Below the pieces are notes generated by a model that had not been told where the DNA came from, did no database searches, and saw only the letters and a program-made list of their open reading frames with translations. From a virus, in IMG/VR virus record IMGVR_UViG_3300014913_000007, positions 64,001-128,000 of that record: a DNA stretch of 64,000 nt, one strand, 5' to 3'. The translations under genes were made by a program, and so were the position numbers. This document shows, one piece after another, positions 1-64,000 of the stretch. How positions within the stretch are numbered: the first letter of the stretch is position 1; the number at the start of each line of letters is the position of its first letter.

Positions 1-35
1 AAAGGAAGTAAGAAGAAAAAGAAGTAGGTTCTTCC

Positions 36-335
36 CTACTTCTGTTCTAAAATTTCTTTTAGCTTATTTCTTATATATTCCTGAGTTAAACCATAATCTA
101 GGTTTAAGTGCATACATGCATACTGAAAGCTCATTATCAATGGGTCTTCAACTTCTGGTACGATGAGCCATTCTAGAGATTCCCTTCTCTCTACACTACT
201 CTCTAAGTCAGCTACTGCCCTCTCTATCATGGCTTTTAGTAGTCTCTTTTCTCCACAGAAATCAGCACAATTATTCTCTATATTAATAGTCTCTACTGAG
301 AACTTACTGTTAGATTTAGATCCTGTATTAAACAT
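36..335 (-). CDS. hypothetical protein
   Basis: 99-aa ORF co-oriented with neighbours; GGAG RBS upstream. Confidence 0.6.
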   Translation of the reverse strand: MFNTGSKSNSKFSVETINIENNCADFCGEKRLLKAMIERAVADLESSVERRESLEWLIVPEVEDPLIMSFQYACMHLNLDYGLTQEYIRNKLKEILEQK

Positions 336-350
336 ACTGCTCCTTGCAAC

Positions 351-380
351 TAAATTAAATTAAATTAAATTAAATTAAAT
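351..380. repeat. (TAAAT)x6 tandem repeat
   Basis: direct reading of 351-380. Confidence 0.85.
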
Positions 381-1229
381 TACCTCATAAGTTACCGTTC
401 CATCCTCTATTAATTCTAGGTTGAACCCACTCGGTTTTCCATAGTCAGCATAACATACTAAACATGGGAAGCCCCTCATCATATTCTCTTTACCAAAGTG
501 TGTATGACCAGACACTATGAGTCTCACTTCTCTCATCTTTGTTAATGTATCTCCTGCAGTTAAATTGTAGAAATATGGAGTACCTAAATTCCAACCATGA
601 TCCTTCCAGGTTATAGTTTCAGGGAGTATGGGCATATGTGTAAATACAGCTACATGTTCTGAATCCTTATCCATTAAGCCATCTTGTATTCTTTCAACTA
701 GTGCTTCTACTCTTTCATTAGCAAAATCTATATTACTTTTAGATAGTTTAACATAGTCGGAGTCTTTGGTTCCGTCTTTAATATTTGCAGCATAGTATGC
801 ATCTGGTAAAAGCTTTATAACTCCTTCATGTTCCCTTTTTGCACTGTAATCATACCAAATTATACTTCCGGTTAATAACCAGTTATTTAATTTAAAATTT
901 TCCTGCTCTAAATATATGCATTTACACTCTTCACATATTCTAGGTATCTCAGTATAAAAAGCCTCATCAGTGGTTGAAGTCTTTCTCCAATTGGTGCTCC
1001 AGATATCGTGATTACCTGAGACTACTAAAACTGGAGTGTCTGGAAAATACTTGTCTTTTATAAGTTTTAAAGCTTTTTTAAAAGAGTTTTTACCATGGGA
1101 CAGATCTCCACCGATTACAAAAGCTTCAGGATTCCTTAACTGAGCTTTCACCATGAAGTCATCAAAGGCTGTAGCGTCAAACCTAGGTCCTAATATATGT
1201 ATATCAGATGTAAAAACTATATTACTCAT
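375..1229 (-). CDS. calcineurin-like metallophosphoesterase
   Basis: motifs SDIH, GGDL, GNHD, TH, GHTH. Confidence 0.9.
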   Translation of the reverse strand: MSNIVFTSDIHILGPRFDATAFDDFMVKAQLRNPEAFVIGGDLSHGKNSFKKALKLIKDKYFPDTPVLVVSGNHDIWSTNWRKTSTTDEAFYTEIPRICEECKCIYLEQENFKLNNWLLTGSIIWYDYSAKREHEGVIKLLPDAYYAANIKDGTKDSDYVKLSKSNIDFANERVEALVERIQDGLMDKDSEHVAVFTHMPILPETITWKDHGWNLGTPYFYNLTAGDTLTKMREVRLIVSGHTHFGKENMMRGFPCLVCYADYGKPSGFNLELIEDGTVTYEVI

Positions 1230-1497
1230 CTTCAGTTAAAACTCCAAAAACATCATTTATTAACAACCCACTATTTGTATGTTTTATAAGTACTAATCTA
1301 TCCTCATCATAGATAAATAATTCCCACCCATCTCTCAGTAATATCTGAAATTTCTGAACCTTATCTGGCTCATTTAATTTACGCTGTTCCTTCATCAAGT
1401 CTAAGTAGCTAGGCGAAATCTCCTCTAGTAATGGGCTTAAAGTAGCACAACCTGAGAAAAATATAAATATAAATATTAAAAAAGCTAATCTATACAT
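1222..1497 (-). CDS. putative lipoprotein
   Basis: hydrophobic signal followed by FSGC lipobox. Confidence 0.6.
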   Translation of the reverse strand: MYRLAFLIFIFIFFSGCATLSPLLEEISPSYLDLMKEQRKLNEPDKVQKFQILLRDGWELFIYDEDRLVLIKHTNSGLLINDVFGVLTEDE

Positions 1498-1614
1498 AAT
1501 ATTATATCCAAACTATTCGTACCAAAGTAAATGGTTAAATTGGGGGTTTCCTGAAAAATCCTTTAACCAGTTAGTTATTTCTAAAGTTGTAATAAACATT
1601 AAATAACCCTACAG

Positions 1615-1932
1615 TTAGTTACCAGCAGACTTTTTCAATAAATCTTTAGCGTCATCTTTTAACATTTCAGATAGAGCCGTGATTAATTTAATCTGCCTCT
1701 CTACTTCTTCCCAATCCTCATATTGGAAAGCCACGTCCAACCTTCTGTACATACTATCCTGCTTCTCTACTATCTCCTCATACTGATCAAACCTGCTTAT
1801 CCAGTCTCCATGATTAGTTGTATTCATTTTACCTTTGGCTTGCTTAACGGCTGACCTAAGCCCCTCTAGTGAGCTTTTTAGGTAATTGTATATATATGTT
1901 TCTAAAATTTCCCTTTGTTTTTTAGTAGTCAT
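1615..1932 (-). CDS. hypothetical helical protein
   Basis: 105-aa ORF with AAGGAG RBS. Confidence 0.65.
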   Translation of the reverse strand: MTTKKQREILETYIYNYLKSSLEGLRSAVKQAKGKMNTTNHGDWISRFDQYEEIVEKQDSMYRRLDVAFQYEDWEEVERQIKLITALSEMLKDDAKDLLKKSAGN

Positions 1933-2039
1933 TTACTTCTCCTTATTTAAACTATCGGCAGTATGTCTAATTTTCTTTAGTAAAACTTTAAAGTTATATA
2001 AAAATACTTGTATTTCTTAATAAAATCTATGAAATATTC

Positions 2040-2609
2040 TTAGTTATTTAACTCCTTTATTAAAAATTTAAACACCTTTATTCCCAATTTCACGTCATTT
2101 AAAGCTATATGTAGGTCTCCAGAGGTGCAAATTTTAAGAGAACTTGCTACACTTTCAAGTGAGAATTCTGCGATCTCCTTCCCGGTTTTATACATGTAAA
2201 GCTCTATCAAGGAAGTTATATCAATGAACCTATAATTAAACCGTATCTCAGGCTCCCTAGCTCTTCTGAGAAACATAAAATCCAACATTAAGTTGTACCC
2301 GACCCAGATATAATCTCCCTCTGGGAGCCATTCTCGAAGGCTTTTAACTGCTTCCTCAGGAGGGCTACCAAGTTCTAGAAGCTCCTTACATATTTTTACC
2401 TTCTTCAATGCTCCAGGATGTGCATTAGCTAAAACAGAATCTGAAGACTCTCCTGACCTTACTCCTACATTAATACTAAAAGTGTCTACTATACCAAAAT
2501 TCTTTGGATCACATTTTATAGCAGCAATTTCAATAAGTTGGTTTCTTACTGGATCTGGTCCAGTCATCTCACAATCTAGAAATATAAGAGGACACTTAAA
2601 ATTTTGCAA
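2040..2609 (-). CDS. DEDDh 3'-5' exonuclease (oligoribonuclease/DnaQ-like)
   Basis: LDCEMTG, YNLMLD and HIALND motifs. Confidence 0.88.
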   Translation of the reverse strand: MQNFKCPLIFLDCEMTGPDPVRNQLIEIAAIKCDPKNFGIVDTFSINVGVRSGESSDSVLANAHPGALKKVKICKELLELGSPPEEAVKSLREWLPEGDYIWVGYNLMLDFMFLRRAREPEIRFNYRFIDITSLIELYMYKTGKEIAEFSLESVASSLKICTSGDLHIALNDVKLGIKVFKFLIKELNN

Positions 2610-3227
2610 CTACGCTCCTAAAAACTCCATATCAACAGATACATTTACCTTCATAGTAGGTATACCTATTTTATCTATTAAACCTAGTTTTTTGGCTTGT
2701 TTACTAGTTAAATACCAATTAGTATTACCTCTTTCTTTTAACTTATCAAAAAAGTATTTACGATCCAAAGCACAATTAACAGCTAATATTTTGTATAATT
2801 CTTTTTTCAATCTTTCTGAATTTTCTACAGATACTTTCATATCTTCTACTTTTCCAATAGTTCCAGCACTAGCATCATGTACCATTATGGTGCAATTTGA
2901 ATCTGCAAATCTGTATCCAGGGGTACCACTACTCAGTAAAACTGCTCCACAACTCATGGCTTTACATAATCCGACTGTTGCTACTGGTTTTGAACTTCTC
3001 TCGATTAGAGATAACATTCCCATGAGTGTATATATTTGCCCTCCTGGGCTATCTATTAATATAGGAATAATAGGTTGATCCGGGTTGGACTCTGCCCTAT
3101 CAAACTTCTCTCTAAATATTTCAAAAGACCTGGAATTAAAATCAGTAACATTAATTACTGTAGGCATATCGAATAAGTCTGATTTTCTATAATTTATAGA
3201 GTTGTCTACTTCAGTTATGATCTTCAT
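2610..3227 (-). CDS. clpP: ClpP-family protease
   Basis: IDSPGG, AMSCGAVLL (catalytic Ser), MVHD (His), YLTSKQAKKLGLID. Confidence 0.88.
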   Translation of the reverse strand: MKIITEVDNSINYRKSDLFDMPTVINVTDFNSRSFEIFREKFDRAESNPDQPIIPILIDSPGGQIYTLMGMLSLIERSSKPVATVGLCKAMSCGAVLLSSGTPGYRFADSNCTIMVHDASAGTIGKVEDMKVSVENSERLKKELYKILAVNCALDRKYFFDKLKERGNTNWYLTSKQAKKLGLIDKIGIPTMKVNVSVDMEFLGA

Positions 3228-3251
3228 GTAATTCCTTAAAGATTAACAAAA

Positions 3252-3764
3252 TTAAGCTAACAGGTCCCAGAAATTATCCTCTAATGTTTTGGCACATTCT
3301 GGATCCAAATCTTCCATATGTTCAATTAAATGTTCATGAAGGGTTTTAAGTGCTAACCTAGATTCCTTCTTTACTTTTATCAGCTTCCCTCCTTCCATTC
3401 TAGCTCTGTGTTTGGCTTTTGCAGTTTCTTCACATAACTTACATCTGTCTTCTTCTAGTTTCCAAACCTTATGTAGTTCCTTACTATATCGCTTTTCAGT
3501 CCATTCTAGTGATTTTCTGGTTTCTTTATGCTCACTACGCTCTCTATCTAATGCTCTTTGTAGATCACGTATGTTCTTTTTTGAATTTTTCTTATAGGCT
3601 GTGAGTGCTTTCAATCTAATCTCAATGTGTATTAGGTAGTTAATCACTAAAGCTAAATCTTTAGACTTCCAAGGTGACTTGTTCAAGATTTCGGTTAAAT
3701 AAGAAATAGAACTTTTTAAATCTAACATATCCTTCTCCTTACTTACCTTTAAGACTTTCAGCAA
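3252..3764 (-). CDS. hypothetical coiled-coil protein
   Basis: 170-aa charged ORF in operon. Confidence 0.55.
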   Translation of the reverse strand: MLKVLKVSKEKDMLDLKSSISYLTEILNKSPWKSKDLALVINYLIHIEIRLKALTAYKKNSKKNIRDLQRALDRERSEHKETRKSLEWTEKRYSKELHKVWKLEEDRCKLCEETAKAKHRARMEGGKLIKVKKESRLALKTLHEHLIEHMEDLDPECAKTLEDNFWDLLA

Positions 3765-4161
3765 AAGCTTTACTTTCTGCTTCTTTTTTAGCTTCCTCTT
3801 TAGCTTCCTTATTTTTATCTAGGAATTCTCTAAGCCTTTTAAGTTTGAATTCTTTGACCTTTTCTATGGCCTCTTCACCAAGTGCTCTCTTAACCTGTTC
3901 TAGCATAATAAGACAGTCTGCAACTTCTTCTGCGACCTCTTCAATTTTACCTTTTCCGACTACAAAGCGATTTATAGAGGCTGCAAGCTCACATGACTCT
4001 TCAGCTGTTACTAGCAATTGAGTTTCTACTCCCCAAAGTATTAAACACTCTTCATAGATGTCCTTAGGCTCAGAGCAACATCTTCCAGCGCAAGAACCAC
4101 AATTCTCAGGTCCACATTCTTCTGAACAACTACCACCATCTTTATCATTTTTACATGACAT
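3739..4161 (-). CDS. MazG-like NTP pyrophosphohydrolase with Cys-rich N-terminus
   Basis: EESCELA...EEVADCLIML motif. Confidence 0.8.
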   Translation of the reverse strand: MSCKNDKDGGSCSEECGPENCGSCAGRCCSEPKDIYEECLILWGVETQLLVTAEESCELAASINRFVVGKGKIEEVAEEVADCLIMLEQVKRALGEEAIEKVKEFKLKRLREFLDKNKEAKEEAKKEAESKAFAESLKGK

Positions 4162-4219
4162 ATACTGTCTCCTATTTTAAATATACGATTAGAATATCAA
4201 AATTCTAGTAAAATTACAA

Positions 4220-5254
4220 CTACTTTAAGTTCATTAATTGCTTTAAATACTCTTTCTTAACTATCCTATAATTCCGTTTGCTTGGATGTTGACGCTTAAC
4301 TGTATCTAATCCTTGAAATTCATGTCTCCACACATACACATCTAAACCTTTCTTACGTGCTTTTCGTATTATCTTTTTTGTTTCTTTGAAACTACTCACA
4401 TGACTTCCCTTATACCAATCTTCCCTAGTTAAATCCTGTCCTGGGAAGTTAAAATAGTCTCCATCAAAGGATACTATATCTCCCTTACTCACTAGTTTAA
4501 GGTGTCTAATATCAATTGTATGTATTTCACGTTTAAAATTAGAATATCCATATGGAATATCCCCCACATTATTTCTTGCAAAAACTACATTACTACTATC
4601 TTTAAAAACTGATTTCAAGATCCTTGCTTTTTGTTTTACTACTTCCCACTTTCCACCATCATTATCCTCTAAGGATATTGTAAGAGTAAATGTCATTTCT
4701 GGATATGGATCTACAAACTCACTTTTTATGCCCTTCAACCACTTTCTGTATTTTAATCTTGTTTTTCTATTATTTACAAAAGAATCTTCTAATTCCCTGA
4801 CATTCATATTTTTGCAAAAGGATGCTAAATTCATTGTGCGTATTCTAGGTGGTCTACATGCTCCACAAAGTGTGTATATTTCTATATGTACACTCCTGCC
4901 TTCTTCTAAAAACATACTCATTAACTTGTAGTAGTTTATAGGATCTGCTCCAAAAGCATTCTTACCGTATAAGAGTGCAAAAGTCGGTCTATCTGATTCT
5001 CTTAAAATTTCATAGGCATCTTCTACCGGAAAATTTTTATGTAATAAGGCCAATATGGCTAAACCTCTTCTACCATACTTATATTTCCTATCCAGATTTA
5101 ATGGGACTTCAGATCCAGGTCCCTGTAATGTAGTGATATTAGTATTGAGAGTATAAGACCTTGAATTGATTGAGCTGTCTGCATATTTACTGTTAAATAT
5201 CGAGTAACTGGAGAATACTAGAATTATTAATATAATTGCATATAATTTCTTCAT
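4220..5254 (-). CDS. secreted or membrane-anchored hypothetical protein
   Basis: N-terminal signal/TM segment MKKLYAIILIILVFSS. Confidence 0.6.
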   Translation of the reverse strand: MKKLYAIILIILVFSSYSIFNSKYADSSINSRSYTLNTNITTLQGPGSEVPLNLDRKYKYGRRGLAILALLHKNFPVEDAYEILRESDRPTFALLYGKNAFGADPINYYKLMSMFLEEGRSVHIEIYTLCGACRPPRIRTMNLASFCKNMNVRELEDSFVNNRKTRLKYRKWLKGIKSEFVDPYPEMTFTLTISLEDNDGGKWEVVKQKARILKSVFKDSSNVVFARNNVGDIPYGYSNFKREIHTIDIRHLKLVSKGDIVSFDGDYFNFPGQDLTREDWYKGSHVSSFKETKKIIRKARKKGLDVYVWRHEFQGLDTVKRQHPSKRNYRIVKKEYLKQLMNLK

Positions 5255-5418
5255 ATATTAATAGTATCATAATAATATTTTCTTGTAAAGAGTATACCAG
5301 AGTACTCTGGGACATTTTCAAAAGTTGCTTCCAAAATTTTTTAAGAAAAAACGCTAGTAGTAAATTAATACAAACTAACGTTAAAATTTTAGCTTAAACT
5401 TTGTTAAGGTTTAGTTTA

Positions 5419-6075
5419 CTAAGATAAGTCTCCTACTGCAGACCAGGTATCAGTATCCACCTTAACAAGTGAAAACATTGAGTATTTTTCAGTAGTTGTA
5501 TACTCGTTAGCTGCACTCTGAATAACTACTCCTACACCTGAAGTCATAGTCACTGCACCATCTCCTAGTTGTCTTATCATATATTGGGATCCTACTGGCA
5601 AAGTTACAGATGAGTTAGCAGGTATTGTTAGAGTAATTGGACTACTATTGTCTAAATCTATTTGATTACTCATATCTGATGCTTGAAGGGTATAACCTGT
5701 AGTAGTTACTACATTAATATCTATAATATTCATGCTATTAGTCAAAGCTACTAAGTTTTGGTCTATGCTTAAAAGTGTTTCATATACATTGGTTCCAGTT
5801 ATAACTGTAAAAGCTGAATCGTCAACTGCAATATCTAAACTGTCTGCTGGAATGTTTTGTAATTGTACGTCAATCTCTTCTAAAATACTCTGTACCTCAG
5901 ATCCAGATAGTACTGTGAAAGTAGAATTATCTACACTAACAATTTCTGCACTAGTTAATATTCCAGAGATTACTGTACTTCTCCGAAGTATTCCAGCTGT
6001 ATCATATAGATCATCTTCTATCTTCCTTACTAATGATTCAGGTCTTACCTGTGGATCTACCTTGTAGTTACTCAT
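5419..6075 (-). CDS. putative virion/tail accessory protein, MSNYKVDPQV family member 1
   Basis: start reassigned to the ATG at 6075 by paralogy; C-terminal ITLTIP...VGSQYMIRQLGDG...WSAVGDL resembles phage tail-fibre domains. Confidence 0.7.
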   Translation of the reverse strand: MSNYKVDPQVRPESLVRKIEDDLYDTAGILRRSTVISGILTSAEIVSVDNSTFTVLSGSEVQSILEEIDVQLQNIPADSLDIAVDDSAFTVITGTNVYETLLSIDQNLVALTNSMNIIDINVVTTTGYTLQASDMSNQIDLDNSSPITLTIPANSSVTLPVGSQYMIRQLGDGAVTMTSGVGVVIQSAANEYTTTEKYSMFSLVKVDTDTWSAVGDLS

Positions 6076-6163
6076 GGGGAGGGTCTCCGCTAACAATTAT
6101 TTTCGTATACAAACTATAAATAGTACAAACCAGTATACTAAAATACCTTTATATAAAGTACAT

Positions 6164-7900
6164 TTATGTAGCTACTGTCCACCCTTTTCCAGTTGCTATA
6201 GCTATCTGTGTAGGTGTAAGCGAAGCTGTTCCTGGATTGGTGGCCACATTAATAGTCATTCCAGATACAGTTGCTAACCCATTGAAAATGTTCTCTATTT
6301 CAGCCGTCGGTAAACTACATCCTTCATAGGAAATATCATAAGCTGTCCCACTTAAGGTTCCTACTTCCAGACTATCGCAAGCCATAAACATACCTGTAAA
6401 GTTAGTCACATGTGAAACATCAAAAGATGGAATTGAAACTAAATCAGAACAGTTCCTAAAAAACTCAATCATATTAGTAGTCATGCTAGAAATATCGAAA
6501 TGTGGAATAGTAGTTAATGATTGACATCCTGAGAAAAATTGCTGCATATCAGTTACGTTCGAGGTATCATAATGTGGTACTGTTGTAAGAGATCTACAGC
6601 TATAAAACATCTGACTCATATTCGTAATGTGAGACGTATTAAAATTAGGTAGCTCCTGTAAATTCTGACAATTATAAAAAAGTCTAAATAAACTAGTAGC
6701 ACTAGAAATGTCTAACTGATGCACTCCAGTTATTGAAGTACATTGCCAAAAGGTTTCTCTATAATCTGTTACACTAGAGGAATCAAATTCAGGTACACTT
6801 TTTAATTCTCTACAGTTCAAAAAGGTTCTATATAAGCTGGTTAGGTTTGAAGTATCCGTTGGAAAATCAACAGTCTCTAAGTCCATACAGCCATAAAAAG
6901 TGCCTTCCATATTTGTTAGGTTACTGGCTGTACCTGTCAGAGTGATTTCCGTTAGTTTGCTACAATTCTGGAACGTTCCCCCTAATGAATTCGAGTTAGA
7001 AATGTCTAAAGTTGGTACATCTACTAAATTAACACATTGTGTAAACATTTGTAATAAAGTATATGCATTAGATGTATCTAAAGCAGATACTGTAGTCAAA
7101 GAATCACAACTAGTAAACATACCTTTAAAATCAAGGACACTAGAAGTATCAAACTGTGGAATAGTTGTTAAACTATTACAGTTTTCAAACGTCTCATACA
7201 TACTAGTTACTTTAGAAGTATCGAAAAGAGGTACTGACTCTAATGAACTACAGTTACGAAACATGTGCCTCATATCTAATACATTAGACGTATTAAATAA
7301 GGGTATCTCTTGTAGGTTTGAATTATTATAGAACATAGCTTGCATAGTGGTAGCTTTAGAAGTGTCTAATAATGGGACTTCAAGTAGATCACATCGGTTA
7401 AACATGCTCTGCATTGTGGTTACATTTGAAGTATCTAACAGTGGGATATAATTTAGATTTCCGCATTGTCTAAACATTTCTACAGCGTTGGTGACCGTTG
7501 AAAAATCCCCCGACAACGCACTTTGGGCTATTGTAAGGTTGGAACATTCCTGGAAAGATTGGTCGCAGTTTATCATCCCAATTTTCCCGAAATTTGTTAT
7601 CTCTTGCAATTTATCCCTATTTGAATTCTGATAAGTATCAATTCTTGTAGCTAGTCCTTCCATTTTTATAGTGTAATTTCCAGGAGTTGTATAGATGTGT
7701 GTTGCCTCAGCCTCGTCCCAAGCCGTTATATGATTTCTCTCACTTCCATCTCCCCAATCTACTATGAAGTCATAAGTTCCTGCTGAAACTATAGGTAATG
7801 TAAAAGATTCCAAGGGGGTAGTTGTTTTCCAGACTGAAATAAAAGAGACATCTACTCCACCTTGAGCTAGTATTCCATGAGTTAAGATCCTGAAAGCCAT
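6164..7900 (-). CDS. BspA/DUF285-like leucine-rich repeat surface protein
   Basis: many ~22-aa repeats of type DTSxVTxMxxMFxNCxxLxxVP; N-terminal VDWGDG PKD-like motif. Confidence 0.85.
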   Translation of the reverse strand: MAFRILTHGILAQGGVDVSFISVWKTTTPLESFTLPIVSAGTYDFIVDWGDGSERNHITAWDEAEATHIYTTPGNYTIKMEGLATRIDTYQNSNRDKLQEITNFGKIGMINCDQSFQECSNLTIAQSALSGDFSTVTNAVEMFRQCGNLNYIPLLDTSNVTTMQSMFNRCDLLEVPLLDTSKATTMQAMFYNNSNLQEIPLFNTSNVLDMRHMFRNCSSLESVPLFDTSKVTSMYETFENCNSLTTIPQFDTSSVLDFKGMFTSCDSLTTVSALDTSNAYTLLQMFTQCVNLVDVPTLDISNSNSLGGTFQNCSKLTEITLTGTASNLTNMEGTFYGCMDLETVDFPTDTSNLTSLYRTFLNCRELKSVPEFDSSSVTDYRETFWQCTSITGVHQLDISSATSLFRLFYNCQNLQELPNFNTSHITNMSQMFYSCRSLTTVPHYDTSNVTDMQQFFSGCQSLTTIPHFDISSMTTNMIEFFRNCSDLVSIPSFDVSHVTNFTGMFMACDSLEVGTLSGTAYDISYEGCSLPTAEIENIFNGLATVSGMTINVATNPGTASLTPTQIAIATGKGWTVAT

Positions 7901-8030
7901 GTTAATATTTTTTCCTAATATCTACTGTTATATTCCTATAGGAGAATATAGTACATTAGGAAGAACTCTGGTACAAACTATGGGACATTTCTCGAAAATT
8001 CCTCCCAAAATTTTTTAGGGAATATCCAGG

Positions 8031-8408
8031 CTACTGACTTTCTTTGTTAACCCATTTCCCTTTTACATCTCTAACCTCAGTCTTAATGTTCTTAGGATTC
8101 ATTTGTTCTTCTACTATCTCTTCTATAGATGGCTTACCCATAAGCTCTGCTGATTTTATCTTTAACCACATCTTAAAGGTATCTGTATCTAGCATACGTT
8201 TGAAGGCACTTTTTTTATTAAGTAACTGACTCTTAGAATCCCTTGCCTCACCCCTAGCTCCTGAAGCATGGTGAATTACTCTAGCTCCTGAGTCTGTCTT
8301 ATTCTGATGCTGTCCACCAGGTCCTCCAGATCTAAAGGTCTGAACTTCACAGTCCTTAATTGAAACTGAAAATAATAACTCTTTCTTTTTATTAGGTTTA
8401 TTCTTCAT
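8031..8408 (-). CDS. GGQ peptidyl-tRNA hydrolase / release-factor homolog (ArfB/PrfH-like single domain)
   Basis: FRSGGPGGQHQNKTDSGARVIH motif. Confidence 0.88.
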   Translation of the reverse strand: MKNKPNKKKELLFSVSIKDCEVQTFRSGGPGGQHQNKTDSGARVIHHASGARGEARDSKSQLLNKKSAFKRMLDTDTFKMWLKIKSAELMGKPSIEEIVEEQMNPKNIKTEVRDVKGKWVNKESQ

Positions 8409-8410
8409 AA

Positions 8411-11026
8411 TTAATCACACTTACTATCTACTTGTCCTGTATCTAAATTTATAATCTTAACACATCCATCTTCCATACGTACTTCTATATTGTCTCCGTA
8501 CTTCTGCTTGTATTGTTCCTGTAAGTCCTCAATCTTTATATACTTTTTAAGTATTCTAGATAATCCAGAACCAAACTCAGTAATATTCTTTGAGGATTTT
8601 TTAAGCTGTTCACATACATATTCTAAAGGAGCACCATGTCTTAGTGACATTGATATCAGCCTAGTAGAAGCTTCGTAGTCTTTATTATCAAAATACTCTA
8701 TTATATCTATCTCCCTAAACTCTAGAGCCTCCTCATCCAGGAAGCATAAAAAGTATTTGCCCTTGTTTCTTCTCTCTACATAGCCTGAAAAATGTTTGTT
8801 AGGAATTTTATTATGATGTTCCCCAAAGAACACTTCATATACGGATCCATTGAGTAAACCTACCATAACTACGTAATCTTTACCCTTAATCTTTGTAAAA
8901 TGTACTTCACAGGGCAGTTTCTTAGGTCTTTTAGGTGCTTCAGCTCTTTCTATGCTCTTAAGTTCTTCTCTCTTCTCTACTGTATCTGTAACTAATACAC
9001 CAGATCTACATCCATCTCTATAAATTGTTACACCTTTCAGCCCCTTCTCCCAGGCATACATATACAGCTTCTTCACAGTCTCTACATTAGTTTCGGCTGG
9101 TAAGTTAATAGTTGAACTTAAGCTGTGATCTACATACTCTGTAAGCACTGCCTGGAAGTCTATTCTCTTCTTCCAATCTAGTTTATCAGATGTTATGAAG
9201 TAATCTGGTAGTAGTTTGTTTAATTCTACATCATTTTTTATATTCTTAGGTAGTTCTTTACCTACGGAATTGAAGTATCTCTCTATGTTCTTTTCAAATA
9301 CTGGAAAATCTGTGTATTTATCTCCACTTTGATCCACAAAGTCCACTCTAGCACCTGGCTCATTGTTATTAATCTTCCTTCTTCTAGTGTACATGTGTCT
9401 AAAAGTAGGCTCTATACCTGAGGAACACTCACCTAACATGGAAATTGTACCTGTAGGTGCATTGGTAAGGATAGAAATATTCCTCCTACCATATCTCTTC
9501 ATCTTCTCTAGTAAATCCTCTGGGAAGGTGTTAAAGAATTCACAATCCTTCTCTACCTCCCAGTCCCAAACTTTAAAAGATCCGTACATCTTAGCTAACT
9601 CTACTGACTCATCATATGCACAGTCTCTGTAACACTTCTTAATATTCTTTGCTAATTCAATTGACTTCTTGCTTCCGTACTTTATACACAGCTGTGAAAA
9701 CATATCTCCCCAACCGTGGTCTCCTAATCCTATTCGTCTACCTTCTTCTCCCTTTTTTAATACGTTGTTCCATAGATCTATTTCGAGTTGGTATTCTACT
9801 TTCTTGTCTTCATCTGCTTCTTTCTGTTCTTTCATAAGTTTGTCTAATATTCTCTGTATTTGTAAGTTTTCTGCACGTACCAGTGCTTCTCCCATTGCTA
9901 CTGTAATTCTTATAGCTTTTTCAAATTTATCGAAGTTAAATGAAGCTTCTTTAGTAAAGGGTTTATCTACAAAGTTAAGTAGTCTTATACTTATTAACCT
10001 ACATGCATCATAAGCTGACAAGCTTATTTCACTACATGGATTCGTGCTAACTACCTCATATCCTTCATAAAAGTGTGCAGGGAGGGTCTTGGTAATAGTA
10101 TCTCTATTTAATATTCCAGGCTCTGCCATCTCCCAAGCTGAGGTACATACAGTATCCCATAGCTCCTTAGCCCTTACCTTTTTAGAAAACGTAGGTTCAT
10201 TAGAATCTATTGGAAACCTCAACTCAAAATCAGTATCTTTCTTGACCGCAGTCATGAACTCGTCTGTTATCCATAAGGATATGTTGGCTCCAGTACAGTA
10301 TGTAAGGTCTTTCTTCATTGTTGCCCACTTCTCGGAATCTGGATGCTTTATGTTTAATGTGAGCATAGTTGCTGCCCTTCGTCCTCCTTGTCCAACATCC
10401 CTTCCAGTATTACTAAAGTGATTTGACCAACCTATGGCTCCAGTGGAGGTTCTAGCAGCGTTGTTCACTTCAGCACCTGAAGGTCTAAGGGTGGATAGGT
10501 CTACACCTGTTCCTCCTCTACGCTTGAAAATGTGTGCCATATTCTCACTAGTTCTCATTATTCCTGCCATAGTGTCAGATGGAGCTGGAACCACAAAGCA
10601 ATTAGATAAGCTCTGTAGTTTATTAAGATCCCCAGCTGCTGCTAGTACTGAACCTTGTGGACACACTTCTTCGAAATCATTGCAAGCATCAAAAAAGATT
10701 TCAAACCAGGTGTAAGTCTTATCTGATCTACTGGGATCATACTCCTCTTTGAACACTCTTTTTAACCATTCCTCAGGAGGACAGTTTAATTCTGCAGTAG
10801 GTTGACCTGCTTCATCAAAGAAAGCACCTATAGTTTTATCCTCAGGCATTGCATCTGCTAGCACTCTCATCACCCTTATTATTGTCTCTGCCGGTGATAG
10901 TTCCAATAGGTTACCATCCTTATCTCTCAACGCATATTTATTTAAGTAAGTTGTTGCTGCGAGTTCGTTACCGTTAAAGAACTTTATTGCATTTTTTAAA
11001 GCTATCTGTTCATTGGACTTAGACAT
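8411..11026 (-). CDS. nrdJ: class II (adenosylcobalamin-dependent) ribonucleotide reductase
   Basis: LSNCF, RRGGTG, TNPCSEI, NAPTGTIS, SSTINLP, KGVTIYRDG motifs; C-terminal Cys pair; no adjacent nrdB. Confidence 0.88.
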   Translation of the reverse strand: MSKSNEQIALKNAIKFFNGNELAATTYLNKYALRDKDGNLLELSPAETIIRVMRVLADAMPEDKTIGAFFDEAGQPTAELNCPPEEWLKRVFKEEYDPSRSDKTYTWFEIFFDACNDFEEVCPQGSVLAAAGDLNKLQSLSNCFVVPAPSDTMAGIMRTSENMAHIFKRRGGTGVDLSTLRPSGAEVNNAARTSTGAIGWSNHFSNTGRDVGQGGRRAATMLTLNIKHPDSEKWATMKKDLTYCTGANISLWITDEFMTAVKKDTDFELRFPIDSNEPTFSKKVRAKELWDTVCTSAWEMAEPGILNRDTITKTLPAHFYEGYEVVSTNPCSEISLSAYDACRLISIRLLNFVDKPFTKEASFNFDKFEKAIRITVAMGEALVRAENLQIQRILDKLMKEQKEADEDKKVEYQLEIDLWNNVLKKGEEGRRIGLGDHGWGDMFSQLCIKYGSKKSIELAKNIKKCYRDCAYDESVELAKMYGSFKVWDWEVEKDCEFFNTFPEDLLEKMKRYGRRNISILTNAPTGTISMLGECSSGIEPTFRHMYTRRRKINNNEPGARVDFVDQSGDKYTDFPVFEKNIERYFNSVGKELPKNIKNDVELNKLLPDYFITSDKLDWKKRIDFQAVLTEYVDHSLSSTINLPAETNVETVKKLYMYAWEKGLKGVTIYRDGCRSGVLVTDTVEKREELKSIERAEAPKRPKKLPCEVHFTKIKGKDYVVMVGLLNGSVYEVFFGEHHNKIPNKHFSGYVERRNKGKYFLCFLDEEALEFREIDIIEYFDNKDYEASTRLISMSLRHGAPLEYVCEQLKKSSKNITEFGSGLSRILKKYIKIEDLQEQYKQKYGDNIEVRMEDGCVKIINLDTGQVDSKCD

Positions 11027-11256
11027 TTAAAAACTATTCCTTAGGTTAGTACTATTAAATTTTAAAATGATTAGCAATATGGATATGGTGGAGTCTGATT
11101 GAAGTATATATATGTGATTTTTCCTTTCCTGCAACTTTGAATCTCCTGCCCTTTATTAACTGCCTACAATAGACTATAGTATACTCTTAAAAAGATGTCT
11201 AGTGTACCACAGTAAATAATAAGGAAGATTTTTTATGTTAGGGATAATACTAAAGT

Positions 11257-11289
11257 AAAAAAAAACGCCATTGATACAAACAATGACGT
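11257..11289 (-). terminator. intrinsic terminator
   Basis: minus strand ACGTCATTG/CAATGGCGT stem followed by a T-run. Confidence 0.75.
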
Positions 11290-11325
11290 AATTATACTAC
11301 TTATAAGTTTTAATACCTATATCTG

Positions 11326-11622
11326 TTACTTTTCGTATATGTGATAGCCTCTTACTTTATATCTACCCTTCTCTACAATAACTGAATCTAAGTAAGTCAA
11401 AGAAGCTGGTTCTCCAGCAGCAAAGTCTTCATCATCCCTGATTACTCTGAATTCTTTAGTAACGTCCTGGTTTGAAGTGTCTACTTCTGCCCATACGAAA
11501 AATCCAAAACTTCCTCCAGCCCCAGTTTCCTCTGCTTCTACTTTTAGTAGAGTAGCTCCACTAGGTACTACCATTTCAGTATCTGCATCATAGTCTAGAT
11601 AATATTTCCTAACTGTTTTCAT
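11326..11622 (-). CDS. hypothetical phage protein
   Basis: 98-aa ORF with AGGAG RBS and downstream terminator. Confidence 0.7.
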   Translation of the reverse strand: MKTVRKYYLDYDADTEMVVPSGATLLKVEAEETGAGGSFGFFVWAEVDTSNQDVTKEFRVIRDDEDFAAGEPASLTYLDSVIVEKGRYKVRGYHIYEK

Positions 11623-11688
11623 AATAAACTCCTAAAATTGTTAAATATATACTTAATATAGTATATATTAAAAAAATTAAAAAAGTTC

Positions 11689-11717
11689 TTGACTTTAATA
11701 TTTCAATGTACTATAGT
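11689..11717 (+). promoter_or_regulatory. sigma70-type promoter of tRNA array 1
   Basis: TTGACT-17 nt (ending TGTAC)-TATAGT. Confidence 0.8.
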
Positions 11718-11721
11718 AAAT

Positions 11722-11757
11722 ATGTTGCAGGTAATAAATATAGGGATACTCCTATAA
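11722..11757 (+). CDS. leaderless mini-ORF MLQVINIGILL overlapping a terminator
   Basis: ATG at the 5th nt after the -10 box; lies within hairpin 11727-11766. Confidence 0.45.
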   Translation: MLQVINIGILL

Positions 11758-11773
11758 TTAGCCTGCTTTTTTT
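11727..11773 (+). terminator. terminator/attenuator hairpin in array 1 leader
   Basis: GCAGGTAAT/ATTAGCCTGC stem with inner TATAGG/CCTATA, then T7. Confidence 0.75.
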
Positions 11774-11783
11774 ATGAGTTAAT

Positions 11784-11903
11784 ATGATGGAAAAGAAACT
11801 TCAAATACATACAAATATCAATTCTAATATTATGGTGCCGTTCATGGTACCCATGTTTATTGCCCCTGCGGGGCAAGTACAACCAGTGCCATTTTGGTGC
11901 TAA
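11784..11903 (+). CDS. leader peptide of tRNA array 1, MMEKKLQIHTNINSNIMVPFMVPMFIAPAGQVQPVPFWC
   Basis: manual translation; 26 of the last 29 residues are M/F/W/V/N/P/A/Q/I, the array 1 specificities. Confidence 0.8.
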   Translation: MMEKKLQIHTNINSNIMVPFMVPMFIAPAGQVQPVPFWC

Positions 11904-11950
11904 TAAATTATTAATCAAACAATTTAGTTCGGGTAGAAGAAAGCAAATTT

Positions 11951-12025
11951 GGCGGGAAGGACGTTGGCTTCCAGTAGTGTCTCATAAGCATTATTACGCT
12001 GGTTCAATTCCAGCTTCCGCAACCA
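11951..12025 (+). tRNA. tRNA-Met(CAT), initiator-like 1:72 mismatch
   Basis: cloverleaf; loop CTCATAA; G1:A72; CCA encoded. Confidence 0.8.
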
Positions 12026-12044
12026 TTTTATTAACTTAAATTCC

Positions 12045-12103
12045 TAGGATTACCATTTTCAGTGATTAGCTTGCAACACTTTGATCTTTAAGTGGTAGTC
12101 CTA
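12045..12103 (+). other. 14-bp stem-loop between tRNA genes
   Basis: TAGGATTACCATTT pairs with AAGTGGTAGTCCTA. Confidence 0.65.
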
Positions 12104-12110
12104 CTTTTCT

Positions 12111-12185
12111 GCTCCGGTAGCTTAACTGGTAAGAGCGTTCGGTTGAAGCCCGAAAGATGGAGATCGACACCTCTCTGGAGCACCA
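12111..12185 (+). tRNA. tRNA-Phe(GAA)
   Basis: TTCGG-TTGAAGC-CCGAA anticodon arm; CCA. Confidence 0.88.
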
Positions 12186-12186
12186 T

Positions 12187-12258
12187 ACACTTCTAGTCTT
12201 GGGACAAAGGAAGCCTCCAAAACTTCTAAGCAGAGTTCGAATCTTTGGGAGTGTGCCA
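12187..12258 (+). tRNA. tRNA-Trp(CCA), short D-arm
   Basis: loop CTCCAAA; GTTCGAAT T-loop; CCA. Confidence 0.8.
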
Positions 12259-12259
12259 T

Positions 12260-12333
12260 GCTAGATTAGTTTAATGGTAGAACAGGAGTTTTACATGCTC
12301 TTAGCGGTGGTTCGATTCCATCATCTAGTACCA
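12260..12333 (+). tRNA. tRNA-Val(TAC)
   Basis: loop TTTACAT; CCA. Confidence 0.9.
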
Positions 12334-12348
12334 TATTTTTATTTTTAT

Positions 12349-12420
12349 TCCGGTGTAACTCAGTGGTAGAGTGGTCGTCTGTTAAACGACTTGTCTGTAG
12401 TTCGATCCTACACACCGGAG
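12349..12420 (+). tRNA. tRNA-Asn(GTT)
   Basis: GTCGT-CTGTTAA-ACGAC; CCA not encoded. Confidence 0.9.
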
Positions 12421-12427
12421 CTTTTAT

Positions 12428-12503
12428 TGTATCTTAGCTTAATTGGCAAAGCGTGGAACTGTTAATTCCAAAGATTTAGGTTCGAACCCTAAAGATACAG
12501 CCA
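12428..12503 (+). tRNA. tRNA-Asn(GTT), second copy
   Basis: TGGAA-CTGTTAA-TTCCA; CCA. Confidence 0.9.
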
Positions 12504-12504
12504 T

Positions 12505-12582
12505 CTGGATGTAGCTCAGCCTGGTCAGAGTGCTCGTTTTGGATACGAGTTGTCGGGGATTCGAATTCCTCCATCCAGACCA
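12505..12582 (+). tRNA. tRNA-Pro(TGG)
   Basis: CTCGT-TTTGGAT-ACGAG; CCA. Confidence 0.9.
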
Positions 12583-12592
12583 TTTTTTTTAC

Positions 12593-12668
12593 CTGGCATT
12601 GGTGTTTAACAGTAGCATGGTGGCTTTGGGAGCCAGCGGAGAAAGTGCAAATCTTTCATGCCAGACCA
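12593..12668 (+). tRNA. tRNA-Pro(TGG), second divergent copy
   Basis: loop TTTGGGA; T-loop TGCAAAT; CCA. Confidence 0.82.
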
Positions 12669-12724
12669 CTTTTTTAGAACAGTCATTCTTTACATTAAAA
12701 GCTATATAATATATACTATACTTA

Positions 12725-13174
12725 ATGGATACCAAGTACTGTGATAAATGTAAGAACGACCTGCCAGTTGATACTTTCCAAAGACGTGGGAAAAACGGAT
12801 TACAGCCTTGGTGTAAGAACTGTCAAAAAGAGTATGATAGACAACGTTACATAGATAATAAAGAATACATCTGTAAGCAAAATAAAGACGGTAGAGAGCG
12901 TAGAAGAGAAAGAAGTAGAAACGAAGTAACAAGCTATCTATTAGAGCATCCTTGTGTTGATTGCGGTGAGAAAGATATAATAGTACTCAGCTTTGATCAT
13001 GTTAGAGGAGAAAAGGAATTTAACATATCAGATGCGATTAAGGATGGTATGAAGTGGGAGAGGATAGCGAAAGAAATAAAGAAGTGTAAAGTTAGATGCT
13101 TCAACTGTCACATGAGAAAGACTGCAAAACAGCAGGGCTGGTTCAAATACAACAAATCAAATAAGAAAAAATAA
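12725..13174 (+). CDS. HNH endonuclease inserted in tRNA array 1
   Basis: CxxC pairs; CVDCG...FDHVRG...CFNCH; own promoter TTTACA-17-TATACT at 12689-12717. Confidence 0.85.
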   Translation: MDTKYCDKCKNDLPVDTFQRRGKNGLQPWCKNCQKEYDRQRYIDNKEYICKQNKDGRERRRERSRNEVTSYLLEHPCVDCGEKDIIVLSFDHVRGEKEFNISDAIKDGMKWERIAKEIKKCKVRCFNCHMRKTAKQQGWFKYNKSNKKK

Positions 13175-13187
13175 CAAACAAAATTTA

Positions 13188-13261
13188 GGGGATATAGTTT
13201 AAATGGGAAACGCCAGCCTTGCAAGCTGAGGTTCTGGGTTCGATTCCCAGTTTCTCCACCA
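13188..13261 (+). tRNA. tRNA-Ala(TGC)
   Basis: loop CTTGCAA; G3:U70; CCA. Confidence 0.9.
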
Positions 13262-13269
13262 ATTTTTAA

Positions 13270-13344
13270 CCGGGGTTAGTGAAGCGGTTATCACCTCAGA
13301 CTTTGAATCTGAGATCGAGAGTTCGAATCTCTCACCCCGATCCA
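13270..13344 (+). tRNA. tRNA-Gln(TTG)
   Basis: TCAGA-CTTTGAA-TCTGA; CCA. Confidence 0.9.
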
Positions 13345-13345
13345 C

Positions 13346-13440
13346 TTTGGCCGATCCTGTACACCACTTATAAACTGACATATGTGACGGTAATCGCTAT
13401 TCATTTGGCGATCTTTTGGCCGATCTTTTGGCCGATCTTT
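13346..13440 (+). repeat. TTTGGCCGATC direct repeats (one isolated copy plus three tandem ~12-nt units)
   Basis: direct reading between tRNA-Gln and tRNA-Ile. Confidence 0.8.
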
Positions 13441-13442
13441 AC

Positions 13443-13518
13443 GGGGGAGTAACTCAGGGGTAAGAGTGCCAGTCTGATATACTGGTGGTCGAAGGTTCAA
13501 CTCCTTCCTCCCCTACCA
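13443..13518 (+). tRNA. tRNA-Ile(GAT)
   Basis: CCAGT-CTGATAT-ACTGG; CCA. Confidence 0.92.
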
Positions 13519-13525
13519 TTTTCAA

Positions 13526-13554
13526 TTGACTTACATTTATATGTAGGTTATACT
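13526..13554 (+). promoter_or_regulatory. sigma70-type promoter
   Basis: TTGACT-17-TATACT. Confidence 0.8.
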
Positions 13555-13560
13555 TAACTA

Positions 13561-13728
13561 GGAAACACCAGTTAGAAGTTACTAGAAGCTTGGTGGTGTA
13601 CTTCTCTGGCATAGATCTATAGTAATTCTAGTTGAGCAAAATGTACGAAGCATTCACTATAGGTACCAGAGTTAGTGGTTTAGGGGGTGTTTAATGAGGC
13701 GAAGCCCTCCGACTGGTGTTTCTTTTTT
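13561..13728 (+). ncRNA. candidate ~165-nt rod-like ncRNA
   Basis: starts at the 7th nt after the -10 box; 5' GGAAACACCAGTT pairs with 3' GACTGGTGTTTCT, then a T-run; inner stems CTCTGG/CCAGAG and ATCTATAGT/ACTATAGGT. Confidence 0.7.
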
Positions 13729-13796
13729 CTTTCTTCAAGAAATCAAAAAGAAAAAAATAACAAAACAAAATTTAGGAATTATAATTTGATAGCTAT

Positions 13797-14348
13797 TTAG
13801 GTAAGAATACTTAAATCGTTGACGAAACACGACCAATTTTTGGCTTTTTGATGATACCCTAAAGGTAATTTAATGGGTAATTCATAGTAAAAATCATTGG
13901 TTACCTTATCTTGGTTTGGGAAGAAATCCATTCCTGTTTGATCTTTACCTATAAAATAACTTCTAGCTTCCTTTAAGGATATAGCTTTATCAAACAACAC
14001 CCAAACATGGTACCTATCTGGTGCTCCGCTTTTTTCTATAAGTATATTACTATGTATCTGTTTAGCCCAGAAAAATGCTTTAACTAAGTACTCCTCTCTT
14101 ATATCATCTACATCAAAACATAGGAACTTAACTGTCTGTGTTGAAAGTTCAGTTGGAAAGACACCCAAGGTTATCTTCCCTGCTAGATGTTTCTCGATTA
14201 ATTCTTTAGTAAGTGGAGCATATACTCTTTCATAGTAGTTCTCCCTTAATCTCCCAGAAGCATCCCTCTGCCAAGGATGCGGAGTCATTAAACAATAGGC
14301 ATCTTTTCTATGACAAAAAGTGTTATATAAGAAATCTACTTTACTCAT
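13797..14348 (-). CDS. archaeo-eukaryotic primase (AEP/PrimPol) catalytic-domain protein
   Basis: HLAGKITLGVF, FLCFDVD (motif I), EKSG...YHVWVLF (motif II), IKLPLG. Confidence 0.78.
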   Translation of the reverse strand: MSKVDFLYNTFCHRKDAYCLMTPHPWQRDASGRLRENYYERVYAPLTKELIEKHLAGKITLGVFPTELSTQTVKFLCFDVDDIREEYLVKAFFWAKQIHSNILIEKSGAPDRYHVWVLFDKAISLKEARSYFIGKDQTGMDFFPNQDKVTNDFYYELPIKLPLGYHQKAKNWSCFVNDLSILT

Positions 14349-14658
14349 CTTCTATTTTATGTACACATCTAACACTATTCTCTGTATCTTCCTGTAAGGC
14401 AGTTCTATCCCCAATCATTAAGTCTCGATTTCCATTTATTACTCCTGTGGACAAAAGATATAGCCATTTATATCTTGTCAAATCTTCCACTTCTTTAGAG
14501 TATCTAACCACTGACTGCCAAGAAGTCCTAGGCCAGTCTGCTACCTTTGGAGCAAGTCCTAAAGTTTTTACTTGAACATTCACTACTTGTCCAACACTGT
14601 AGTCTTGAGTATCAGTAGTATAGTCTTCTGTTGCATATGTAACATAAATTGCTTTCAT
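14341..14658 (-). CDS. hypothetical protein
   Basis: 105-aa ORF coupled to neighbours. Confidence 0.55.
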   Translation of the reverse strand: MKAIYVTYATEDYTTDTQDYSVGQVVNVQVKTLGLAPKVADWPRTSWQSVVRYSKEVEDLTRYKWLYLLSTGVINGNRDLMIGDRTALQEDTENSVRCVHKIEDE

Positions 14659-14659
14659 G

Positions 14660-15671
14660 TTATATTCTCCATTTTATTAAGAAATTAAGTGCATAATCCG
14701 ATTTATTAAAAATATTTATCTGTGTAGTACTAGGTGGATCTGAGGTCTCCGTAGGAAAAGCAATCATAGTATTAAAACCCTTTTCATCCCATTGCCATCC
14801 TGCCCCACCTCGATAGATATTAACTACCTGCCCCGGTACTTGTCCAGTAATGCCATTATGAACTAGAGTATCAGGAAAGGTATAATTATAATTAGTTATC
14901 CCGCGCCATACTGCCTGAGTAACATTACGAACATTAAACTCATCCGGTGGTTCATGGAATTCAAAAATGTCGTTAGTTTGATGTGTTGCAGTTCCTGATA
15001 CCATCGTTGTATTTGCTTGCTTACTGTTGATATATGAAGTAATATAGCTCCAGGTATCTCTTGTTATATTATGAACTACAGCTCCTACAGGCAACTTACC
15101 TTGTATCACCGACCTAGTTAGGATACTTGTAAGACCTGTATTACCGTGGCTTAAACCAGTACCAACAATAAGTCCTAACTGATACCACACCTTCCCCTCA
15201 ACAACCATCTGAGTAGTTGAAGTACCAGCGGAGAGTGTTAAATCTAACTCCCCTTCATCAGCAAAATTTCTTTGTTGTATAACTTGAAAATCGGCAGTAT
15301 AAGCCGGAATCGATAGGTTGACAGTTTCCCATCTCTTACCCTCTACCACAACTATTGCCATATTATTATAAAATTTATTGTCTTCTATGTCAGTCTCAAG
15401 CATAGAGCTTGTTGAGGCCACCAATTCGTCTACATACAGTTTTAGTTGTGGCATCATTCTGCCCACTTGGAGTGGGTAAATTAATCAAAGATTGATTATT
15501 AAAATCCACTGGACTTTGTGGTTTATATAGGTACCAATCCTCTGCAGCTCCTCCAGAGGGTACAACTATTTCTGAATCAGAATACCTTCCAGCTACAGCT
15601 ATCAAGTCCTTCCCTACCTTAATTATACTTGATTCAGGTGTTACTTGTGGATCTACTTTATAATTTGACAT
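14660..15671 (-). pseudogene. frameshifted virion protein, MSNYKVDPQV family member 2 (track ORFs 15396-15671 plus 14660-15466)
   Basis: removing one A from ACT AAA A CTG TAT GTA GAC (plus-strand TTTT at 15440-15443) joins NDATTK to LYVDELVAS, matching EAATKLYVDQLIAS in paralog 24241-25794. Confidence 0.8.
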
Positions 15672-15825
15672 TTACCACTCTTCTATGCTAAATTTTTCTC
15701 TAGATATACTTATAATATAGTACACAAAGTTAACATTCAACTTTTTAGTTAAGTATCTACAATATTATACTTTGTCAACTATCTAAAACACACACGGACT
15801 TACAAGTCCTCTGTTTCTACTTTAT

Positions 15826-15859
15826 AAAAAAGGACCCGTAAGTGACTAATTACAGGTCC
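15826..15859 (-). terminator. intrinsic terminator overlapped by mini-ORF MLVVTALDL (15850-15879)
   Basis: GGACCTGTAA/TTACGGGTCC stem followed by T6 on the minus strand. Confidence 0.7.
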
Positions 15860-15930
15860 AAAGCCGTCACGACTAACATGTACGCATTGTACTACTTGAT
15901 ATATAGTACTTTTAATAGTATACTACAAAT

Positions 15931-16452
15931 ATGTTTAATTTCATAGAGATATTATTTATAATGTTATCAACAACCTACCAGGTTCCTGAAATCTTTGATT
16001 GCCATATAAATAAATATCAGATATTAAAACTCAGTAACGAAGTCACCTTTGATGTAAGTAACTTCCTAAAGTATGATAGATATGTACTCAAATCGTCTCA
16101 AATTCACTCTATAGACCCCGATTTAATCAGATCAATCATCATAGTGGAATCTAAATATAATCCAGCTGTAGGCTCTCACAGAGGGGCTAGCGGGTTGATG
16201 CAGCTCATGCCACTTACTGCCAAGTATTTAAACGTAACAGACAGGAAAGATCCTGAGCAATCAATTGAAGGTGGTACTAAGTATTTGAGGGAACTATTCA
16301 CCAGATTTGGTAATCTAGACCTTACCCTAGCAGCGTACAACGCAGGTCCTACAATAGTAGGAAAGTACAATAAGATTCCTCCAATTAAAGAAACTGGCAT
16401 ATATGTTAGGAAAGTCAAGTACTTATATAAACAATTATCTAAAAACAACTAA
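15931..16452 (+). CDS. lytic transglycosylase (SLT domain)
   Basis: IIVES, GASGLMQLMP, LAAYNAG motifs. Confidence 0.93.
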   Translation: MFNFIEILFIMLSTTYQVPEIFDCHINKYQILKLSNEVTFDVSNFLKYDRYVLKSSQIHSIDPDLIRSIIIVESKYNPAVGSHRGASGLMQLMPLTAKYLNVTDRKDPEQSIEGGTKYLRELFTRFGNLDLTLAAYNAGPTIVGKYNKIPPIKETGIYVRKVKYLYKQLSKNN

Positions 16453-16527
16453 TAACAATCTCTGAAAATGTACTATCTTATAATGTAGTATACTTGTATA
16501 AAAATATTTTTAAAGAGGTAATATATA

Positions 16528-16800
16528 ATGGCATTATTATTTGATGGAGTAGCAACGGATTTCGCAGCTGATGAAGCTAGTTTCGTAGAGGTTGCACATA
16601 ATATTGGACAATGTCCTGATAGCATTCAATTTTTAGGAGTTGAAGGTGAGGTAGAAGGTTTTCCTACACTACTAGATGGTGAAGGTGATGAAATTCCTGG
16701 CCCATACCTAACACAAACAAGAGATCCTAATGTAGTTAGAGTTCACAAACCTAACGCTTATACGTTCGCAGGTAAGTTTATTGTTCGTATTTACGGATAA
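16528..16800 (+). CDS. hypothetical, probably virion-associated protein
   Basis: GAGG RBS, upstream TGTACTAT motif, downstream terminator. Confidence 0.7.
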   Translation: MALLFDGVATDFAADEASFVEVAHNIGQCPDSIQFLGVEGEVEGFPTLLDGEGDEIPGPYLTQTRDPNVVRVHKPNAYTFAGKFIVRIYG

Positions 16801-16812
16801 TTTATAATCTCT

Positions 16813-16848
16813 ATAGCCTGGTTAATTAACTTTAACTGGGCTATTTTT
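16813..16848 (+). terminator. intrinsic terminator
   Basis: ATAGCCTGGTTAA/TTAACTGGGCTAT stem followed by a T-run. Confidence 0.75.
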
Positions 16849-16851
16849 ACG

Positions 16852-17214
16852 TCATAAATCTATAAGTCTCAGCTCTCTATTCCTATAATAGATTTTAGCA
16901 GTACCTTCAACGAAGTCTTTTAATGTTCTTGAAAAGATAGTACACCCATAACAGTCTGCCAACCTGTCTTCGTAATCCACTAGAGCTAAGAAATTGTTAA
17001 CTCCTCCTAAGCTTTCCTCTGAAAACCCAAACTTTATTAAGTCTTTTCTTTCTAAAGATCTTCTATCTATATGTGCTCCATTATAGAATTCAGTACGTAG
17101 TATAGCTTTATACTTAGCACCTTCCTTAGTTTCCTTTATCCAAAAAGAATTACCAAAGAGCAGAATCTCTATGAATTTATCTCTAGTTACTCTTCTTATC
17201 TTATATCTACTCAT
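16852..17214 (-). CDS. hypothetical protein
   Basis: 120-aa ORF coupled to upstream gene. Confidence 0.6.
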   Translation of the reverse strand: MSRYKIRRVTRDKFIEILLFGNSFWIKETKEGAKYKAILRTEFYNGAHIDRRSLERKDLIKFGFSEESLGGVNNFLALVDYEDRLADCYGCTIFSRTLKDFVEGTAKIYYRNRELRLIDL

Positions 17215-17770
17215 CTCTTAAAAGTTCCTGTCTGAAAAGTACCCAACGATGGTTAAGTTCTACTTTACCTCTATTAACCTCATCTAAATAGTCTATACAG
17301 TCAACTACATTGTCAAACATGAACTTAGGATCTATAATTCCAAATAACCAAGAGGATGCTTTTGTTTTACCCCCTTTCACGATAACTAGTACAGGCTTCT
17401 TCTGCTGATCTGCAAGTATTAGTTCATGGTACGTTCCACACATATGAATGCTAGTATCTACCATAACTATTAAGAAGTCAGAGATATCTACTTGTCTCAA
17501 ATCCGAGCGTACAATTTTTCTCATTAATCTTCTAAGTTTTGTCCAGCTTCTGTTCTTCTTTAATGTTCGAATAGCTTCCTGCTCCTCTCCTACGTCAGGT
17601 GTAAGAGCTTCTAACTTATGAGTTGGGTCTAGGAATTTGATACCTATACCTCGTTTCTTAGTTTCTTCTATAATTTCTTGTCTATAAGACACTCCATAAT
17701 CCTCAGACATATCAATAGGTCCCGCTAAATATGCCACAGATTTATCTAATATGTTGACCTTTTTACTCAT
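17207..17770 (-). CDS. nucleoside 2-deoxyribosyltransferase-like protein
   Basis: YLAGPID...DLRQVDISD...GTYHEL pattern. Confidence 0.78.
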   Translation of the reverse strand: MSKKVNILDKSVAYLAGPIDMSEDYGVSYRQEIIEETKKRGIGIKFLDPTHKLEALTPDVGEEQEAIRTLKKNRSWTKLRRLMRKIVRSDLRQVDISDFLIVMVDTSIHMCGTYHELILADQQKKPVLVIVKGGKTKASSWLFGIIDPKFMFDNVVDCIDYLDEVNRGKVELNHRWVLFRQELLRDE

Positions 17771-18741
17771 TAGTTTTCTCCATGTTTAGTATATAAATGT
17801 AAATATATTCTAGATATCTGATCTAGAAAAATTTCAAAGGTATGATCCTTTTTCATCATATTACAAGTTTTGCAAGCTGGTACACAGTTATCTAAGTAAT
17901 AACCCTTAGTATTGTCTAGTCTATCTATACTATTCCTAAATAGTCCTTTTCCTGACCTGAGCTTAGTTTGCGGAGAGTTTCCACAGTAATAACACTTTGA
18001 AGAGGCTATGGTTTTGAACTCCTCCAAAGTTAGATCAAAAGTAGTATTGTTAAAAAGCTTGTTACGTCTTCTATAGTTTGAAGCTATATACGCTCTAAAT
18101 TCTGACTCCCAAGCTTTAGCCTTAGTAGAAGGTCTCAAACTTTGTGAACACCTTGAACACTTTTTAATTAGTCCCTGCCTAAGATTGCAACCTATATATG
18201 CCTGCTCATTACCACATGTACACCTACACATCCACTTAAGTTCACGTTTTCCACTTTTAAATACATGATCCTCAACATTATACAAGACTACCAAATCTCC
18301 AAACACTTTTCCAGATAGATCAATAACAGATTTATACCTAATTACTTTAGAAAGGTTATCACAAGTCTCGCAGTAGGTACTACTACTTCTTCTAGAGGCT
18401 TTTCCATTGTAAGTCTTCAAAGTATCAATTGATATTTCCTTTTCTAGACCACAACTGCATTTACATAGATACCAAGATCGTCTTGTCTTTGTTGTCGAAC
18501 TTCTAGTTCTCTCTAAAACTGTCCAATTGTAGAAAGATTTCCCTATTAATTTTAACCTCTGTTCTTCGTGTTTACACTTTACACATTGTGTACTCATGCC
18601 TCTCGATAAAGCTGATCCTAGGACTGTGCTTTCTGTACCACAACTACATTTACATGTCCAATAAAGGTTTCCACTGGCGCTCTTATCCCTGGCTTTACTA
18701 ACTACCGTCCATTTACCTATTATTTGTCCAGTTTCAATCAT
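17770..18741 (-). CDS. HNH homing endonuclease with repeated N-terminal Zn modules
   Basis: three (W/Y)xCxCxCG repeats; CYYCG...IDRLDNTKGY..NCVPACKTCNMMK. Confidence 0.85.
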   Translation of the reverse strand: MIETGQIIGKWTVVSKARDKSASGNLYWTCKCSCGTESTVLGSALSRGMSTQCVKCKHEEQRLKLIGKSFYNWTVLERTRSSTTKTRRSWYLCKCSCGLEKEISIDTLKTYNGKASRRSSSTYCETCDNLSKVIRYKSVIDLSGKVFGDLVVLYNVEDHVFKSGKRELKWMCRCTCGNEQAYIGCNLRQGLIKKCSRCSQSLRPSTKAKAWESEFRAYIASNYRRRNKLFNNTTFDLTLEEFKTIASSKCYYCGNSPQTKLRSGKGLFRNSIDRLDNTKGYYLDNCVPACKTCNMMKKDHTFEIFLDQISRIYLHLYTKHGEN

Positions 18742-18835
18742 TTGTCTAAAATATTCGGATTCTTACTCATATTAAATCCTGTTATTAAGTAAAAATTCTA
18801 TACCTATTATAACATTATAAGTACAAAGCTGCAAC

Positions 18836-19216
18836 CTACTTACCATTAACATGTTTATATACCTTGTCATACAACTCTTTTACTAACTTACTAATAAATT
18901 CCGGATCATGAGTCTCTACTTTACTAATATGCTTACCACAATCCTTACAACGAACATAGAAGTGAATGCGGGGACCAATAAAGTCTCCTTGACAGGAATC
19001 ATAATCCTCTCTTTTGACGTGTTCGATATCTGGGTCATAATCTAGATTCTCATGCTTACAGGCTTCTATCTCACAGGCTCTTTCACATACTCCGGCCTCA
19101 TGCTCTTGTTTATAGGACTTACTACAAATATCACAGATATACTCGTAAACGTCATACTTCACCGTCCTTTCAATTGTCTTAACTAGTTTCTTCTTCATTG
19201 TTTTCCTTACATCCAC
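18836..19216 (-). CDS. Cys/His-rich Zn-binding protein, paralog 3 of triplet
   Basis: YxCxxC...CE..C...CxH...CxxC pattern. Confidence 0.7.
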   Translation of the reverse strand: MDVRKTMKKKLVKTIERTVKYDVYEYICDICSKSYKQEHEAGVCERACEIEACKHENLDYDPDIEHVKREDYDSCQGDFIGPRIHFYVRCKDCGKHISKVETHDPEFISKLVKELYDKVYKHVNGK

Positions 19217-19547
19217 AAATTACAAAATCATCTGCTAACTCATATACTTCTCTAAAAAACTTACGAGAACAACATAAGTCCATCTTCTTATCTGATATTA
19301 CCTTATTACAGTTACTGCACTTCTCTAACAGGTACAGATATCCGGGTTCATGATCGTCTACATCATAAGAACGTCCTGGGAATTCCTCTATTACTACCTT
19401 TGTACAGTAATGTTTGCAATCTTTCTGCCTACATAATGACTCACACTCCTCTATATCTTTAGGACTTAAAGACTTCTTACCACAAAAGATACATTCATAC
19501 TCAATTACATATTCAGTTACTGGTACTTTTATTCTTTCTGTTTTCAT
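19179..19547 (-). CDS. Cys/His-rich Zn-binding protein, paralog 2 of triplet
   Basis: same Cys/His pattern. Confidence 0.7.
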   Translation of the reverse strand: MKTERIKVPVTEYVIEYECIFCGKKSLSPKDIEECESLCRQKDCKHYCTKVVIEEFPGRSYDVDDHEPGYLYLLEKCSNCNKVISDKKMDLCCSRKFFREVYELADDFVICGCKENNEEETS

Positions 19548-19927
19548 TCAAAGTCTTCCTCTTTTGTTTTATAGATTGAGAACTTCTTATACTGTTCTGC
19601 TATAGGTTGTATCTTCGCCAGGAATAGCTGTATATACTTCTTACCTTCTATCCTAACTTCACTAATGGCTGCTCCACATCGAGAACACTCTCCTTCAATT
19701 GATAGACTTGGGTGTTCAACTATGTCTAGATCTTCGTTAAAGGATCCGGAAAATCCATATAAACTATAATTAATTTCGTCATGTTCACAGTTAGTAAATC
19801 TACATAAGTCCGTACACTCTTTGGCCTCTTCTTCAGTGTCATATTCTCTTTTGCAGACTTCACATATATATCTATAGATGGTAACTTCCCTTAATTCTTT
19901 ACCTATAATCACTTTTTTCATTACCAA
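19544..19927 (-). CDS. Cys/His-rich Zn-binding protein, paralog 1 of triplet
   Basis: same Cys/His pattern. Confidence 0.7.
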   Translation of the reverse strand: MVMKKVIIGKELREVTIYRYICEVCKREYDTEEEAKECTDLCRFTNCEHDEINYSLYGFSGSFNEDLDIVEHPSLSIEGECSRCGAAISEVRIEGKKYIQLFLAKIQPIAEQYKKFSIYKTKEEDFE

Positions 19928-20847
19928 TCTGCCCCGAAAACTAACCCACCATAAATAGAAAACCTATCTTCTTGCTCTGAATACTGCCTAGTAGATCCTA
20001 TAACATTAAATTTAACTGAGTATCCTAAATATTCCAGTCCGACTCCAGTATGCAGACTACTTACAAAATGTTTAGTATCTACACTATGACTTTTTCTAAA
20101 CAAAGTTCCATCATAGAATATATTCCTACCTACTAAAGCTATGTTAGTTCCACCAAAAGCATATGCTGATACTCTCTCAGTGTGGCTTCCATCTAGTTGA
20201 GGTAAGTTTCTTCCTACTCTAAACAAATTTTTATAATTAAAATCAGTGTAAATATTACCTGACCTAAACCGTATTTCAGATACTCTATCTATAAATCTTC
20301 CATAAACAAACTTCTTACTTCTAAGATACTCTAAGTTTAGTACTAGCTCATGAGGTAGCTGATGATCCCAACCTTTAGGGTCTTTCCCCTTGCCTAGGTC
20401 ATTATGTACAAATTTCTGTGCATGTTCAGAAAAAGAATACTTACCCACCAATCCTATAGTTAAGGAGGTCTCTATTCTAAAGTCGGCATCAGCGTTTACT
20501 CTAGTTAACTGTGTAAACAATAATCCTGCATAGGGGTTATTGTTTTCTATTAGCTCCACTACCCCTATATCACTTGGGGTATGAATCTCTTGCCCAAACC
20601 TTGTTTTAATTCTGGTTAGTTTATCAGGGTCATTATCGTATATTCTAATAGCGGGTAAAAATCTCGCAGCTTGTCTCAGTTTCTTGGTGGCTTTAGCATA
20701 GCCTACTGAATTAGTTAAGATAGTTCCATGTGTGTAGTTTTTATCACTCCCCCCCACAATATCATTTTCTATAGTTATGCCAAAGTTATTGGAAACTGAA
20801 CAACTACACAAAAAAGTTAGTAGTATTATATATAAGTACTTAAACAT
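19921..20847 (-). CDS. lpxR: LpxR-family lipid A 3'-O-deacylase (DUF2219) outer-membrane beta-barrel
   Basis: END...DKNYTHG, GQEIHTP, PYAG, AQKFVH, GWDHQL motifs; signal peptide; terminal aromatic residue. Confidence 0.82.
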   Translation of the reverse strand: MFKYLYIILLTFLCSCSVSNNFGITIENDIVGGSDKNYTHGTILTNSVGYAKATKKLRQAARFLPAIRIYDNDPDKLTRIKTRFGQEIHTPSDIGVVELIENNNPYAGLLFTQLTRVNADADFRIETSLTIGLVGKYSFSEHAQKFVHNDLGKGKDPKGWDHQLPHELVLNLEYLRSKKFVYGRFIDRVSEIRFRSGNIYTDFNYKNLFRVGRNLPQLDGSHTERVSAYAFGGTNIALVGRNIFYDGTLFRKSHSVDTKHFVSSLHTGVGLEYLGYSVKFNVIGSTRQYSEQEDRFSIYGGLVFGADW

Positions 20848-20852
20848 GAAAC

Positions 20853-21233
20853 TTAAACCTCAATTATAAAATTATCTTCTTCCTCTGACTTAGTAACCTT
20901 ATTTACTCTTTTAGTACATAATGCAATACTAGTTTTATTAGGTCTTCCCTTCCTTCTAGCCTGAATGCCAGTACTCCCAAAGATAGTCCTTAAAGCTTTA
21001 GTATCTATTCTATACCTTACTGCTATCTCTTTCTGAGTCTTGCCTTCTATTATGTACAATTTAAACAACTTGTCTCTGGTTAACAATCTCCTAGCTCTTG
21101 CTATTTTTGTTTCTTTTCTCTTCACACAATGCTTTGATTTGAATTTCAACATTGTCCGGGTAGAGGCAGTTTCCACTTTGACTTCTCCTTTAGTTCCAAA
21201 TAAGACTTTTCTTATTCTTTTAATAAACAACAT
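20853..21233 (-). CDS. basic HTH DNA-binding protein
   Basis: LYIIEGKTQKEIAVRYRI helix-turn-helix. Confidence 0.6.
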   Translation of the reverse strand: MLFIKRIRKVLFGTKGEVKVETASTRTMLKFKSKHCVKRKETKIARARRLLTRDKLFKLYIIEGKTQKEIAVRYRIDTKALRTIFGSTGIQARRKGRPNKTSIALCTKRVNKVTKSEEEDNFIIEV

Positions 21234-21353
21234 ACTGCTCCTACTTCTCCTTCTTATTAAATATTCCTATAGAAAACAGTATACCCATCCTTTGATTGTA
21301 TGTCAAACTATTAATATAATCAATGCTAATAAAATTAATTAATTAATTAATTC

Positions 21354-21382
21354 TTGACTTTTATCATTACCTGTACTATAGT
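21354..21382 (+). promoter_or_regulatory. sigma70-type promoter of tRNA array 2
   Basis: TTGACT-17 nt (ending TGTAC)-TATAGT. Confidence 0.82.
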
Positions 21383-21388
21383 GAGTAT

Positions 21389-21469
21389 ATGATTACAAGA
21401 ATGATTTCTTTATACACTTCTTTATGTACCTCTTATCTAGAGGAACTCGAATATCTATATCTAAAATAA
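21389..21469 (+). CDS. leaderless leader peptide of tRNA array 2, MITRMISLYTSLCTSYLEELEYLYLK
   Basis: ATG at predicted +1; residues 16-25 are all L/Y/E and one Cys is present; array encodes Leu x3, Cys, Tyr, Glu. Confidence 0.8.
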   Translation: MITRMISLYTSLCTSYLEELEYLYLK

Positions 21470-21480
21470 GGTAAACTTCA

Positions 21481-21549
21481 CATAAAACTAAACGCACTTC
21501 TGGCCCAGTTTTATGGGAAGGAGATAAGTGTATTTAGTTTTTGTTTTTT
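21481..21549 (+). terminator. candidate attenuator with alternative hairpins
   Basis: AAAACTAAA-C-GCACTT/AAGTGT-A-TTTAGTTTT with U-rich tail, competing with CATAAAACT/AGTTTTATG. Confidence 0.6.
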
Positions 21550-21553
21550 ATTA

Positions 21554-21640
21554 GCCCAGGTGGTGGAATTGGTAGACACGCTGAGTTTAAGCCTCAGTGT
21601 CAGCAATGACGTACAGGTTCGAGTCCTGCTCTGGGCACCA
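21554..21640 (+). tRNA. tRNA-Leu(TAA)
   Basis: loop TTTAAGC; long variable arm; CCA. Confidence 0.92.
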
Positions 21641-21641
21641 T

Positions 21642-21725
21642 ACTAGATTGGTGGAATTGGTAGACACATTAGGCTCAAACCCTGAGGCCAGAAATGGTGT
21701 ATAGGTTCGACTCCTATATCTAGTA
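21642..21725 (+). tRNA. tRNA-Leu(CAA)
   Basis: loop CTCAAAC; long variable arm. Confidence 0.88.
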
Positions 21726-21730
21726 CTTAT

Positions 21731-21814
21731 GCCGAGGTGGTGGAATTGGTAGACACGCTAGTCTTAGAAGCTAGTGCCCGAAAGGGCGTGAGGGTTCGAC
21801 CCCCTCCTTCGGCA
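21731..21814 (+). tRNA. tRNA-Leu(TAG)
   Basis: loop CTTAGAA; long variable arm. Confidence 0.92.
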
Positions 21815-21823
21815 CTTTTATAT

Positions 21824-21897
21824 GACTCCTTGGTCAAGTGGTAAGACGAGAGATTGCAAACCTCTAGTCCTGGGTTCAATCCCCAGAGGAGTTTCCA
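21824..21897 (+). tRNA. tRNA-Cys(GCA)
   Basis: loop TTGCAAA; U73; CCA. Confidence 0.88.
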
Positions 21898-21898
21898 C

Positions 21899-21986
21899 GG
21901 GAGAACGGTCACGATGGTGGAGTGGCACTGGTCTGTAAAACCAGCACAAAGAAACACAGGGGGTTCGAATCCCTCTTCTCCCACCA
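21899..21986 (+). tRNA. tRNA-Tyr(GTA)
   Basis: loop CTGTAAA; long variable arm; CCA. Confidence 0.9.
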
Positions 21987-21989
21987 CAT

Positions 21990-22060
21990 GTCTCCATCGT
22001 CTAACGGTAGGACATCTGACTTTCTATCAGATAATGTCGGTTCGATTCCGGCTGGAGATA
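21990..22060 (+). tRNA. tRNA-Glu(TTC)
   Basis: TCTGA-CTTTCTA-TCAGA; Glu-type D arm ATCGTCTAACGG. Confidence 0.88.
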
Positions 22061-22066
22061 CTTTTT

Positions 22067-23110
22067 TTAATCCTCTACTAGTACCTTAGATTGTATATAC
22101 TCTTTAACATACTTAAAAGGAATATCTAAGTCTTCGCTTATCTCCTCATAAGAAAGTCCTTCATCTATAAGCATAGTAGAAACTTCTGTTCCGTGTGCCT
22201 CCACTAAAGGTCTGAAGACTTGTTTAGCTTTTATTAACTCTTTCTTTGAGTTCCAATATCTAACAGACTTAAATAATTTCTTAGCTTTAGTATCTTCTGG
22301 AAAAATAGATGATTCAAGATCTACTTCTGGATATAGAATTTCTGCAAACTTAATCATGTCTACTGTCATAACTCTTACCCTACATACAGTAGATTGCTTC
22401 GTACTAGTATTTTCTAGGATGGTATTATATATTCCTAAATCCTTTAGTACTTCTGAAAACTGAGTGACAAATTTAATAGTAGGTCCACTCATGGATAGAA
22501 ATCCAGGTTCAGGTTCTGTTAAATTCTTACAGAAACCTCCATGTCTTTCAAAATACCCTCTCAAGTAATGTGGTAGTAGTTTCTTTGGCATTAAAGGTGG
22601 GAAGTCTAACATGTTTACATTTCTACTACCATAGTGCCACTTATTAAGTGCTTCTCTTATTCCTTGTTGGCTTATAGTAAGAAAAAATTTACCATATTCA
22701 CGTCCATTTACTGTTTGAGTACGGTAACTAAATTTATTATCTATCTTTAAACATTTTTTTAACTTTACTAAGTACTCTTTATCTTTTATAGAAGAAGTTA
22801 TTATCATACTTTCTGAAGTACTAGTCTTAAGGATCGATCCTGCCCAAGCTAGGTAACCTAATACGTAAGCTAAGTCCTTATTATCAATTTTCTTAAACTT
22901 ATCTAAGTCTATTTTCTTATACTTTCTTGTATTAATCATTCCAAGATCATAGCATTCCTTAAAGGATCTAAACTTCATATTATATTTTTCAAATAGCTTT
23001 TCTACTCTGTAAGTTGTAATAGAATATTTTTTTGCTATAGCTTTTTTACTTTTAAGCTCAATTAAGTAACTGGTCTCTAGTTGTTTTTTAGTTGGTAATT
23101 TAGTAAGCAT
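22067..23110 (-). CDS. LAGLIDADG-type endonuclease-like protein with terminal HTH domains (motifs degenerate)
   Basis: AYVLGYLAWAGS and HYLRGYFERHGG motifs lacking the usual DG. Confidence 0.72.
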   Translation of the reverse strand: MLTKLPTKKQLETSYLIELKSKKAIAKKYSITTYRVEKLFEKYNMKFRSFKECYDLGMINTRKYKKIDLDKFKKIDNKDLAYVLGYLAWAGSILKTSTSESMIITSSIKDKEYLVKLKKCLKIDNKFSYRTQTVNGREYGKFFLTISQQGIREALNKWHYGSRNVNMLDFPPLMPKKLLPHYLRGYFERHGGFCKNLTEPEPGFLSMSGPTIKFVTQFSEVLKDLGIYNTILENTSTKQSTVCRVRVMTVDMIKFAEILYPEVDLESSIFPEDTKAKKLFKSVRYWNSKKELIKAKQVFRPLVEAHGTEVSTMLIDEGLSYEEISEDLDIPFKYVKEYIQSKVLVED

Positions 23111-23180
23111 CTATCAGTCTCCTTAAAAAATTCACTATAAGTAGCAGCTTACCAATATACAATAGTTTTGTCAATAGTAC

Positions 23181-23209
23181 TTGCTATCTAAATAAAAATC
23201 CTATATAAT
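23181..23209 (+). promoter_or_regulatory. sigma70-type promoter
   Basis: TTGCTA-17-TATAAT. Confidence 0.7.
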
Positions 23210-23212
23210 ATG

Positions 23213-23381
23213 CCTAGGGAGTGCCGACTCACAGTAGAGGAAACACTCGTAACGACAAAAAAATAAAGATGCTACTGTCTCTTAACTACTGGGTTTAATG
23301 GTTCGTTTATGTGCTCTGTACGTAACATCACCACCGATGGCTGTAGGTGTAAGCTCAACCTAGGAACGGGCCAGCTTTTTT
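23213..23381 (+). ncRNA. candidate structured ncRNA or 5' leader (~165 nt)
   Basis: GC-richer non-coding tract after promoter; CCTAGGGAG pairs with CTC-AA-CCTAGG; ACAGTAG/CTACTGT; ends in a T-run. Confidence 0.55.
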
Positions 23382-23399
23382 ATTATACAAGTAACTAAA

Positions 23400-23738
23400 A
23401 TGAAGAAAATAAAACCTAAAGACTATTCAAAGTTAAAGCCTGGTAAAACATACCTATTTGCAAGTATACACTTCAAAGAAAAAGAAGTAAGTCTGCAAGG
23501 GAAAAAAGTTAAAACCTGGGAAATAGTAGAAGTAACTCCCAGAGAAGGTAAATTACTATCAATAACCACTAAAAGAATAGAGATACTAAAGAAAGGCAAA
23601 CCTACAGGAAAGTTCGCTCTGGTTGGGGATGTATTAATCTTTGAACCAAGAAATAACTGCATAGTATTAATGGGAAGTAAAGTAAAAGTCTTCAAAACAG
23701 TAATAGGCTGTAATAATTTTAAAATATATAAGAAGTAA
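23400..23738 (+). CDS. basic hypothetical protein
   Basis: 112-aa Lys-rich ORF. Confidence 0.55.
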   Translation: MKKIKPKDYSKLKPGKTYLFASIHFKEKEVSLQGKKVKTWEIVEVTPREGKLLSITTKRIEILKKGKPTGKFALVGDVLIFEPRNNCIVLMGSKVKVFKTVIGCNNFKIYKK

Positions 23739-23744
23739 TTAAAT

Positions 23745-23951
23745 ATGGATCCAGTAATACTAATATTAATACTTATCTTATTTACGTCTGTGACTATAAA
23801 TTTGGTGCTTACATGTAGGTTATTAAGGTCTGAACTAACTTTAAGAAGAAAATCTAAAAGATTAGAAGCAGTTATGAAAGAAAATGAACGCTACTTCTAC
23901 GAACAGTTCGATAAATATGTTGATAACAAGTCAAATGAGGATTTTCATTAA
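23745..23951 (+). CDS. small membrane protein
   Basis: N-terminal TM helix followed by coiled coil. Confidence 0.55.
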   Translation: MDPVILILILILFTSVTINLVLTCRLLRSELTLRRKSKRLEAVMKENERYFYEQFDKYVDNKSNEDFH

Positions 23952-24145
23952 TCTGCTGGCCTATCTACTAAAATCCAGACACATCTACTGAATATATTTA
24001 AAGTAACTTCATCCTTCAATTCATGATCGTCTGGTGAGATGGTCTTATCATACCCTAAACATTTGAGATATTTATTCTCTACCCTGGCTAATTGTCTTAA
24101 CTTTTCAAAAGAGAGTTTCATTTCGTCTCTGTCCTTTTCCAGCAT
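23948..24145 (-). CDS. hypothetical protein
   Basis: 65-aa ORF with AAGGA RBS. Confidence 0.5.
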   Translation of the reverse strand: MLEKDRDEMKLSFEKLRQLARVENKYLKCLGYDKTISPDDHELKDEVTLNIFSRCVWILVDRPAD

Positions 24146-24240
24146 TGTATGTCCTTATGTATTTATAAGTTATTATTAATATTAGTTTAACATATATTTA
24201 ATACTAAGTCAAATACGTATTTTATGCTATTTCTTGACTT

Positions 24241-25794
24241 TTAAGCAATTATTCCTGAGGCTGTTACCCAATTACTACCACTATACCAAATTGGTAATCC
24301 TAAAGTAGTATCAAAGTAGAGTTCTCCTAATAGAGGTAATCCAGGTCTTTCCCCTGTGATACCTGCACTAGGTGTAACTAGAACGTCTAAGGCATCTTTT
24401 ACTGTAGATCCTGATACTGTAGAATCATTAATAGTAATAGAAGCAAAACTCTCTATAAAAGTATCATTTAAAGAAGTGGTATTACTATCATCTAAAGTAT
24501 ACCCATTCTCAATTAAGTAATCTACGGTATTATTATAACAAACATTTTTCTTTAAGTTACATACAGAACCATTCTCAAGTCTTATACCTCTATTACAGTT
24601 ATAACAAGTATTACCGATTATCGCTGCCATTCCATTAGCACTGCCACCGTCTAAAGATATACCCTCACCCGAACACTCAGAAACTAGGTTATCTTGGAGA
24701 ATACTAACACTAGTGACATCATCTATATCTATACCTTCAATGCAGCGTTTGACCCTATTTCTTCTAATTATTGCTGAGTTTCTGTAGCCAGAAATAGTTC
24801 CTAACTGATCTAACTTTATCCCTTCGCCTCCATTACCATCATCACAATTATTAATGTAACAATCTTCTACTAGCATGTTAATTGAATTCTGTAAATGAAG
24901 ACCTCTGCCCAGACTTGCAGAATCAATAAAACAATTCTTTATAAACGCAGAGTTAGAACCTCTTAAACAGATAGCTGCTCCTTCTATCTTATCTGTAGTG
25001 GCCTTATGTAAGTGACAGTCAATAATGGAGATATTACTACTCATTTCAGATATAGAAGGTGCAGTTGCATAATCTGATCCATTATAGTAGGCTAATAGTA
25101 TTGCACTGCCCTGGGCATTTCTTATAGTAATATTGTGAAATATTAAATCATTAGCTTTAGAATGATTGTCTTTAAATGTTATTGCGGAGCCTTTACCATT
25201 CTGGTAGGAGGTAGTGCAATCTTCTAGTATTAAGCTACTCAGTAAGATATCAGCTGCCCCATCTTCTACTTGAATACATTGCTGACCTGTAATAACTGGA
25301 AAATATCCATCTGTTACCTTTACTTTAAATTCTACTCCTGAGGGTATAGTAATTGGACTATAAGTAGCACTTGTCCTAACTTCAAGTACTTGGTCATCAG
25401 TAAGCGAGTTAATTGCCAAATTTAAATCATTTGATCCAGTAGTGGTTAAGATAACGTCTGGTATCTCAAATCTTAGTTCCTCAATGTCTTGTAAAATACT
25501 TGAGTATTCTCCAGCCTCTACTGAAGCTATTAACTGATCTACATATAACTTAGTTGCAGCTTCAGAGTCTGTGGTGGGGTTTGGTAATTGACTAAGTATT
25601 TGATTATTAAAGTCTACAGCATCCTGAGGAGGATATTTGTACCACTCATCTGCTGCAGCTCCAGAACTTGTAGCTCCAGAACTTGTAACTGCCTCTGAAT
25701 CTCGGTATCTACCTCCAACAGCTAATAGTTCCTCTCCTCGCTGAATTACTCTAGATTCAGGTGTTACTTGTGGATCTACTTTATAATTTGACAT
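24241..25794 (-). CDS. right-handed beta-helix (tailspike/depolymerase-like) protein, MSNYKVDPQV family member 3
   Basis: parallel beta-helix repeats (GIxL...IxxNxxxNC); C-terminal GELYFDTTLGLPIWYSGSNWV. Confidence 0.8.
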   Translation of the reverse strand: MSNYKVDPQVTPESRVIQRGEELLAVGGRYRDSEAVTSSGATSSGAAADEWYKYPPQDAVDFNNQILSQLPNPTTDSEAATKLYVDQLIASVEAGEYSSILQDIEELRFEIPDVILTTTGSNDLNLAINSLTDDQVLEVRTSATYSPITIPSGVEFKVKVTDGYFPVITGQQCIQVEDGAADILLSSLILEDCTTSYQNGKGSAITFKDNHSKANDLIFHNITIRNAQGSAILLAYYNGSDYATAPSISEMSSNISIIDCHLHKATTDKIEGAAICLRGSNSAFIKNCFIDSASLGRGLHLQNSINMLVEDCYINNCDDGNGGEGIKLDQLGTISGYRNSAIIRRNRVKRCIEGIDIDDVTSVSILQDNLVSECSGEGISLDGGSANGMAAIIGNTCYNCNRGIRLENGSVCNLKKNVCYNNTVDYLIENGYTLDDSNTTSLNDTFIESFASITINDSTVSGSTVKDALDVLVTPSAGITGERPGLPLLGELYFDTTLGLPIWYSGSNWVTASGIIA

Positions 25795-25864
25795 AATTAT
25801 TATTATTCCCTCATATTAAAATTTCTTTTAATATTCTATAGTACATTACCAAGTTAAATATTTC

Positions 25865-25893
25865 TTGACATACGTTAATATCTGTACTATAGT
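25865..25893 (+). promoter_or_regulatory. sigma70-type promoter of tRNA array 3
   Basis: TTGACA-17 nt (ending TGTAC)-TATAGT. Confidence 0.85.
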
Positions 25894-25899
25894 ACATTT

Positions 25900-25983
25900 A
25901 TGATGTTATCTATTTGTAACATATCTTTTGACTTTGCCGTATTCAACGGTACAGGAATCACCTCGGGAACTGGCACACATTAA
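25900..25983 (+). CDS. leaderless leader peptide of tRNA array 3, MMLSICNISFDFAVFNGTGITSGTGTH
   Basis: ATG at predicted +1; 8 of the last 11 residues are G/T; array encodes Gly and Thr. Confidence 0.8.
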   Translation: MMLSICNISFDFAVFNGTGITSGTGTH

Positions 25984-26050
25984 GTGTAAACTGTCAGGAT
26001 CCATCTAACAAATAAGTTTAAAATTTAATCTGGATACTGGCGGTACTAAT

Positions 26051-26410
26051 ATGATCGTATTTGGAGTTTGTTACATGAGTAGATCACGTAGAAAAAAACC
26101 TATCATCAGACACGGTGGTAGTGATAAGTGGTGGAGAAGGAACTACAATCGTAAACTAAGAAGAGCTAATAAGGTACTCTTACAGAAACAGAAGGAAGAT
26201 TTCCTACCTAAATTAGTTAGAGAAGTTAGTAATGTTTGGGATAGTAGTAGAGATTGTACTTTTAGATTTACTTATCTAAAGGATGGTAACTTATGTCATC
26301 TAAGTAACGTTGGATTCTGGGCTGATTTTTATGGAGTATCTATAGAAGAGTATATAGAGAAAGAAAAGAAAGAAGCTAAGGAGGAATACAACAAATGGAT
26401 GAGGAAGTAG
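26051..26410 (+). CDS. basic hypothetical protein inside tRNA operon 3 (likely start MSRSRRKKP at 26075)
   Basis: GGAG RBS precedes the second ATG; Arg/Lys-rich. Confidence 0.7.
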   Translation: MIVFGVCYMSRSRRKKPIIRHGGSDKWWRRNYNRKLRRANKVLLQKQKEDFLPKLVREVSNVWDSSRDCTFRFTYLKDGNLCHLSNVGFWADFYGVSIEEYIEKEKKEAKEEYNKWMRK

Positions 26411-26556
26411 AGTACAAGAAAACTAACAGGGAGAAGGTACAGACTCCTAAGTTAGGTATATTCTATTGCACATGTGATAGAGCTTTAGTAGGAAAGGGGA
26501 GGAAGTGTAAGTTTTGCGGGACTAGAGATCCTGGTAAAACATTTAAAAAATAATAT

Positions 26557-26629
26557 CCTGGAATGAGGTTAATGGTTAGCCTGTCTGACTTCCAATCAGA
26601 ATGCGTCAGTTCGAATCTGGCTTCCAGGA
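26557..26629 (+). tRNA. tRNA-Gly(TCC), atypical acceptor
   Basis: TCTGA-CTTCCAA-TCAGA; GTCAG-TTCGAAT-CTGGC T arm. Confidence 0.8.
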
Positions 26630-26634
26630 CTCCT

Positions 26635-26707
26635 GCTCGAATAGTATAAGTGGGCAATACACTGGTTTTGTAATCCAGAATTTTCGGATCGTGGCCGAAT
26701 TCGAGCT
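26635..26707 (+). tRNA. tRNA-Thr(TGT)
   Basis: loop TTTGTAA; acceptor GCTCGAA/TTCGAGC; atypical T-loop. Confidence 0.78.
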
Positions 26708-26748
26708 AATTATTTGACATTACTTAGTATTTATAATATAATAGTTAA

Positions 26749-27117
26749 ATGTCCAAACTTAAAGTCTGTAAACAATGTGGAAAAACTTTCCCCAAATCAG
26801 GTATGTACTTAGGTAAGTGAAGGAACTTCTGTAATAGGAGTTACTTTCTTTTATGCTCCTCAACTAGGTTGGCCAGACAGTATTTACTGGAGAAACATGG
26901 AAACAAGTGTTTTCAATGTGAAGTAACCGGATGGAATGGACGGCCAGGACCTGTAGTTTTAGATCATATAAATGGAAACCCTTATGATCATAGTTTAGAA
27001 AATATTAGATTGCTCTGTTGTAATTGTGATGCACAAACTAATACATATAAAAACAAAAATAAAGGTAAAGGCAGGCACACTAGGAGATTACGATACAAAC
27101 AAGGTAAAAGCTACTAA
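26749..27117 (+). pseudogene. HNH endonuclease with in-frame TGA at 26818-26820
   Basis: ATG 26749 follows TTGACA-17-TATAAT and is in frame with track ORF 26869-27117: MSKLKVCKQCGK...GK*RNFC...LDHINGN...NIRLLCCNCD. Confidence 0.75.
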
Positions 27118-27148
27118 TAGCTAACTCAACTCTCAGCTTCAGCTCCAT

Positions 27149-27454
27149 TTATTTTGGTAATAAAGTCTCAACGAGTACATGATAATCTCCGAATATAATA
27201 CATGTACCATAGTCATTAATAGAAAACTGACCAAAATTAGGTGATATACCTTCCACACTCTCCTTAAAATAACTAAAGGGTACTTCAAGCAAGGAACTAT
27301 TTCCCATACATAATACAACCTCTTCAGTGTTTACATCTATAAACCCACTTATTACATGCTTCTCTGGGTTATCTTTCTTTAATACTTTAGTTATATTATT
27401 AGGATCTAATTTTGCTCTTCTACTAATCATATGTTCCTCACTCAATGTATTCAT
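27149..27454 (-). CDS. hypothetical protein (possibly DUF2442-like)
   Basis: C-terminal FSINDYGTCIIFGD resembles DUF2442. Confidence 0.5.
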   Translation of the reverse strand: MNTLSEEHMISRRAKLDPNNITKVLKKDNPEKHVISGFIDVNTEEVVLCMGNSSLLEVPFSYFKESVEGISPNFGQFSINDYGTCIIFGDYHVLVETLLPK

Positions 27455-27537
27455 TAGTTATTACAAAATAAGCTAGTAATATATTAATACATAATTTAAA
27501 GATAAATGTCAAGTTACCATGTATTATATGTACCATA

Positions 27538-27918
27538 GTGTACTATAATATAAGTATGGATATATTCCAATTAATCAAACAATGCTTAGAAACAGCTGAG
27601 GATACACCACATTTAAGCGTACTGGACGATTACATGCTATCTTATACCCTGGACCCAGATGATGAAGATCTAGCCACAGCGAGAGAATATGACCTTGATC
27701 GAGTAACTTATAAAGGATTAATAGAAGGTGAACAAATATTTATAGGACCAGATAGACAACCTATAGCACTTAAAGAGTCTGAATATAAAAAGAAATGGGT
27801 GATGATTTCAACTACTAAATTAAAAGGACAAATATTACTTGCTGAATATGAAAAGCTAATCCAGCAAGTTTATAATCAGTTACCTGAAGCTTTGAAAGAT
27901 AAAGTCTTTATTAAATAA
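27538..27918 (+). CDS. hypothetical protein (likely start ATG 27555)
   Basis: ORF following TGTACTATAAT motif. Confidence 0.6.
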   Translation: MYYNISMDIFQLIKQCLETAEDTPHLSVLDDYMLSYTLDPDDEDLATAREYDLDRVTYKGLIEGEQIFIGPDRQPIALKESEYKKKWVMISTTKLKGQILLAEYEKLIQQVYNQLPEALKDKVFIK

Positions 27919-27920
27919 TA

Positions 27921-28250
27921 CTAAAAAGCAAAGCATTCAAAATAAAATGCTGAATCAGATGGGGAGGAACTTATTCTTCTAGTACCTACTCTAATAGTAT
28001 TAATATCTGAACTATTAGTTAATTCTCTCCAACCAGTTACAGAACCATTGGAACTTTGCTGCTGATCTTCAAAAGATCTAAACTGTGTTTCAGGATCATT
28101 TCCTACATTACCCGTGAACATTCTTATAAGTTGCACTCTTTTACCAAAATTATGATTAAAATAATATTGAATTTCCGAAGTAGAGGTACTCCTGGTTAAT
28201 ACCTCAGATTGATAATGTAAAACATTACTTTCATTTGTTAATCTAATCAT
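27921..28250 (-). CDS. hypothetical, possibly virion-associated protein
   Basis: GAGG RBS; YYFNHNFG similar to VAHNIG of 16528-16800. Confidence 0.55.
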   Translation of the reverse strand: MIRLTNESNVLHYQSEVLTRSTSTSEIQYYFNHNFGKRVQLIRMFTGNVGNDPETQFRSFEDQQQSSNGSVTGWRELTNSSDINTIRVGTRRISSSPSDSAFYFECFAF

Positions 28251-28321
28251 AATATAATTCCTCGTATTTATTATCTATTCTTTATATATATAGTATAGAA
28301 GTAATATTTTTAATATAATAT

Positions 28322-28350
28322 TTGACATTAATTTTTATTTGTACTATGAT
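28322..28350 (+). promoter_or_regulatory. sigma70-type promoter of tRNA array 4
   Basis: TTGACA-17 nt (ending TGTAC)-TATGAT. Confidence 0.85.
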
Positions 28351-28359
28351 CTATTTGTT

Positions 28360-28446
28360 ATGTTAATATCAACTCTAAAACATATACTATTCGATATAAA
28401 GCGGTTCCATAACCGCCATAAAAGACGCTTTGCGTCTACAATATAA
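28360..28446 (+). CDS. leader peptide of tRNA array 4, MLISTLKHILFDIKRFHNRHKRRFASTI
   Basis: 13 of residues 7-23 are K/H/D/R/I and all four Ile codons are ATA; array encodes Asp, Arg x2, His, Lys and an Ile2-like tRNA. Confidence 0.8.
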   Translation: MLISTLKHILFDIKRFHNRHKRRFASTI

Positions 28447-28494
28447 TCAAACAAACAATTCAATTAGGGTAGAAGTAATTAAGTAAATAAATTT

Positions 28495-28563
28495 GGCTGT
28501 ATAGGTTAATGGTAGACTAGGAGACTGTCGATCTCTTTGCCGGGTTCGATTCCCGTACAGCCG
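28495..28563 (+). tRNA. tRNA-Asp(GTC)
   Basis: GGAGA-CTGTCGA-TCTCT; G73. Confidence 0.82.
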
Positions 28564-28570
28564 TTCTTTT

Positions 28571-28642
28571 AGGGAGATAGCTCAATGGTTGGAGCACTCG
28601 GCTCGTATCCGAATGGTTACGGGTTCAAGTCCGGCCTCCCTA
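28571..28642 (+). tRNA. degenerate tRNA with CGT anticodon on an Ile-type body (probably former tRNA-Ile2 CAT)
   Basis: loop CTCGTAT; A1-U72 and A73; mismatches in acceptor and T stems. Confidence 0.55.
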
Positions 28643-28680
28643 CTTTTTAAAGTAAACTATTCTTTACATTATACCAACTT

Positions 28681-28733
28681 AATGTATAGAATACTAGACA
28701 TTATCTGCTATACTGTCTAAGATTCTATACATT
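28681..28733. repeat. inverted repeat / hairpin inside array 4
   Basis: AATGTATAGAAT/ATTCTATACATT with inner TAGACA/TGTCTA. Confidence 0.75.
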
Positions 28734-28743
28734 ATAGCATTTT

Positions 28744-28817
28744 GCTGCAGTAGTCTAACTGGATAGGCATCTCGCTTCTAACGAGACAATATGAAGGTTC
28801 GAGTCCTTCCTGCAGTG
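28744..28817 (+). tRNA. tRNA-Arg(TCT)
   Basis: TCTCG-CTTCTAA-CGAGA. Confidence 0.9.
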
Positions 28818-28825
28818 CTTTATAT

Positions 28826-28899
28826 GGTGACCATAACTTAACTGGTTAAAGTGCCTGACTGTGAATCAGGTGATTCGGGTTCAAATCCCGATGGTCACA
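28826..28899 (+). tRNA. tRNA-His(GTG)
   Basis: CCTGA-CTGTGAA-TCAGG; G-1 present. Confidence 0.9.
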
Positions 28900-28905
28900 C
28901 CCTTT

Positions 28906-28981
28906 GCCCTGGTAGTATAATCAGATAAAACACTCAGCTACGAACTGAGAGATGAAGGTGCAAGTCCTTCCTAGGGTGCCA
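28906..28981 (+). tRNA. tRNA-Arg(ACG)
   Basis: CTCAG-CTACGAA-CTGAG; CCA. Confidence 0.88.
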
Positions 28982-28986
28982 ATTAT

Positions 28987-29057
28987 TCCCTCTTAATGTA
29001 ACGGTAGCATACCTGGCTTTTAACCAGTTTGTGGGAGTTCAAATCTCTCAGGGGGAA
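28987..29057 (+). tRNA. tRNA-Lys(TTT)
   Basis: loop CTTTTAA; acceptor TCCCTCT/AGGGGGA. Confidence 0.85.
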
Positions 29058-29095
29058 CTTTTTCAATTTCTAAGTATTAACTAAGTGCTATACAC

Positions 29096-29308
29096 TTACT
29101 GACTTCCCCACTGTGCAAAACCTGTGGGAGAGTTATAAATTGTAGGTTCTTTGGTAATATCTTCGGATACACTAAAACTATCAGGATATCTTCTCAACAA
29201 AATTTCTCTCGCCTGTTCAACGCTCTCTGCCAAAGCGAACATTATTCCTGCTTTCCAGTCCCAGAGAACATCTTCCCATACGTATAGTTTTAGGTTTTTA
29301 TTCTTCAT
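29096..29308 (-). CDS. hypothetical phage protein
   Basis: 70-aa ORF at operon end. Confidence 0.6.
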   Translation of the reverse strand: MKNKNLKLYVWEDVLWDWKAGIMFALAESVEQAREILLRRYPDSFSVSEDITKEPTIYNSPTGFAQWGSQ

Positions 29309-29729
29309 CTGACCATTTACCAGTTAGTTTAAAGTGCATTAGTTCACCAGTAAGCTCACTGCTACCACATAGAACTGGTACTCCAAGTTCTACACAGAGT
29401 TCTACTTCTTCACGCATACCTCCAGATACCTTATCACCGTAAAGCCAAAGCTCGTCAAAGCCTCCTCGTCTAAACATTGCCTTGTTTGCTTCTATTCCCA
29501 ATCTTCTCTCTTCTGGAATGTTATCATCTAAATAAAGAAGTGGGACTATGTAGGGAGCTAATGGGATAATATTTGGAGAATTTTTATGTATTTCCTCACA
29601 TATATCTTTTACACGATCAATATTACCAGAAATATCTCCAGACACCGGATGAGCTATATAAACCATTAGTTTCTCTTTTTTTGTCTCTTTAACTTCTGTT
29701 TTACCAAACATTTTAGGCTCCCATAGCAT
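29298..29729 (-). CDS. DUF4406/nucleoside deoxyribosyltransferase-like protein
   Basis: VYIAHP...DELWLYG..VSGGMREE pattern. Confidence 0.7.
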   Translation of the reverse strand: MLWEPKMFGKTEVKETKKEKLMVYIAHPVSGDISGNIDRVKDICEEIHKNSPNIIPLAPYIVPLLYLDDNIPEERRLGIEANKAMFRRGGFDELWLYGDKVSGGMREEVELCVELGVPVLCGSSELTGELMHFKLTGKWSDEE

Positions 29730-29871
29730 GTAAAAAGTAAGTTACACAAAAGATTATAACAGCAATATCAAGTACTATCATTGCAAAATTATGTAAAAAT
29801 TTTCTCCAAAATCCTGCTAAATCTATAACAAAGCTAGCAGATATTTTTAATAGTAATCCTAATTTATACAT
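29713..29871 (-). CDS. small membrane protein (52 aa, not in track)
   Basis: MYKLGLLLKISASFVIDLAGFWRKFLHNFAMIVLDIAVIIFCVTYFLHAMGA; fills the gap and overlaps both neighbours. Confidence 0.55.
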   Translation of the reverse strand: MYKLGLLLKISASFVIDLAGFWRKFLHNFAMIVLDIAVIIFCVTYFLHAMGA

Positions 29872-30094
29872 TCTTCTTCTCCTTGGCTTTGGCCTCTAAA
29901 ACTTTAAATTCCCTATACTGAGTATCTAATATCTTTAATAAATCAAAATCGTTAAGGAAAAATAGATCAGGTACTTTAGAGTCACAGTCTATATCAGTCA
30001 ATAACTGTCCAAACCTTTTATCAGGTCGTTGTCTCCATACCTCTCTCACTGTTGCAAGAACTAGGTCTATTCTTTCGAAGTCTTCATTAGGCAT
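29864..30094 (-). CDS. hypothetical protein, tandem paralog of 30067-30270
   Basis: ERID...WRQRPDKRFGQLL. Confidence 0.7.
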   Translation of the reverse strand: MPNEDFERIDLVLATVREVWRQRPDKRFGQLLTDIDCDSKVPDLFFLNDFDLLKILDTQYREFKVLEAKAKEKKNV

Positions 30095-30270
30095 TCTAAA
30101 ATCTCCAACAATTTTGAATCTTCAAAGTAAAATACTTCAGGTGCTATTAAGTTCTTCTTCTTCTGTCTCATTAAATTTATAAGTATCTGACCCAACCTCA
30201 AATCTGGCTGAGATTTCCAACGTTCCTCTAACAAGCTTAGTATTTTATCTATTCTTTCTGGATCTCTCAT
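30067..30270 (-). CDS. conserved small phage protein (MRDPERID...PDLRLGQ type)
   Basis: motif MRDPERID..W...PDLRLGQIL..FYFED. Confidence 0.75.
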   Translation of the reverse strand: MRDPERIDKILSLLEERWKSQPDLRLGQILINLMRQKKKNLIAPEVFYFEDSKLLEILECLMKTSKE

Positions 30271-30704
30271 TTACCTGTACTCCCAAAGCCTGCGGACCCT
30301 CTAATAGATTCATCTAACTTATCTACTTCTAAAAGTAGAATCTTACCTGTATTATCCTTCCTTAAAACTAATTGGGCTATTTTATCTCCCCTGTTTATTT
30401 TAAAGAAGGGTAGTTTATTGCTTGCTTTATTGCATTTTAGCCTTACAAAAATTTCTCCGCGATAATTTGGATCAAGTACTCCGGCCATCACATGTGCATA
30501 CTTAGATACAGAAGATCTATCAATGATTTGAAACCAATAACCAGTAGGAGGTTGTATAGCTATACCCGTAGGTACTAGAGTCACGTCACCCGGAACCATA
30601 TCTATATTTGCGTCTGCATAAATATCAATTCCAAGGTCTCCAGGTCTGGGTGGTTTAATCTTATTTAGTGGTTTATTTAAGTACTTAACTTTGGTTACAA
30701 ACAT
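30267..30704 (-). CDS. dut: trimeric dUTPase
   Basis: GIDI, DRSS, GVLDPNYRGEI, IAQLV, RGSAGFGSTG. Confidence 0.95.
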   Translation of the reverse strand: MFVTKVKYLNKPLNKIKPPRPGDLGIDIYADANIDMVPGDVTLVPTGIAIQPPTGYWFQIIDRSSVSKYAHVMAGVLDPNYRGEIFVRLKCNKASNKLPFFKINRGDKIAQLVLRKDNTGKILLLEVDKLDESIRGSAGFGSTGK

Positions 30705-30710
30705 ATTTAA

Positions 30711-31103
30711 TTAAGCATCCTTTAAAGTTATTATAGACCCTTTTCCTATTTTATTAGTGTCACAGAAATCCTTACGAAGTTCTACTGCTACTGTGTAAAC
30801 TCCATACATTGGAAATACTATTTTTGCACTGTTCTTGTTCATATCTACACTTTCCATAACCACTCCCTGCTGAACATCTTCAGTGTCTATCATGTTGAGT
30901 AGATATAGAACTCTTAAATCATAAGGTACTCCAGTATTTTCAAATTGAAGTTTCATTGCTGTATCATATTGAAACATGTAACCCTCATTACTTGATAAGG
31001 TGTTTCCAGATGCTCTTGCTCCCTCTCTATACTCATCTGAAGTTTCTACTTTATTTAGCATTATAGGTATTCCATCTATTATAGCTTTTTGTTTTAACAT
31101 CAC
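30711..31103 (-). CDS. DUF192-family protein
   Basis: EGYMFQY...NTGVPYDLRVLYL...AVEL pattern. Confidence 0.65.
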   Translation of the reverse strand: MMLKQKAIIDGIPIMLNKVETSDEYREGARASGNTLSSNEGYMFQYDTAMKLQFENTGVPYDLRVLYLLNMIDTEDVQQGVVMESVDMNKNSAKIVFPMYGVYTVAVELRKDFCDTNKIGKGSIITLKDA

Positions 31104-31549
31104 ACTTCCAATTTAAAATTTAAGAAATCTTTTAAGGCTTCCAAGTTCTGTCTAGCTTGAGAATTTCTATTATCATATGTTTCTGCTATTTGTTTAGTTC
31201 TTATAATCTGAGATTTAGAAAAATTAACAATATTCATTAAAAAATTTAATTCATGAAAACTAAATTCCTTCTTAGAAAATCCTCCCTCTCTAGAATTTTT
31301 AACTGCCTCGGAAAGCATTTTAAGAGCTTCGTCCAACATGTCTTCATTTTGGAAGGCTAACTTTTTCTCATTCTCTACTGCTTCTTCTGCTACTTCCTCT
31401 ACTATTGGAGTTTTTGTAACAGACTTTCCAGGTTTTATTGTTTGTCCTTTAGCAGTAATCTCTGGCTTTGGTTCCTGAGGTTCTGGATTTACTCCAGCTT
31501 TATTTATTTTACCTTCAGTAATTGTTTTTGAAGCTTTTTTCTTAGGCAT
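31100..31549 (-). CDS. hypothetical protein
   Basis: coupled ORF. Confidence 0.65.
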   Translation of the reverse strand: MPKKKASKTITEGKINKAGVNPEPQEPKPEITAKGQTIKPGKSVTKTPIVEEVAEEAVENEKKLAFQNEDMLDEALKMLSEAVKNSREGGFSKKEFSFHELNFLMNIVNFSKSQIIRTKQIAETYDNRNSQARQNLEALKDFLNFKLEV

Positions 31550-31899
31550 TACTTACGTCTCCTATTTTTCCTATTATTCCTATCCCTTCTACATTTTTCC
31601 TTTCGTACAAAGATATACAAGTCTTTTAAGTCAGGAAAGTCTCTAAGGATACTGCTAAAATTTTTATCTACATATTTCTCTAAGGTAATATCAAAATTAC
31701 CACTATCCACTATTCTATCTAAAACTTTATGGTAAATAGTTTCATTTTTACTCAGAAGTAGTCTTTCAGACATCTCAGCTACGAAGTCTTCTTTTTTAAT
31801 AAACTCCCTAGGAGTTTTTGGCTTAGTAGCCTCTTCTGCTAACTCTTCTGCTGTTTCTGCTGTTTCTTGTACACCTAAACTGGCTGATTTTTCCTGCAT
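31549..31899 (-). CDS. hypothetical protein
   Basis: coupled ORF. Confidence 0.65.
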   Translation of the reverse strand: MQEKSASLGVQETAETAEELAEEATKPKTPREFIKKEDFVAEMSERLLLSKNETIYHKVLDRIVDSGNFDITLEKYVDKNFSSILRDFPDLKDLYIFVRKEKCRRDRNNRKNRRRK

Positions 31900-33170
31900 T
31901 ATATCTTACTCCATAAGTTACATTTATTATTTTTATTTATAGGTATAGGCATTCTATAGTTATTAGAATAATTATACCCCTTATTACACGTCTGTGTCAA
32001 CATTATAAATCCATCAATACTAGTTGAAGTGCTTTTACATTTTGAAAAATAAATATCCAGCCCAAATACTAACGAATTACTCTTAGTAATAGATCCTCTC
32101 AACCCAACTGACTTAACTTTCTTACTGTTAGTCGGGAATAGTGAAAGGTAAATAGTCTGAAAAGTTGTCTTATCTTGTATTAATAAGATTCCATAACCCA
32201 AGTTTTGAGCTATAAGTTTTTTTTTCTTAGTTTTGGTTATAAAGTCATACACTATAGAAGCAAAAGCTTCAGGATTTGTGACACTTATATCTCCATTAGT
32301 TTTCCTAAACTTATCTTTATATACAGTTCTTCTAAGATCTACTTTTTTAATACAATCTTTAATAATCCAAGATAGTGTTTCCTCTATCCACTCTAAGGAT
32401 CCTGAATCTAACGAAACAAATTCGCTGAGTATACTACAATGAGTATCCTTAAGCGTAATAGATTGTTTATACTTTAAATCCTGTTCTATCAGTTTTACCT
32501 TAAGCCTTTGAATTTGCAGGCTATGTACCTGCTCAATAGATTGATTACTTTTCTGTGGTTGGGTGTTTTTGTCTATACTCGTAAATAAATCATTTAAAGT
32601 ATACTTACTCTCAATATTTCCACCTAATTGTGCTATCTTTTTAAATAACATTCGTGACCAAGATTTCATTACACCTTTAGTTAAAGGAGATAACCAGTTC
32701 TTATCTGATATATCTAGCTTTAATTTCTTCCAATCATATTCATCAAATATGATTATATTATGTTGTTCACGTAGTGTTTTTAATTTATTTTTTTGTCCCT
32801 GATACAAATCTTCGAATTTTACAGGTACGGTAACGATGTATACTGGTAAATTATTTACAGTTAAATCCTTCAATTTACAAGTTATCTTGTAAAAAACATG
32901 ATTATCTAGTGGTATTTCTTTAGTAACTATTGAAGTACGTCTAATCTTTCCATCATCATCTATGTAATTTATGGGCTTATCTACTTTTTCTTTTCTTGTA
33001 AGTATTGTTTTAAGAGGTACTCTCTCTGCTTCCGAGAAAGGTACATCTGCTTGCATTAGGAATTTGAATAGAGAGTCTCTAACTTCTTTAAAGGATAGCT
33101 TTGGTTTGGCTTGACTTTTAGTTATGTCAGGTCTATCTACAGAAGTAGGTGATGCTGTAGTTAAACTCAT
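31899..33170 (-). CDS. hypothetical protein
   Basis: 423-aa ORF with AGGAG RBS. Confidence 0.75.
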   Translation of the reverse strand: MSLTTASPTSVDRPDITKSQAKPKLSFKEVRDSLFKFLMQADVPFSEAERVPLKTILTRKEKVDKPINYIDDDGKIRRTSIVTKEIPLDNHVFYKITCKLKDLTVNNLPVYIVTVPVKFEDLYQGQKNKLKTLREQHNIIIFDEYDWKKLKLDISDKNWLSPLTKGVMKSWSRMLFKKIAQLGGNIESKYTLNDLFTSIDKNTQPQKSNQSIEQVHSLQIQRLKVKLIEQDLKYKQSITLKDTHCSILSEFVSLDSGSLEWIEETLSWIIKDCIKKVDLRRTVYKDKFRKTNGDISVTNPEAFASIVYDFITKTKKKKLIAQNLGYGILLIQDKTTFQTIYLSLFPTNSKKVKSVGLRGSITKSNSLVFGLDIYFSKCKSTSTSIDGFIMLTQTCNKGYNYSNNYRMPIPINKNNKCNLWSKI

Positions 33171-33235
33171 TGATTGCTTGCTCCTAAGTATTAAAATACA
33201 CTTGTAGTATATAGGCTATAAGTACAGTTGTCAAG

Positions 33236-33580
33236 TCAGTCCTTCCTTTTGAATATGAAGGTGAAGGATTCTTCCCCAGTGTCACTTTTTACACTATCAA
33301 AATCTATTTCTAAGTCTTTAAAATAACTTAGTTTATTTTTGGCTAGGAATACTGTAATACCTGTAGATTCGTTAGTAAAAAATAAATGTTCAGTATCCTC
33401 TATACCATCATCTTCTACATGAACCGAGGCTAATTGGAATACTACTCCAGATTCTTCAGTATAATTTACATCTAGTAATATACTTCTTTCAGCTTTTGGG
33501 ACGCTATTTTCTTGGTATATACTAATTAACTCTTTTTCTGCTCTCTCTGTAAATATATCTTTTAAAATACTATTATCCAT
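33236..33580 (-). CDS. HesB/IscA-like fold protein lacking cysteines
   Basis: FTERAEKEL...GITVFLAKNKLSYFKDLEIDF...FTFIF resembles A-type carriers. Confidence 0.5.
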   Translation of the reverse strand: MDNSILKDIFTERAEKELISIYQENSVPKAERSILLDVNYTEESGVVFQLASVHVEDDGIEDTEHLFFTNESTGITVFLAKNKLSYFKDLEIDFDSVKSDTGEESFTFIFKRKD

Positions 33581-33605
33581 GTCTTTTCTCCGTCTTAAAT
33601 TAAAT

Positions 33606-35939
33606 TTATTTCAACCAGTGTGGTGATTCTTTGCCTTCTACTGCTGCTTTAACAGTTGGACAGTAAAAACTTTCTGCTCTATTCATTTTCTCTATAACGA
33701 TCTTTTCAACCTCAGCTGCCTGTGAGTCTATTACCTCCACAATCACTTCATCATGGATTAGTCCTACTAGTTTTGCGTCAAATTCTCCAGCTTTTATGGC
33801 ATTTCGTATATCTATCGCAGCTAATTTTGTCATGTCTGCAGCAGTTCCCTGAATATGGTGGTTTCCAGCTTGTCTAGCTATCTCGGACTCTAATCTGGAA
33901 ATTACTTTGTCCTTCATGGATCGCATGTTCTTCGCAGTTACTGGTCCTTTTTCTAGTAGCCAGTGCATCTTCATGTCAACTATCCGTCTCTCTACTCCAC
34001 TGGGTGAGATTTCGGCCTTTATCCAGTTTATCCTCTCTTTTAGAAAAGTGTAGTATCTCCTTCTTCCCATAATTGTATTGCTGTAGCCATACTTATTAGC
34101 TAGGAACCCATACCTCTCCATTGCATCTTTCATCACTGAGTATACCTTCCAGTATCTTGATTGAATATCTTGTGCATCCTCTATAGGTATGTGCAAAGTT
34201 TCTGACACATTCCTAACTCCAGATCCATAGAGAGATCCAAAGTTCAAAGTCTTACCAGCTCCTCGCTGCTTTTTAGCGATCTTGTGTAAGCCTATGATCT
34301 CTGCTTCCTCTACATTGAACTTACTTATTATATCATCTTTTTGTTTCCGCACTTCCACTGGTTCCATGGAATCATCATACTTTGCTAATGCATGTAACCT
34401 TTCATAATCTTCGTGATACATCTCACTTGCTGCGAAGGAATGTAAATCTTTCCCCTCTTTAAAAGCCGTATGTAGTGCAGGATCTCTGGTGATATGTGCT
34501 GCTATTCGCATCTCTTGTGCGCTGTAATCATAGATTAGAAAAGTATACCCTTCCTTAGCTATGAAGCATTCTCGTAATCCATCTCTATCCGCTAACTTCT
34601 TCACTGTAATTGGGTTTTTTGATTCTTCTAATGTTATTTTCCAATCTATATTGGCTGGCATATTCTGTAAATTAGGTTTAGAGGTACTTATCCTACCTGT
34701 ATTTAAAATCTGTTTAATGTTGTAATGTAGTCTACCTGTCTCTGGATTTACCTGTTGCATTAAAGGTTTACCATATGTACTTATTAGTTTTGAAGTTTTT
34801 CGATATCCTATAAGATTTTTTAATGCGTTGTGTTGATTTGATCCTTCCTCTAAGGCTTTGATAGTATTATCTAAGATATCTGCACCAGTGCTCTCTACAT
34901 AAAGTCCTAAACTATTTAGTGCATCCTTGATCTGTGCTGGAGAGTCTGGATTAATAGCTGCATATCCGAATAGAGTATTCTGAGAGGCATCATTAGACAT
35001 GCAACTTAAAAAATCAGATTTATATTCTTTATAATCTTTTTCTACCAGTTGCATAACTTCTGAATGTTTATCAACATCAAAACCTATACCATCTAATTCT
35101 AATTCTATTACGACTTCTAGAAACTTAAATTCTAAACAAGCAGTATCCCATAAAGTCATTGTTGGTGGAAAGAGTTCCTCATACTGTTCCCGGACCCTAG
35201 GTTCCGAGGCTGAAGTTACCTGATGATCATATAAAGTACTGGGACATGGAATTTGTAATCTTGATAATTGCCAAGTCACTAACTGAAACATTGTATCTTT
35301 AGCAACATCGTGTGCTGCATAAGCAAGCTGACCTGGATCAAAGTCAGTATCTTTGTCCATGTTAAGAAACGATTGTTGCATTTTCTTTTTTGCGGTTTTA
35401 GTTTTATTCTCTTCGGAGAAGTTGGATCCTCCCATTAAATCCTTCCTAATGAGAATCAACTCTCTGTCAAATCTCTTCTTAAGGATTGCGTCTAATGCGA
35501 ATCCACCCTTATCCTCACCTCTAATTATCATTTCTGCAAGCATGGTATCATACATCCTCTCTATGGAGATTCCCCATTTCACTTTTGCAAACTTTGCATC
35601 GAACTTAATATTATGACCTATTTTCCAACAACTAGTAATAAGAAGTGGTAATATTATATTATAATCTATCTTACGCATGTCAAAAATATATTGATCATTA
35701 TAAACTGTCCCTATTTGTGCTAGCAATATCTCATCTGTAAAGGGGCTAAAACCTGTTGTCTCTATGTCGAAAGCTATCATGGAGTTTGGATCCTTAACTA
35801 TGCTCTGTAGCTTTCTAACTGCCTCAATTGCGTGTTCATTTTCCGTTATGTAGTAATAATTTACCTCACAGGTTAAGCATAGTGTATCACCAGTATGTAT
35901 GTTGGCCTTAGATGTAGTTACTCTACTTGGGAAGTTCAT
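33606..35939 (-). CDS. polA: family A DNA polymerase with 3'-5' exonuclease domain
   Basis: FDIETTG, GHNIKFD, TGRISTSKPNLQN, DYSAQEMR, KTLNFGSLYG, IQGTAAD, IHDE. Confidence 0.95.
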   Translation of the reverse strand: MNFPSRVTTSKANIHTGDTLCLTCEVNYYYITENEHAIEAVRKLQSIVKDPNSMIAFDIETTGFSPFTDEILLAQIGTVYNDQYIFDMRKIDYNIILPLLITSCWKIGHNIKFDAKFAKVKWGISIERMYDTMLAEMIIRGEDKGGFALDAILKKRFDRELILIRKDLMGGSNFSEENKTKTAKKKMQQSFLNMDKDTDFDPGQLAYAAHDVAKDTMFQLVTWQLSRLQIPCPSTLYDHQVTSASEPRVREQYEELFPPTMTLWDTACLEFKFLEVVIELELDGIGFDVDKHSEVMQLVEKDYKEYKSDFLSCMSNDASQNTLFGYAAINPDSPAQIKDALNSLGLYVESTGADILDNTIKALEEGSNQHNALKNLIGYRKTSKLISTYGKPLMQQVNPETGRLHYNIKQILNTGRISTSKPNLQNMPANIDWKITLEESKNPITVKKLADRDGLRECFIAKEGYTFLIYDYSAQEMRIAAHITRDPALHTAFKEGKDLHSFAASEMYHEDYERLHALAKYDDSMEPVEVRKQKDDIISKFNVEEAEIIGLHKIAKKQRGAGKTLNFGSLYGSGVRNVSETLHIPIEDAQDIQSRYWKVYSVMKDAMERYGFLANKYGYSNTIMGRRRYYTFLKERINWIKAEISPSGVERRIVDMKMHWLLEKGPVTAKNMRSMKDKVISRLESEIARQAGNHHIQGTAADMTKLAAIDIRNAIKAGEFDAKLVGLIHDEVIVEVIDSQAAEVEKIVIEKMNRAESFYCPTVKAAVEGKESPHWLK

Positions 35940-37266
35940 TTTTCTTGACTCCTTTAGAGAAACTAGTTTTAATTGGATCTTCTGATAAGTTAAAAATCTC
36001 CTTTACCTTAGCTATAGCCTGCCCTGTAGTAATATTTTGCTCTCCAGGTGTGAGCTTGCTCTCTTCCTTATCAAACCCTAATAATTCTTGTGCCCTTTCC
36101 TGAAATCGACCATACCTTATATATTTAAACTGGTCTCCAGCTACTTCTCTAATATTTGAGTAAGCTATAGCACGTTTCTCTTTCCGTTTATCATACATAC
36201 TTTTAGCGTTCAGTGGTGTAGTATCTAACACTTTAGGTTCTGATACTATTTGTTCAATTGCCATGTCCCTAGAAATTTCTAACTTTCTTACAGGTAAGTA
36301 CTGCTGTATAAAGTAATCCAAGTTATATCTACTAGACTCATAGGGTATAATTTGTTGAATCTTCTTAGAATCAATAGACATATTTTCTATTCTAAGTCTG
36401 TTGCTAGGTACTAGTTTGCTGGCAGTCTCTCCATAATATGTTTGAATCTTCTGTACTAATTCAAACAACTTAATGGTATTCCCAGAAGATACATTGTAAA
36501 TTCCTTGTCGCGTCTCTACTACACAATCAACCACGACTTTTGACAAATAATTTACATGAATTAGGTCTATTTCTGTGCTTGGTGAGAATACTTCTATCTC
36601 CTCTTCTCTTTTCACAATCTTATCTAAGTAGTAATGAAAATATCCTGGCCAGTAGTTGCTTCTTCTAAATTCGTTATGATGTTTCCTTCCGTATACTTCA
36701 GTAGGTCTAAGGATACAGTAAGGTACCTTTAACATTCCCAATACCTTCTGAACAGTATCTTCTACATACAGTTTCCCTATACCCGTATAATTTGCTGGTA
36801 CTAGTGCGTCACTTTCATTGGAATTCTCAATACCATTTTCGCCATAAACGCTCCAGGAGGATATATACAAAAAGTAAGGTCTAACGTCATCATCTTCAAA
36901 TAAAGGCATAGTGGCGTATGCATTCATTGTATTTACAGCTGCTAAGATTGATTTAGCATCGTTTTCTATATCACCTAGTCCATCTGTAGGTCCTTCAAAT
37001 CCAGCAGCATATATTATTACGTCAATGGCTTGAGCAGCAAGAAAGGCTGTAATACCTTCTGAGCTGGTGAGGCTCATGTGTACTTGCTGTACTACTGCAT
37101 CATATCCTTCAGTATCTATTGTTACACCGTTAAGTCTCTTATCTAAGGACCATATTCTTACGTTTGATTGATTAGATAGTCTCCTAATAATGTTCCTACC
37201 AATGAAACCGTTACCGCCTAAAACGGCTATATGAATTTTGTCTCTTATGTGGTGTGATCTAATCAT
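35923..37266 (-). CDS. NAD-dependent epimerase/dehydratase with C-terminal extension
   Basis: GGNGFIG, YISSWSVYG, YTGIGK, LRPTEVYG. Confidence 0.85.
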   Translation of the reverse strand: MIRSHHIRDKIHIAVLGGNGFIGRNIIRRLSNQSNVRIWSLDKRLNGVTIDTEGYDAVVQQVHMSLTSSEGITAFLAAQAIDVIIYAAGFEGPTDGLGDIENDAKSILAAVNTMNAYATMPLFEDDDVRPYFLYISSWSVYGENGIENSNESDALVPANYTGIGKLYVEDTVQKVLGMLKVPYCILRPTEVYGRKHHNEFRRSNYWPGYFHYYLDKIVKREEEIEVFSPSTEIDLIHVNYLSKVVVDCVVETRQGIYNVSSGNTIKLFELVQKIQTYYGETASKLVPSNRLRIENMSIDSKKIQQIIPYESSRYNLDYFIQQYLPVRKLEISRDMAIEQIVSEPKVLDTTPLNAKSMYDKRKEKRAIAYSNIREVAGDQFKYIRYGRFQERAQELLGFDKEESKLTPGEQNITTGQAIAKVKEIFNLSEDPIKTSFSKGVKKNELPK

Positions 37267-37269
37267 ATG

Positions 37270-37566
37270 TTAATCCTTACTATCCTTGCTATCCTTACTA
37301 TTCTGACTTATAGCTGAACTAAACGCTTGGTCCCAATTAATTTTCCTTGGATATTTTACTTTGACTCCTTCAAGTGATTTGATTACTTCTTCTAGTGATT
37401 TCCTTCCCCAGTTATAATCACACAAAGTCTCCACTAAAGAGTCCCTAGCGAACCTATTAGTTTCTAATACCAGCATATGTTTAAGTAATGCATCTATAGT
37501 TTCCTCTAAGGGTTTATTCTTATATTTATATTCTTCTAATATATTCTTATAAAAATCTGTTGACAT
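37270..37566 (-). CDS. hypothetical protein
   Basis: 98-aa ORF. Confidence 0.6.
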   Translation of the reverse strand: MSTDFYKNILEEYKYKNKPLEETIDALLKHMLVLETNRFARDSLVETLCDYNWGRKSLEEVIKSLEGVKVKYPRKINWDQAFSSAISQNSKDSKDSKD

Positions 37567-37623
37567 ACTTATCCCTATTGAGTTTCCTATTAATAACTAC
37601 ATTATACAGTACTTAAGAATCTT

Positions 37624-37953
37624 TTACAACCATTTATCAGATAAGCTAAATTTTAGAATATTATCCTCGTAATAACTAAAACCTACTGCCAATGTCTGAT
37701 TACCATCATTATTAAGAATAATTCTTAAAGTGATATCTCCCTCCTTATACTTCATACCATTTATAAGGTAGGGGAAAAAGTCTTTAACTACATTGTAATG
37801 ATCTTCGTGCATATTCAAGGTGTTAGGTAGGGTACTAGACTCTTGCATCTCTGTTACAAATGAATTTATAAGATATACCACTAATAAAGCTAACTCTTTA
37901 TTAAGATTAAACGTCTCTACATCTAACTGCCTACTGTCGTTAGTTATGTTCAT
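37624..37953 (-). CDS. hypothetical protein
   Basis: 109-aa ORF. Confidence 0.6.
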   Translation of the reverse strand: MNITNDSRQLDVETFNLNKELALLVVYLINSFVTEMQESSTLPNTLNMHEDHYNVVKDFFPYLINGMKYKEGDITLRIILNNDGNQTLAVGFSYYEDNILKFSLSDKWL

Positions 37954-37960
37954 AATCTTC

Positions 37961-38200
37961 CTACTTTAAACTAAAACTTTGTACTTTCTTGGAACTTTTA
38001 TTAGCAGACTTCTCCACTGACGAAAAATTAAATTTAATTATGCAACAAGTTTGTTCTAAAACGGATCCTACCCATTCTTTATGACAGTGCATACATTCAA
38101 TTCCGGGCGTTCTCGCCTTTACAGCAGCTGTTAAATCAAATGGAGTAAATTTCCCACACCCTGAGGCAAAACACCTAAATTGTCTAGTTCTAACCACCAT
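37961..38200 (-). CDS. small Zn-ribbon protein
   Basis: CxxxxC...CxxC. Confidence 0.55.
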   Translation of the reverse strand: MVVRTRQFRCFASGCGKFTPFDLTAAVKARTPGIECMHCHKEWVGSVLEQTCCIIKFNFSSVEKSANKSSKKVQSFSLK

Positions 38201-39320
38201 TATTTAGTACCTGCATAGCTTCTAACTTCTTCTCCCATAAAGGATCGTTTAATTCTGGGTTAGTTTTAAAAAAATTATCAGATAGTTTCTTAGCGTACCT
38301 TCTCTTTAAAGCTTGAGCACTTGCTACGTAACTGATAGCTTTTCCTATCCTGACACTATTTCTACCATCAAAAGTTCCTGGTAAATACTTAGTAAGTACA
38401 TAATTTATTTGCCTTTCAGTGTAAGATTTGGTCTCTGTTAAGAATTTATGCTTATCCACCAAAGTACTAATATCTAATAATCCTACTTTGGAATTAAATT
38501 CATTCACATCCTCATCTGCTTTATCTAGTGAAAAATTTGATGTAAGGTTGTTAGAAAGTACACCTACAAGTGTTCCCTCTAAAGTATCTGAAGTTACTGC
38601 TTTACTGTACTCTAAAAAATCAACTTCTGGTACTACATATTCTCCTACTAAATTAGGACTATCTATAAAAACCTTATCTCCAGTACCTAATTGACTAACT
38701 TCAATATTGTCCTCTATTTCTCCATAAGTATCTCTCAAATATACAAAAATATTTTTGGAATTAAAGTAATTAACTAAGCTATTAATTTCCTCACAGTCGG
38801 AATAAAAATTGTCAAACATTATAGTTACTATTTCTAAAGACTCTTTATTACCTATAGCCTTACAAAATTGATCCCTTGAAAATATTATTTCTCTTTCCTC
38901 TCTGCTCTTAAATCTATCTAACCAAGAATCTCCTGTTATTATTATGGACTCCTCCATCATTCCTTTTCGTAGTAACTCTTGTTTTTGTAACACATTTGCA
39001 CAAAGTATGTAATCTGCAGAATCAATAAATAAATTATAAGCAAAAGAAAGACTGTAGTAAACTGCATCTAAAGTTAATACTACAGGTATACTTTTATTTT
39101 TACATTGTAGTACAAACCCATCTAATTCTTTCTTACATATACTGGAATCACAATTAAAACAGGAATATTGGAAAAGAAACATATGTACTTTAGAATCTAA
39201 TTTAATATTACCTATAGTCTCTTTAGTTAAGTTTATAATGTCGTACTCGCTGGACACTAAATTATAAGCGTCCTTAAAACTATACTTATCTACTAAACTA
39301 ACGATTTTTCTTTTGCTCAT
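38190..39320 (-). CDS. hypothetical protein, possibly degenerate GT-B fold
   Basis: ADYILC...IIITGDSWLD and DGRNSVRI motifs; context among glycosyltransferases. Confidence 0.5.
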   Translation of the reverse strand: MSKRKIVSLVDKYSFKDAYNLVSSEYDIINLTKETIGNIKLDSKVHMFLFQYSCFNCDSSICKKELDGFVLQCKNKSIPVVLTLDAVYYSLSFAYNLFIDSADYILCANVLQKQELLRKGMMEESIIITGDSWLDRFKSREEREIIFSRDQFCKAIGNKESLEIVTIMFDNFYSDCEEINSLVNYFNSKNIFVYLRDTYGEIEDNIEVSQLGTGDKVFIDSPNLVGEYVVPEVDFLEYSKAVTSDTLEGTLVGVLSNNLTSNFSLDKADEDVNEFNSKVGLLDISTLVDKHKFLTETKSYTERQINYVLTKYLPGTFDGRNSVRIGKAISYVASAQALKRRYAKKLSDNFFKTNPELNDPLWEKKLEAMQVLNNGG

Positions 39321-39546
39321 ATTCCCTCATCACAAAGCTATGAAGTTCATCCCAATCTACTGGCATTACCTCTGTTGTATTTCTTGTAAGGTAAGCAGGT
39401 ATATATCTCTCCCCATCAAATAACATCTCAAGATTTCCATGCTCTCCTTCATAGTATATCTTGTTAGTTATCTTTCTGGTTTGAAACAGTTTTTTTGCGA
39501 ACTTTGTTGCTCGGTCTAACTGATATTGATTCTTTATTCTTTCCAT
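39298..39546 (-). CDS. hypothetical protein
   Basis: 82-aa ORF overlapping neighbours. Confidence 0.5.
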   Translation of the reverse strand: MERIKNQYQLDRATKFAKKLFQTRKITNKIYYEGEHGNLEMLFDGERYIPAYLTRNTTEVMPVDWDELHSFVMREYEQKKNR

Positions 39547-40711
39547 TATTTCTTAATCTATTAAATGATTCGTTTAATTCTACAACTAGACTATCGCCCA
39601 CTGATCTATAGGTGCAGTTAGTCTCTAAAAATTGTCTTAAGTTTCTTCCCTTTTCTTTTGCTAATTCTTGGTTTTCATAGCAAAATCTCATTTTACTTGT
39701 CATGTCCTTCAGGTCCGGTTGTGCCCAGTACTGGTTTGATAAGTACCAGGGCCACTGTTGCATACCTGTAACGGGTCTTAGTGTGTGATTATATATGAAC
39801 CCAGTGTCACTAGTAACATAACTAGCTTGCTCACCAAATGTATTTGTTATAACTGGGTTTTCAAATATTCCAGATTCTAGAATTCCCAGCCCCAATCCTT
39901 CCCCCCTAGAAGGTGAAACGTAGCAATCACATCTCTTGTGAAGACCTAACATTTTTTCTCTAGATAGTAGTTGGTTTACTAGTATAACCTCTGGAACCTG
40001 GGTATACTTACCTTGACTTTGTATTTGCTCTATTACCTCAGAGAGGTATTCAGACTCTTCCTGACTGTGCTTAGCCAAGTAAGTCTTTAAAACCAAACAA
40101 ACGTTCTCTCCATTACTAAATTCTGACCAGTAGGCTTGTAACAGATCTTTAAAGTTTTTTCTCTCAGACCACTGTGATATGTAATAAAATACATACGTAT
40201 CATTGCCTATAATTTCGGATGCAGATCTCTTTAGACTTATTGGACTTCCTTGTCCATAGGATTCCAGGTCTATTGGATGATGAAATGTTTTTAAAGGTAC
40301 CGTAACTTTAGAGTCCCTAAAAACTTTTCTATTAAAATCTCCAGGTAGCCAGCATTCATCCATCTTGTTTATAATATTCACCCAAGCAGGATGTAGTAAA
40401 TCTGTCTCCCAAAGTGTAAAGTTTATACGCAATGCTTTTTTATTAGTATCACCATTGAATACCTTTTCAGCTATTTCGGGAGTTGTCCATGAAATAATTG
40501 CATCATATTCAATGTCCTTACCTACTAGACTATTTAAAGTGTTACCTATTTCCCCCAAGTCTGGTCCTTTTTCTTCGAACTTAATTGGTGCTAGTGTAAT
40601 TGGTATCTTAGTCTCATTCAATGCTAAAATGTAGTTTCTGCTCCACTCAGCATACCCTGATCCATCAAATACAGGTGCTACACATTTTATACCTCTAAGC
40701 TTCTTATTCAT
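39464..40711 (-). CDS. GT4-like glycosyltransferase
   Basis: SGYA, WETD, ERKN, DCYVSPSRGEGLGLGILES. Confidence 0.88.
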   Translation of the reverse strand: MNKKLRGIKCVAPVFDGSGYAEWSRNYILALNETKIPITLAPIKFEEKGPDLGEIGNTLNSLVGKDIEYDAIISWTTPEIAEKVFNGDTNKKALRINFTLWETDLLHPAWVNIINKMDECWLPGDFNRKVFRDSKVTVPLKTFHHPIDLESYGQGSPISLKRSASEIIGNDTYVFYYISQWSERKNFKDLLQAYWSEFSNGENVCLVLKTYLAKHSQEESEYLSEVIEQIQSQGKYTQVPEVILVNQLLSREKMLGLHKRCDCYVSPSRGEGLGLGILESGIFENPVITNTFGEQASYVTSDTGFIYNHTLRPVTGMQQWPWYLSNQYWAQPDLKDMTSKMRFCYENQELAKEKGRNLRQFLETNCTYRSVGDSLVVELNESFNRLRNNGKNKESISVRPSNKVRKKTVSNQKDN

Positions 40712-42272
40712 CTTCTATGGAACCTACTATAATATTTGACTTAGGATCAGCTTTTTTAGATTCTTTTAATTTTACTCCCTCCTGAGGTACCCGTTGTAAT
40801 AGACTATGTGTTTGAACTCCTTGTATGTTTTTAATTTTAATATCCTTTGCTAAACTAAATGTATCATGAAACTTGGGTACGATGTTACGTTCCCAATCAA
40901 GATCGGTCTGTGTCCATTGATAGGCTTTCTCTTCTATTTTTCTACATTCTGCTTGATTATTGTAAACCCACAACATTTTTTGCAGAAGATCATCAGTATC
41001 TGGAAGTGGTCTTGGTACTTCATTATCTCCAGGAAATATAGCTATCTGGGATAAGCTTGCTCCTGATTTATATAATATTCCTCGCATATTCTCATCTTTA
41101 CCACAAAGTTCAGTGTGTGAGGTATTGTCTGGAGCTATAACAGTGGTCTTAGTGGCAAAAGCTTCAGTAATTGATAGCTCCCATCCACCACCTACTGCAG
41201 TTGTAACTAATGCATCTGCTGCGTTATATACTTTATTCAAATCTTCTAGGGTTAAACCCTTCTGAACACTAAAGTTGGGTGGAAATAATACATCACTTCC
41301 AACTTGAAGTCCTAGAGTCGTGCATACCTCTGGTAAGTTCCATCCAACATCGACAGCTTTCATGTTTAAGTATATAAATGAGTTTGATACTTGTTCCTGA
41401 AAATGCTTAAAAGCTAGCAAAGTAGCAGGTAAAAACTTTCTTAATTGGTTTCTATTAACATTGAGAAACATAAATTTATCTGCAAACTCCTCCCCAAACA
41501 TGGCTCTTTTAAAAGTTCTAGATTCTTCTTTAGGGATTGGATAAAAATCTTTAGAATTTACTCCATGTGGTATTATCCTAAGTCTTCCATTCAAACTATT
41601 ATTCTTCCTAATACATTCAACTGCGCCAAATCTTAGGTAAGTTATTGGAAGATCTACTTTACATATATTATCTATCCAAGCTTTCTTGGGTATACCATCT
41701 ATTGGAAAATATGAAACTATAGGTATATGACTCTTATTTAATGACTGTAAAGTATTCTTAATAGCATCTACAAAGGCTATAGGAGGCTTTGCTCCAGGAA
41801 CTCCTCCTCCTACCCAAAAAGGATCTTCCATTAGAAAAATCATATCTATATCAGTTTTCTGTAAGATATTAGGCATTATATTTAAGAACTTACGTTGTCC
41901 GTACATGTCTGCCTTGTTGGATCCCATCATCATTGCTGGCCATTGTCGGTACCTACCATTCTTCTCTCCACCTGTAATCTCCGATTCCTCATAGTGGTCT
42001 CCCATATGATTAATACCTACCTGATATATTTCATATTCTCCAGGATAATTTTTATATAAACCCTGCAAAACACTACGTACTACTATCCCAAATCCAGTTA
42101 TTACGTAAGGACTTGCTCCCCAAACTAGTATTTTCTTCTTAGATGTTCCTTGTGTTACTAATTCAGTAGTCCCAGACTTTGGATTTACTACAGACTTTAT
42201 CTTTCCACTCCTAGCAGCGTTACCTAGCGCAGAACCTTTTTTAATTTTAAGGGTCTTTTTCTTTTTGGCCAT
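40704..42272 (-). CDS. GT4-like glycosyltransferase
   Basis: TGFG, IPHGVN, VNRNQLRK, YNAAD...GGGWELSITEAFA. Confidence 0.88.
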   Translation of the reverse strand: MAKKKKTLKIKKGSALGNAARSGKIKSVVNPKSGTTELVTQGTSKKKILVWGASPYVITGFGIVVRSVLQGLYKNYPGEYEIYQVGINHMGDHYEESEITGGEKNGRYRQWPAMMMGSNKADMYGQRKFLNIMPNILQKTDIDMIFLMEDPFWVGGGVPGAKPPIAFVDAIKNTLQSLNKSHIPIVSYFPIDGIPKKAWIDNICKVDLPITYLRFGAVECIRKNNSLNGRLRIIPHGVNSKDFYPIPKEESRTFKRAMFGEEFADKFMFLNVNRNQLRKFLPATLLAFKHFQEQVSNSFIYLNMKAVDVGWNLPEVCTTLGLQVGSDVLFPPNFSVQKGLTLEDLNKVYNAADALVTTAVGGGWELSITEAFATKTTVIAPDNTSHTELCGKDENMRGILYKSGASLSQIAIFPGDNEVPRPLPDTDDLLQKMLWVYNNQAECRKIEEKAYQWTQTDLDWERNIVPKFHDTFSLAKDIKIKNIQGVQTHSLLQRVPQEGVKLKESKKADPKSNIIVGSIEDE

Positions 42273-42287
42273 TTTTTATACTTTCCT

Positions 42288-43514
42288 TTATAATTTCTTA
42301 GTTCTATATTGGGGATTACCTACTTTAACAAACGCAGCGTCCTCTATGTCTCTTTTTAAATCAGGATCATCTAACCTATTTAACAATTTGGTAATCTTTG
42401 TACTACTTATAGATGCTACTTCACCTAATTGATCAGGAGTAAGTAAGTTAATGACTCGCTCGGTGTCATAATATCTTCTACTAGAACATGTGGGGTTTAA
42501 AAAGTGCGTGTCATTGGCCACAGGAGTCTCTGGATCTGCCTCGATCCGTTGAGATACCCACAGTTTAATACTATCCTTGTAACCCTTTAAAGCTTTCTCA
42601 CGTAGTAAGATCTTCTGAAGTTCAACTATTGCTAGCTCATCCTTCATTGCGGTTATAGGTATAAAATCCGTTTCAAAGTTTCCACACATTAATGCTCCAT
42701 ACTGAGGACATTTATCTCTATAAGCACACCAGTGACAAGTATCATGTACAGTTCCGTCCGGCCTATCTTTTGGTACATTTGCAAAGTATTCTTTAATTGC
42801 TGTAAATATTGAAGATATTTGTCTTCTAAATTCCATCTGAGCTATTTCGGTCCTGTAGGAGGTTACACTCTGACCTAACCTTACATACTTCAATTCAAGT
42901 ATGCGGTTTGGATATTGTGGATACATTACCGCAGCTGCTAAATCATACATAGAGAGCTGTTCATCTATTTTTGCTTCATCCCAAGACATTGCCATTTTCG
43001 ATGTTTTATAATCTGTTATCTTTACAGTAGTATCGTCTATTTCTGAAACTTTATCTATAAATCCGTAGATATTTACTCCCTCAGGAGTCGTAATGTCAAA
43101 CTCGACTTCTGCATCAATTACTTTCTCATCATAGTCCAGACCTAAAAGTTCTGCCCTTACCATATCTGCACCTGAGTCAAAGAACTCCATAGAGTCTATG
43201 AAAGTTTTTGACATGTAATCCCTAAAAATATCCACGTATTCTTCCACTTCATCTACTGTTAATACTCTTGGATTCTGTATTAAGGAGATGTTTGCTCTCT
43301 CCAGAGCGTAATGTACTGAGTTTCCTAATGAAAACGAAGTGTTAGCTGGTTTAGGTAATTTTTCGGTGTAGTTCAAATGAAACTGTAATAAACATTGTAA
43401 CCAAAGTTTCATCATTGATGCCGATAACCTAATCTTTTTAGATTTAGTAAACTTCTTACTTGCTTTAATTACTTCATCTTTAATTTTCTTTGCTTTCGCC
43501 ATATTAATTCCCAA
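42288..43514 (-). CDS. PD-(D/E)XK (RecB/Cas4-like) exonuclease
   Basis: LSAS..QC, GNSVH, GFIDKV, DYKT, QLSMY, CHWCAYRDKC. Confidence 0.88.
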   Translation of the reverse strand: MGINMAKAKKIKDEVIKASKKFTKSKKIRLSASMMKLWLQCLLQFHLNYTEKLPKPANTSFSLGNSVHYALERANISLIQNPRVLTVDEVEEYVDIFRDYMSKTFIDSMEFFDSGADMVRAELLGLDYDEKVIDAEVEFDITTPEGVNIYGFIDKVSEIDDTTVKITDYKTSKMAMSWDEAKIDEQLSMYDLAAAVMYPQYPNRILELKYVRLGQSVTSYRTEIAQMEFRRQISSIFTAIKEYFANVPKDRPDGTVHDTCHWCAYRDKCPQYGALMCGNFETDFIPITAMKDELAIVELQKILLREKALKGYKDSIKLWVSQRIEADPETPVANDTHFLNPTCSSRRYYDTERVINLLTPDQLGEVASISSTKITKLLNRLDDPDLKRDIEDAAFVKVGNPQYRTKKL

Positions 43515-43547
43515 CGATAAACATAAAATAGTTAACTATATTTTAAC

Positions 43548-44045
43548 CTATTCACCCTGTTTAGTCAACTTCATAACTCCCCAATCTGCCATTAAAATAG
43601 CATCAGTAATATCATTATGACTTGATAGGATAAACCCTTCTAACTCATACTTTTCTACTGCCCAATCAAATACATGTCCCTTATCCAATTTAGCTATACC
43701 TAATACAGGTTTTACTACATCTTTCTTTGCCGTGGCTTGGTGACACATCCTAATAGGTATATTGTCTGGAATTGCTATAAGTGTTACACCATAGAAACCT
43801 CCCAACAGTTTTACTGAGTTCAAGTTCCTAGTCTGGTGAAGTTCTTCAATGACTACTACATCTGGTTTATGTATCTGAAGTGCTTCCTCTATATTATTAG
43901 TTAAAACTTGAAATCTTTTCCTATGTGAATCCTCTTTCTTCTTTAACCTTGTTTGCCAACTTCCACAATCCACAAGATTGTATCCATCCTCAATAACTGC
44001 ATATCCAGTTCTAGTTGCTAAATCTAACCCTAAAACTCTAACCAC
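43548..44045 (-). CDS. ruvC: RuvC-like Holliday junction resolvase
   Basis: [22 protein letters not shown]. Confidence 0.85.
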
Positions 44046-44922
44046 CTTTTTTCCATCCTTTCTTTAGTAGTTCATTTAACAATGCACAATCTTCTATATT
44101 CAATTTGGATAAGTCTGGTAAATCTATTATTGGCATTATACCTAAACATCCTGGAGTAACTTTCCATCCCTCGTTTCCTAGTCCAGAAAACTGTAGTAAT
44201 TTACCTATACTATACCTAGGAGGTATAGTAAAGTTAACTTCCTTTTTCTTATGATATACAAGCTTACCCTTACAGATTCTACAAGAACGTTCAGTAGTCC
44301 AACCAACTTTGTTACACCTTGTACAAGACTTTGTAGTATTTATAAACCCATGTGAAGTCTTTATAGACCTAGAGATCATTCCATAACCTTTACATGTCGC
44401 ACATTCTATCCATCTACTAGCATCACCGAGGCAATTATCACAACAAGCTAATACCTCAAGTTCTAAACTTATACTTCCACCTGTAAGTGCCTCCAATAAA
44501 GTTATAGGTATATCTAGCGGGGCAATCTCTCCCAACCTAATAGGTTGAGAACCTGGCCTCGGCCTCTTTTGAGGTCTAGGTTGTTGTTCAAAGCGTCTAT
44601 TAAAAAACTCAGCAAAATCTACTGGATTAGATCTCCCTGAAAAATTACGTCCATTTAGATCATTACCTAAATAATCCTTCTTAGTAATAGTATCATACGC
44701 CAAAGTAATTTCCTTGAACTTCTCCTCTGCGTTCTTATTCTCTCTATTTACGTCTGGATGATACTTTTTAGCTAACTTTCTATATGCTTTTTTAATATCG
44801 TCCTCAGATGTTGAAGTATCCACACCTAATATTTTATACGCTTCACTTAAATTCATATTATCCCACACTAAACGCTGAAGCTGTAAATTGAGAGTAAGTT
44901 TTTCCAGCGAATTCATTTTCAC
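44038..44922 (-). CDS. dnaJ: DnaJ-like co-chaperone (likely start ATG near 44856)
   Basis: J-domain with HPD; CxxCxGxG-type Zn repeats. Confidence 0.88.
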
Positions 44923-45163
44923 TGAAACTACTTAATACTTTTATCCAGGAACCTTCTGGTACCTCTCTTAATCTATCAGCTATATCATACCAAGCTACTA
45001 TCTTAATACTTTGATATCCGTTCCTTCCTGACTCTTGTAGTCTAATCTCTCCCTTTCCCATAGGATGTCTATCTCCTACTACATTATAAGTATATCCAAA
45101 TAAGTAACCTTCAAAATAACAATTATTTTTTGGTACTTTAGAGTAGCTTTCCATATTCCACAC
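44858..45163 (-). CDS. SSB-like OB-fold protein
   Basis: NNCYFEG...[11 protein letters not shown]...GSWIKV pattern. Confidence 0.6.
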
Positions 45164-46241
45164 ATTTTTCTACTTCTGTATTTTGATATACTCTAAGATT
45201 ACTTAAACATTTGGTAATCTGCTCCTTAGAATTATCATCTGGATCTCCTGATTCTAACCTAGCAATACTTATTTTCATACCTGGTAATTTTTCTAATGAA
45301 TTTATGACTCCTTTTTCTGCAGCTTCTCCAGACTCTACTAAAAATACTACATTGCAGCAATACTTATATAAAAGTCTTGCCTGATTGTTGGTTAAATTAG
45401 ATCCTCTAGATGCTACAACATTTTTAAAACCATATGAATACATCCTAATTGCTGAAAGTTCCCCTTCAACTACTATTAAACTATCATTTACTAAATTATT
45501 TTTTGCTCTATTTAAATTAAAAAGTACTCCACCTTTCTTAAAGTTTGCTACCATATCATACTTTGCTATCTTCTTCTCTTTCCCCAAGCTGTTAATAACT
45601 ACTTCAGGATAATTAAGTACTCCATCCATTCTTCTAGCATTAACTCCAACTAGGTTACCAAATTCATCAAAGGCAGGTATTCCCATCCTTAATATGTTGT
45701 AGTTATCTAAGCAGGGATAAAATTGAAAGGTAGATATAGTATCTTCGTCAGTATAATTCCTTGACTCTAAATACTTCTCTACATAGTTATACCCTTCTTC
45801 GTAGTATCCTGGAAAGGTAGTCAATACTTTTAAACTTTCTAATCTGGTATTCTTCATTGCGGTGTAATCTTTTCGTACTTCTGCTGCAGCAAGATAATCA
45901 GAGTAACCTTCAGAGTCTCCGGTCTGTAAGTCAAATCCAAACATAGTTGATAAAGTCTCTACTGCTTCCTTAAATTCTACATTTAGCTTATTCATAACAA
46001 ATGCGTACACATCTCTAGGTCCATCTTTTCCACATTCCTTAGTGAAGCATGTCCACATTCCCTCACTCCTTTTCCAAGAGAATCCTGTAGGATTGTCTCC
46101 AGAATGTAATGGACATGGACAACGTATTTCAAAACCATTATCTGTCATAAGAGCAGGAGATACTCCACCTATAGAAATTAAAACTTCTTTTGGATCTACT
46201 ACTTGCTTTAATTCTTCTATTGATTCTTTTTTATAAAACAT
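45138..46241 (-). CDS. dnaG: DnaG-type primase (CHC2 Zn finger plus TOPRIM, catalytic acidic motifs altered)
   Basis: CPLHSGDNP..CFTKEC; LFNL; VVEG; DPDD. Confidence 0.85.
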   Translation of the reverse strand: MFYKKESIEELKQVVDPKEVLISIGGVSPALMTDNGFEIRCPCPLHSGDNPTGFSWKRSEGMWTCFTKECGKDGPRDVYAFVMNKLNVEFKEAVETLSTMFGFDLQTGDSEGYSDYLAAAEVRKDYTAMKNTRLESLKVLTTFPGYYEEGYNYVEKYLESRNYTDEDTISTFQFYPCLDNYNILRMGIPAFDEFGNLVGVNARRMDGVLNYPEVVINSLGKEKKIAKYDMVANFKKGGVLFNLNRAKNNLVNDSLIVVEGELSAIRMYSYGFKNVVASRGSNLTNNQARLLYKYCCNVVFLVESGEAAEKGVINSLEKLPGMKISIARLESGDPDDNSKEQITKCLSNLRVYQNTEVEKCVEYGKLL

Positions 46242-46250
46242 AAAAGTACC

Positions 46251-47795
46251 TTAAAATAAGTCATCATCATCTACTGGTAAAATATACTCTTCTTTTACAG
46301 TTACTTGTTCAATATCTGTATGTTTTATTACATTTTCTACTTTTTCTACTTTAAATGACTCATTAATCAATCTAGCATATTCTGCAGGTGTTGTTGTTTC
46401 AACATTGATTGCTGAATCCTCACCAGTCTCCTCATTAATGTCATCAATGAAATCTTCTGCTTCCTGTAATAGGTTACAAGGTTTCCAAAATCTTACAGGT
46501 GTTCTTGCCTTTCCACCCGATCTAGTTTTCCAGCTTGTTAACCAATGGGTTCCGTATTTACGGTGATCTCCTGCATATTCTAGTTCTTTTACTGTTTTAG
46601 CTCTAAACTCTATTAGATTATTACAATACCTGAGGATTCTGTCACTATCTGCTACCTTAAGGTTCCTAGTATTTATCTGACAGGCAGCAAGAACTGGGAT
46701 ATTTAACTTTCCAGCTGTAGTTTTTAATGCTACAGTTAAGTCACCTAAAACCTGATCCTCCCTTCTATTCTTAATCTGACCATTATCCATATTAGTATCT
46801 AATTTGATGTAATCAAAAATCACTAAACCTATATTGTGTTTAGCTTTGTGGTATTGAATTCTACTACACAATTTACTTGCATTAAATTCAGGCATGTATT
46901 CGTGGAAAAAGGTCTCTCCATTTTCTATTTCAGTTATAACTCTATCAAGTATTAACTTACTTTTTGGATCATGATAGGCAATACCATTTGAAATATCTCG
47001 CTCCCTTATCATTGATCTCATGGCTAGTAATCTAGCTGCATCTTCTTCTGAATACATTTCAGTACTTATGAAGTATACTGGGACTCTATGTGCATTTGCA
47101 AATGCTACTTCCTCAGCTATATTTAATAGAACCGTTGACTTCCCTGCCCCAGCTATGCCAGCAACTACCGTTAAGGCTCCTGGCATTAACCCATTAATCG
47201 CCTCATCTAGTTTTTTAAATCCAGTGTGTAACCCTCGAATATTGGTAGGATTAGCAGCCCATTTCTCTACATACTCACGTATAGTGGTATTAATGTGAAC
47301 TGCTTCCTGTTCCTTGTCTTCATATCCTCTTAATTTATTGATCCTAGCAAGTACCTCATCCATTAATTCATTTGAATCAAGTGATTCTTGCACGTCCGTT
47401 CTATTCTGCTGTACTATTGTATGTGAATCCTTTATTGCCTCATTTAAAGCGAATTTCTTATACGCTTCTCTTACTTTGTTTAGATATAGTTTATAGTTGC
47501 TAAGCTTAAAGTTATGTTCACAAACCATCATTAGGTAGTCTGCTCCAACTCCTGAGTCTTTTAAACCAAGCTTGGCACATTCTATGTAAACAGTATCTAT
47601 ATCTAAATTTTTAAGGTCAGTTTGATCAGATAGTAGACACATGGCTGTATATATAATCCTATGTGGTTCATATAAGAAATACTCAGATCCAATAAGTTGT
47701 CTAGTCTCTATAAGTAAATCTTCATTACTAAAAATTAAACCTAGCAACCCTCTCTCATACTGAGAGTAAAACTTTGATCTCTCGTCATTATTCAT
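46251..47795 (-). CDS. dnaB: DnaB-like replicative helicase
   Basis: TGFKKLD, GIAGAGKS, STEM, IFDYI, ACQIN. Confidence 0.92.
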   Translation of the reverse strand: MNNDERSKFYSQYERGLLGLIFSNEDLLIETRQLIGSEYFLYEPHRIIYTAMCLLSDQTDLKNLDIDTVYIECAKLGLKDSGVGADYLMMVCEHNFKLSNYKLYLNKVREAYKKFALNEAIKDSHTIVQQNRTDVQESLDSNELMDEVLARINKLRGYEDKEQEAVHINTTIREYVEKWAANPTNIRGLHTGFKKLDEAINGLMPGALTVVAGIAGAGKSTVLLNIAEEVAFANAHRVPVYFISTEMYSEEDAARLLAMRSMIRERDISNGIAYHDPKSKLILDRVITEIENGETFFHEYMPEFNASKLCSRIQYHKAKHNIGLVIFDYIKLDTNMDNGQIKNRREDQVLGDLTVALKTTAGKLNIPVLAACQINTRNLKVADSDRILRYCNNLIEFRAKTVKELEYAGDHRKYGTHWLTSWKTRSGGKARTPVRFWKPCNLLQEAEDFIDDINEETGEDSAINVETTTPAEYARLINESFKVEKVENVIKHTDIEQVTVKEEYILPVDDDDLF

Positions 47796-48262
47796 TATTG
47801 ACCTGTATTACCCCTTACAGACAGTTCCTTCTTCAATGCATTAGCTATTTCCATAACCATTTCTGGTGTTTTATGGAACAACGTTGCCTCACTCTCAGCT
47901 TTATACCAGTTCTCCTCTAAAACAGCTAAGTTAGGATTATCCTCTAACGCTTGTGCAGCCTTCTCCTTTACCGTTAATTTTGACTTCTGCAGCTTTATCA
48001 TAGTCTTTCCTAGTTCTAACTCATACCTTCTCTTAGTAGAATCTCTCTTAACTGTCCGCATGTTTGATTGTAATTGTAAATATAACTGATATCTAGTTAG
48101 GGTGAAGATCAATGAGGAGATTTTCTGGGCTGATAAGGTTCCTAGCATGGTTCCATCAATGCTCAAAGCCTCTTTTAATGCCTCTGGTTGAGGAGTTATG
48201 GATCCTAAACCTGTTTCTTCTAAGCATCTATTCAAACTCTTAAAATGTTGATCTTCAGACAT
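47795..48262 (-). CDS. helical protein, possibly UvsY-like recombination mediator
   Basis: size, coiled-coil character and position near recA. Confidence 0.45.
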   Translation of the reverse strand: MSEDQHFKSLNRCLEETGLGSITPQPEALKEALSIDGTMLGTLSAQKISSLIFTLTRYQLYLQLQSNMRTVKRDSTKRRYELELGKTMIKLQKSKLTVKEKAAQALEDNPNLAVLEENWYKAESEATLFHKTPEMVMEIANALKKELSVRGNTGQ

Positions 48263-48272
48263 TAAAACTCTC

Positions 48273-48614
48273 CTATGAATTAACTATTCTAGCCTTAACT
48301 TCCTCTACAGTTAGTTTTGCTATCTCATCATATTTAAAGTATACCAGAGTATACCCATTTTTACCACACCATTCTTGCTTTAAATTGTCCCTAGCGTTAG
48401 ATTTATAAAAATTCTCTATCATACCATGAAAAAACCGAATAAATTTATAATGCTGTTGCCCTTGAACTTCTATCATAACTTTTAAAGAAGGTATGCAGAA
48501 ATCAAAAAAGAGACGAGTACCATACATAGTCTCATAACACTGACTCTCAATATCATAATTTGGTAGAGCTTTAGATATTAACTCATCTATTGTTATTTCA
48601 AGTTTACTAATCAA
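48273..48614 (-). CDS. Vsr/DUF559-like endonuclease
   Basis: FDF...IEVQGQQHY...RDNLKQEWC. Confidence 0.78.
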   Translation of the reverse strand: MISKLEITIDELISKALPNYDIESQCYETMYGTRLFFDFCIPSLKVMIEVQGQQHYKFIRFFHGMIENFYKSNARDNLKQEWCGKNGYTLVYFKYDEIAKLTVEEVKARIVNS

Positions 48615-49765
48615 TCAGCCTCATTATATGTTACTTCTTTAGGGCTACCATCTTCATTCAAGAAGGGGTTAGTGAATCCATCTAAATATTTAAGTTCTAA
48701 ACTTTTAATTACCCGACTTCTTACTTCAATAAAAAATTCAGGCTCATTATAAAGTTTCTGTATTAAATTATCTTTTCCATACACTACTTGGTCTCCAGCT
48801 GGGTCATCTCCCCATCTGTATCTCCCACCATTTCCAACTAGTACGTCAGTCTGTTGAGTTGCTAACTCTGCCAACTCCATGTGAGGCTGAACACCAATAC
48901 CTAAAAACAAGGGTATAGTGACTTCCCTCAGAGGCATACCTATCTTAGACTTATCACATAGACATTTAACATGCTGACCGACTGGCTTTCCAGTTATTGG
49001 ATCTAAGATCCTGCTATTAGCGTACTTAACTTTTCCCGTTAGTTTAATACTTGCAGCTAAATAGTGCTCCAGACACCATCCACCAAAGGGTTTAACCCCA
49101 CCCATATTGAACCCACCCAGATTATTCCTAACTTGATTAACTACAATTAGTAGTACATTATTATCAGCACACATATCTGCAATTCTTGGAAGTGTTGTAG
49201 ATATAAAGGATGCTGAAGAAGCTATCCTATCATGTGTTATATCAATGTCCTTATCCTTCTTAGCTTTCGGATGTGGTTTCCACGCTGCTATTGAATCTAT
49301 GATTACTACTCCAACTTCACCAGTCTGTAACATCTTATACAAAATGTTAGAAGCCATGTCAGCTTCCTTCTTCAAGACCCAAAAATTGTCTTTAACTACT
49401 CCAGAAGCTATTACTAAATCAGCATCTAAGGTTTTCTCTGCATCAAGGAATAATACCTTTTCTCCTCTAGCCGTAGCATTTGCTGCAAATCCTAAAGCTA
49501 AGGTAGTCTTCCCTGTTCCAGGCTCTCCCCACAATTGAAGCATCATTCCTTTACGCATACCACCTAGCCTAGGACTAAGTATGTAATCAACTGATAAAGA
49601 TCCACTACTTATGCCTTTGGCTGGCTTTGCTAGCATTTCATCTAGAGTTTCTAATATAGATCCTCCTGTCTCTTCTTCTAACACCTGCATTTGCTTTTCA
49701 AACATTGTTGTAGGTTTCTTTTCTTCCGTTTTTGATTTCTTTCCTACTTTAGTTTTCTTTACCAT
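48611..49765 (-). CDS. recA: RecA/UvsX-like recombinase
   Basis: SSGSLSVD, GEPGTGKT, LDAE, IIDSIAA, NQVR, GG. Confidence 0.92.
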   Translation of the reverse strand: MVKKTKVGKKSKTEEKKPTTMFEKQMQVLEEETGGSILETLDEMLAKPAKGISSGSLSVDYILSPRLGGMRKGMMLQLWGEPGTGKTTLALGFAANATARGEKVLFLDAEKTLDADLVIASGVVKDNFWVLKKEADMASNILYKMLQTGEVGVVIIDSIAAWKPHPKAKKDKDIDITHDRIASSASFISTTLPRIADMCADNNVLLIVVNQVRNNLGGFNMGGVKPFGGWCLEHYLAASIKLTGKVKYANSRILDPITGKPVGQHVKCLCDKSKIGMPLREVTIPLFLGIGVQPHMELAELATQQTDVLVGNGGRYRWGDDPAGDQVVYGKDNLIQKLYNEPEFFIEVRSRVIKSLELKYLDGFTNPFLNEDGSPKEVTYNEAD

Positions 49766-49767
49766 TC

Positions 49768-50328
49768 TTAGTCTTCTCCTTTAAGTAATTCTTTGTGACG
49801 TAACTCTCTCAACTTTTTAAAAGTTTCGTCCTCGTCCATGTCATTATATTTGGCCCTTTTATATTCCTCTGCTTCTTCAGAATCCTCATAAGACTCCACT
49901 GCATCTTTATGTGCTTTTAGAGCTTTAGTAAATATCCAACTACCTTTCTCAGATACAAGAAAGCTTATGGAGTACGGAGGATCGTTCAAATTTAAAGCAT
50001 CATAATATGTAAATACTAAATCTATTAAATCCATTAAGGATTCATTTGCTGAATTCTTACTTAAGTTTTCTTTTAATGCCTTTTCTTGAAACTTTTTTAC
50101 TGCCTTTAGTTCCCTGTTCTCACTCAATCTATTACTTATTACTGTACTGTCATCTGCTACCTCTGAAAGCCTCCCATAAAAAAAGTCTATAACATTTTGA
50201 TTAGTAATCACTAAACTAGTTTTTGTCTCTCCAGCTACTACAGAATAACCTAGACCTTCGAGTAATTTTACTGCCTCTTCCTCTCTTAAAACCTTCTTAG
50301 TTTTTATTAAGCTATCCTGTTCGTTCAC
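49768..50328 (-). CDS. hypothetical protein
   Basis: 186-aa ORF in operon. Confidence 0.65.
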   Translation of the reverse strand: MNEQDSLIKTKKVLREEEAVKLLEGLGYSVVAGETKTSLVITNQNVIDFFYGRLSEVADDSTVISNRLSENRELKAVKKFQEKALKENLSKNSANESLMDLIDLVFTYYDALNLNDPPYSISFLVSEKGSWIFTKALKAHKDAVESYEDSEEAEEYKRAKYNDMDEDETFKKLRELRHKELLKGED

Positions 50329-50330
50329 TG

Positions 50331-51494
50331 TTAGTTCATTCCCTGGATTAAAAAAATTAGCTCCCTATTAGGAGAACATAGAGTTACTCTATTGTTGCTG
50401 CTGTTAAAGTAAAACTCTGACATTTTTTCTATACTACTTAACTTCTGTATACTAGTGGTAAATAAAGATCCGTTTATCTTCACCTCCGAGTCACATCTAA
50501 TGGTTGAAGGTAGACCTTCACTGGAATTCTTATCAGTTCTTATATTAAAACTTCCCTCTTTAAATTGCAAGTATACTTTATTATGAACATCATTTGATAG
50601 ATGAGTTAATGTACTAACTATCGATGGGATAGGAGGTAAATCTATAGAACCTATATGCTGAGAATTTTCATCTAAATTAAAAAATGCATTTGGATCATTA
50701 ATTCCATATAAAGTATTTAATGTAGGTACCTTCATACCTCTTTGAGAGGTCTCAACGTATAGAGAAGACCTGGAAGCAGAAATCTTAATAGATTCCGTCC
50801 CATTTGTGAAATTTTTTATCAAAGCCAATATAACATTAGACAATACCACTCTAAAGTGTTTATCCAAAGTGTGTTTTATTACAGGCGACTGAAATTTTGA
50901 AGCCATAATACTATCTGTACCTACTAAAACAAAATCTTGACCCACGATCTCTAAAAGACATCCGTTACCATCTCTAGATGTAGCATCTGCTTTAAATAGA
51001 TTACAATTAATTATAGCTTGGTGTATTTTTTCTGTACTTATCTCTACAAAGTTTTCTCTATCCTTCATCAACTTCGAAAAAGTAGACACGTCCTTTCCAA
51101 TTTCAAGTATAGCATGAGCTAATCTTAGTTGAGTAGATTTGCTCTCTGAATAGAAGACTTCCCAACTAGTATGTAGAATAGATTTAGAAAACTTAAAAGA
51201 TACTCTCCGAGTATAAGGAAATTTATCTTCCTTTTTAAATTCAGATACATTAATAGAGGATAGCTCTTTAACTAATATGGTGGAGTTTCCTTCACCCTCA
51301 GAAGAAATTACTGGTACATCTTCGACGAAGATACAAGGTATGTCAGTTTTCTCAATCTTAGATTCATAAAATACCTTTAGTTTAGAAGCTTCCAATAAAA
51401 AAGTTATGGAAGCTGCTGGATCACCAGAAGCTACTCCAGACAGTCTCTTTAAAAGTCCATTTAAGACTAATGTATCTATTGCAAAGTTGAACAT
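50331..51494 (-). CDS. divergent DNA sliding clamp (beta-clamp-like)
   Basis: 387 aa; NGCLLE...LVGTDS motif like the beta-clamp VATDG; replication context. Confidence 0.6.
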   Translation of the reverse strand: MFNFAIDTLVLNGLLKRLSGVASGDPAASITFLLEASKLKVFYESKIEKTDIPCIFVEDVPVISSEGEGNSTILVKELSSINVSEFKKEDKFPYTRRVSFKFSKSILHTSWEVFYSESKSTQLRLAHAILEIGKDVSTFSKLMKDRENFVEISTEKIHQAIINCNLFKADATSRDGNGCLLEIVGQDFVLVGTDSIMASKFQSPVIKHTLDKHFRVVLSNVILALIKNFTNGTESIKISASRSSLYVETSQRGMKVPTLNTLYGINDPNAFFNLDENSQHIGSIDLPPIPSIVSTLTHLSNDVHNKVYLQFKEGSFNIRTDKNSSEGLPSTIRCDSEVKINGSLFTTSIQKLSSIEKMSEFYFNSSNNRVTLCSPNRELIFLIQGMN

Positions 51495-51511
51495 ATTCTC
51501 TTATAAAAAAA

Positions 51512-53740
51512 TTAAACAGTACCTGAGATCGTAGAAGCTAGATCAGCTATTTCTACTCCAGAAATAGTTGCTACTAAATCGGGTGTCTCGGTATCTACTA
51601 TAATATCAGTACTTATAACTTTAGTCAAGACCACTGTTTTCTGTCCATTCTCTAGGACTACTACTTTAGGTATGTATTCAATTCCTAAAGTATCAACTAG
51701 TGTATGTTTAGTATAATCAGTATAATTAGAGATTAAGTGTGCGTTTAAATCTTGTAAGTCTCCAGTACCTTCTATACTTGCATTTAATATAGGTTGATTA
51801 GCTACTGGTAATATTTTAGTTTTCAAATCCTTAATATATCTTGAGTCTATCGGTAATACTTCTGCACCTAAATCATCCAGATCACCTTTGGATGTAATTG
51901 TGGCAAACAAGTTTTGACTTATTTCAGATACAGCACACATAATTCCGAATTTTATTGCCTCGTCCACACTCTCAAAATCCTCCAAGTTGTCTATAACACA
52001 CCGTTTTACATTAGTCTTTTGAGTAAGAACACTCGCTATATCTTCATCTATCTTATCAAAGCTCTCTACTATAATCTCTAATCTACTATCAGGACTTAAA
52101 CTTAGAGATGTGCCTGCCTCTTCTGAATAGTAATACTCTAAGGCATCTCCTTTAAAAAATATCCTTAAAGTTTTCCTCTCTCCAGTTTCAGTGTTTACCC
52201 ACTCGCCTAATAAACTAATATCTTTCTTAACACTTGAATAATAAAGAGGAGTGATTTCAGCAGATAAGTCAGTAGAGGGTTGTATACCTTCAATAAATGC
52301 AAATAAGTCTCCAAATGGTGAGTTTGTTATAACAAGGGGTATCACTGCCTCAGATGTGGCTGGTTGATCCGCTATAAAGAAGACCCAATCTTCACTAATT
52401 ACCTGATTTTTCACATAAAATTTTATTAAATCTTCAGCTATAGCGTACTGACCAGCAATACCTACTACAGATGCTTCTATGTCTTTATTATTTACGCCCT
52501 TAATACTAACATGTAAATCATTAAAACTACTAGAGAATTCACATGCAGACGCATTTATGAGAGCCTTAAAATCTCGATACGGAAAGGTACTGATAGGTAT
52601 AGAAGAATCTACATAAAAAACCTTTGGATATATAGTTGCAAACAACCTCCCTGGCTCTATTGCAGTGATTAATGAACTCAATGACTTAGAGTCCTTAAAG
52701 TCATAAAAAGCCTTTAAGTCTGAAGATACATTAGGAGATACCGAGGCATCTAAGTCTAATTGCTTTGTTATATCTCCATAAGGAGTTATAGTTGCATTCA
52801 ACAACTTCTGAGGAACAACTCCTATGGTGGCCCTCAAATCCTGTGTCTGTACCCCGTCTACTAGTGCATATAATAAAGTAGTATCCTCAGTTGATGCAAA
52901 AATATACCCTGTAAGACCCTTTAAATCACCCGTAGGAACGATCTCTGCTACGAGTGACCCATCAGGTAGTTTTCCAGATATAGAGCCATACAGAGGTGCT
53001 GTGGACAATCCTAGTAGGGATCCAATTAGACCTACTGGTTCATATCCTTCTATCTCAGCTGTTATGTCTAAAGGTTCATATCCTGCTATGGTGGCATCTA
53101 GATTTAGGTGTCCTGAACCTAGTATTATAGCTCTTAATTGGTCTTCCTCTTCTACCCCAACAAATCCTTGAATCCCTGCTAATAAATCATCAGTACCGAG
53201 ACCTGTTCCAGATAGTAAAGCTTTAAAGCTATCAGTGTAGTAGGGATGATAGAGGCCAGATATTGAAGTATCATCCCAACCAATTATGTTTCCTGATAAC
53301 TGGTCAAAAGCCAGTCCTGTTATGGTAGCAAGAAGATCTATTGGATCTATAGAAGCTATATTAGCATTTAAATTCAGACCTGTTACACCGATTAAAGTAG
53401 CTAGTAAATCCAGTGGAGGTATTGGTTCTATCTCAGCCATTAATCCAAACCCAGAGGATGTAGTTGGAACATAGTAACCGTTCAACGGTTGGATTACATA
53501 TGGTATTGCTACCCCTGAAATTACTGCTACTAAATCTGGAGTAGTTGTACCAGAAACAGAATTAGTAGCTGTGCTTATTGTAGGATCTTCTCCAAAATAA
53601 ATACTAAAGTTATAAGAAAATCCACCTTCTTTGTAGATTACATCTATATAATCAGTATTACTAAATAGAATATCAAAGTCTGTTTGACTTCTCCCTTCCC
53701 TACCACCTTTTCGAAAATTTAAGTTTTTAACTACCATCAT
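51512..53740 (-). CDS. virion structural protein with LxAxIxG repeats
   Basis: many 11-13-aa DLxAxIxG repeats; acidic. Confidence 0.65.
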   Translation of the reverse strand: MMVVKNLNFRKGGREGRSQTDFDILFSNTDYIDVIYKEGGFSYNFSIYFGEDPTISTATNSVSGTTTPDLVAVISGVAIPYVIQPLNGYYVPTTSSGFGLMAEIEPIPPLDLLATLIGVTGLNLNANIASIDPIDLLATITGLAFDQLSGNIIGWDDTSISGLYHPYYTDSFKALLSGTGLGTDDLLAGIQGFVGVEEEDQLRAIILGSGHLNLDATIAGYEPLDITAEIEGYEPVGLIGSLLGLSTAPLYGSISGKLPDGSLVAEIVPTGDLKGLTGYIFASTEDTTLLYALVDGVQTQDLRATIGVVPQKLLNATITPYGDITKQLDLDASVSPNVSSDLKAFYDFKDSKSLSSLITAIEPGRLFATIYPKVFYVDSSIPISTFPYRDFKALINASACEFSSSFNDLHVSIKGVNNKDIEASVVGIAGQYAIAEDLIKFYVKNQVISEDWVFFIADQPATSEAVIPLVITNSPFGDLFAFIEGIQPSTDLSAEITPLYYSSVKKDISLLGEWVNTETGERKTLRIFFKGDALEYYYSEEAGTSLSLSPDSRLEIIVESFDKIDEDIASVLTQKTNVKRCVIDNLEDFESVDEAIKFGIMCAVSEISQNLFATITSKGDLDDLGAEVLPIDSRYIKDLKTKILPVANQPILNASIEGTGDLQDLNAHLISNYTDYTKHTLVDTLGIEYIPKVVVLENGQKTVVLTKVISTDIIVDTETPDLVATISGVEIADLASTISGTV

Positions 53741-54716
53741 AAAAAGTTATAGTTCCAGAACCTGCCACTCCTGAAGCTGTAAGAGATAATGCCCTAGCCC
53801 CTACTGATGGAGTATTGTTAGCTGAAACTAATATATAGTCTCCTGAGAAAGGTATGTATGTTGTATAATCACCTCCAGAGGAAGTAACTTGTATATCCGC
53901 TAGTTCATTATCAGAGGTATTAATTAGATATACGGAAGTTCCTGACGCTGGTAAGTCTCTAGTATCATATACTGTACCACTTATGACAAAGGCTGGGTCA
54001 TCTCCAGCAAGTGAATCAACTAAAAAAGTATCGTATATACCGCTAATACTGGTTGGACTAAGTTCCTCACTATATGTGGCAATATATCCCATCTTTACAG
54101 GAGGTTCATAAAAACTTACTGGCAATCCAAGAAGTGTTTCAAGATCTGTTCCACCGGAGTATGCATTATCAGGTACTGTTGAGGTTTGATTAATGTATAC
54201 TCCATCTAAGTATAACTTAGCTATTGGAGTACCCTTATTCACAGTAAGTACTGCACAGTGCCACGTATCTAAATCTATATTGCCTGTGGGTACTTCTATA
54301 ACCATGGTGTTATTTACATAAAATCTTATTCTATGATTATCAAAACTTGTTTTATAAAGGAATAAACCAGTATTAGCCCCAGATACTCCACCGTTCTCAC
54401 AGTATAATCCTGTAACACCATTATTTCCCGTAGTACCTGCATTATCATATAGATTAAACCAACAAATAAAGCTTCGAGTAGTATAGGATCCTGAATAATT
54501 ACCCTTACAACCTACATATTCACTCTCTCTATCAAAAACATAACCATCTCTAGTAGTATTAGCATTCAAAGATATTCCGGGTCTATAACTGAAGTCTGGA
54601 AGAGTAGTTACTGATTGAACAGTACCTAGTACATCTACTGCGGGTATATTATCTATGTTATCTACTGGATATGTTCCACTAAAACTTGTAAAGTCTACTT
54701 CCCAAATCTTTACCAT
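53727..54716 (-). CDS. LamG/concanavalin-like virion protein with C-terminal beta-sandwich
   Basis: SFICWF, TWHCAVLT, LYLDG, YSEELS; paralog of next gene. Confidence 0.7.
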   Translation of the reverse strand: MVKIWEVDFTSFSGTYPVDNIDNIPAVDVLGTVQSVTTLPDFSYRPGISLNANTTRDGYVFDRESEYVGCKGNYSGSYTTRSFICWFNLYDNAGTTGNNGVTGLYCENGGVSGANTGLFLYKTSFDNHRIRFYVNNTMVIEVPTGNIDLDTWHCAVLTVNKGTPIAKLYLDGVYINQTSTVPDNAYSGGTDLETLLGLPVSFYEPPVKMGYIATYSEELSPTSISGIYDTFLVDSLAGDDPAFVISGTVYDTRDLPASGTSVYLINTSDNELADIQVTSSGGDYTTYIPFSGDYILVSANNTPSVGARALSLTASGVAGSGTITFYDGS

Positions 54717-54717
54717 A

Positions 54718-55644
54718 TTAAACCTCGTCGTCGTATATTATTATTTGTTCTCCACTTGTTACCGTAAGTGAGGATGCCCTGCCCCCTGGAGTACCTGACT
54801 TTGAAGTATAGATACTATACTCTCCGGGAGATGGAAATCTAACAGTATAAACACCATTTGACTCACTTACAGTTTCATCTACTACCAGACCTTCTACATG
54901 ATCATATATTATTACATTTGCCTCTGGTAGTGGATCTCCCTCTAAGTCTCTAACTACCCCTACCATCTTAGTAAATGGGTAAGGATTTTTTGCGTCTAAT
55001 AGAAAGTTAAGGTACATTGCAGTCACTTCTTCCTGACTTAATACTCTATCATAAGTAGATATGTACCCTAATGCAGTATCTGACTCACTATCTGTCGCTA
55101 ACTGTCCCATTTTAGAATTACCTGAGTTAGTAGGAGGCATAACACTATCTGAATATACATTATTAGCATTATAATAGCATTCATACTCATCACTTAGTCT
55201 ATCAACTGTTACTATTGCGTTGTGCCATCCGACATTTGTACCAGAGGAAGCAGTTGCTACTGTAGTACCACTCCTTACAAACTCAAGTCCTGAAGTTGCT
55301 AATGCAAATCCATTATCTCCATCTCCCCATATGTAATTAGTATTTCCACTATCGTGACTTGAACTGTAACTGTAATACCAAACTACAAAACTTCTCTTAC
55401 TAGTTGGGGAGTAAGTACTTCCTATTTTAAGTGCCTCTGCACCAGAAACTGCACTATCAAACTCGTAGAAATCTGCTACATTATCTACTGAAAAGTATAC
55501 CCCAGGTCTAAATACGAAGTCCGGTAATACATTAGTTATATTAGGAGATCCAGAAGTAGTTCCACTTAAAGTAGTGTTACTGATATTATCTACTGGAACT
55601 AAATCAGTGAATCGAGTAAAATCTATTTCGGATAACTTAATCAT
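54718..55644 (-). CDS. LamG/concanavalin-like virion protein, paralog
   Basis: SFVVWY, GWHNAIVT, YDRVLSQEEV; GVVRD..GDPLPEA carboxypeptidase-regulatory-like domain. Confidence 0.7.
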   Translation of the reverse strand: MIKLSEIDFTRFTDLVPVDNISNTTLSGTTSGSPNITNVLPDFVFRPGVYFSVDNVADFYEFDSAVSGAEALKIGSTYSPTSKRSFVVWYYSYSSSHDSGNTNYIWGDGDNGFALATSGLEFVRSGTTVATASSGTNVGWHNAIVTVDRLSDEYECYYNANNVYSDSVMPPTNSGNSKMGQLATDSESDTALGYISTYDRVLSQEEVTAMYLNFLLDAKNPYPFTKMVGVVRDLEGDPLPEANVIIYDHVEGLVVDETVSESNGVYTVRFPSPGEYSIYTSKSGTPGGRASSLTVTSGEQIIIYDDEV

Positions 55645-55652
55645 AACTACTC

Positions 55653-58445
55653 CTACAACTTATCTGTAAACATCCATGCTTTTATACTTAATAAATCAGT
55701 ACTTAGATTGTTTACTGAATCAAAATTGTACTTTAAATAGACAGGCTTAGACTCTCCTACCTGCACGTCCTCTAAAAGTATTACTGGTGGAAACTCCACA
55801 GACTCTACTATTGCATTGTCCTCTGGTCTAGGACTTGTAGTCTTCACTGTTAGTTGAATCTGTACGAAGTCTGTTTTAGGTATTAAAGGACTATTAACAG
55901 TAATTGGAAAGAACTCTAAGCTTCCAGCGGTTCCATATAAAGGATCCTCTATGTGTAGAGGTATAGCTCTATCATCTTCTGAACTAGGCTCTAATCCTAC
56001 TCTGTTTACTGTTAGATATTTAAATCCTTCATCAGCGTCTACTGTTTCAGATAGACTAAAGAATTCAAAAGTATGTTGAGACTTTAACTCCTCTATTTTG
56101 AAAGCAGGTATACTTCCAGAACCTATTTCCTGACCGTCAAAGTGAAGACTGTACGCTCCAGTATCCCAATCTACTACCCATACAACTTCATAGGAATTTC
56201 CAGCACTTGCTGACATGTTATAGGTAGAAGTGGTACTCCCATTATATACTTTTATTGCTGAAAAAGATCCACCAGTATCTGAAGACCTACCAAAAATGAG
56301 TGATATGAAGTCATCATCAGACCTTTCTGCAGTCTCTAAATCTCTATTAGGTAAACTACCTGTCTCTAATGTATCAATAAAGGGTGCTAAATAGAACCTT
56401 GAATACTTAGTAGATCCTGAAAGTCTATCTGTTGCAGGATTCCACCAGAACTTATATTGCATTTTACTGGAAGTTCCAAGAGGGAAACCAAAAGTAACGT
56501 AACCACTGTTATAATCTCCTACTCCTGCCTGATGACTAAAAGTTAGTATATCACTATCTGAAGTAATAATAGTATCATTAAACACTCCTTGTACCCAAAC
56601 ATCTGGGTCTAAAGCAGTCCCAAAACTCTCTACTACATTATCAGATGCGGGTGTTTCATTGGATCCTCTAATTTGAAAGTTCGCTACCCCTAAACTGTCA
56701 TCAAACTTAAGAACACTGCTATCATTATCTATAAGGTTCATATAAATTCTTCTGAAGTTTTCTGCCTCTTCCATTCGCATGACCGGAGATAACCATGTTC
56801 CAACTACTGGAGCGTTGTAATCCTCTAGAGATATCTCACTTAATATAAGTGCTTCCTGATATGAGTCATCGTCTCCCTCTGTTTGAAACAGTAAGGTATT
56901 ATCAAATCCTACTATTATATCATCATATGTATTAGTAGGACTTAAAACTAAAACTGGATTAGAACTCCACAGACCAGTAACAGGATCATATTCGTATACA
57001 TTCTCACCATCTAAGTTTAACCAGACCTTGTTTATATCGGGCCTTGCAGTTAAACCATTAACAAATGTACCTAATGAAGCATGATCTGCTAAAGTATACC
57101 AAATGTTACTGCTTATATTATACCTATGGAATCTTCTACCATTATTTGGTCCAGAAGCAAAATAAATGTCATCACCTAACTGACAAAACCCGTTTAAAGC
57201 ATCGTCTGGACTTTCAGTCATGTTGGCCATCCTAGTCTGTACTTCTGTAGTAGTATTAATTCTCCAGACTTGATAGCTTACAGAACTAGAAGATCCAGCT
57301 GAAGACATTGCTCCCATAACATATAAATTACCTTCATAATAAAAAATCGCTTTACATTTTCTATTATAGAAACTGAGACCCGTCATAAAGGTGGAGTGTG
57401 TATCTGTTGATATCTCATATCTCTGCAACTCTTGAGTGTCTTTACCGTTTAAGTAATAAATATAATCTCCACCATCCCAAGCTAAACAAGTGTAGTTTTG
57501 TTCATCTGTGTTTGAAGGACTGTTTACTGGTAGGGATGAGATAGTCCTAGTGTTAGTTACTGCATTCATTAAATAAATTCTATGGTTGGTTTTTGTTCTT
57601 GCGAACACTTTGTTACCATCTTTGTCTATTACTTCTATACCTATTGATCCTGTTGATTCATTATTCGATTCTGATAGGGTTATAGTATCTCCCTCTCCTA
57701 ACCCAGCTACTGGATTATTAGGATTAGACACTGCCAGCTTATTATCAGCTGTTACCGTGGTATTTTCAAAAACTCCCCATTCCCATGGAATTGCACTTGG
57801 TATGCTCAGTTCAGAGTCGAAACTTAGGAAAGTTCCTGTGGTGGTTGTGGATAGTTCTAACTTCTTTAGTAGATCATAATCCACATCAGAGGTATCAGCT
57901 GAGACAAACATATCAGTAGGGATTGTTCCATCATTTCTTACATCTAATTCGTAGATTGTACTTGTTTCCGAGAAGGCTCCTCCAGTTAGGTTAAAAGATT
58001 GCAGGTTTCCATCCTCTCCAAAGTTTACTTCTGTATCATTATTTATTACTTCCAAACTTGTGAGGGTTAGAGGACTGCCTGAAGGTACTACGTGATCTAC
58101 TTTAAAATATCTAGGATAATCAAAGCCACTAGTAGTTGGTTCGACTCTGACACTTTGACCTATTAAACTTAGACTTCCAGCTGTTAGATTATCTAAATCT
58201 CTACCGTATTGAATAGTTAGTCCAGAGGTGCTAACTGGAGTAAATCCATAATCTAACCTATCTATTGACTTTTGAGTGCCAAGATCTAGTAACAGGCTTA
58301 GTGTACCACCAGAGACTGAGATGCTGGCTCCTGAGCTTGAAATTAAGTCAGCTACTTGCTGTGCATCTAAACCTATTGATGTTCCTGATGTAAGTGGCTC
58401 CTCATTTGTTATAAAAGATTCGCTTAAAATATTAAATTCAGCCAT
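55653..58445 (-). CDS. virion/tail protein with Kelch-like beta-propeller
   Basis: repeated YIYY/LYVMG/IYFASG...RY.I....W blades; acidic. Confidence 0.65.
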   Translation of the reverse strand: MAEFNILSESFITNEEPLTSGTSIGLDAQQVADLISSSGASISVSGGTLSLLLDLGTQKSIDRLDYGFTPVSTSGLTIQYGRDLDNLTAGSLSLIGQSVRVEPTTSGFDYPRYFKVDHVVPSGSPLTLTSLEVINNDTEVNFGEDGNLQSFNLTGGAFSETSTIYELDVRNDGTIPTDMFVSADTSDVDYDLLKKLELSTTTTGTFLSFDSELSIPSAIPWEWGVFENTTVTADNKLAVSNPNNPVAGLGEGDTITLSESNNESTGSIGIEVIDKDGNKVFARTKTNHRIYLMNAVTNTRTISSLPVNSPSNTDEQNYTCLAWDGGDYIYYLNGKDTQELQRYEISTDTHSTFMTGLSFYNRKCKAIFYYEGNLYVMGAMSSAGSSSSVSYQVWRINTTTEVQTRMANMTESPDDALNGFCQLGDDIYFASGPNNGRRFHRYNISSNIWYTLADHASLGTFVNGLTARPDINKVWLNLDGENVYEYDPVTGLWSSNPVLVLSPTNTYDDIIVGFDNTLLFQTEGDDDSYQEALILSEISLEDYNAPVVGTWLSPVMRMEEAENFRRIYMNLIDNDSSVLKFDDSLGVANFQIRGSNETPASDNVVESFGTALDPDVWVQGVFNDTIITSDSDILTFSHQAGVGDYNSGYVTFGFPLGTSSKMQYKFWWNPATDRLSGSTKYSRFYLAPFIDTLETGSLPNRDLETAERSDDDFISLIFGRSSDTGGSFSAIKVYNGSTTSTYNMSASAGNSYEVVWVVDWDTGAYSLHFDGQEIGSGSIPAFKIEELKSQHTFEFFSLSETVDADEGFKYLTVNRVGLEPSSEDDRAIPLHIEDPLYGTAGSLEFFPITVNSPLIPKTDFVQIQLTVKTTSPRPEDNAIVESVEFPPVILLEDVQVGESKPVYLKYNFDSVNNLSTDLLSIKAWMFTDKL

Positions 58446-58446
58446 C

Positions 58447-61400
58447 TTATCCTCTCCTCCATCTAGTTCTTAGATGCGCTTTTCTTGCTAAGTTTCTAGT
58501 ATCCTTAGGTAAATCTGTTTTTATCCAGACTCTAAGAGAATCCCCTGGCGGTACATTCTCTATTAATATAGGCAAGTTATTACTAGTTCCTTCATAAAAA
58601 TTTACTCCATCTATGGATATTTTAATTTTATCCTTCAGAGTTTGTAGTTGTGAGAATTCAAATTTCTTTGGTTCTCTACTTATGATAACATTTTCTATCC
58701 CTGCAGTCACGCTTTTTAGGTCAGGTACTATCTTCCCTGGCACTGAACTTAGGTATTCGTCTGTTATATTCATTGCTATATCTATTTCTGGTGCTTTTCC
58801 ACCTATAAAGAAGTAACTATTCTTAGTTATCTCTATATCCCAAGTAGTGGTAAAGTGCATTATGGATATATCATTAAACCATATTCTTACAGTTGATCCT
58901 GCTATCTGGTCTATCTCTTTTCCAGAACTGTCCCAGGCTATACTAAACTTAAAGGGTTTATACTTCTCTATATCAAAAACCCTACCAGTTACTAAGCTAA
59001 TTCTATTAGTTTTAGTAGTAATAGTTAGTGTAAAACCTGAAAACGCTGAGTAAGTACATGTTAAACTCTCATCTAGTTCATTAACTGCTGTAAATACTGT
59101 GAACGCTTCCGACTTGGTTACTGTAGTGTTTGCTTGAAAGTCCCAATCAGGTGTTATCCACGCTTCAAAGAATCCTTTATCAATTCTAAACCCTGACAGT
59201 GGATAGTATAGATACTCCAAGTTATTTAAGTAAAGAGTATCGTTATATTTTCCAGGTAAGCTAAAATTCTCACGTACTATCTTAAAATTATCTAACCAAA
59301 CATTTATATCCACACTAGTAGTATCTAAAGGTTTAAGCTCTAGTTCTACAAAACCTAAAGGTCCGTTTTTAAAGTCAACTCTAGATTCTAAATCCGATCT
59401 ATCAACTGAGTTTAAATTAATTCCAGGTATTCCCTGTATAGGTGCATCTTTAAATCTGAAGTTATATCTCTCTAACTCTGTAGAAGCTATATCCCCCTCT
59501 ATAGAAGCTAATGACCATTCATAATAGTAAGTGGAGTCCTGCCCAACCCTGATGAAGCAGTTATCTAAGTCTAGCAGCTCAGGTGAGTCAATTTTTAAAG
59601 AGACACTTAGGAAATCCTGTATTGACCAGTTTTCATCAATGTCTATTCTGGCAGCTGTACCTATTGTAACTGTCTCAGACTCTTCGTTACCGCTTAGGTA
59701 TGTTATTTTTAGTGACCTTCTACCTCCGTCCCTAACATTTGGATCATTATCTACATCTATTACTGCAGCAGGTTTATTAGTATCTTCATATAAGTATACA
59801 TCTCCTACAGTAACTGTACTTTCATGTACGGTAGAACCATATGTTATATCTTCAAATAATACTCTAAATCCACTAAGAGTTACTGGAGAGGTAAAATTGG
59901 CTCTATAAGTATCTCCTCCGTTAAAGACAAGCTCTAAATTGTCATCATCCTCTAACTCTCCCTCTGTATACACCTCTTCAACAAGGTCACTTTCAGTATA
60001 TATAGTGTACCAGTTAGATTCGATAGTTGGATCTTCTCCAGATAATGTTTGAAAGGTAAGAGTATTTGGTTTACCTACAGCTGAGTCAGGTATTCTAATT
60101 CCAAACCCATTTGCAGTTACTTCATAAAACTCTATATAAGTATCCTCTATATCTGAAGTTTCAATAGGTGGAAAGTCTATTCCAGATATTGAGTAAGATA
60201 CTCCAGAGGATGTTACAAATAAATTACCAAAAGCTCTCCACGCATTATAGCTGGAGGCTTGCATGATTACATTAGTAGTAAGGTCTTCGTCAAATAACTG
60301 ATCCGTTCTACTGGTTTCCATGTTATCACTTACTCTAACTGATGCGGATCCATATAAGAAGTCTTCTGCATTGTTAACTTCAAAAGCTGTCAATTTAGCT
60401 ATATTATTCTCTTCTAGGTAAGGAACTGTAAACCAACTTGCATATTCCGTAAAGTCTACTATACTTTTATATTCACTTGCATTATTAAGAAATACTCCAT
60501 CTGTACTTGCTTGGAAAGTCGCAGCTAACTTTTGTAAATTGGTACCATCTGTTATATCAAAGGTCTCATTTTTAAAGGACAACCATCTAATATCTCCTGA
60601 AAACTTATCCTCTTCAGAGTAATCCACCCAGCTGTCCCAGGAAACTTCTTTTGGATTGTCTTTATTGGTTGCTGAAGATGTTTGTTTAGCCTCAGCAGTC
60701 CATCCATTGAATCCAGGTCTACCTGAATATTCCTGATTTGAGGTATCCAGAAGTTCATAGAAAGCAACACTAAAAGTCTCTAGTAAATCTACTGCAATAA
60801 CTGGATAATCTAGCTGACTAACCGCTGTTTGAGTGTCTCCATCTGTGAGTATGTTTCCTAAGGACTCCCACTCAGAGTTTGTAAACTTGCTATCTGGCAA
60901 TCTAGTAATATCTGGATAGATTCTTAATATATCTAAGTAAGTAACATTAGTTTCTGTTACTGGTACTGCATCCTCTAAGAAGAGTACCCATCTAGCATTA
61001 AGTACTGTAGAATTTCCCCATAACACTGAAGCTATATCCGAAGTATCTGAGCTTGAATACTGTGTCCTATATGCTTTCCAGAGATCTTTTCCAGTATTAG
61101 TGTAAATCTGCATTATATCTAGATTATAAACTGTTCCCAAATCAACGGCTATTGCTTTTGCACCATAATCCGTAACCAAATCTACTTTATTATCTTCTTC
61201 TACCTCTCCAAGAGAACCTATCATCTTTGGAAATTTGAAGCTAATATTGTAAGAGGAAAAAGTAGACTCTCCTGCAAACTGGAAAGAGTTTATACTTTGG
61301 TAAGGTGTGACACCCGCTGCATATCTATAAGGTCTTACATTTCCAGTCTGTGTTTCCCAATAGTTACCTATAAACACCTTTAAAGGATCTGTTAAATTAT

Positions 61401-64000
61401 AACTTAGTAAGTCTATTGAGAAGACGGGATCTGTTCCCCACTGAAACTCATTAGTTCCATTTACAGAATCAATATAATAAAAGTGTAAACTATCTACTCC
61501 AGATTTTACTTCTCTAGTTAGGTACATTGAGTATTCTACTCCATCATCCCACTGCCCATATGATCCATCACCTACTGTGAGTATGTCTGCTACTTGTACT
61601 GAACTTAATGTTCCTATGTTACTGTCTCGTACCTCATAATATATGCGCTGTATAGGACCCAAACTTATTGCATTCCTATCGTAGTTTCGAATTCTTTTAC
61701 GTATGTATATTTTTCTTCCATTTCCATCTACTATTCCAATGGTTGCTCCCCTCTTGTTGCAGCATAGTCCTCTAACATCTGTCTCTGCAAGTACAGAAGC
61801 TGTAAAACTTCCTACCACATTCCAAGAACTATGAAGCTCTGCATTAAGTGGTGGATTAGGATTAGCTAAAGTATCACCATCTACACCTTGAATACTAAAC
61901 CCTGGATCGTCTCCATAGTTTATCTTCCCTCCAGGAATGAGTACACCTGTATCTGGGGCAGTCTGTGGAAAGTTCTCGTGATAGCCAGCTAACCATCTGC
62001 TTCCGTAACTTACTCCACGTATAAAGTAGTCAGACTCATTTTCGAACCTTGAAGATTCGTAGTATAATTTCTTAGAAGCTAGATTTTTTAACCCATAACA
62101 AGGTGAGTTGATAGCTATAGTCTCAGTTATTCTTAAATCAAAGTCCTCATTCTGCTCTATTACACCTGCTGGACCTATTTCAGGTAATCTTACATCCTCT
62201 TCAGTATTCATGGAAGACTTAAGAATTAAATCATCTGCTATCTCTTCAGTCTCTATGTATAGTTCTACGCTTGAACTTTCACAAGCTCTGTTCACTACCT
62301 CTACTACCTCCGCAGCTGACTCCTCTCCCTTCTCTATTTCAGGAGCTATTAGTTCTAGAGGTTTTTTAGTTTGATAGTCCTTATATCTAACAGTATCATC
62401 AGAACTTTCTGCGTAAAATTCAGAGATTGCAAAAGTTGTACCGGGACTAGATACTATTCTAAGATATCTAGTTGGAAATCCTATATTGAATCTTGCTTTA
62501 TTCTCTGAAATTAATTTTGGATCTACTCTCTGAAATTCAACTCCATCTATTGAGAAGTAAAACTCTAGAGACTCATCTAATCCTGAAGCAGAATCTGTTT
62601 TAGATATAAGTTCCACTTCTGACATTTTAGTGGAAACATGTGCCCTACATGCCCACCTAACTGCTGTAGTATTAACTGAATCAAATTTCTTCTGTAATAA
62701 AATATAAGGATTCTTATTATAAGTATCTACTACTTCACCTGACGATGGGTTAAATGCGGATAGTTGGGCATCAAATGTCGTATCAAAATGTTTCTGAAAT
62801 TCCACTAACTGATCAAGATCATCTCTGTGAAGCCTTAATCTATCTAAGTATACTTGTTCGTACTCTGAGGAATTACCTAGCCCTATTCTTTCAAAGCCCT
62901 TTATCTCACTATCATATGTAGTACTTGAGTCTTTTAACCACTCTAGCGAGTAGTTCTCTGTATGTGGATATTCTTTAAAAAATAAGTTGAACTGTTGAAT
63001 ATTCTTTGGTACATCCCAAGTCATTCTTATCTCATAGGGATCTCCATAATAGTCATAGATCCTTTCATGAATTAGTGTCCCAGCTGTAGGAAATTCTATA
63101 TCAATAGGGTCTTCTGGGTATGTAGGTGTCCACTCACCATCTCCTGATATGTAGCAATAAGCTGCTCTAGAGTCATCCCCTTCAAAGGTTCCAACACTTC
63201 CATTAGAGGCGAACCTCAATCCATCTGTCAATGTAAATACATTATATGCTATATTGTCGTGTATCTTATCCTCTGGTAGTGCTGAGATTGTATTAAAAAC
63301 TCTATGAATGTGTGTACCTGAAACAAGTACTTGCAAGTTAAAGCCCTTACCTACAGCAGTTGCTATGTTATACTCTCTATCATGTGGTAATACTTCTCCC
63401 ACTACCTCAAAAAATTCTATATTCTCAGATTGAGGGAACTCTATATCGTATACTGCTCTAGTTTGCTTAAGCTTTGATCCTCCAAATAAACCTATTCCTC
63501 GTATTCCTGCGCCAATAGGTGTGGAAACATTTATATTGTCTCCTATTAGATCTCCGTCTTCCTCTAAGTAGATTGCATCTACACTATTATTTATATCATT
63601 TCCTGCATATACTTCTATTGCATTGTATATACCTATAAAATCTCCACGATGTACATACCAATTAACATCTACTCTATATGTATCGTGATTTCTGGTATAA
63701 GTTTCTCCAGATTGTTCTATTCCTAACTGTGTCTCATTAATTAACGTTAAGTCTCCATCAATGTTTGGCCTGAAGTGTTTTAACTTTGCTATAGATTCTA
63801 TAGTTAATTCTAAAGCAGAGGCTGTAGGTAAAACTGTATCAATACTTACTGCCCCATTATACTTGTGTACTTGTACTACTCCATAAGTTCCATTTCCAAT
63901 GTAACCTGGTGTATCTATTATAACTAAGTCTCCTATATTTACGTTGGCTTCTTTAATACTACCTACACCTAGATTTATCCAACTACTTGTTATACTTGCA
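58447..64000 (-). CDS. very large virion/tail protein, N-terminus outside window
   Basis: frame of track ORF 58447-63402 stays open from 63402 to the window end; acidic and beta-rich with LamG-like C-terminal part. Confidence 0.8.
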   Translation of the reverse strand, partial: ASITSSWINLGVGSIKEANVNIGDLVIIDTPGYIGNGTYGVVQVHKYNGAVSIDTVLPTASALELTIESIAKLKHFRPNIDGDLTLINETQLGIEQSGETYTRNHDTYRVDVNWYVHRGDFIGIYNAIEVYAGNDINNSVDAIYLEEDGDLIGDNINVSTPIGAGIRGIGLFGGSKLKQTRAVYDIEFPQSENIEFFEVVGEVLPHDREYNIATAVGKGFNLQVLVSGTHIHRVFNTISALPEDKIHDNIAYNVFTLTDGLRFASNGSVGTFEGDDSRAAYCYISGDGEWTPTYPEDPIDIEFPTAGTLIHERIYDYYGDPYEIRMTWDVPKNIQQFNLFFKEYPHTENYSLEWLKDSSTTYDSEIKGFERIGLGNSSEYEQVYLDRLRLHRDDLDQLVEFQKHFDTTFDAQLSAFNPSSGEVVDTYNKNPYILLQKKFDSVNTTAVRWACRAHVSTKMSEVELISKTDSASGLDESLEFYFSIDGVEFQRVDPKLISENKARFNIGFPTRYLRIVSSPGTTFAISEFYAESSDDTVRYKDYQTKKPLELIAPEIEKGEESAAEVVEVVNRACESSSVELYIETEEIADDLILKSSMNTEEDVRLPEIGPAGVIEQNEDFDLRITETIAINSPCYGLKNLASKKLYYESSRFENESDYFIRGVSYGSRWLAGYHENFPQTAPDTGVLIPGGKINYGDDPGFSIQGVDGDTLANPNPPLNAELHSSWNVVGSFTASVLAETDVRGLCCNKRGATIGIVDGNGRKIYIRKRIRNYDRNAISLGPIQRIYYEVRDSNIGTLSSVQVADILTVGDGSYGQWDDGVEYSMYLTREVKSGVDSLHFYYIDSVNGTNEFQWGTDPVFSIDLLSYNLTDPLKVFIGNYWETQTGNVRPYRYAAGVTPYQSINSFQFAGESTFSSYNISFKFPKMIGSLGEVEEDNKVDLVTDYGAKAIAVDLGTVYNLDIMQIYTNTGKDLWKAYRTQYSSSDTSDIASVLWGNSTVLNARWVLFLEDAVPVTETNVTYLDILRIYPDITRLPDSKFTNSEWESLGNILTDGDTQTAVSQLDYPVIAVDLLETFSVAFYELLDTSNQEYSGRPGFNGWTAEAKQTSSATNKDNPKEVSWDSWVDYSEEDKFSGDIRWLSFKNETFDITDGTNLQKLAATFQASTDGVFLNNASEYKSIVDFTEYASWFTVPYLEENNIAKLTAFEVNNAEDFLYGSASVRVSDNMETSRTDQLFDEDLTTNVIMQASSYNAWRAFGNLFVTSSGVSYSISGIDFPPIETSDIEDTYIEFYEVTANGFGIRIPDSAVGKPNTLTFQTLSGEDPTIESNWYTIYTESDLVEEVYTEGELEDDDNLELVFNGGDTYRANFTSPVTLSGFRVLFEDITYGSTVHESTVTVGDVYLYEDTNKPAAVIDVDNDPNVRDGGRRSLKITYLSGNEESETVTIGTAARIDIDENWSIQDFLSVSLKIDSPELLDLDNCFIRVGQDSTYYYEWSLASIEGDIASTELERYNFRFKDAPIQGIPGINLNSVDRSDLESRVDFKNGPLGFVELELKPLDTTSVDINVWLDNFKIVRENFSLPGKYNDTLYLNNLEYLYYPLSGFRIDKGFFEAWITPDWDFQANTTVTKSEAFTVFTAVNELDESLTCTYSAFSGFTLTITTKTNRISLVTGRVFDIEKYKPFKFSIAWDSSGKEIDQIAGSTVRIWFNDISIMHFTTTWDIEITKNSYFFIGGKAPEIDIAMNITDEYLSSVPGKIVPDLKSVTAGIENVIISREPKKFEFSQLQTLKDKIKISIDGVNFYEGTSNNLPILIENVPPGDSLRVWIKTDLPKDTRNLARKAHLRTRWRRG

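Follow-up and report, generated by a model that had tools for sequence, protein, structure and literature searches.

The genome studied here is that of an uncultured sediment phage (153,389 bp, 34% G+C), and the window analysed is a stretch of 64,000 nucleotides from it (positions 64,001 to 128,000 of IMG/VR record IMGVR_UViG_3300014913_000007). ARAGORN identifies 23 tRNA genes genome-wide, and 23/23 fall inside four arrays. The pattern TTGACW-N12-TGTACTAT matches exactly at four places in the window, 11689, 21354, 25865 and 28322, always on the + strand, and nowhere else in the whole genome. Each site is followed by one + strand tRNA array and by an ORF of 26-39 codons that starts 7-67 nt past the -10 element, that is, between promoter and array. 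The claim of the earlier note that every array is headed by a common promoter and such an ORF is therefore borne out genome-wide. As sigma-70 sites, the promoters comprise TTGACW, a 17-bp spacer and TATAGT or TATGAT. That of array 1 (11689..11717, +; TTGACT, a spacer ending in TGTAC, and TATAGT) is kept in relatives at L141:12087 and L270:2030. Those of array 2 (21354..21382, +), array 3 (25865..25893, +) and array 4 (28322..28350, +; -10 element TATGAT) were located as pattern matches, and in array 3 TGTACTATAGTACA forms a perfect 14-nt palindrome spanning the -10 element. NAD-salvage genes in a relative are putatively driven by the same type of promoter.

The contents of the arrays were assigned with ARAGORN and Rfam. 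Array 1 (11951..13518, +) encodes tRNAs for Met(cat), Phe, Trp(cca), Val, Asn, Asn, Pro and Pro, then Ala, Gln and Ile(gat), and is split between Pro and Ala by an HNH endonuclease gene (12725-13174). Its tRNA-Met (11951-12025) and tRNA-Trp (12187-12258) are weak calls, requiring a relaxed threshold and missed by Rfam, and the second tRNA-Pro scores under the Rfam cut-off. Array 2 (21554..22061, +) comprises Leu(taa), Leu(caa), Leu(tag), Cys, Tyr and Glu. Array 3 (26557..26707, +) has only Gly(tcc) and Thr(tgt), and two small genes (26075-26410 and 26395-26553, together 26075..26553, +) separate these from the short ORF; they encode a 111-aa basic protein and a 52-aa CxxC...CxxC protein, for neither of which a family match was found, and both are kept in the Gly/Thr operon of a relative. 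Array 4 (28494..29058, +) comprises Asp, a tRNA with anticodon CGT (28570-28643), Arg(tct), His, Arg(acg) and Lys. The CGT tRNA had been taken for an Ile2-like species, but its anticodon is not CAT and by anticodon it is a tRNA-Thr, so that Thr is present in both array 3 and array 4. Segment 28570-28743 of array 4 is missing from X2, a marine-sediment relative that is ~93% identical.

It can be seen that each short ORF, hereafter termed a leader, is rich in the amino acids served by its own array (in-set residues). Leader 1 (11784..11903, +; 39 codons) draws 30 of its 39 residues from the nine amino acids of array 1 (M, F, W, V, N, P, A, Q and I). Leader 2 (21389..21469, +; 26 codons) has 14/26 residues in-set, with codons 16-25 exclusively Tyr, Leu or Glu and a lone Cys that matches tRNA-Cys. 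For leader 3 (25900..25983, +; 27 codons) the count is 8/27, Gly or Thr standing at eight positions within residues 17-26. Leader 4 (28360..28446, +) has 28 codons from its ATG, or 35 from an alternative TTG start that overlaps the -10 element; 13 of the 28 residues belong to the set D, T, R, H and K, and 11 positions within residues 7-23 are taken by K, H, D or R. The ATG lies 7 nt past the -10 element in leaders 2 and 3 and 9 nt past it in leader 4. With transcription start sites inferred from the promoters, leaders 2 and 3, and nearly also 4, look leaderless; this does not apply to the main leader of array 1.

When enrichment was scored for every leader against every array, the diagonal values of -log10 P were 5.1, 2.8, 2.7 and 2.7, and all off-diagonal values were <=0.38. 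In the permutation test that the earlier note had called for, the true pairing of leaders with arrays came first of 24. Ranked by own-array enrichment among the 512 ATG ORFs of 20-45 codons in the genome, leaders 1-4 placed 1, 1, 3 and 3. Every specificity of an array is represented in its own leader (9/9, 4/4, 2/2 and 5/5 for arrays 1-4), as had been claimed. The match is frame-specific, with 62% of residues in-set in frame as against 32% and 23% when the frame is shifted either way, and the in-set residues are concentrated in the 3' two-thirds of the ORF (Mann-Whitney p = 2e-5), the run stopping 0-2 codons before the stop codon; the proposed dominance of the 3' part by the array's own amino acids is thus upheld. 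The suggestion that the arrays divide the amino acids essentially without overlap is to be corrected for Thr, which is present in two arrays.

In a relative whose DNA polymerase is ~50% identical, homologues of the Met/Phe/Trp..., Gly/Thr and Asp/Arg/Lys arrays are present, sharing promoter and layout with those of this phage. The leaders of this relative have diverged in sequence and again match their own arrays, with diagonal P values of 2.7e-4, 1.4e-5 and 3.8e-3 and off-diagonal values >0.5. ORFs homologous to leader 1 are found in L141, L270 and L269, and the array-1 leaders of the four phages have little common sequence, yet contain unbroken in-set runs of 14-29 residues; 11 of the 16 mismatched positions between the L141 and L269 leaders are in-set on both sides. 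The leader 3 homologue in L271 has 11 Gly/Thr among 28 residues, and leader 4 has a homologue in L141. The X2 version of leader 1 carries an in-frame 6-nt insertion, an Ala to Val and a Val to Ala substitution and one synonymous change. All nine leaders found are open, one of them truncated at its 5' side by a contig end. Leader composition also shifts with array content, a point that the earlier note had proposed to check: in the L141/L270 clade tRNA-His belongs to array 1 (Rfam 49.8 and 61.7 bits) and the leader of that array has two His codons, whereas in this phage tRNA-His lies in array 4 and leader 4 has three, leaders of arrays without tRNA-His having 0-1; this co-variation is based on two independent contrasts.

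The homologues of leader 1 share a conserved MEK start and PF-x-C end, and leader 1 is hydrophobic, features that would be expected if the ORFs encoded functional micropeptides unconnected with tRNA supply. We find this scarcely credible, however, since the four peptides are chemically unrelated and each mirrors its own array, and since substitutions between homologues stay in-set rather than being chemically conservative. At the level of codons the match is loose, which speaks against a sensor of tRNA supply: all synonymous codons of four-codon boxes are used, among them GGT, GGC and ACC, codons not necessarily read by the encoded U34 tRNAs, and leader 4 has four ATA codons, yet array 4 has no ATA-reading tRNA. 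Leaders might instead be translated to some end other than sensing, for instance to protect the precursor 5' end or to deliver ribosomes, and match their arrays because the co-expressed tRNAs make these codons cheap. The 5'-terminal AUGs, and a hairpin at the 5' end of array 1, could each indeed protect 5' ends. Codon economy, though, would select codons and not amino-acid identity, and would not yield in-set runs of up to 29 residues, the rare Trp and Cys, or His codons that track tRNA-His; it also sits badly with the use in leaders of the genome-rare codons CGC, CCG and GCG. We therefore regard this explanation as distinctly unlikely.

RNA structures are conserved at the 3' ends of the leaders, and array 1 has a further one ahead of its leader. 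At the 5' end of the predicted array 1 transcript, before leader 1, lies a terminator-like hairpin with a GCAGG...CCTGC outer stem and U7 (11727..11773, +). It has z values of -2.5 to -3.9 in three phages and compensatory changes in 4/13 pairs; in the ~93% relative, G11744A occurs together with C11751T. A possible 11-codon mini-ORF from 11722 overlaps this hairpin. The motif GGGTAGAAG occurs at 11931..11939 (+), 12 nt ahead of tRNA-Met and with AATTYART just 5' of it, where it is conserved, and at 28467..28475 (+) in array 4, 18 nt ahead of tRNA-Asp; in intergenic DNA it is confined to the regions upstream of arrays 1 and 4 in both phages. In array 2 a long hairpin followed by a U-tract (21480..21550, +; dG -24.4 kcal/mol, z -3.8) ends 4 nt ahead of tRNA-Leu, and is the sole terminator-like element located after a leader. 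The conserved hairpin of array 3 (25990..26044, +) begins 7 nt past the leader 3 stop codon and has no U-tract after it; the GGAG of the next gene lies outside it, and its outer stem is retained in L271, where the alignment shows one A-U pair replaced by U-A and one U-G pair by C-G. Leader 4 has two hairpins, at 28401-28416 and 28423-28437, formed from its K/H/D/R-rich codons and both retained in L141; the second is coding here, and in the relative the stop codon sits in its loop.

Conservation of nucleotide blocks and hairpins regardless of coding, as in the second leader 4 hairpin, together with the conserved GGGTAGAAG motif, might indicate that the leaders are untranslated structured RNA elements, acting as processing or termination signals, with the ORFs and their composition as by-products. 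We judge this very improbable, because all nine leaders are open despite a genomic G+C content of 34%, the enrichment is frame-specific, the insertion in X2 is in frame, and the match is seen in four different arrays and again in a diverged relative. On the sequence evidence, a frame-specific match that is kept despite leader turnover and shifts with the arrays is predicted by a ribosome-based sensor and by no RNA-only reading.

We examined how such a sensor might control its array. A uniform terminator/antiterminator arrangement across the four arrays was not found, since only array 2 has a hairpin and U-tract after the leader, and the conserved hairpins of arrays 3 and 4 are without U-tracts. 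When array 2 was folded with ribosome footprints masked, no stall-dependent switch was seen: under equilibrium folding the terminator formed whether the ribosome was stalled or at the stop codon, with a pairing probability of 0.8-1.0 in every ribosome-bound state and 0.8-0.9 with a stalled ribosome. A competing fold pairs with leader nucleotides 21401-21422 and wins only when the leader is ribosome-free. No Rho loading site (C-rich, G-poor) was found by composition, C minus G over the leaders being -0.03 to +0.04; the best 78-nt Rho-type windows fall at the 53rd to 83rd genome percentile, and composition alone cannot exclude Rho. An Rfam scan at E <=1 over 11000-30000 gave only tRNA matches and chance-level hits, with no match to a T-box. 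Thus, of the tRNA-sensing attenuation put forward in the earlier note, the sensing side is supported by a leader/array match that far exceeds chance, is frame-specific and is kept in a relative, whereas the step from stalling to read-through was not recovered.

Taken together, we conclude that the leaders are probably translation-coupled sensors of cognate aminoacyl-tRNA supply that gate each array, slow decoding leading to more tRNA. Each array would then form an operon with a short, translated sensor ORF at its head. Because arrays 2, 3 and nearly 4 look leaderless, a ribosome would load at once as the 5' AUG emerges. After some ten neutral codons it would meet a stretch of codons that specify exactly the amino acids of the downstream tRNAs, and since this stretch matches these tRNAs, the speed of the ribosome would report the supply of charged tRNA, whether host or phage, module by module. 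The position of the ribosome relative to the conserved RNA structures at or just past the stop codon would determine the amount of transcription, or of intact precursor, that arrives at the tRNA genes, and the sign of this response is most likely homeostatic, a slowed or stalled ribosome giving more tRNA.

The same sensor could also act with the opposite sign, if efficient leader translation were needed for read-through, perhaps because translation keeps RNA polymerase coupled or holds off a factor for termination or decay. In that case only arrays whose own tRNAs are already functional would be boosted, which amounts to positive feedback or to a competence checkpoint. The composition evidence fits both signs, leaderless starts would mean tight coupling, and in array 2 it is the ribosome-free and ribosome-bound folds that differ while the stalled and finished ones do not. 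Ribosome occupancy in the array 2 model nevertheless favours the terminator and not read-through, Rho-type composition was not found, and positive feedback has no obvious benefit to a phage facing tRNA loss; we consider this sign unlikely.

The homeostatic sensor resembles known systems in part. Multivalent leader-peptide attenuators include thrL (Thr and Ile) and ilvL (Ile, Leu and Val), with trpL, hisL, pheL and leuL also known. As in the thrL/ilvL type, the phage transcripts have a short ORF in the 5' leader, regulatory codons clustered 3' and more than one amino acid represented, and ribosome speed would report charged tRNA. In contrast to that type, the tRNAs themselves would be regulated and not biosynthetic enzymes, one leader would poll up to nine or ten amino acids with four parallel modules splitting 19, and three of the four leaders look leaderless; further, the hairpin with U-tract past the leader is confined to array 2, and modelling did not reproduce a stall-dependent antiterminator. 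The leader ORFs tnaC and mgtL control Rho-dependent termination, tnaC sensing free tryptophan through its nascent peptide and not codon supply. A translation state that decides read-through without an intrinsic terminator would suit arrays 1, 3 and 4, but the phage sequences have no C-rich, G-poor stretch after or across the leaders. T-box riboswitches are untranslated and bind tRNA directly; acting in cis, they respond to whether a specific tRNA is charged and govern read-through accordingly. The phage leaders, by contrast, are putatively translated ORFs in a region without a T-box match. The tRNA region of phage T5 similarly has many tRNA genes amid small ORFs and homing endonuclease genes, but no array-matched composition was seen in the T5 small ORFs adjoining tRNAs. 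The Cys-rich T5.070 resembles a CxxC zinc-ribbon protein.

Canestrari et al. (10.1101/834739) describe Cys-responsive attenuation in mycobacteria by leaderless short ORFs of polycysteine type, with several operons under one logic (a 'ribulon') and stalled ribosomes that block mRNA structure. The likeness would lie in a sensor ORF at the 5' end of the transcript, as predicted for three of the phage leaders, a run of sensed codons and several operons, and the difference in that the phage leaders would sense many amino acids simultaneously.

A modular, ribosome-read counter-defence regulon is a tentative extension that we hold possible but doubtful: depletion of a class of tRNA by a host anticodon nuclease or by starvation would switch on only the array that replaces it, with the palindromic promoter (GTAC-TATA-GTAC) as a common master control. 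Here the link to anticodon nucleases is purely inferred. We found no published description in the literature of ribosome-based tRNA-supply control over tRNA genes, and if true, the arrangement described here would represent a type of virus tRNA-gene regulation that has not been described.

The virus record is a single sequence of 153,389 bp (34% G+C; 78% complete by CheckV estimate) from a sediment metagenome, of which the window spans positions 64001–128000, and the phage encodes a family-A DNA polymerase, a DnaB-like helicase and a primase. Searches of 50,697 phage records returned no cultured relative, with polymerase identities of at most 25% (tblastn) and only tRNA-level matches to the DNA of array 1 (blastn). 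ARAGORN identifies 23 tRNAs in the genome, all of which lie within four plus-strand arrays (11951–29058) surrounded by genes mostly on the minus strand. At a relaxed threshold, tRNA-Met(cat) at 11951–12025 and tRNA-Trp(cca) at 12187–12258 are also called in array 1; both calls are weak in this phage because Rfam misses them, and in relatives the homologous slots are occupied by well-scoring tRNAs. Combined, the arrays cover 19 amino acids, Ser alone being absent. Genes of homing-endonuclease type are found in or adjoining the arrays (HNH, 12725–13174; LAGLIDADG-like, 22067–23110; HNH_3, 26869–27117), and a 12-nt unit, GGCCGATCTTTT, is present in 3–4 tandem copies between tRNA-Gln and tRNA-Ile at 13345–13442. 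Two minus-strand genes in the region were also noted: one for a 183-aa protein (13797–14348) matching the archaeo-eukaryotic primase domain of the TOTE conflict system (PF22548, E = 4.6e-21), and one, beside a reductase gene, for a small RF-1/GGQ-domain protein (8031–8408) resembling a ribosome-rescue peptidyl-tRNA hydrolase. The two small proteins encoded in array 3 have no match in Pfam or PHROGs.

The genome has just four copies of the pattern TTGACW-N12-TGTACTAT, one at the head of each array, which bears out the common promoter described in the earlier note. As sigma-70 sites (TTGACW, 17-bp spacer, TATAGT or TATGAT) these promoters match 10–11 of the 12 consensus positions. A GTAC conserved directly upstream of the -10 element yields a palindrome spanning the -10; in array 3 this is a perfect 14-nt palindrome, TGTACTATAGTACA (25883–25896), which is mostly kept in the other promoters and suggests an operator, perhaps for a dimeric regulator. 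The promoter type is not limited to tRNA arrays, since in a relative TTGACA-N12-TGTAC-TATAGT (L271:4103–4131, plus strand) heads a two-gene NAD-salvage operon encoding a nucleotidyltransferase/Nudix fusion and a NAMPT-like protein. A perfect consensus sigma-70 promoter that does not have the TGTAC element (TTGACA, 17-bp spacer, TATAAT; 26714–26742) begins 7 nt past the last tRNA of array 3.

In arrays 2, 3 and 4 the leader is the first ATG ORF downstream of the promoter. All four leaders are on the plus strand: leader 1 (11784–11903, 39 codons) begins 67 nt downstream of the -10 element, and leaders 2 (21389–21469, 26 codons), 3 (25900–25983, 27 codons) and 4 (28360–28446, 28 codons) start 7, 7 and 9 nt, respectively, from the -10 hexamer. 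With start sites predicted at this short spacing, the transcripts of arrays 2, 3 and 4 are probably leaderless or nearly so.

Residues belonging to the amino acid set of the leader's own array account for 30/39, 14/26, 8/27 and 13/28 positions of leaders 1–4. Against a background of all 512 ATG ORFs of 20–45 codons in the six frames of the genome, the matrix of leader against array gave -log10 P values of 5.1, 2.8, 2.7 and 2.7 on the diagonal, with every other entry at 0.38 or below, and the leaders ranked 1, 1, 3 and 3 among the 512 ORFs for their own sets; no correction for selection is needed here because the ORFs were fixed by position. When all 24 permutations of leaders and arrays were scored, the true pairing was best (13.3, versus 8.3 for the second). 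The signal is confined to the reading frame: pooled over nine leaders, including those of relatives, the matched share is 62% in frame versus 32% and 23% in the shifted frames. Matched residues lie towards the 3' end (mean relative position 0.62 versus 0.39, p = 2e-5), and the run of them stops 0–2 codons ahead of the leader stop codon. The observation in the earlier note that each leader mirrors the amino acids of its own array is confirmed, with minor corrections.

A polymerase search identified a clade at 43–50% identity, in which the replication genes are syntenic and the tRNA region is variable; four members (L140, L142, L223 and L224) lack tRNAs in the portion retrieved around their polymerase gene. 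One 81.6-kb Logan contig (stretches L139, L141 and L271) carries three units homologous to the arrays described here: an array 1 (Met, Trp, Phe, Ile, Val, Asn, His, Pro, Pro, Gln, Gln, Ala), an Asp array (Asp, Ile(tat), an HNH gene, Arg, Arg, Lys, Lys) and a Gly/Thr operon that retains the same two small proteins as array 3. Each unit begins with TTGACA-N12-YGTAC-TATAGT and an ORF of 23–40 codons, and the leaders again match their own arrays (29/40, 11/28 and 11/23 residues; P = 2.7e-4, 1.4e-5 and 3.8e-3, with off-diagonal values above 0.5). The endonuclease gene that splits array 1 is absent from the relative, which has an HNH-like gene within its Asp/Arg/Lys array. The contig end truncates a bacterial class A RNase P RNA (L271:13986–14144, minus strand; Rfam RF00010, 89 bits, E = 1.3e-25) that lies directly upstream of the relative's Gly/Thr operon promoter; this RNA has no match in the genome studied here. 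The relative's RF-1/GGQ-domain gene (L271:12768–13166) is inside the Gly/Thr operon, between tRNA-Gly and tRNA-Thr.

Two further contigs carry array-1 units, one complete (L270) and one whose leader is truncated at the contig end (L269). The array-1 leaders of the four phages share an MEK start, and three share a PF-x-C end. The rest of their sequence has diverged but still contains uninterrupted matched runs of 14 to 29 residues. Where the leaders differ, both residues are mostly within the matched set (11/16 mismatches in the comparison of L141 with L269), with many of these exchanges chemically non-conservative. The L269 stretch also holds a minus-strand tRNA (14357–14434; 50.9 bits, Rfam) with an oversized anticodon loop, for which ARAGORN gives no anticodon, and a second, uncalled tRNA-like stretch at approximately 14530–14640. 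Closer still are contigs from a marine-sediment run of another study (X2), at approximately 93% identity. Their leader 1 has a frame-preserving 6-nt insertion after 11854, two amino acid exchanges (Ala to Val through GCG to GTC, 11868–11870; Val to Ala through GTG to GCG, 11886–11888) and a synonymous CCA to CCT change. Other searches yielded little: in IMG/VR, the 119-aa operon protein had no match, reductase matches reached at most 36% identity and the five best loci scanned held no tRNAs, and a polymerase profile search identified a single relative, at 39% identity, with a record devoid of tRNAs. When DNA was scanned for the patterns of the promoter, the array-1 head and the GGGTAGAAG motif, only chance or coding matches resulted.

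Leader composition also changes with array content. In the clade of L141 and L270, tRNA-His(gtg) occupies the slot held by the second tRNA-Asn of this phage and L269. The array-1 leaders of L141 and L270 each have two His codons, whereas that of this phage has one and that of L269, cut at its 5' end, has none. Conversely, array 4 of this phage contains tRNA-His and its leader has three His codons, versus one in L141, where the array has no tRNA-His. His codons therefore track tRNA-His in both of two independent contrasts, in the predicted direction. The two relatives with tRNA-His in array 1 have a Thg1-like gene (tRNA-His guanylyltransferase family; L139:19385–20224, L268:12866–13684) approximately 0.4–1 kb from that array, and the gene is absent from the genome studied here.

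The array 4 tRNA at 28570–28643, described earlier as Ile2-like, has the anticodon CGT, which does not confirm that label. The same slot in the relative is tRNA-Ile(tat), and leader 4 contains ATA codons in both phages (four here, two in the relative). The anticodons CGT and CAT differ by a single base, which makes it plausible that this tRNA once read ATA; the alignment neither shows nor excludes homology. X2 does not have the segment bearing this tRNA (28570–28743).

The leaders use many synonymous codons, some of them rare in the genome: CGC, which makes up 1% of Arg codons, occurs twice in these leaders and three times in those of the relative, and the rare codons CCG and GCG are used as well. 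The excess of distinct codons is significant in some leaders only (P from 0.0007 to 0.85, with the usage of this phage as background, which may misfit relatives), and its effect is inseparable from that of RNA structure because the rare G+C-rich codons also form the hairpins.

Candidate output structures differ between arrays. Array 1 has a hairpin followed by U7 at 11727–11773, between the -10 element and leader 1. The hairpin and U-tract are kept in three phages, with an invariant outer stem and compensatory changes at 4/13 pairs, and in X2 the changes G11744A and C11751T turn one G-C pair into A-U. Being upstream of leader 1, this hairpin cannot be controlled by it; it may stabilise the transcript 5' end or act as an attenuator under an overlapping mini-ORF, the frame of which is not conserved (11 codons here, 18 in L270, an in-frame leader fusion in L141). 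In array 2, tRNA-Leu is preceded by a 65-nt hairpin (dG -24.4 kcal/mol, z -3.8) with trailing Us, which stops 4 nt short of the tRNA. In equilibrium folding the 3' arm of this hairpin prefers leader nucleotides 21401–21422 when no ribosome is present, and the terminator forms with a probability of 0.8–1.0 when a ribosome is masked at the early, middle, late or stop position. Since it forms at every masked position, the model does not reproduce a stall-dependent switch. In array 3 a hairpin begins 7 nt past the leader stop; the relative retains it with compensatory changes, and no U-tract follows it. Array 4 has two hairpins built from Lys, Arg and His codons, both kept in the relative: the first through different sequence, the second at the nucleotide level, with the relative's stop codon now in its loop. 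Arrays 1 and 4 of both phages also share AATTYART-N(1-4)-GRGTAGAAG, 12–70 nt before the first tRNA and at no other intergenic position in the genome. Inspection by eye found no pairing partner for the conserved motif GGGTAGAAG (11931–11939 and 28467–28475) that is consistent between the two phages. A Rho loading site was also considered; the leaders have neither a C-over-G bias nor Rho-type composition.

The earlier note had proposed that stalling on cognate codons switches on each array. The match of leader to array, its conservation and its co-variation lend good support to the sensing half of that reading; the stall-dependent switch did not emerge from masked folding of array 2. The leaders can be likened to the multivalent attenuators thrL and ilvL, although in structural tests three of the four arrays depart from a classical leader-peptide attenuator. 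By an Rfam scan of 11000–30000 they are not of the T-box class, and T5, which we take to be the best-studied tRNA-rich phage, has small ORFs without array-matched composition. The predicted 5'-terminal start codons resemble those of mycobacterial leaderless Cys sensor ORFs (10.1101/834739). Full-text literature searches turned up no description of phage tRNA genes under leader-peptide control. The system is best filed as a partly supported variant of leader-peptide attenuation, in which phage tRNA arrays would be under ribosome-read, module-wise control.

The reason phages carry tRNAs is still debated; codon compensation and evasion of tRNA-cleaving defences are among the published proposals, and a further one is the replacement of a degraded host pool. 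To our knowledge, almost nothing has been established about the regulation of phage tRNA genes. An array-matched leader would imply that the phage gauges its decoding capacity and tunes tRNA supply module by module, so that leader-peptide attenuation would reach beyond biosynthetic operons to tRNA genes. In uncultured phages, the composition of the leaders could then serve to predict operon boundaries and tRNA identity, and the leaders would offer compact, programmable sensors for the supply of specific tRNAs.

Follow-up and report, generated by a model that had tools for sequence, protein, structure and literature searches.

The leader region of the first tRNA array

The window analysed here, a stretch of 64,000 nucleotides, comprises bases 64001-128000 of the 153-kb IMG/VR virus record IMGVR_UViG_3300014913_000007, which has a GC content of 34% and an estimated completeness of 78%, and which represents an uncultured large phage whose DNA was obtained from a sediment metagenome. 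A leader region separates the divergently transcribed genes for a DUF7352 protein and ribonucleotide reductase from the first of four tRNA arrays, and contains a promoter, a hairpin followed by a U-tract (H0), a short ORF (leader ORF 1, encoding MMEKKLQIHTNINSNIMVPFMVPMFIAPAGQVQPVPFWC) and a spacer that extends to the first tRNA gene (Table 1). Relatives of this locus proved difficult to find in public collections: a blastn search of INPHARED returned scattered tRNA matches only, searches of IMG/VR with hairpin, promoter, spacer-motif and tRNA-Trp patterns yielded either chance matches without tRNAs or nothing, and the neighbouring DUF7352 protein as query retrieved no relatives. The best homologues of the ribonucleotide reductase exhibit 33% identity in IMG/VR and 47% in metagenomes, with no tRNAs nearby, and none of the loci fetched contains a tRNA array. 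Likewise, the leader 1 peptide is absent from the protein collection searched and has no homologue there. Ralstonia phage RsoM2USA, considered as a second test case, was unsuitable, its tRNAs being scattered among protein genes.

Table 1. Positions, in window coordinates, of the features of the leader region, of array 1 and of the cassettes preceding arrays 2, 3 and 4
Feature	Position	Strand	Remarks
Array 1 promoter, TTGACT-17-TATAGT, TGTAC before the -10 element	11689-11717	+	Same layout at arrays 2, 3 and 4
Hairpin H0 (40 nt, -16.6 kcal/mol), directly followed by U7	11727-11773	+	Between promoter and ORF
Leader ORF 1	11784-11903	+	39 codons plus stop; 30/39 residues from array 1 tRNA specificities
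Hairpin H1, CATGG-TAC-CCATG, followed by TTTATT	11843-11855	+	Weak 5-bp stem
Hairpin H2, TTGCCCC-TGC-GGGGCAA	11860-11876	+	
Hairpin H3, GTGCCA-TTT-TGGTGC	11886-11900	+	Ends 1 nt before the stop codon; read from the sequence
Conserved spacer TAATCAAACAA...GGGTAGAAG...AAATTT, up to the first tRNA	11912-11950	+	Common to array 4 (28444-28493)
tRNA with anticodon CAU (Met or Ile2), odd D arm	11951-12025	+	Rfam 21.5 bits; ARAGORN 80% threshold
tRNAs Phe(GAA), Trp(CCA, 12187-12258), Val(UAC), Asn(GUU) x2, Pro(UGG) x2	12111-12668	+	
149-aa ORF splitting array 1	12725-13174	+	Own promoter 12689-12717
tRNAs Ala(UGC), Gln(UUG), Ile(GAU)	13188-13518	+	
Array 2 cassette	21354-21553	+	Promoter 21354-21382; leaderless ORF 21389-21469, MITRMISLYTSLCTSYLEELEYLYLK
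Array 2 antiterminator hairpin	21476-21520	+	
Array 2 terminator hairpin, followed by U-tract GUUUUUGUUUUUU	21489-21536	+	
Array 3 cassette	25865-25983	+	Promoter 25865-25893; leaderless ORF 25900-25983, MMLSICNISFDFAVFNGTGITSGTGTH
Array 4 cassette	28322-28493	+	Promoter 28322-28350; ORF 28360-28446, MLISTLKHILFDIKRFHNRHKRRFASTI

H0 has the appearance of an intrinsic terminator and resembles canonical terminators found elsewhere in this genome. When the cassettes are aligned, the H0 region constitutes an insertion relative to arrays 2 and 4. An 11-codon ORF (MLQVINIGILL; window 11722-11773), the ATG of which at 11722 is located 4 nt after the -10 element, overlaps both H0 and U7; if the transcript starts at the A of 11722, H0 would be blocked by a ribosome that has bound to the 5' end of the RNA, and this arrangement could be a second, promoter-proximal attenuator. 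This short ORF may thus be a sensor for H0; however, its match to the amino acids of array 1 (7/11) is not significant, and its two amino-acid changes in a relative described below are exactly those which compensate the structure of H0.

Within the distal part of leader ORF 1, a first-pass annotation of this DNA had pointed out H1 and H2, both of which are indeed present, and to these we add a third hairpin, H3. The fold of positions 11825-11915 is better than that of shuffled sequences (z = -2.6). H3 is formed in several folds in which the RNA is masked by a ribosome, and the unconstrained fold pairs GUGCCAU with AUGGUAC instead. Ribosome-masked folds of 11775-11955 thus offer AUGGUAC:GUGCCAU and H3 as alternative pairings, none of them linked to a terminator. 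It had also been stated that no clear intrinsic terminator follows the ORF, and this agrees with both the terminator scan and the folds, which revealed no canonical terminator in the interval from the stop codon to the first tRNA (11904-11950), the scan returning just two weak matches within the ORF. Rfam covariance models had no match in 11784-11950, neither at E<=10 nor at gathering scores.

Arrays 1 and 4 share a common module, in which the end of the ORF carries a hairpin of 6 bp with the loop UUU, and TAATCAAACAA...GGGTAGAAG...AAATTT follows this hairpin. The arms of this hairpin differ, the counterpart of H3 in array 4 being AGACGC-TTT-GCGTCT. We consider the hairpin together with the TAATCAAACAA...GGGTAGAAG spacer to be a candidate output element of these two arrays. 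Assignment of the spacer motif as a boxA-like element or as a promoter of a single-subunit polymerase was rejected in view of the differing spacing between arrays and of the occurrence of only three exact copies of GGGTAGAAG in the window.

Seven of the nine specificities of array 1 are ordinary tRNA calls, so that the count of nine hinges on two tRNAs missed by ARAGORN at default settings. tRNA-Trp(CCA) is recovered at a threshold of 90%, and the CAU tRNA is found by ARAGORN only at 80% and scores 21.5 bits in Rfam, that is, under the gathering score of 29. The latter is nonetheless a real tRNA, because two compensatory double changes (C11999A/G12013T and G12002A/C12010T) are present in the T stem of the relative. 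It may be a tRNA for Met or for Ile2, and in the latter case the five Met codons of leader 1 would lack a match.

Leader composition and start signals in four paralogous cassettes

Each of the four arrays is preceded by a sigma-70-type promoter of the pattern TTGAC[A/T]-17-TAT[A/G][G/A]T, with TGTAC before the -10 element, and then by an ORF of 26-39 codons which is enriched in the amino acids of its own array. At arrays 2, 3 and 4 this ORF is the longest of the leader region (the one of array 3 was identified separately). For leader 1, the set {M,F,W,V,N,P,A,Q,I} accounts for 30 of the 39 residues and for 26 of the last 29, which reproduces the counts given in the first-pass annotation. Among all 167,960 sets of nine amino acids, 17 reach a score of at least 30; the corresponding fraction is 0.005 if Met is left out (CAU tRNA taken as Ile2) and 0.0016 if the tRNAs are restricted to those called by ARAGORN at default settings. 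Moreover, when all 571 small ATG ORFs in the genome are ranked by this set, leader 1 comes first.

The codons employed are likewise conspicuous. When shares within synonymous families are taken from 85 long ORFs of the genome, CCG (0.04), CCC (0.09), GCG (0.05), GCC (0.11) and GTG (0.11), all of them listed in the first-pass annotation, which had called the variety of synonymous codons unusual, as well as GGG (0.10), turn out to contribute just 4-11% of their families. The distal part of the ORF (11832-11903) has a GC content of 51%, compared with 21% for the proximal part and 34% for the genome. The encoded peptide is hydrophobic. The composition of leader 1 spans both halves of array 1, which suggests that the 149-aa ORF was inserted into an array that had formerly been contiguous. 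The halves around this ORF comprise Met/Phe/Trp/Val/Asn/Pro and Ala/Gln/Ile, respectively; the ORF itself displays an HNH-like motif (DH...N...CxxCH), seen by eye only, and has no Pfam match.

The same correspondence is found at the other arrays. The ORF of array 2 has L, C, Y or E in 14 of 26 residues and is followed by tRNAs for Leu (three), Cys, Tyr and Glu. Its antiterminator hairpin, which starts 7 nt behind the stop codon, competes with the terminator hairpin; in ribosome-masked folds, the antiterminator is formed while the ribosome occupies codons 8-24, and the terminator stem takes its place when the ribosome is at the stop codon. According to these models, array 2 follows a trp-type logic, in which stalling on the YLEELEYLYL run would give read-through. 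In the ORF of array 3, eight of the last 11 residues are G or T, and tRNA-Gly and tRNA-Thr are located at 26557-26707, downstream of two protein genes; since the latter lie between leader and tRNAs, this cassette would control a mixed operon of protein and tRNA genes. The genes in window positions 25900-26553 encode a protein of 119 aa and a 52-aa CxxC...CxxC protein, both devoid of Pfam matches. Array 4 (Asp, Thr, Arg, His, Arg, Lys) is preceded by an ORF in which 13 of 28 residues are D, T, R, H or K, and its cassette contains two internal hairpins in addition to the spacer motif of array 1.

In a cross-table of leaders and arrays, the matches along the diagonal amount to 30, 14, 8 and 13, and of the 24 ways to pair leaders with arrays, the true one scores best. 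With the four arrays pooled, 65 of 120 residues match; when the amino acids were relabelled 400,000 times, this value was never attained (maximum 60); the four-array test minus the two weak tRNAs gave 1/300,000 and 0/300,000. The arms of the hairpins within the ORFs consist of cognate codons as well, which in leader 1 are those for Pro, Ala and Val and in leader 4 those for Arg and His. Among the arm codons are some that contribute just 1-5% of their families, such as CGC and CGG, which make up 1-2% of the Arg codons. Structure alone would not predict such a split of arm codons according to array. The match between the codons of leader 1 and the tRNAs of its array is thus real and statistically strong, and is a property of the whole four-array system.

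Leader 1 has no Shine-Dalgarno sequence and is not leaderless: rather than at +1, its ATG is located downstream of H0 and U7, at a distance of about 60 nt from the start site. Other genes of the phage with a 5'-UTR possess Shine-Dalgarno sites of the GGAG type; the sole GAG upstream of leader 1 is weak and is lost in the relative. With neither a Shine-Dalgarno sequence nor a start at +1, and with a terminator-like hairpin upstream, initiation of translation on leader 1 is doubtful. The ATGs of arrays 2 and 3 coincide exactly with the seventh nucleotide after the -10 element, that is, the expected +1, and the one of array 4 is 3 nt further on. Genome-wide, 8 of 57 matches to the promoter pattern have an ATG at this seventh nucleotide, about one being expected (p ~1e-5), and leaderless mRNAs are therefore routine in this phage. 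They look like a general mode of expression that exists beside the genes with GGAG Shine-Dalgarno sites. An ATG at the predicted +1 of a strong promoter is found, for example, in window positions 26714-26745 and at genome positions 12132, 12923, 63822 and 151382 (minus strand).

A natural variant from a second sediment metagenome

A relative is represented among the contigs of a marine-sediment run that belongs to another study, and aligns to positions 11702-12055 with 17 substitutions, corresponding to a divergence of about 5%. Leader ORF 1 stays open in the relative. The only indel inside it is an in-frame insertion of 6 nt behind position 11854, which adds Phe-Arg; of the codon changes, GCG to GTC (Ala29Val) and GTG to GCG (Val35Ala) both remain within the set, and CCA to CCT is synonymous. 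The spacer (11904-11950) is free of substitutions. ORF and spacer taken together carry 4 substitutions in 167 nt as compared with 12 in 157 nt for the flanks (Fisher p 0.04, or 0.08 if one unlisted change is placed in the ORF). In leader 4 of the relative, the ORF is devoid of indels, and a +1 insertion directly after the stop codon is accompanied by a 17-nt deletion in the spacer.

The hairpins are preserved as well. In H0, the compensatory pair G11744A/C11751T converts G-C into A-U, and through G11745A a G-U pair becomes A-U. H1 is retained despite the insertion, H2 loses only its loop-closing pair, and in H3 the change T11887C replaces a U-G pair by C-G and thus strengthens the stem. All of these changes fit a coding constraint and likewise the conservation of hairpins, two explanations that cannot be separated here, and at a divergence of about 5% the relative is supportive, though not decisive.

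One contig joint of the relative skips positions 12410-12683, a stretch with the second tRNA for Asn and both of those for Pro, and yet the leader keeps its five Pro codons, a point against a sensor matched to its array. Another joint skips 28570-28742, comprising an odd tRNA with a CGU anticodon and its spacer. The content of the arrays seems to vary between close relatives.

Proposed function and comparison with known attenuators

Based on the evidence described above, we suggest that leader ORF 1 acts as a ribosome-based sensor of the tRNAs of its own array and represents one of four paralogous cassettes, a reading to which we assign a probability of roughly 0.55. Scarcity of a cognate aminoacyl-tRNA, due to poor host supply or to depletion of host tRNAs, would slow the ribosome on the leader; the slowed ribosome would alter folding or occupancy of the leader RNA, and array expression would increase. 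Once phage tRNAs accumulate, the leader would be read fast and expression of the array would fall. Both translation of the leader and the direction of control are inferred here. For leader 1, the output step would not be a canonical terminator after the ORF, and may involve H3 together with the TAATCAAACAA...GGGTAGAAG spacer module; it may also be Rho-dependent or act at the level of processing, as suggested in the first-pass annotation. The multivalent sensor proposed in the first-pass annotation therefore has to be viewed in a differentiated manner: the codon match, its recurrence at four arrays, the hairpins of array 2 and the relative speak for it, and the lack of a start signal and of a switch at leader 1 speak against it. 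Hence, the sensor reading is supported at the level of the system, with leader 1 being the weakest of the four cases.

Leader-peptide attenuators of amino-acid operons are well known, and include ilvL (Ile/Leu/Val), thrL (Thr/Ile), trpL, hisL, leuL and pheL. The last of these has been described in PMC3082878. As in attenuators of the ilvL/thrL type, a short ORF rich in the monitored codons follows the promoter, and hairpins overlap those codons. Leader 1 (i) exhibits the order of promoter, ORF and tRNA (11689-11717, 11784-11903, 11951) expected for an attenuator and (ii) is enriched in the relevant codons, but differs from the classical systems in that (iii) a functional start, a terminator after the ORF and mutually exclusive antiterminator and terminator structures were not found, and a terminator-like hairpin instead precedes an ORF devoid of a Shine-Dalgarno sequence. 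Array 2 comes closest to the classical attenuators, having an ATG at +1, a terminator after the ORF and an antiterminator/terminator pair with U-tract; array 3 has the ATG at +1. In contrast to all of the classical cases, the genes controlled would be those of tRNAs rather than of biosynthetic enzymes, and up to nine specificities would be monitored by a single leader.

In mycobacteria, leaderless short ORFs encoding polycysteine serve as cysteine-responsive attenuators (bioRxiv 10.1101/834739). Arrays 2-4 are similar insofar as the sensing ORF is located at (array 4: near) the 5' end of the transcript and its codons would report the supply of aminoacyl-tRNA; the mycobacterial system differs in having a single specificity and in controlling protein genes, and leader 1, moreover, is not leaderless. 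Control of synthetase genes by tRNA charging is exemplified by the pheM leader (pheST) and by T-box riboswitches, of which the latter bind tRNA directly and without a ribosome. The cassettes share with these systems that availability or charging of tRNA would be sensed and that the decoding machinery would be controlled. Unlike in pheM or T-box systems, however, the ORF precedes tRNA genes, and no match to the T-box family is found here. That a leader ORF can work without an intrinsic terminator is illustrated by tnaC, where the site of Rho entry is masked when a ribosome stalls close to the stop codon. The conserved spacer of arrays 1 and 4 starts at the stop codon or directly behind it, but when read by eye shows no C-rich, G-poor tract resembling a rut site.

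The tRNA region of phage T5 (NC_005859) is alike in that promoters, HNH genes, small ORFs and structured RNAs are located between its blocks of tRNAs. Those small ORFs of this region that were translated, and those gaps between promoters and tRNAs that were read, gave no match to the neighbouring tRNAs. Our literature searches returned no published account of leader peptides located ahead of tRNA genes.

Other explanations have to be weighed against the sensor reading. Leader 1 might be translated for another purpose, or might act with opposite sign. In a pyrBI-like coupling, a ribosome moving behind RNA polymerase would keep H1 and UUUAUU, or else Rho, from stopping transcription, which would amount to positive feedback, with good decoding giving more tRNA; alternatively, the product could be a small hydrophobic peptide having a role of its own. 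H1 with the subsequent TTTATT was indeed scored as terminator-like inside the ORF, the direction of control is not readable from leader 1, and the peptide is hydrophobic. Yet H1 is a weak 5-bp stem, and the geometry of array 2 fits the classical direction, in which stalling leads to antitermination. A role of the peptide as such, furthermore, leaves unexplained that four unrelated peptides each mirror their own array, and we thus regard these options as unlikely.

The missing start signals and the lack of a switch after leader 1 could also mean that the ORF is the relic of a sensor, which was displaced from +1 by the insertion of about 60 nt comprising H0 and U7 and is no longer translated or regulatory, and that the array is nowadays run by the promoter-proximal terminator, with either read-through or an antitermination factor. 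The position of the hairpin region as an insertion between promoter and ORF in the three-cassette alignment, the absence of both a Shine-Dalgarno sequence and an ATG at +1, and the preservation of H0 by a compensatory change in the relative are all in line with such a history. It is nonetheless quite improbable in our view, considering that the ORF of the relative remains open after an in-frame insertion of 6 nt with both amino-acid changes within the set, and that ORF and spacer are more conserved than their flanks, an argument which is weak at a divergence of about 5%. Less probable still is a non-coding structured leader or small stable RNA, for which the open frame and its composition would be mere by-products of GC-rich hairpins placed in an AT-rich spacer. 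The tRNA clusters of phages T4 and T5 encode stable RNAs of unknown function, several being annotated within the tRNA region of the T5 record, and the distal part of leader 1 has 51% GC, three hairpins and a z-score of -2.6; the changes in the relative keep or strengthen the hairpins, and the initiation signals are weak. However, the leader has no Rfam match even at E<=10, an open frame of 39 codons would arise by chance at 34% GC with a frequency of about 5% (as estimated from base composition), and hairpins alone do not predict the amino acids encoded by their arms, the match being array-specific in four of four cases (p<3e-6).

Why phages carry tRNA genes and how these are dosed is an old open question. 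If the sensor reading of the four cassettes is correct, the phage gauges the capacity for decoding and tunes its supply of tRNAs accordingly, attenuation of the trp/his type extends from amino-acid synthesis to the decoding machinery, and a sequence signature becomes available for the annotation of tRNA operons in uncultured phages. Leader 1 would then be an informative odd case, in which the same sensor is wired differently. One may even speculate that large phages autoregulate each block of tRNAs by a multivalent leader peptide polling the tRNAs downstream codon by codon, with a hitherto undescribed, terminator-less output module of UUU-loop hairpin and spacer at arrays 1 and 4, a generalization for which we would not quite offer even odds. 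Depletion of host tRNAs, e.g., by anticodon-nuclease defences (for background, see PMC10264068), would likewise activate such a homeostatic supply circuit.

Two further RNA elements are found in and directly after array 1. A hairpin at 12045-12103 (plus strand; -20.3 kcal/mol, z -3.3), located between the CAU tRNA and tRNA-Phe and followed by ACUUUUCU, could function as a terminator within the array, serve as a site of processing or represent a small stable RNA. Directly after tRNA-Ile, positions 13526-13732 comprise a promoter (TTGACT-17-TATACT) and then an RNA of about 165 nt, which lacks both a match to an Rfam family and a long ORF. With its 5' and 3' ends joined by a 13-bp closing stem that is followed by a U-tract (MFE -49.3, z -1.85), this RNA is a candidate small RNA of the phage.

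Follow-up and report, generated by a model that had tools for sequence, protein, structure and literature searches.

A leaderless, codon-matched short ORF and competing RNA hairpins ahead of a phage tRNA array: a candidate leader-peptide attenuator

The reasons for which phages carry tRNA genes, and the timing of their expression, are an open question, for which the current answers are compensation for codon usage and escape from tRNA-cleaving defences. The virus record IMGVR_UViG_3300014913_000007, a single contig of 153,389 bp with 34% G+C, carries a locus at which the question of timing can be put concretely. The window is the whole stretch of this record that was analysed (bases 64001-128000; 64,000 nt), and positions given below without another source refer to it. 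Nearly all long ORFs of the genome lie on the minus strand, and the 23 tRNA genes found by ARAGORN in the 153-kb genome lie on the plus strand throughout, grouped in four arrays. Array 2 (Table 1) ends with a T-run directly 3′ of tRNA-Glu. Its upstream neighbours, a gene for a 126-aa protein and an LpxR-like gene, and its downstream neighbour, a LAGLIDADG endonuclease gene, are all on the minus strand, and array 2 is therefore its own transcription unit. What, then, decides whether a polymerase that starts ahead of array 2 reaches its tRNA genes? The reading put forward here, to which we give about an even chance, is that the array 2 leader is a ribosome-mediated transcription attenuator gating the Leu, Cys, Tyr and Glu tRNA genes of the phage. 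It is the best explanation for array 2, and its main rival keeps the sensor and moves the output elsewhere.

Table 1. Sequence and RNA features of the array 2 locus, with positions in the window.
Feature	Position	Strand	Description	Basis
Promoter	21354-21382	+	Sigma-70-type; TTGACT 21354-21359, 17-nt spacer ending TGTAC, TATAGT 21377-21382	Sequence
Leader ORF (predicted leaderless)	21389-21469	+	26 codons, MITRMISLYTSLCTSYLEELEYLYLK; stop codon 21467-21469	Sequence, translation
ORF segment AUACACU	21412-21418	+	Can pair with terminator 3′ arm AGUGUAU (21527-21533)	Folding
Ten consecutive Tyr/Leu/Glu codons	21434-21463	+	TAT CTA GAG GAA CTC GAA TAT CTA TAT CTA	Translation
H2, alternative (putative antiterminator) hairpin	21476-21520	+	Clamp CUUC 21476-21479/GAAG 21517-21520 and 9-bp core CAUAAAACU/AGUUUUAUG	Folding
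T-full	21480-21544	+	Adds AAAACUAAA/UUUAGUUUU and ACA/UGU at the base of T-upper; -23.0 kcal/mol	Folding; MFE of post-ORF RNA
T-upper, putative upper terminator hairpin	21493-21532	+	Stems GCACU/AGUGU, UCU/GGA and CCCA/UGGG; -14.2 kcal/mol	Folding
GGGAAGGAG motif	21515-21523	+	Within the 3′ side of the hairpin	Pattern search
U-rich tail	21533-21549	+	UUUAGUUUUUGUUUUUU, 17 nt, ending 4 nt ahead of the first tRNA	Sequence
Array 2 tRNAs	21554-22061	+	Leu(taa), Leu(caa), Leu(tag), Cys(gca), Tyr(gta), Glu(ttc)	ARAGORN and Rfam

The promoter of array 2 belongs to a class with the layout TTGACN-N12-TGTAC-TATRRT, of which the 153-kb genome has exactly four copies, one ahead of each tRNA array, and which is retained in the relative L007 (49% identity to the present phage in DNA polymerase). 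Across the four array promoters, the distance from the -10 box to an ATG downstream of it is 5, 7, 7 and 10 nt. At array 2, the A of this ATG (21389) is the seventh base after TATAGT and coincides with the expected +1, as the original prediction had it. The leader mRNA is thereby predicted to be leaderless. No Shine-Dalgarno sequence precedes the ORF, so that its translation depends on a start site exactly at the ATG, which is itself a prediction. Array 1 shows a further feature at its predicted start site, namely a second mini-ORF with the start ATGTTGCAGGT (MLQV...; 11722-11757), which precedes the main 39-codon leader and whose first 11 bases are conserved in L007 (8551 onward).

The short ORF that lies between this promoter and the first tRNA is composed largely of the amino acids that the array serves. 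Leu, Cys, Tyr and Glu make up 14 of its 26 residues, compared with 21% across the phage proteome (p 3e-4); of the genome's 512 small ORFs, only 0.4% attain so high a fraction. The match also holds at the level of codons. When only codons readable by the array's encoded anticodons are counted as cognate (TTA, CTA, TAT/TAC, TGT and GAA/GAG, with CTC uncertain and TTG absent from the leader), they fill 13 of the last 20 positions (p 1.5e-5). Ten consecutive Tyr, Leu and Glu codons had been reported to end one codon before the stop; this is confirmed, the run being followed by AAA and then TAA. An uninterrupted run of at least 10 Leu, Cys, Tyr or Glu residues occurs once in six frames (306,774 residues), and that occurrence is the array 2 leader. 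The match between the leader ORF and the downstream tRNAs is far beyond chance. The three Ser codons that had also been remarked upon are present, all of them TCT, and ARAGORN calls no tRNA-Ser in the 153-kb genome. Beyond the TAA, another 56 codons of the leader frame are open (21470-21636), spanning the hairpin and the greater part of tRNA-Leu(taa); this is probably chance.

The correspondence extends to the other arrays and to other phages. The leader of array 1 draws 24 of 39 residues and that of array 4 draws 13 of 28 from their own tRNA sets, and the array 3 leader ends NGTGITSGTGTH ahead of Gly and Thr tRNAs. Pairings of each leader with the other arrays are all at or below expectation, and in 4/4 arrays the private promoter is followed by a matched ORF in the same position. 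In L007, matched leaders precede a Met/Trp/Ile/Val/Asn/Pro/Gln/Ala array and an Arg/Lys array; their amino-acid bias is kept and their peptide sequences are changed. Furthermore, a tRNA-Leu pattern retrieved three unrelated phage contigs (L001, L003 and L004) of the same design. In L004 and L003, tRNAs for Trp, Leu (four), Gln(ctg), Cys and Ser(gct) are preceded by a leader in which codons for Ser, Leu, Gln, Cys and Trp abound and whose synonymous choices fit the anticodons, and in L001 a Ser/Leu/His-rich leader stands ahead of five Leu tRNAs, His and Ser. All three contigs have a canonical terminator after the leader, with an antiterminator arm formed by the final codons of the leader ORF.

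In array 2, the RNA that separates the ORF from the tRNA genes is strongly structured. The whole 165-nt leader folds with -35.7 kcal/mol (z -3.07), a value reached in 0 of 200 shuffles, and the 89 nt 3′ of the ORF fold with -24.4 kcal/mol (z -3.35), which bears out the long hairpin with a U-rich tail that had been described there. Hairpin and tail occupy the 84-nt gap ahead of the first tRNA. In a crude scan of both genome strands (306 kb) for hairpins of -9 kcal/mol or better that reach a T-rich 12-mer, this feature ranks fourth by strength among 20. The hairpin is long and A/U-rich at its base, and interruptions divide it into stems of 4, 3 and 5 bp. With just 4 bp in its apical stem, it escapes a consensus terminator scan. 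An Rfam cmscan of 10000-31000 (E up to 1) returns tRNA-type matches only and none in 21389-21553, including to T-box models. The hairpin was also considered as a terminator for minus-strand transcripts, a role that was rejected with a tail of only about 8 T in 19 on that strand.

A second structure competes with this hairpin. The original prediction had placed a competing pairing at 21481-21515, and CATAAAACT (21481-21489) is indeed complementary to AGTTTTATG (21507-21515); the resulting 9-bp core is extended by the 4-bp clamp CUUC/GAAG to form the hairpin here called H2. The energy of H2 is -11.9 kcal/mol with the clamp and -7.0 kcal/mol for the core alone. H2 and the terminator hairpin share 21484-21489 and 21507-21520 and are therefore mutually exclusive, with reciprocal occupancies. 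The lower stem GCACU/AGUGU of the terminator sits in the loop of H2, where exclusion comes about through nesting only. Another pairing proposed earlier, between CTTATCT in the ORF (21432-21438) and AGATAAG (21522-21528), is correct as to complementarity but has a pairing probability of 0.00 in all folding states. The ORF segment that does pair with the 3′ arm of the terminator lies further upstream (Table 1).

The choice between these structures was modelled by sliding-footprint folding, in which 28-31 nt were forced single-stranded at successive transcript lengths. The read-out was the probability of the lower terminator stem in transcripts exposed as far as about 21532, the length at which the polymerase would occupy the U tract. 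With no ribosome, or with one stalled at any of the ten codons, the lower stem has a probability of 0.00-0.06 and H2 one of 0.64-0.99, and the segment 21412-21418, when uncovered, pairs with the 3′ arm at about 0.9 (0.93). A single ribosome at the stop codon abolishes the clamp, leaving H2 at 0.29-0.00, the apical stem at 0.70-0.99 and the lower stem at 0.14-0.19; in this state, 21412-21418 still competes for the 3′ arm. When the stop codon is occupied and the ORF is covered as well, the lower stem rises to 0.80. Once transcribed, H2 has a probability of 0.95-0.99 unless the stop codon holds a ribosome. The core of H2 begins 11 nt past the stop codon, and a terminating ribosome covers only the 4-bp clamp and not the 9-bp core. 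With the RNA emerged to 21541, T-full dominates in every state at equilibrium, so that the last U run would offer another opportunity for termination, one less open to switching. According to the same modelling, read-through transcripts will carry the full hairpin.

The claim that ribosome position sets the switch thus stands in part. Modelled occupancy does follow the ribosome, and a stall holds the lower stem near zero, but a single ribosome at the stop codon restores it only slightly and T-full prevails in all states at the later length, so that the constrained folding yields a partial switch. In addition, among upstream shuffles that keep T-upper, mean lower-stem occupancy is 0.5, and suppression like that of the native leader appears in 8-10%; as a control for the modelled switch this is suggestive rather than strong (p about 0.1). 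How much weight such modelling bears can be judged from the unrelated phages. The same procedure gives 0.41-0.44 for L004 when stalled or empty versus 0.91-0.94 with a ribosome at the stop codon, and 1.0 for L001 in all states. Equilibrium modelling is therefore a weak judge, by which array 2 does at least as well as the clear cases. As for kinetics, an apical stem that has nucleated should zip down faster than a pairing over a range of 110 nt can form.

The original prediction of a classical architecture holds only in part. The hairpin is interrupted and fails the consensus scan, and the antiterminator core follows the stop codon instead of lying over it. Moreover, the unoccupied leader favours read-through in the model, in which no superattenuated state is found.

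These elements can be assembled into a mechanism. Host polymerase would start at or adjacent to the ATG and produce a leaderless mRNA, of which a ribosome would read the 26-codon frame into its final part, the ten Tyr/Leu/Glu codons. Where the charged tRNAs are scarce, the ribosome would stall in the run and leave the RNA behind the stop codon free. H2 would then form once made, 21412-21418 would pair with the 3′ arm of the terminator, the stem beside the U tract would be blocked and the polymerase would continue into the six tRNA genes. Fast decoding would instead bring the ribosome to the stop codon, where it would cover the clamp of H2; the apical CCCA/UGGG could then nucleate, 21493-21532 could zip and transcription would end within the U tract, near 21539-21549. 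In this scheme, we infer that the ORF is translated, that termination takes place at the U tract and which way the response runs. In a more general form, array 2 would be a leaderless variant, with a working terminator and antiterminator, of a strategy by which phages gate tRNA operons through leader peptides written in cognate codons; this could equally well prove right or wrong. Under such gating, the phage would gauge decoding codon by codon and switch on replacement tRNAs only when the cell cannot decode. If that is true, the triggers might include cleavage of host tRNAs by defence nucleases or host shutdown.

The leaders of arrays 1, 3 and 4 bear on whether the output must be termination. 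In the genome scan for a hairpin with a T-rich 12-mer, none of the three has a terminator-like feature, and termination may therefore not be the output common to all arrays. A different element is shared. In the window, plus-strand copies of GGGWAGRAG occur only at 11931-11939, 21515-21523 and 28467-28475, that is, in the leaders of arrays 1, 2 and 4, where they lie 20-39 nt ahead of the first tRNA or tRNA-like sequence. The total number of matches is equalled by 0 of 100 shuffles, and the motif is kept in L007 (2866-2874 and 8762-8770) with differing flanks. It is preceded by a C/A-rich, G-poor tract that follows the stop codon of each leader, and in array 2 it belongs to both competing RNA structures. 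Its presence in arrays 1, 2 and 4 leaves room for a mechanism common to the arrays that is other than intrinsic termination. A GTG mini-ORF behind GGGAAGGAG (21528-21554) was tried as a further shared feature and rejected; at the corresponding distance, arrays 1 and 4 show no start codon.

It is possible, if rather doubtful, that the ORF is a real sensor of decoding speed whose output is not intrinsic termination. The hairpin would then be a pause, processing or stability element, such as an insulator against misfolding of the leader with the first tRNA, or an RNase site. An output shared by the four arrays might be linked to GGGWAGRAG and its C/A-rich, G-poor tract, through Rho loading, RNA decay or a protein factor. 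The matched leaders of arrays 1, 3 and 4 that lack a terminator-like feature speak for this alternative, as do the restriction of the motif to array leaders, its retention in L007 and the appearance of the full hairpin in every state once transcribed. What tells against it is the U-rich tail placed right after the hairpin and just ahead of the tRNA, a feature required for intrinsic termination but not at a processing site, together with the clear terminators that unrelated phages of the same design possess.

Two other features of the neighbouring leaders may be recorded here. In the array 4 leader, the distal codons form two small hairpins (28401-28438; 2799-2832 in L007). The first has changed in sequence yet still pairs, as GCGGTT/AACCGC here and GCGCC/GGCGC in L007, and the second, GACGC/GCGTC, is nearly identical in L007, where it overlaps the stop region. 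Between the array 1 leader and tRNA-Phe (11951-12105), there are two tRNA-like stretches that receive no ARAGORN or Rfam call and are possibly degenerate or unusual tRNAs. The first of them is 80% identical to the tRNA-Met of L007 and has a CAT anticodon-like loop.

For the array 2 leader itself, relatives are scarce. L007 and L095 have arrays resembling 1, 3 and 4 and none resembling array 2. No homologue of the leader was found in phage records, IMG/VR, a metagenome scan or the contigs of polymerase relatives, and blastn against phage records gave tRNA matches only. Searches of IMG/VR with the flanking proteins (LAGLIDADG, LpxR, a 323-aa protein and DNA polymerase) found nothing, and a polymerase-profile scan yielded one relative, which has no tRNA. 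Patterns built from the tRNA-Leu D-arm, tRNA-Glu and the promoter class retrieved unrelated phages, bacteria or random matches, and the sole homologue of the neighbouring 126-aa protein adjoins a protein gene. The tRNAs of the nearest relative are 74-80% identical, and DNA seeds therefore cannot reach family-level kin.

On another view, the ORF is untranslated or non-regulatory; its match to the tRNAs would have arisen by coincidence or as a side effect of composition, and the hairpin would be a structural spacer or a constitutive terminator that leaks. The missing Shine-Dalgarno sequence and leader homologue fit this view, as does a switch statistic of only about 0.1. It is nevertheless unlikely in the face of the matched ORFs, which are positioned alike after the shared private promoter in every array, a run of ten that is unique in six frames, an amino-acid bias that L007 preserves through changes of peptide sequence and the same pattern in unrelated phages. 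Still less credible is a functional small peptide whose composition reflects its own activity, since small hydrophobic peptides are indeed common in phages, but the four leaders differ distally, each following its own array, and L007 keeps composition and not sequence.

The attenuator reading has well-known counterparts in the enterobacterial amino-acid operons, whose leaders include trpL, hisL, leuL, pheL, thrL and the multivalent ilv leaders. Like these, array 2 has a short ORF close to its promoter in which putative regulatory codons form a run, a U-tailed hairpin before the first gene and a competing hairpin whose formation depends, in the modelling, on ribosome position. As in the ilv and thr leaders, several amino acids would be polled together. 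In contrast to the enterobacterial attenuators, the array 2 leader would control tRNAs and not biosynthetic enzymes, so that the sensor would report on the very class of product under control. It is also leaderless and without a 1:2 protector hairpin, as a result of which the untranslated leader favours read-through. Further differences are the interrupted terminator and the position of the antiterminator after the stop codon. Classical amino-acid leader-peptide attenuators (PMC1183508) and leaderless short ORFs of mycobacteria are the nearest known items.

Leaderless examples come from mycobacteria, in which polycysteine short ORFs are described as cysteine-responsive attenuators (bioRxiv 10.1101/834739). 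They share with array 2 the leaderless arrangement at the transcript 5′ end and an enrichment in the relevant codons, and are reported to control what lies downstream, as the array 2 leader would (bioRxiv 10.1101/834739). The mycobacterial ORFs control chromosomal protein genes of cysteine metabolism, whereas array 2 consists of phage tRNAs behind a terminator-like hairpin. The unrelated phages L001, L003 and L004 resemble array 2 in the order of a matched short ORF, a hairpin with a U-run and a tRNA array. They differ in having Shine-Dalgarno sequences, GC-rich canonical terminators and an antiterminator arm within the ORF, where array 2 is leaderless with a weaker, composite hairpin and an antiterminator beyond the stop codon. 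T-box riboswitches, which contain no ORF, recognize uncharged tRNA by direct binding and regulate aminoacyl-tRNA synthetase or amino-acid genes. The array 2 leader would resemble them as a cis leader that couples read-through to the state of specific tRNAs, and differs in its ORF, in the tRNA genes that it would control and in having no T-box match.

Full-text literature searches found no publication that describes tRNA genes, whether of phages or of bacteria, under the control of a leader peptide. Relative to the searchable literature, leader-peptide attenuation applied to phage tRNA genes would be new. If the proposal is true, a leader that polls the codons served by its own array would provide demand-driven tRNA expression with a built-in sensor of tRNA depletion. 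It would also take attenuation of the trp type, which has until now been linked with amino-acid biosynthesis, into the provision of the decoding apparatus itself. Of the arrays in this phage, only array 2 allows a transcriptional read-out to be predicted with single-nucleotide precision, as 3′ ends in the U tract.

Phage T5 was considered as a ready model and set aside, the small ORFs of its tRNA region being mostly not codon-matched. One T5 gene (L104, NC_005859), T5.072, encodes 91 aa containing WEGWEGEIEWLYFY (9618-9893, minus strand) and lies just upstream of promoter P14a and the tRNAs for Tyr, Glu, Trp and Phe. Genes of the homing-endonuclease type lie in or beside the tRNAs of T5, and likewise within or beside the arrays of the present phage. 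In array 1, an HNH-like ORF separates the Pro and Ala tRNAs (12725-13174), and the LAGLIDADG gene (22067-23110) adjoins tRNA-Glu of array 2. Finally, a T-run immediately after the acceptor stem of the last tRNA closes each array or sub-array (12669, 13519, 22062, 28644 and 29059), where the last tRNA of each may itself act as a terminator hairpin.

Follow-up and report, generated by a model that had tools for sequence, protein, structure and literature searches.

The segment at 25865-26707 of the window was confirmed to be one phage transcription unit, in which a leader ORF with a distal Gly/Thr codon run precedes a basic-protein gene and two tRNA genes. The same two amino acids, Gly and Thr, are carried by the tRNAs that close the unit. 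By comparison with relatives, the leader ORF was shown to behave as a selected coding element, the conserved feature of which was the distal Gly/Thr codon run. The leader may act as a translational attenuator of the erm/cat type that is read by the speed of Gly/Thr decoding; this reading has moderate support from sequence comparison and modelling and is proposed tentatively, at slightly less than an even chance. The material was IMG/VR record IMGVR_UViG_3300014913_000007, from an uncultured large phage with a genome of 153 kb. The window denotes the whole stretch of this record that was analysed (64,000 nucleotides). The features of the unit and its downstream border are as follows, with SD denoting the Shine-Dalgarno sequence.

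25865..25893 (+), sigma-70-type promoter TTGACA-17-TATAGT, with TGTAC just 5' of the -10 box (11/12 matches)
25900..25983 (+), leaderless leader ORF of 27 codons with stop codon TAA; the homologous ORFs in L001, L004 and L002 have 27-28 codons
25903..25926 (+), 5' strand of the long-range helix, leader codons 2-9; its partner strand covers the start region of the basic-protein gene (SD, AUG and initial codons)
25937..25949 (+), small hairpin within the leader, CCGN/NCGG, with its 3' end in the first Gly codon
25948..25977 (+), Gly/Thr run over codons 17-26, four codons for each amino acid
25966..25974 (+), segment 1 (GGA ACT GGC) of the putative switch, able to form pairs with the hairpin's 5' arm
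25990..26003 (+), segment 2, the 5' arm of the stop-proximal hairpin
26029..26045 (+), stretch holding the 3' arm of the hairpin (26032-26045) and segment 3 (26029-26037), which alternatively pairs with the SD region
26057..26077 (+), segment 4, with the SD GGAG (26063-26066) and start codon AUG (26075) of the basic-protein gene, hidden in either candidate fold
26075..26410 (+), gene of the 111-aa basic protein, N-terminus MSRSRRK, pI 10, of a large unannotated phage family
26395..26553 (+), 52-aa zinc-ribbon-like ORF, CxC...CxxC, with its own AAGGAGG and a 16-nt overlap with the end of the preceding gene
26557..26630 (+), tRNA-Gly, anticodon UCC (57.1 bits), beginning 3 nt past the stop of the 52-aa ORF
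26635..26707 (+), tRNA-Thr, anticodon UGU (46.7 bits)
26714..26742 (+), next promoter, perfect TTGACA-17-TATAAT, marking the downstream border of the unit

The comparison with relatives supported a single conserved unit of the leader, the basic-protein gene and both tRNAs, and the unit is best explained as an early phage operon with a dedicated promoter. Three homologous metagenomic loci of the Gly/Thr unit (L001, L004 and L002) were recovered via the basic protein and not via the leader. The identity of the basic protein among the relatives was 54-67%; hence, these loci were not assembly duplicates of one sequence. Together with the window they constituted the four homologues referred to below, three of which were close to each other. 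The layout was kept in all three relatives, with the zinc-ribbon ORF missing from L004, and each retained the promoter, the ORF of 27-28 codons, the Gly/Thr tail, the hairpin and the SD. The gap between the last stop codon and the first tRNA was 1-4 nt in all four homologues. The L001 block contained two Gly and two Thr tRNAs, and the L001 leader had 10 Gly/Thr residues. Homologues of the zinc-ribbon ORF were present in L001 (716-880) and L002; a word-based search with the 52-aa ORF returned only itself. An RNase P RNA was present in L002, and none was found in the genome of the window. Odd elements between the tRNAs of relatives were considered as possible suppressor tRNAs, for which relaxed ARAGORN calls were inconsistent.

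The first-pass annotation had described a leaderless ORF with the final codons GGT ACA GGA ATC ACC TCG GGA ACT GGC ACA CAT, a hairpin behind it, and tRNA-Gly and tRNA-Thr about 570 nt from the leader. The ORF was found at 25900-25983 with these codons followed by TAA, and the hairpin had arms at 25993-26003 and 26032-26042, extendable to 25990-26003 and 26032-26045. The first tRNA began 574 nt past the leader stop, with two genes between. The Arg/Lys-rich CDS that had been placed at 26051-26410 was present as an ORF, but its real start is almost surely 26075 and not 26051, because a GGAG lies 8 nt upstream and MSRSRRK is the conserved N-terminus of thousands of homologues. A separate tRNA promoter after 26410, which had been named as part of the refuting observation, was not seen; no promoter-like site lay past 26150 ahead of the tRNAs.

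The promoter was informative at the level of the genome. The motif TTGAC[AT]-N-GTACTAT[AG][AG]T had exactly four occurrences in the 153 kb, each heading a tRNA block. The ATG at 25900 was the seventh base past the -10 box, at the predicted transcription start, and therefore left no room for a Shine-Dalgarno sequence. The four leaders were enriched for the amino acids of their own blocks (P = 3e-4, 2e-4, 0.013 and 0.013), and every off-diagonal comparison with the amino acids of the other arrays was non-significant. The other three leaders of the genome had no protein gene behind them. In the Leu/Cys/Tyr/Glu block, a hairpin and a U-run separated the leader from the tRNAs, and a new relative of this block had a different leader sequence in which 17 of 28 residues matched the block. 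At the system level, the reading of the leaders as sensors was supported by four of four promoters of the subclass heading tRNA blocks with codon-matched leaders. A sigma-54-like reading of TGGCAC within the leader was rejected by eye, since the -12 element was absent and the site was not conserved.

Near-identical DNA had no match in the phage collection, where the relatives of the phage's DNA polymerase were only ~24% identical, and IMG/VR scans that used either the polymerase or the basic protein alone as query recovered no relative. Among sequencing runs, the DNA was listed for one DNA data set, a sediment metagenome, and for no RNA data set. A scan of IMG/VR with the promoter pattern gave 117 loci, and the three with tRNAs downstream were discarded as unrelated chance matches. 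A metagenome scan with the promoter and ATG gave 81 loci; only L193 and L194 were relatives, and both represented the Leu/Cys/Tyr/Glu block and not the Gly/Thr unit.

The last 11 leader codons comprised 4 Gly and 4 Thr, and among the genome's 512 short ORFs this leader was alone in reaching a density of 8 in 11. Over the whole window leader, Gly and Thr made up 8 of 26 residues versus 3.3 expected (P = 0.013), and the corresponding values in the relatives were 10/26, 12/27 and 11/27 (P = 8e-4 to 5e-5). The earlier argument that the match between leader and tRNAs speaks against chance was strengthened by this uniqueness and by the stronger enrichment in the three relatives. A short open frame behind a strong promoter in AT-rich DNA, Gly/Thr-rich by accident, is disfavoured and extremely unlikely: the window leader alone, with its whole-peptide P value of 0.013, would leave room for it, but the ORF is conserved, the run is unique in the genome and the promoter subclass occurs only before tRNA blocks. 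Under strict wobble rules, the encoded tRNAs read only half of the Gly/Thr codons of the window leader (GGA twice, ACA twice), a point against the sensor reading.

The tail motif G-T-G-x-T-x-G-T-G-x-H-stop was common to the window, L001 and L004, and the tail of the L002 leader was Gly/Thr-rich and ended in G-T-G-R-H-stop. The substitutions in the tail were mainly in the third position (pairwise, 8 versus 4 and 4; 6 versus 3 and 1; 7 versus 2 and 3; 10 versus 3 and 6), and coding selection on the Gly/Thr run is supported at the sequence level. The 16 N-terminal residues of the leader were poorly conserved. A functional micropeptide, i.e., a 27-residue product whose composition is unrelated to the tRNAs, would explain the conservation of the C-terminal motif at the amino-acid level in three of the homologues, the window included. 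However, the poor conservation of the N-terminal residues, the match of four different leaders to their own tRNA blocks and the Leu/Cys/Tyr/Glu leader relative, which kept composition and not sequence, argue against it, and we consider a micropeptide very unlikely.

The RNA structures were derived from the same four homologous sequences, three of them close. The stop-proximal hairpin was more stable than shuffled sequences (z = -3.0 in the window and -3.0 to -4.3 across the four homologues) and had 14-17 bp, a conserved internal mismatch and a loop of 26-40 nt. The leader stop codon lay 1-9 nt 5' of the hairpin stem in every homologue. The small hairpin at 25937..25949 was paired in four of four homologues, with one compensatory pair (U-A to C-G). 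In the consensus fold, 94.8% of the cells were paired versus 34-40% with slid partners, and five compensatory pairs were present. Moreover, the alternative pairings at homologous columns reached 94.1% versus 34-46% with slid partners, with three compensatory pairs. The pairings 1:2, 2:3 and 3:4 were all found at homologous columns with compensatory changes. The hairpin sequence of L002 was quite different, and the L002 tail fitted its own arm (-13 to -14.5 kcal/mol) but reached only -6.6 to -9.3 kcal/mol with the arms of the other homologues.

The long-range closing helix spanned ~20 bp, and its duplex had z values of -1.7 to -2.7 (P = 0.015-0.065 per homologue); the support for this helix was only moderate because 3.2% of random genomic 36-mers paired as well. 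The alternative hairpins formed by segments 1:2 and 3:4 did not exceed shuffled sequence in stability (z = +0.2 to -2.6). Their folds lay 4-7 kcal/mol above the ground state in three homologues and 16.7 kcal/mol above it in L002; therefore, the switch would have to be kinetic. An Rfam search of 25800-26720 at E <= 5 returned only the two tRNAs and no T-box match, and at the gathering threshold only tRNAs were found in the whole window.

These structures could instead serve RNA processing or stability, with the hairpin and the closing helix as cleavage or protection sites (e.g., for RNase III) that part the leader from the mRNA and tRNA precursor, and with the ORF secondary. The hairpin was indeed the only strongly significant structure, and both its 14-17 bp and the ~20 bp of the closing helix would suit such a role. 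However, third-position substitutions and retained Gly/Thr residues indicate coding constraint, and the constant placement of the stop codon just 5' of the stem matters only if ribosomes arrive. A processing element is quite improbable for these reasons.

The tRNAs are co-transcribed in this unit, and no transcription-attenuating device is visible in it. Classical transcription attenuation had been proposed in the first-pass annotation: stalling on Gly/Thr codons would let RNA polymerase read through to the tRNAs, with the two proteins carried along. This reading draws on the codon-matched leaders ahead of all four tRNA blocks, on the hairpin and U-run between leader and tRNAs in the Leu/Cys/Tyr/Glu block, and on the lack of a separate promoter for the tRNAs of the Gly/Thr unit. 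However, no terminator-like site occurred on the + strand at 25984-26556, a U-run followed the conserved hairpin in none of the four homologues, and G exceeded C in every 80-nt window of the transcript, with no apparent Rho-loading stretch. Furthermore, the 574 nt between leader and tRNAs hold two translated genes. Because neither a terminator nor a C-rich Rho-type stretch was present, control of the tRNAs by the leader, as earlier claimed, was not supported, and classical attenuation is unlikely in this unit. A link from protein translation to tRNA output through Rho polarity was dropped on the same finding, G exceeding C in all 80-nt windows.

In the predicted folds, the ribosome-binding site (RBS) of the basic-protein gene was masked by two of the three conserved RNA pairings. 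The pairings involving a functional signal mask the RBS of the protein gene, and the regulated step is therefore probably translation of the basic protein. Two masks were possible: the 5' half of the leader ORF and, after capture of the hairpin's 5' arm by the Gly/Thr codons, the freed 3' arm. The SD and AUG were paired in the consensus fold of the four homologues, a sequestration of moderate statistical strength, with a modelled unpaired probability of 0.09-0.35 when the RNA was free. This modelled probability rose to 0.4-0.6 when ribosomes occupied leader codons 2-10 or when two ribosomes were queued. A single ribosome parked on the Gly/Thr codons left SD accessibility unchanged in the equilibrium model; opening would therefore need a queue.

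We infer the direction of the switch as follows. When Gly/Thr decoding is fast, the ribosome would depart from the leader, codons 23-25 would base-pair with the hairpin's 5' arm, and the freed 3' arm would cover the SD, so that no basic protein would be made. A ribosome lingering on the Gly/Thr run would let the hairpin form instead, and following ribosomes would queue over the 5' half of the leader. The queue would expose the SD and AUG, and the basic protein and the overlapping zinc-ribbon ORF would be translated. As the operon's own tRNAs accumulate, the stall would end and the basic protein would be shut off.

A simpler scheme is coupling by an upstream ORF without codon sensing, in which the masked start is opened whenever the leader is translated and the Gly/Thr tail is kept for another reason, e.g., as a G-rich strand for the hairpin arm. 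The pairing of the SD and AUG with the 5' half of the leader agrees with this scheme, and the codon choice of the tail leaned weakly to arm pairing (P = 0.06-0.19 versus synonymous recoding). Tiny upstream ORFs of 2-13 codons, too short to poll codons, preceded the homologues of the basic-protein gene in seven family loci (L137, L143, L142, L144, L148, L150 and L128); in L150, the stop codon of the upstream ORF was within a hairpin covering the SD. As a family trait, such upstream ORFs in other phages also count in favour of the attenuator reading. However, generic coupling leaves unexplained both the own-block enrichment of the three leaders without a protein gene and the conservation of the tail as amino acids rather than bases, and its probability is judged to be low.

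The basic protein has 111 aa, 28 of them K or R, and belongs to an unannotated phage family with at least 2,800 sequence clusters. In the gene-neighbourhood check suggested for the MSRSRRKKP protein, the family was tied to tRNA genes across unrelated phages, with a member within 300 nt of a same-strand tRNA in 14 of 24 loci versus 4 expected. Judged from gene position, this linkage fits a role related to tRNAs or translation. The profiles of Pfam, PHROGs and NCBIfam gave no match for the basic protein or 55 family members (ArfA and ribosomal proteins considered), and the best sequence matches among solved structures, a calmodulin and ribosomal protein L15e, had E values of only 0.067-0.095. 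In structure prediction, the other suggested check, two AlphaFold models had pLDDT values of 67 and 78.5, but no significant fold match was obtained: Foldseek searches against PDB and BFVD found nothing at E <= 0.001 (E > 2), and the best hit in a wide VIA-align search had Z 4.3, with unspecific helical matches only. The matches in the ESM Atlas were unnamed viral clusters only. The suggestion that the co-regulated protein binds RNA or ribosomes was not supported, with no match in family, solved-structure or fold searches. Since the family is linked to tRNA genes, our guess is that the basic protein may act on tRNAs or translating ribosomes during tRNA shortage.

The unit was compared with known systems. 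The leader peptides of enterobacterial transcription attenuators include thrL, with Thr and Ile codons, ilvL, hisL, trpL, pheL and leuL. The phage unit resembles the thrL/trpL type in its short 5' ORF, its distal run of relevant codons, the polling of more than one amino acid and the hairpins that follow. It differs in having no terminator or U-run, in its leaderless leader mRNA and in its downstream genes, which are tRNAs and small proteins and not biosynthetic enzymes; moreover, the pairings that involve a functional signal concern an RBS. In translational attenuation by the ermC, cat and cmlA leader peptides, occupation of segment 1 by a ribosome promotes the 2:3 hairpin and thereby leaves the SD open. 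The phage unit would likewise have four RNA segments, the first at the stall site in the leader ORF and the fourth holding the SD of the next gene. Unlike those systems, its trigger would be slow Gly/Thr decoding and not a drug, its 2:3 hairpin is the ground state, such that the closed state would have to be kinetic, and it would have a second mask in the 5' half of the leader over the AUG.

The pheM leader of the pheST operon uses a terminator, and the T-boxes of aminoacyl-tRNA synthetase genes bind uncharged tRNA directly. In both, as may be the case here, a gene for part of the translation machinery is expressed according to how much of one charged tRNA is available; the terminator distinguishes pheM, and T-boxes have their own Rfam models, none of which matched in the phage unit. 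In the thrU-tyrU-glyT-thrT-tufB operon of E. coli, Thr and Gly tRNA genes are co-transcribed with the gene of a translation-apparatus protein. The likeness extends to the UGU and UCC anticodons, whereas the E. coli operon is cellular, has no leader ORF and carries its protein gene after the tRNAs. Translation of mgtQ, a short ORF between mgtC and mgtB of Salmonella, is reported to select alternative stem-loops that hide the next RBS, and mgtQ reportedly works via ribosome-destabilising acidic residues (PMC8092293). Translation of a short upstream ORF decides between RBS-hiding stem-loops there as it would in the phage. The mgtQ system relies on acidic residues and lies on a bacterial chromosome, whereas the phage leader has a codon run matching co-encoded tRNAs and lies in a tRNA block.

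To our knowledge, the regulation of tRNA genes by phages is hardly known, and our literature searches brought up a review of pheL (PMC3082878) but no account of leader peptides preceding tRNA genes. Besides supplementing codons, phage tRNAs are now regarded as protection from defences that target tRNAs (PMC10264068, PMC11464382). It is possible, although rather doubtful, that the phage carries a set of codon-matched sensors of ribosome speed, one per tRNA block, and that the sensor studied here switches on a member of a very large uncatalogued family of small basic proteins accompanying phage tRNA genes. Sensors and protein would then make up a response to tRNA shortage, e.g., after the action of a tRNA-cleaving host defence, with tRNAs or ribosomes as the targets of the protein until decoding recovers through the phage tRNAs. 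If the leader reads the decoding speed of exactly those codons that the downstream tRNAs serve, the phage would possess a simple feedback device for sensing tRNA supply. The Gly/Thr unit adds a candidate sensor that is apparently wired to an RBS rather than to a terminator, and it points to at least 2,800 unannotated clusters of small basic proteins beside phage tRNA genes.

The Gly/Thr leader observed in the window was real and conserved. The virus record comprised 153 kb with 34% G+C and an estimated completeness of 78%, and it encoded a family A DNA polymerase, a DnaB helicase and a ribonucleotide reductase. No close relative of the virus was found in the phage collection, and the sole sequencing run containing the record was a sediment metagenome. 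The window carried the record's full set of 23 tRNA genes, in blocks at 12.1–13.5, 21.5–22.1, 26.5–26.7 and 28.5–29.1 kb. A promoter variant with TGTAC before the −10 box occurred exactly four times in 153 kb, in each case at the head of a tRNA block, and the four ORFs after these promoters were each enriched for the amino acids of their own block and for those of no other block. The organization of the Gly/Thr unit was as follows.

25865–25893, near-consensus promoter
25900–25983, leader ORF, with four Gly, four Thr, Ile, Ser and His among the last eleven sense codons
25993–26003 and 26032–26042, arms of the stop-proximal hairpin, with a stem extendable to 14 pairs
26075, start of the basic-protein gene, with GGAG 8 nt before the ATG
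overlapping the 3′ end of the basic-protein gene, 52-codon zinc-ribbon ORF with a CxC...CxxC pattern
3 nt after the stop of the 52-codon ORF, tRNA-Gly(UCC), followed by tRNA-Thr(UGU)

The leader ORF with its Gly/Thr codons, the hairpin, the basic ORF and both tRNAs reported in the first-pass annotation were all present in the sequence. The basic CDS placed there at 26051–26410 was a real ORF, but its start was moved to 26075 on account of the GGAG spacing and the family-wide conserved N-terminus MSRSRRK. The leader ATG at 25900 was the seventh base after the −10 box, hence at the predicted transcript start, and no Shine–Dalgarno (SD) sequence preceded it. The first tRNA began 1–4 nt past a stop codon in the window (26551–26560) and in three homologous metagenomic loci (L001:878–883, L004:794–799 and L002:2547–2552). 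Cleavage by RNase P would thus yield an mRNA with almost nothing beyond its stop codon, and the 5′ part of the first tRNA would lie under any ribosome terminating there. Downstream, at window 26714–27117 (+), a perfect consensus promoter preceded an ATG positioned at the predicted start site, an ORF of 23 codons and, separately, an HNH fragment of 82 aa. An HNH endonuclease gene has probably been disrupted here; in L001 the same place is occupied by an intact 203-aa HNH gene.

Gly and Thr accounted for 8 of the 26 residues of the window leader against 3.3 expected (P = 0.013), which was modest alone; a stretch with 8 of 11 Gly/Thr was reached by no other of the genome's 512 short ORFs. The relatives L001, L004 and L002/L003 were found via the basic protein, not via the leader, and their proteins were 54–67% identical to that of the window. 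They retained the promoter, a 27–28-codon ORF, the hairpin and the SD, as well as the protein, with tRNA-Gly(UCC) directly adjoining; the zinc-ribbon ORF was missing from L004. Their leaders contained 10/26, 12/27 and 11/27 Gly and Thr residues (P = 8e-4 to 5e-5), and the tRNA block of L001 comprised Gly(UCC), Gly(GCC), Thr(UGU) and Thr(GGU). In the aligned leader tails, substitutions favoured third codon positions and Gly and Thr were retained via synonymous changes, the signature of a translated, selected frame. Moreover, a metagenome scan that used the promoter and took no account of the tail recovered a relative of the Leu/Cys/Tyr/Glu block whose leader differed in sequence, yet 17 of its 28 residues matched. 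The earlier assertion that the match exceeds chance was thus upheld by the relatives' leaders, the third-position bias and the four block-matched leaders, with the relatives rather than the window leader bearing most of the argument.

Several further elements were observed in these loci. Structured conserved non-tRNA elements containing TTCTAG and GCTAG lay between tRNA-Gly(UCC) and tRNA-Gly(GCC) in the relatives (L001:955–1140, L004:869–963 and L003:716–815). The leader stop was TAG in the relatives, which have the element, and TAA in the window, which does not. A class-A bacterial RNase P RNA was located at L002:131–465 (+), 1.4 kb upstream of the Gly/Thr leader (Rfam RF00010, 188 bits, E 6e-60); no such RNA was found in the 153 kb of the genome to which the window belongs. 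A GGQ-type RF-1 domain ORF, ArfB/peptidyl-tRNA-hydrolase-like, was present at window 8190–8372 (−) (127-aa open frame, 56 bits), and a similar ORF (82 bits) was found at L003:833–1114 (+), directly behind tRNA-Gly and an odd structured element. Inspection of the first tRNA block by eye showed two tRNA-like sequences that neither ARAGORN nor Rfam had called, at window 11942–12030 and 12186–12259 (+), with CAT and CCA at anticodon-loop-like positions; the leader of this block also held Met and Trp codons. The box GGGTAGAAG lay 10–25 nt upstream of the first tRNA-like sequence in two window blocks (11931–11939 and 28467–28475, +) and in the homologous L001 block (3003–3011). Three copies were present in the window against 0.6 expected, a number reached in 4 of 100 shuffles.

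The four sequences that support the RNA structures (the window, L001, L004 and L002) are also those from which the structures were deduced. The stop-proximal hairpin was the sole strongly significant structure, with z = −3.0 to −4.3 in all four homologues and three compensatory pairs. In L002 its sequence was almost entirely different and its position was kept, 1–9 nt past the leader stop. In the consensus fold, a long-range helix joined the leader 5′ half (about 25903–25926) with the SD, AUG and first codons of the basic-protein gene (26063–26084). Across the alignment, 94% of cells supported its pairs, one of which was compensatory, and its energy was only moderately unusual (z = −1.7 to −2.7; equalled by 3.2% of random 36-mers). 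In the minimum-energy fold of the Leu/Cys/Tyr/Glu block (window 21389–21553) and its metagenomic relative (L193:787–967), the 5′ part of the leader ORF was paired with the 3′ arm and U-run of a terminator-like hairpin. Hence, in both blocks the leader 5′ half was the long-range partner of a downstream signal.

Alternative pairings were also available. With the hairpin's partner strand omitted, codons 23–25 of the Gly/Thr run (25966–25974, segment 1) paired with the 5′ arm (segment 2), and the 3′ arm (26029–26037, segment 3) paired with 26057–26065, including the SD (segment 4). On homologous columns of the four sequences, 94% of these pairs were formed versus 34–46% for slid partners, with three compensatory pairs. 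The L002 tail matched its own, different arm (−13 to −14.5 kcal/mol) and did not fit the others' arms (−6.6 to −9.3). The alternative hairpins were no more stable than those of shuffled sequence and lay above the ground state by 4–7 kcal/mol in three homologues and by 16.7 kcal/mol in L002. In an equilibrium model, the unpaired probability of the SD–AUG site rose from 0.09–0.35 to 0.4–0.6 with ribosomes on codons 2–10, and a two-ribosome queue behind a ribosome at codons 11 to about 20 gave the same rise; a single ribosome on the Gly/Thr codons did not open the site. The Gly/Thr run starts about one ribosome footprint downstream of the leader-5′-half mask, and this spacing fits a ribosome queue.

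No promoter-like site was found after 26150 and the tRNA abuts the stop in all four homologues, so that the tRNAs are, judged by sequence, almost certainly co-transcribed with the leader and protein genes, as the first-pass annotation had supposed in place of a separate tRNA promoter. True attenuation of the tRNAs by the leader is nevertheless improbable. The scan detected no terminator-like site on the + strand from the leader to the tRNAs, and no U-run followed the conserved hairpin in any homologue. G exceeded C in every 80-nt window of the transcript, leaving nothing like a Rho-loading site, and the Rfam search of the leader region matched no family. Among these candidates, no device letting the leader alter tRNA transcription was found. 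The proposal that the leader controls the operon is only partly supported: the observation held, but the evidence favours control at the level of basic-protein translation over tRNA attenuation.

The arrangement resembles erm/cat-type translational attenuation, with the leader's stall site as segment 1, the two arms of the strong hairpin as segments 2 and 3 and the following gene's SD as segment 4. Were the Gly/Thr run cleared before the 3′ arm was transcribed, 1:2 could form, 3:4 could follow and the SD would be masked. A ribosome lingering on the run would allow 2:3 to form and leave the SD free. The leader 5′ half would serve as a second mask over the AUG, and the operon's own tRNA-Gly and tRNA-Thr would close a feedback loop. 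In view of this geometry and the modelled queue-dependent SD opening, the unit is tentatively read, at somewhat under even odds, as a device that would sense how fast Gly and Thr codons are decoded and would set the translation of the basic-protein gene and of the zinc-ribbon ORF that overlaps it. How the pairings would lead to regulation, and which way the switch would work, are inferred, and the evidence is computational throughout.

The basic protein (111 residues, pI 10) had no match in Pfam, PHROG or NCBIfam, no solved relative was found, and fold searches with two models gave no convincing match. Its family comprised 2,833 clusters (50% identity) at E ≤ 1e-3 and 1,178 at E ≤ 1e-10, with a nearly invariant N-terminal MSRS, central NRKLRR, EVSNVW, KDGK and C-terminal RK. 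In loci fetched through the basic protein alone, a same-strand tRNA occurred within 300 nt in 16 of 27 cases (14 of 24 after deduplication, where 4.0 would be expected if placement within these loci were random; P about 5e-6); no tRNA in these loci was on the opposite strand. On single-tRNA contigs the tRNA was located 20–55 nt upstream of the family gene. Furthermore, tiny ORFs preceded many members within the 130 nt examined upstream (L137, L143, L142, L144, L148, L150 and L128): ATG ATG TAA in L137 and L143, and 10–13 codons in L142, L144, L148 and L150, of which the three with 11–13 codons end A-V-F. The 10-codon ORF of L150 has its TAG inside a perfect 11-bp hairpin covering the SD. The tRNA linkage and upstream ORFs lend circumstantial support to the suggestion that the protein is part of a tRNA-related response; the RNA- or ribosome-binding role proposed with it gained nothing from the family, solved-structure and fold searches. 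A leader-peptide sensor linked both to tRNA genes and to an uncatalogued tRNA-linked protein family would represent a new form of a known regulatory principle.
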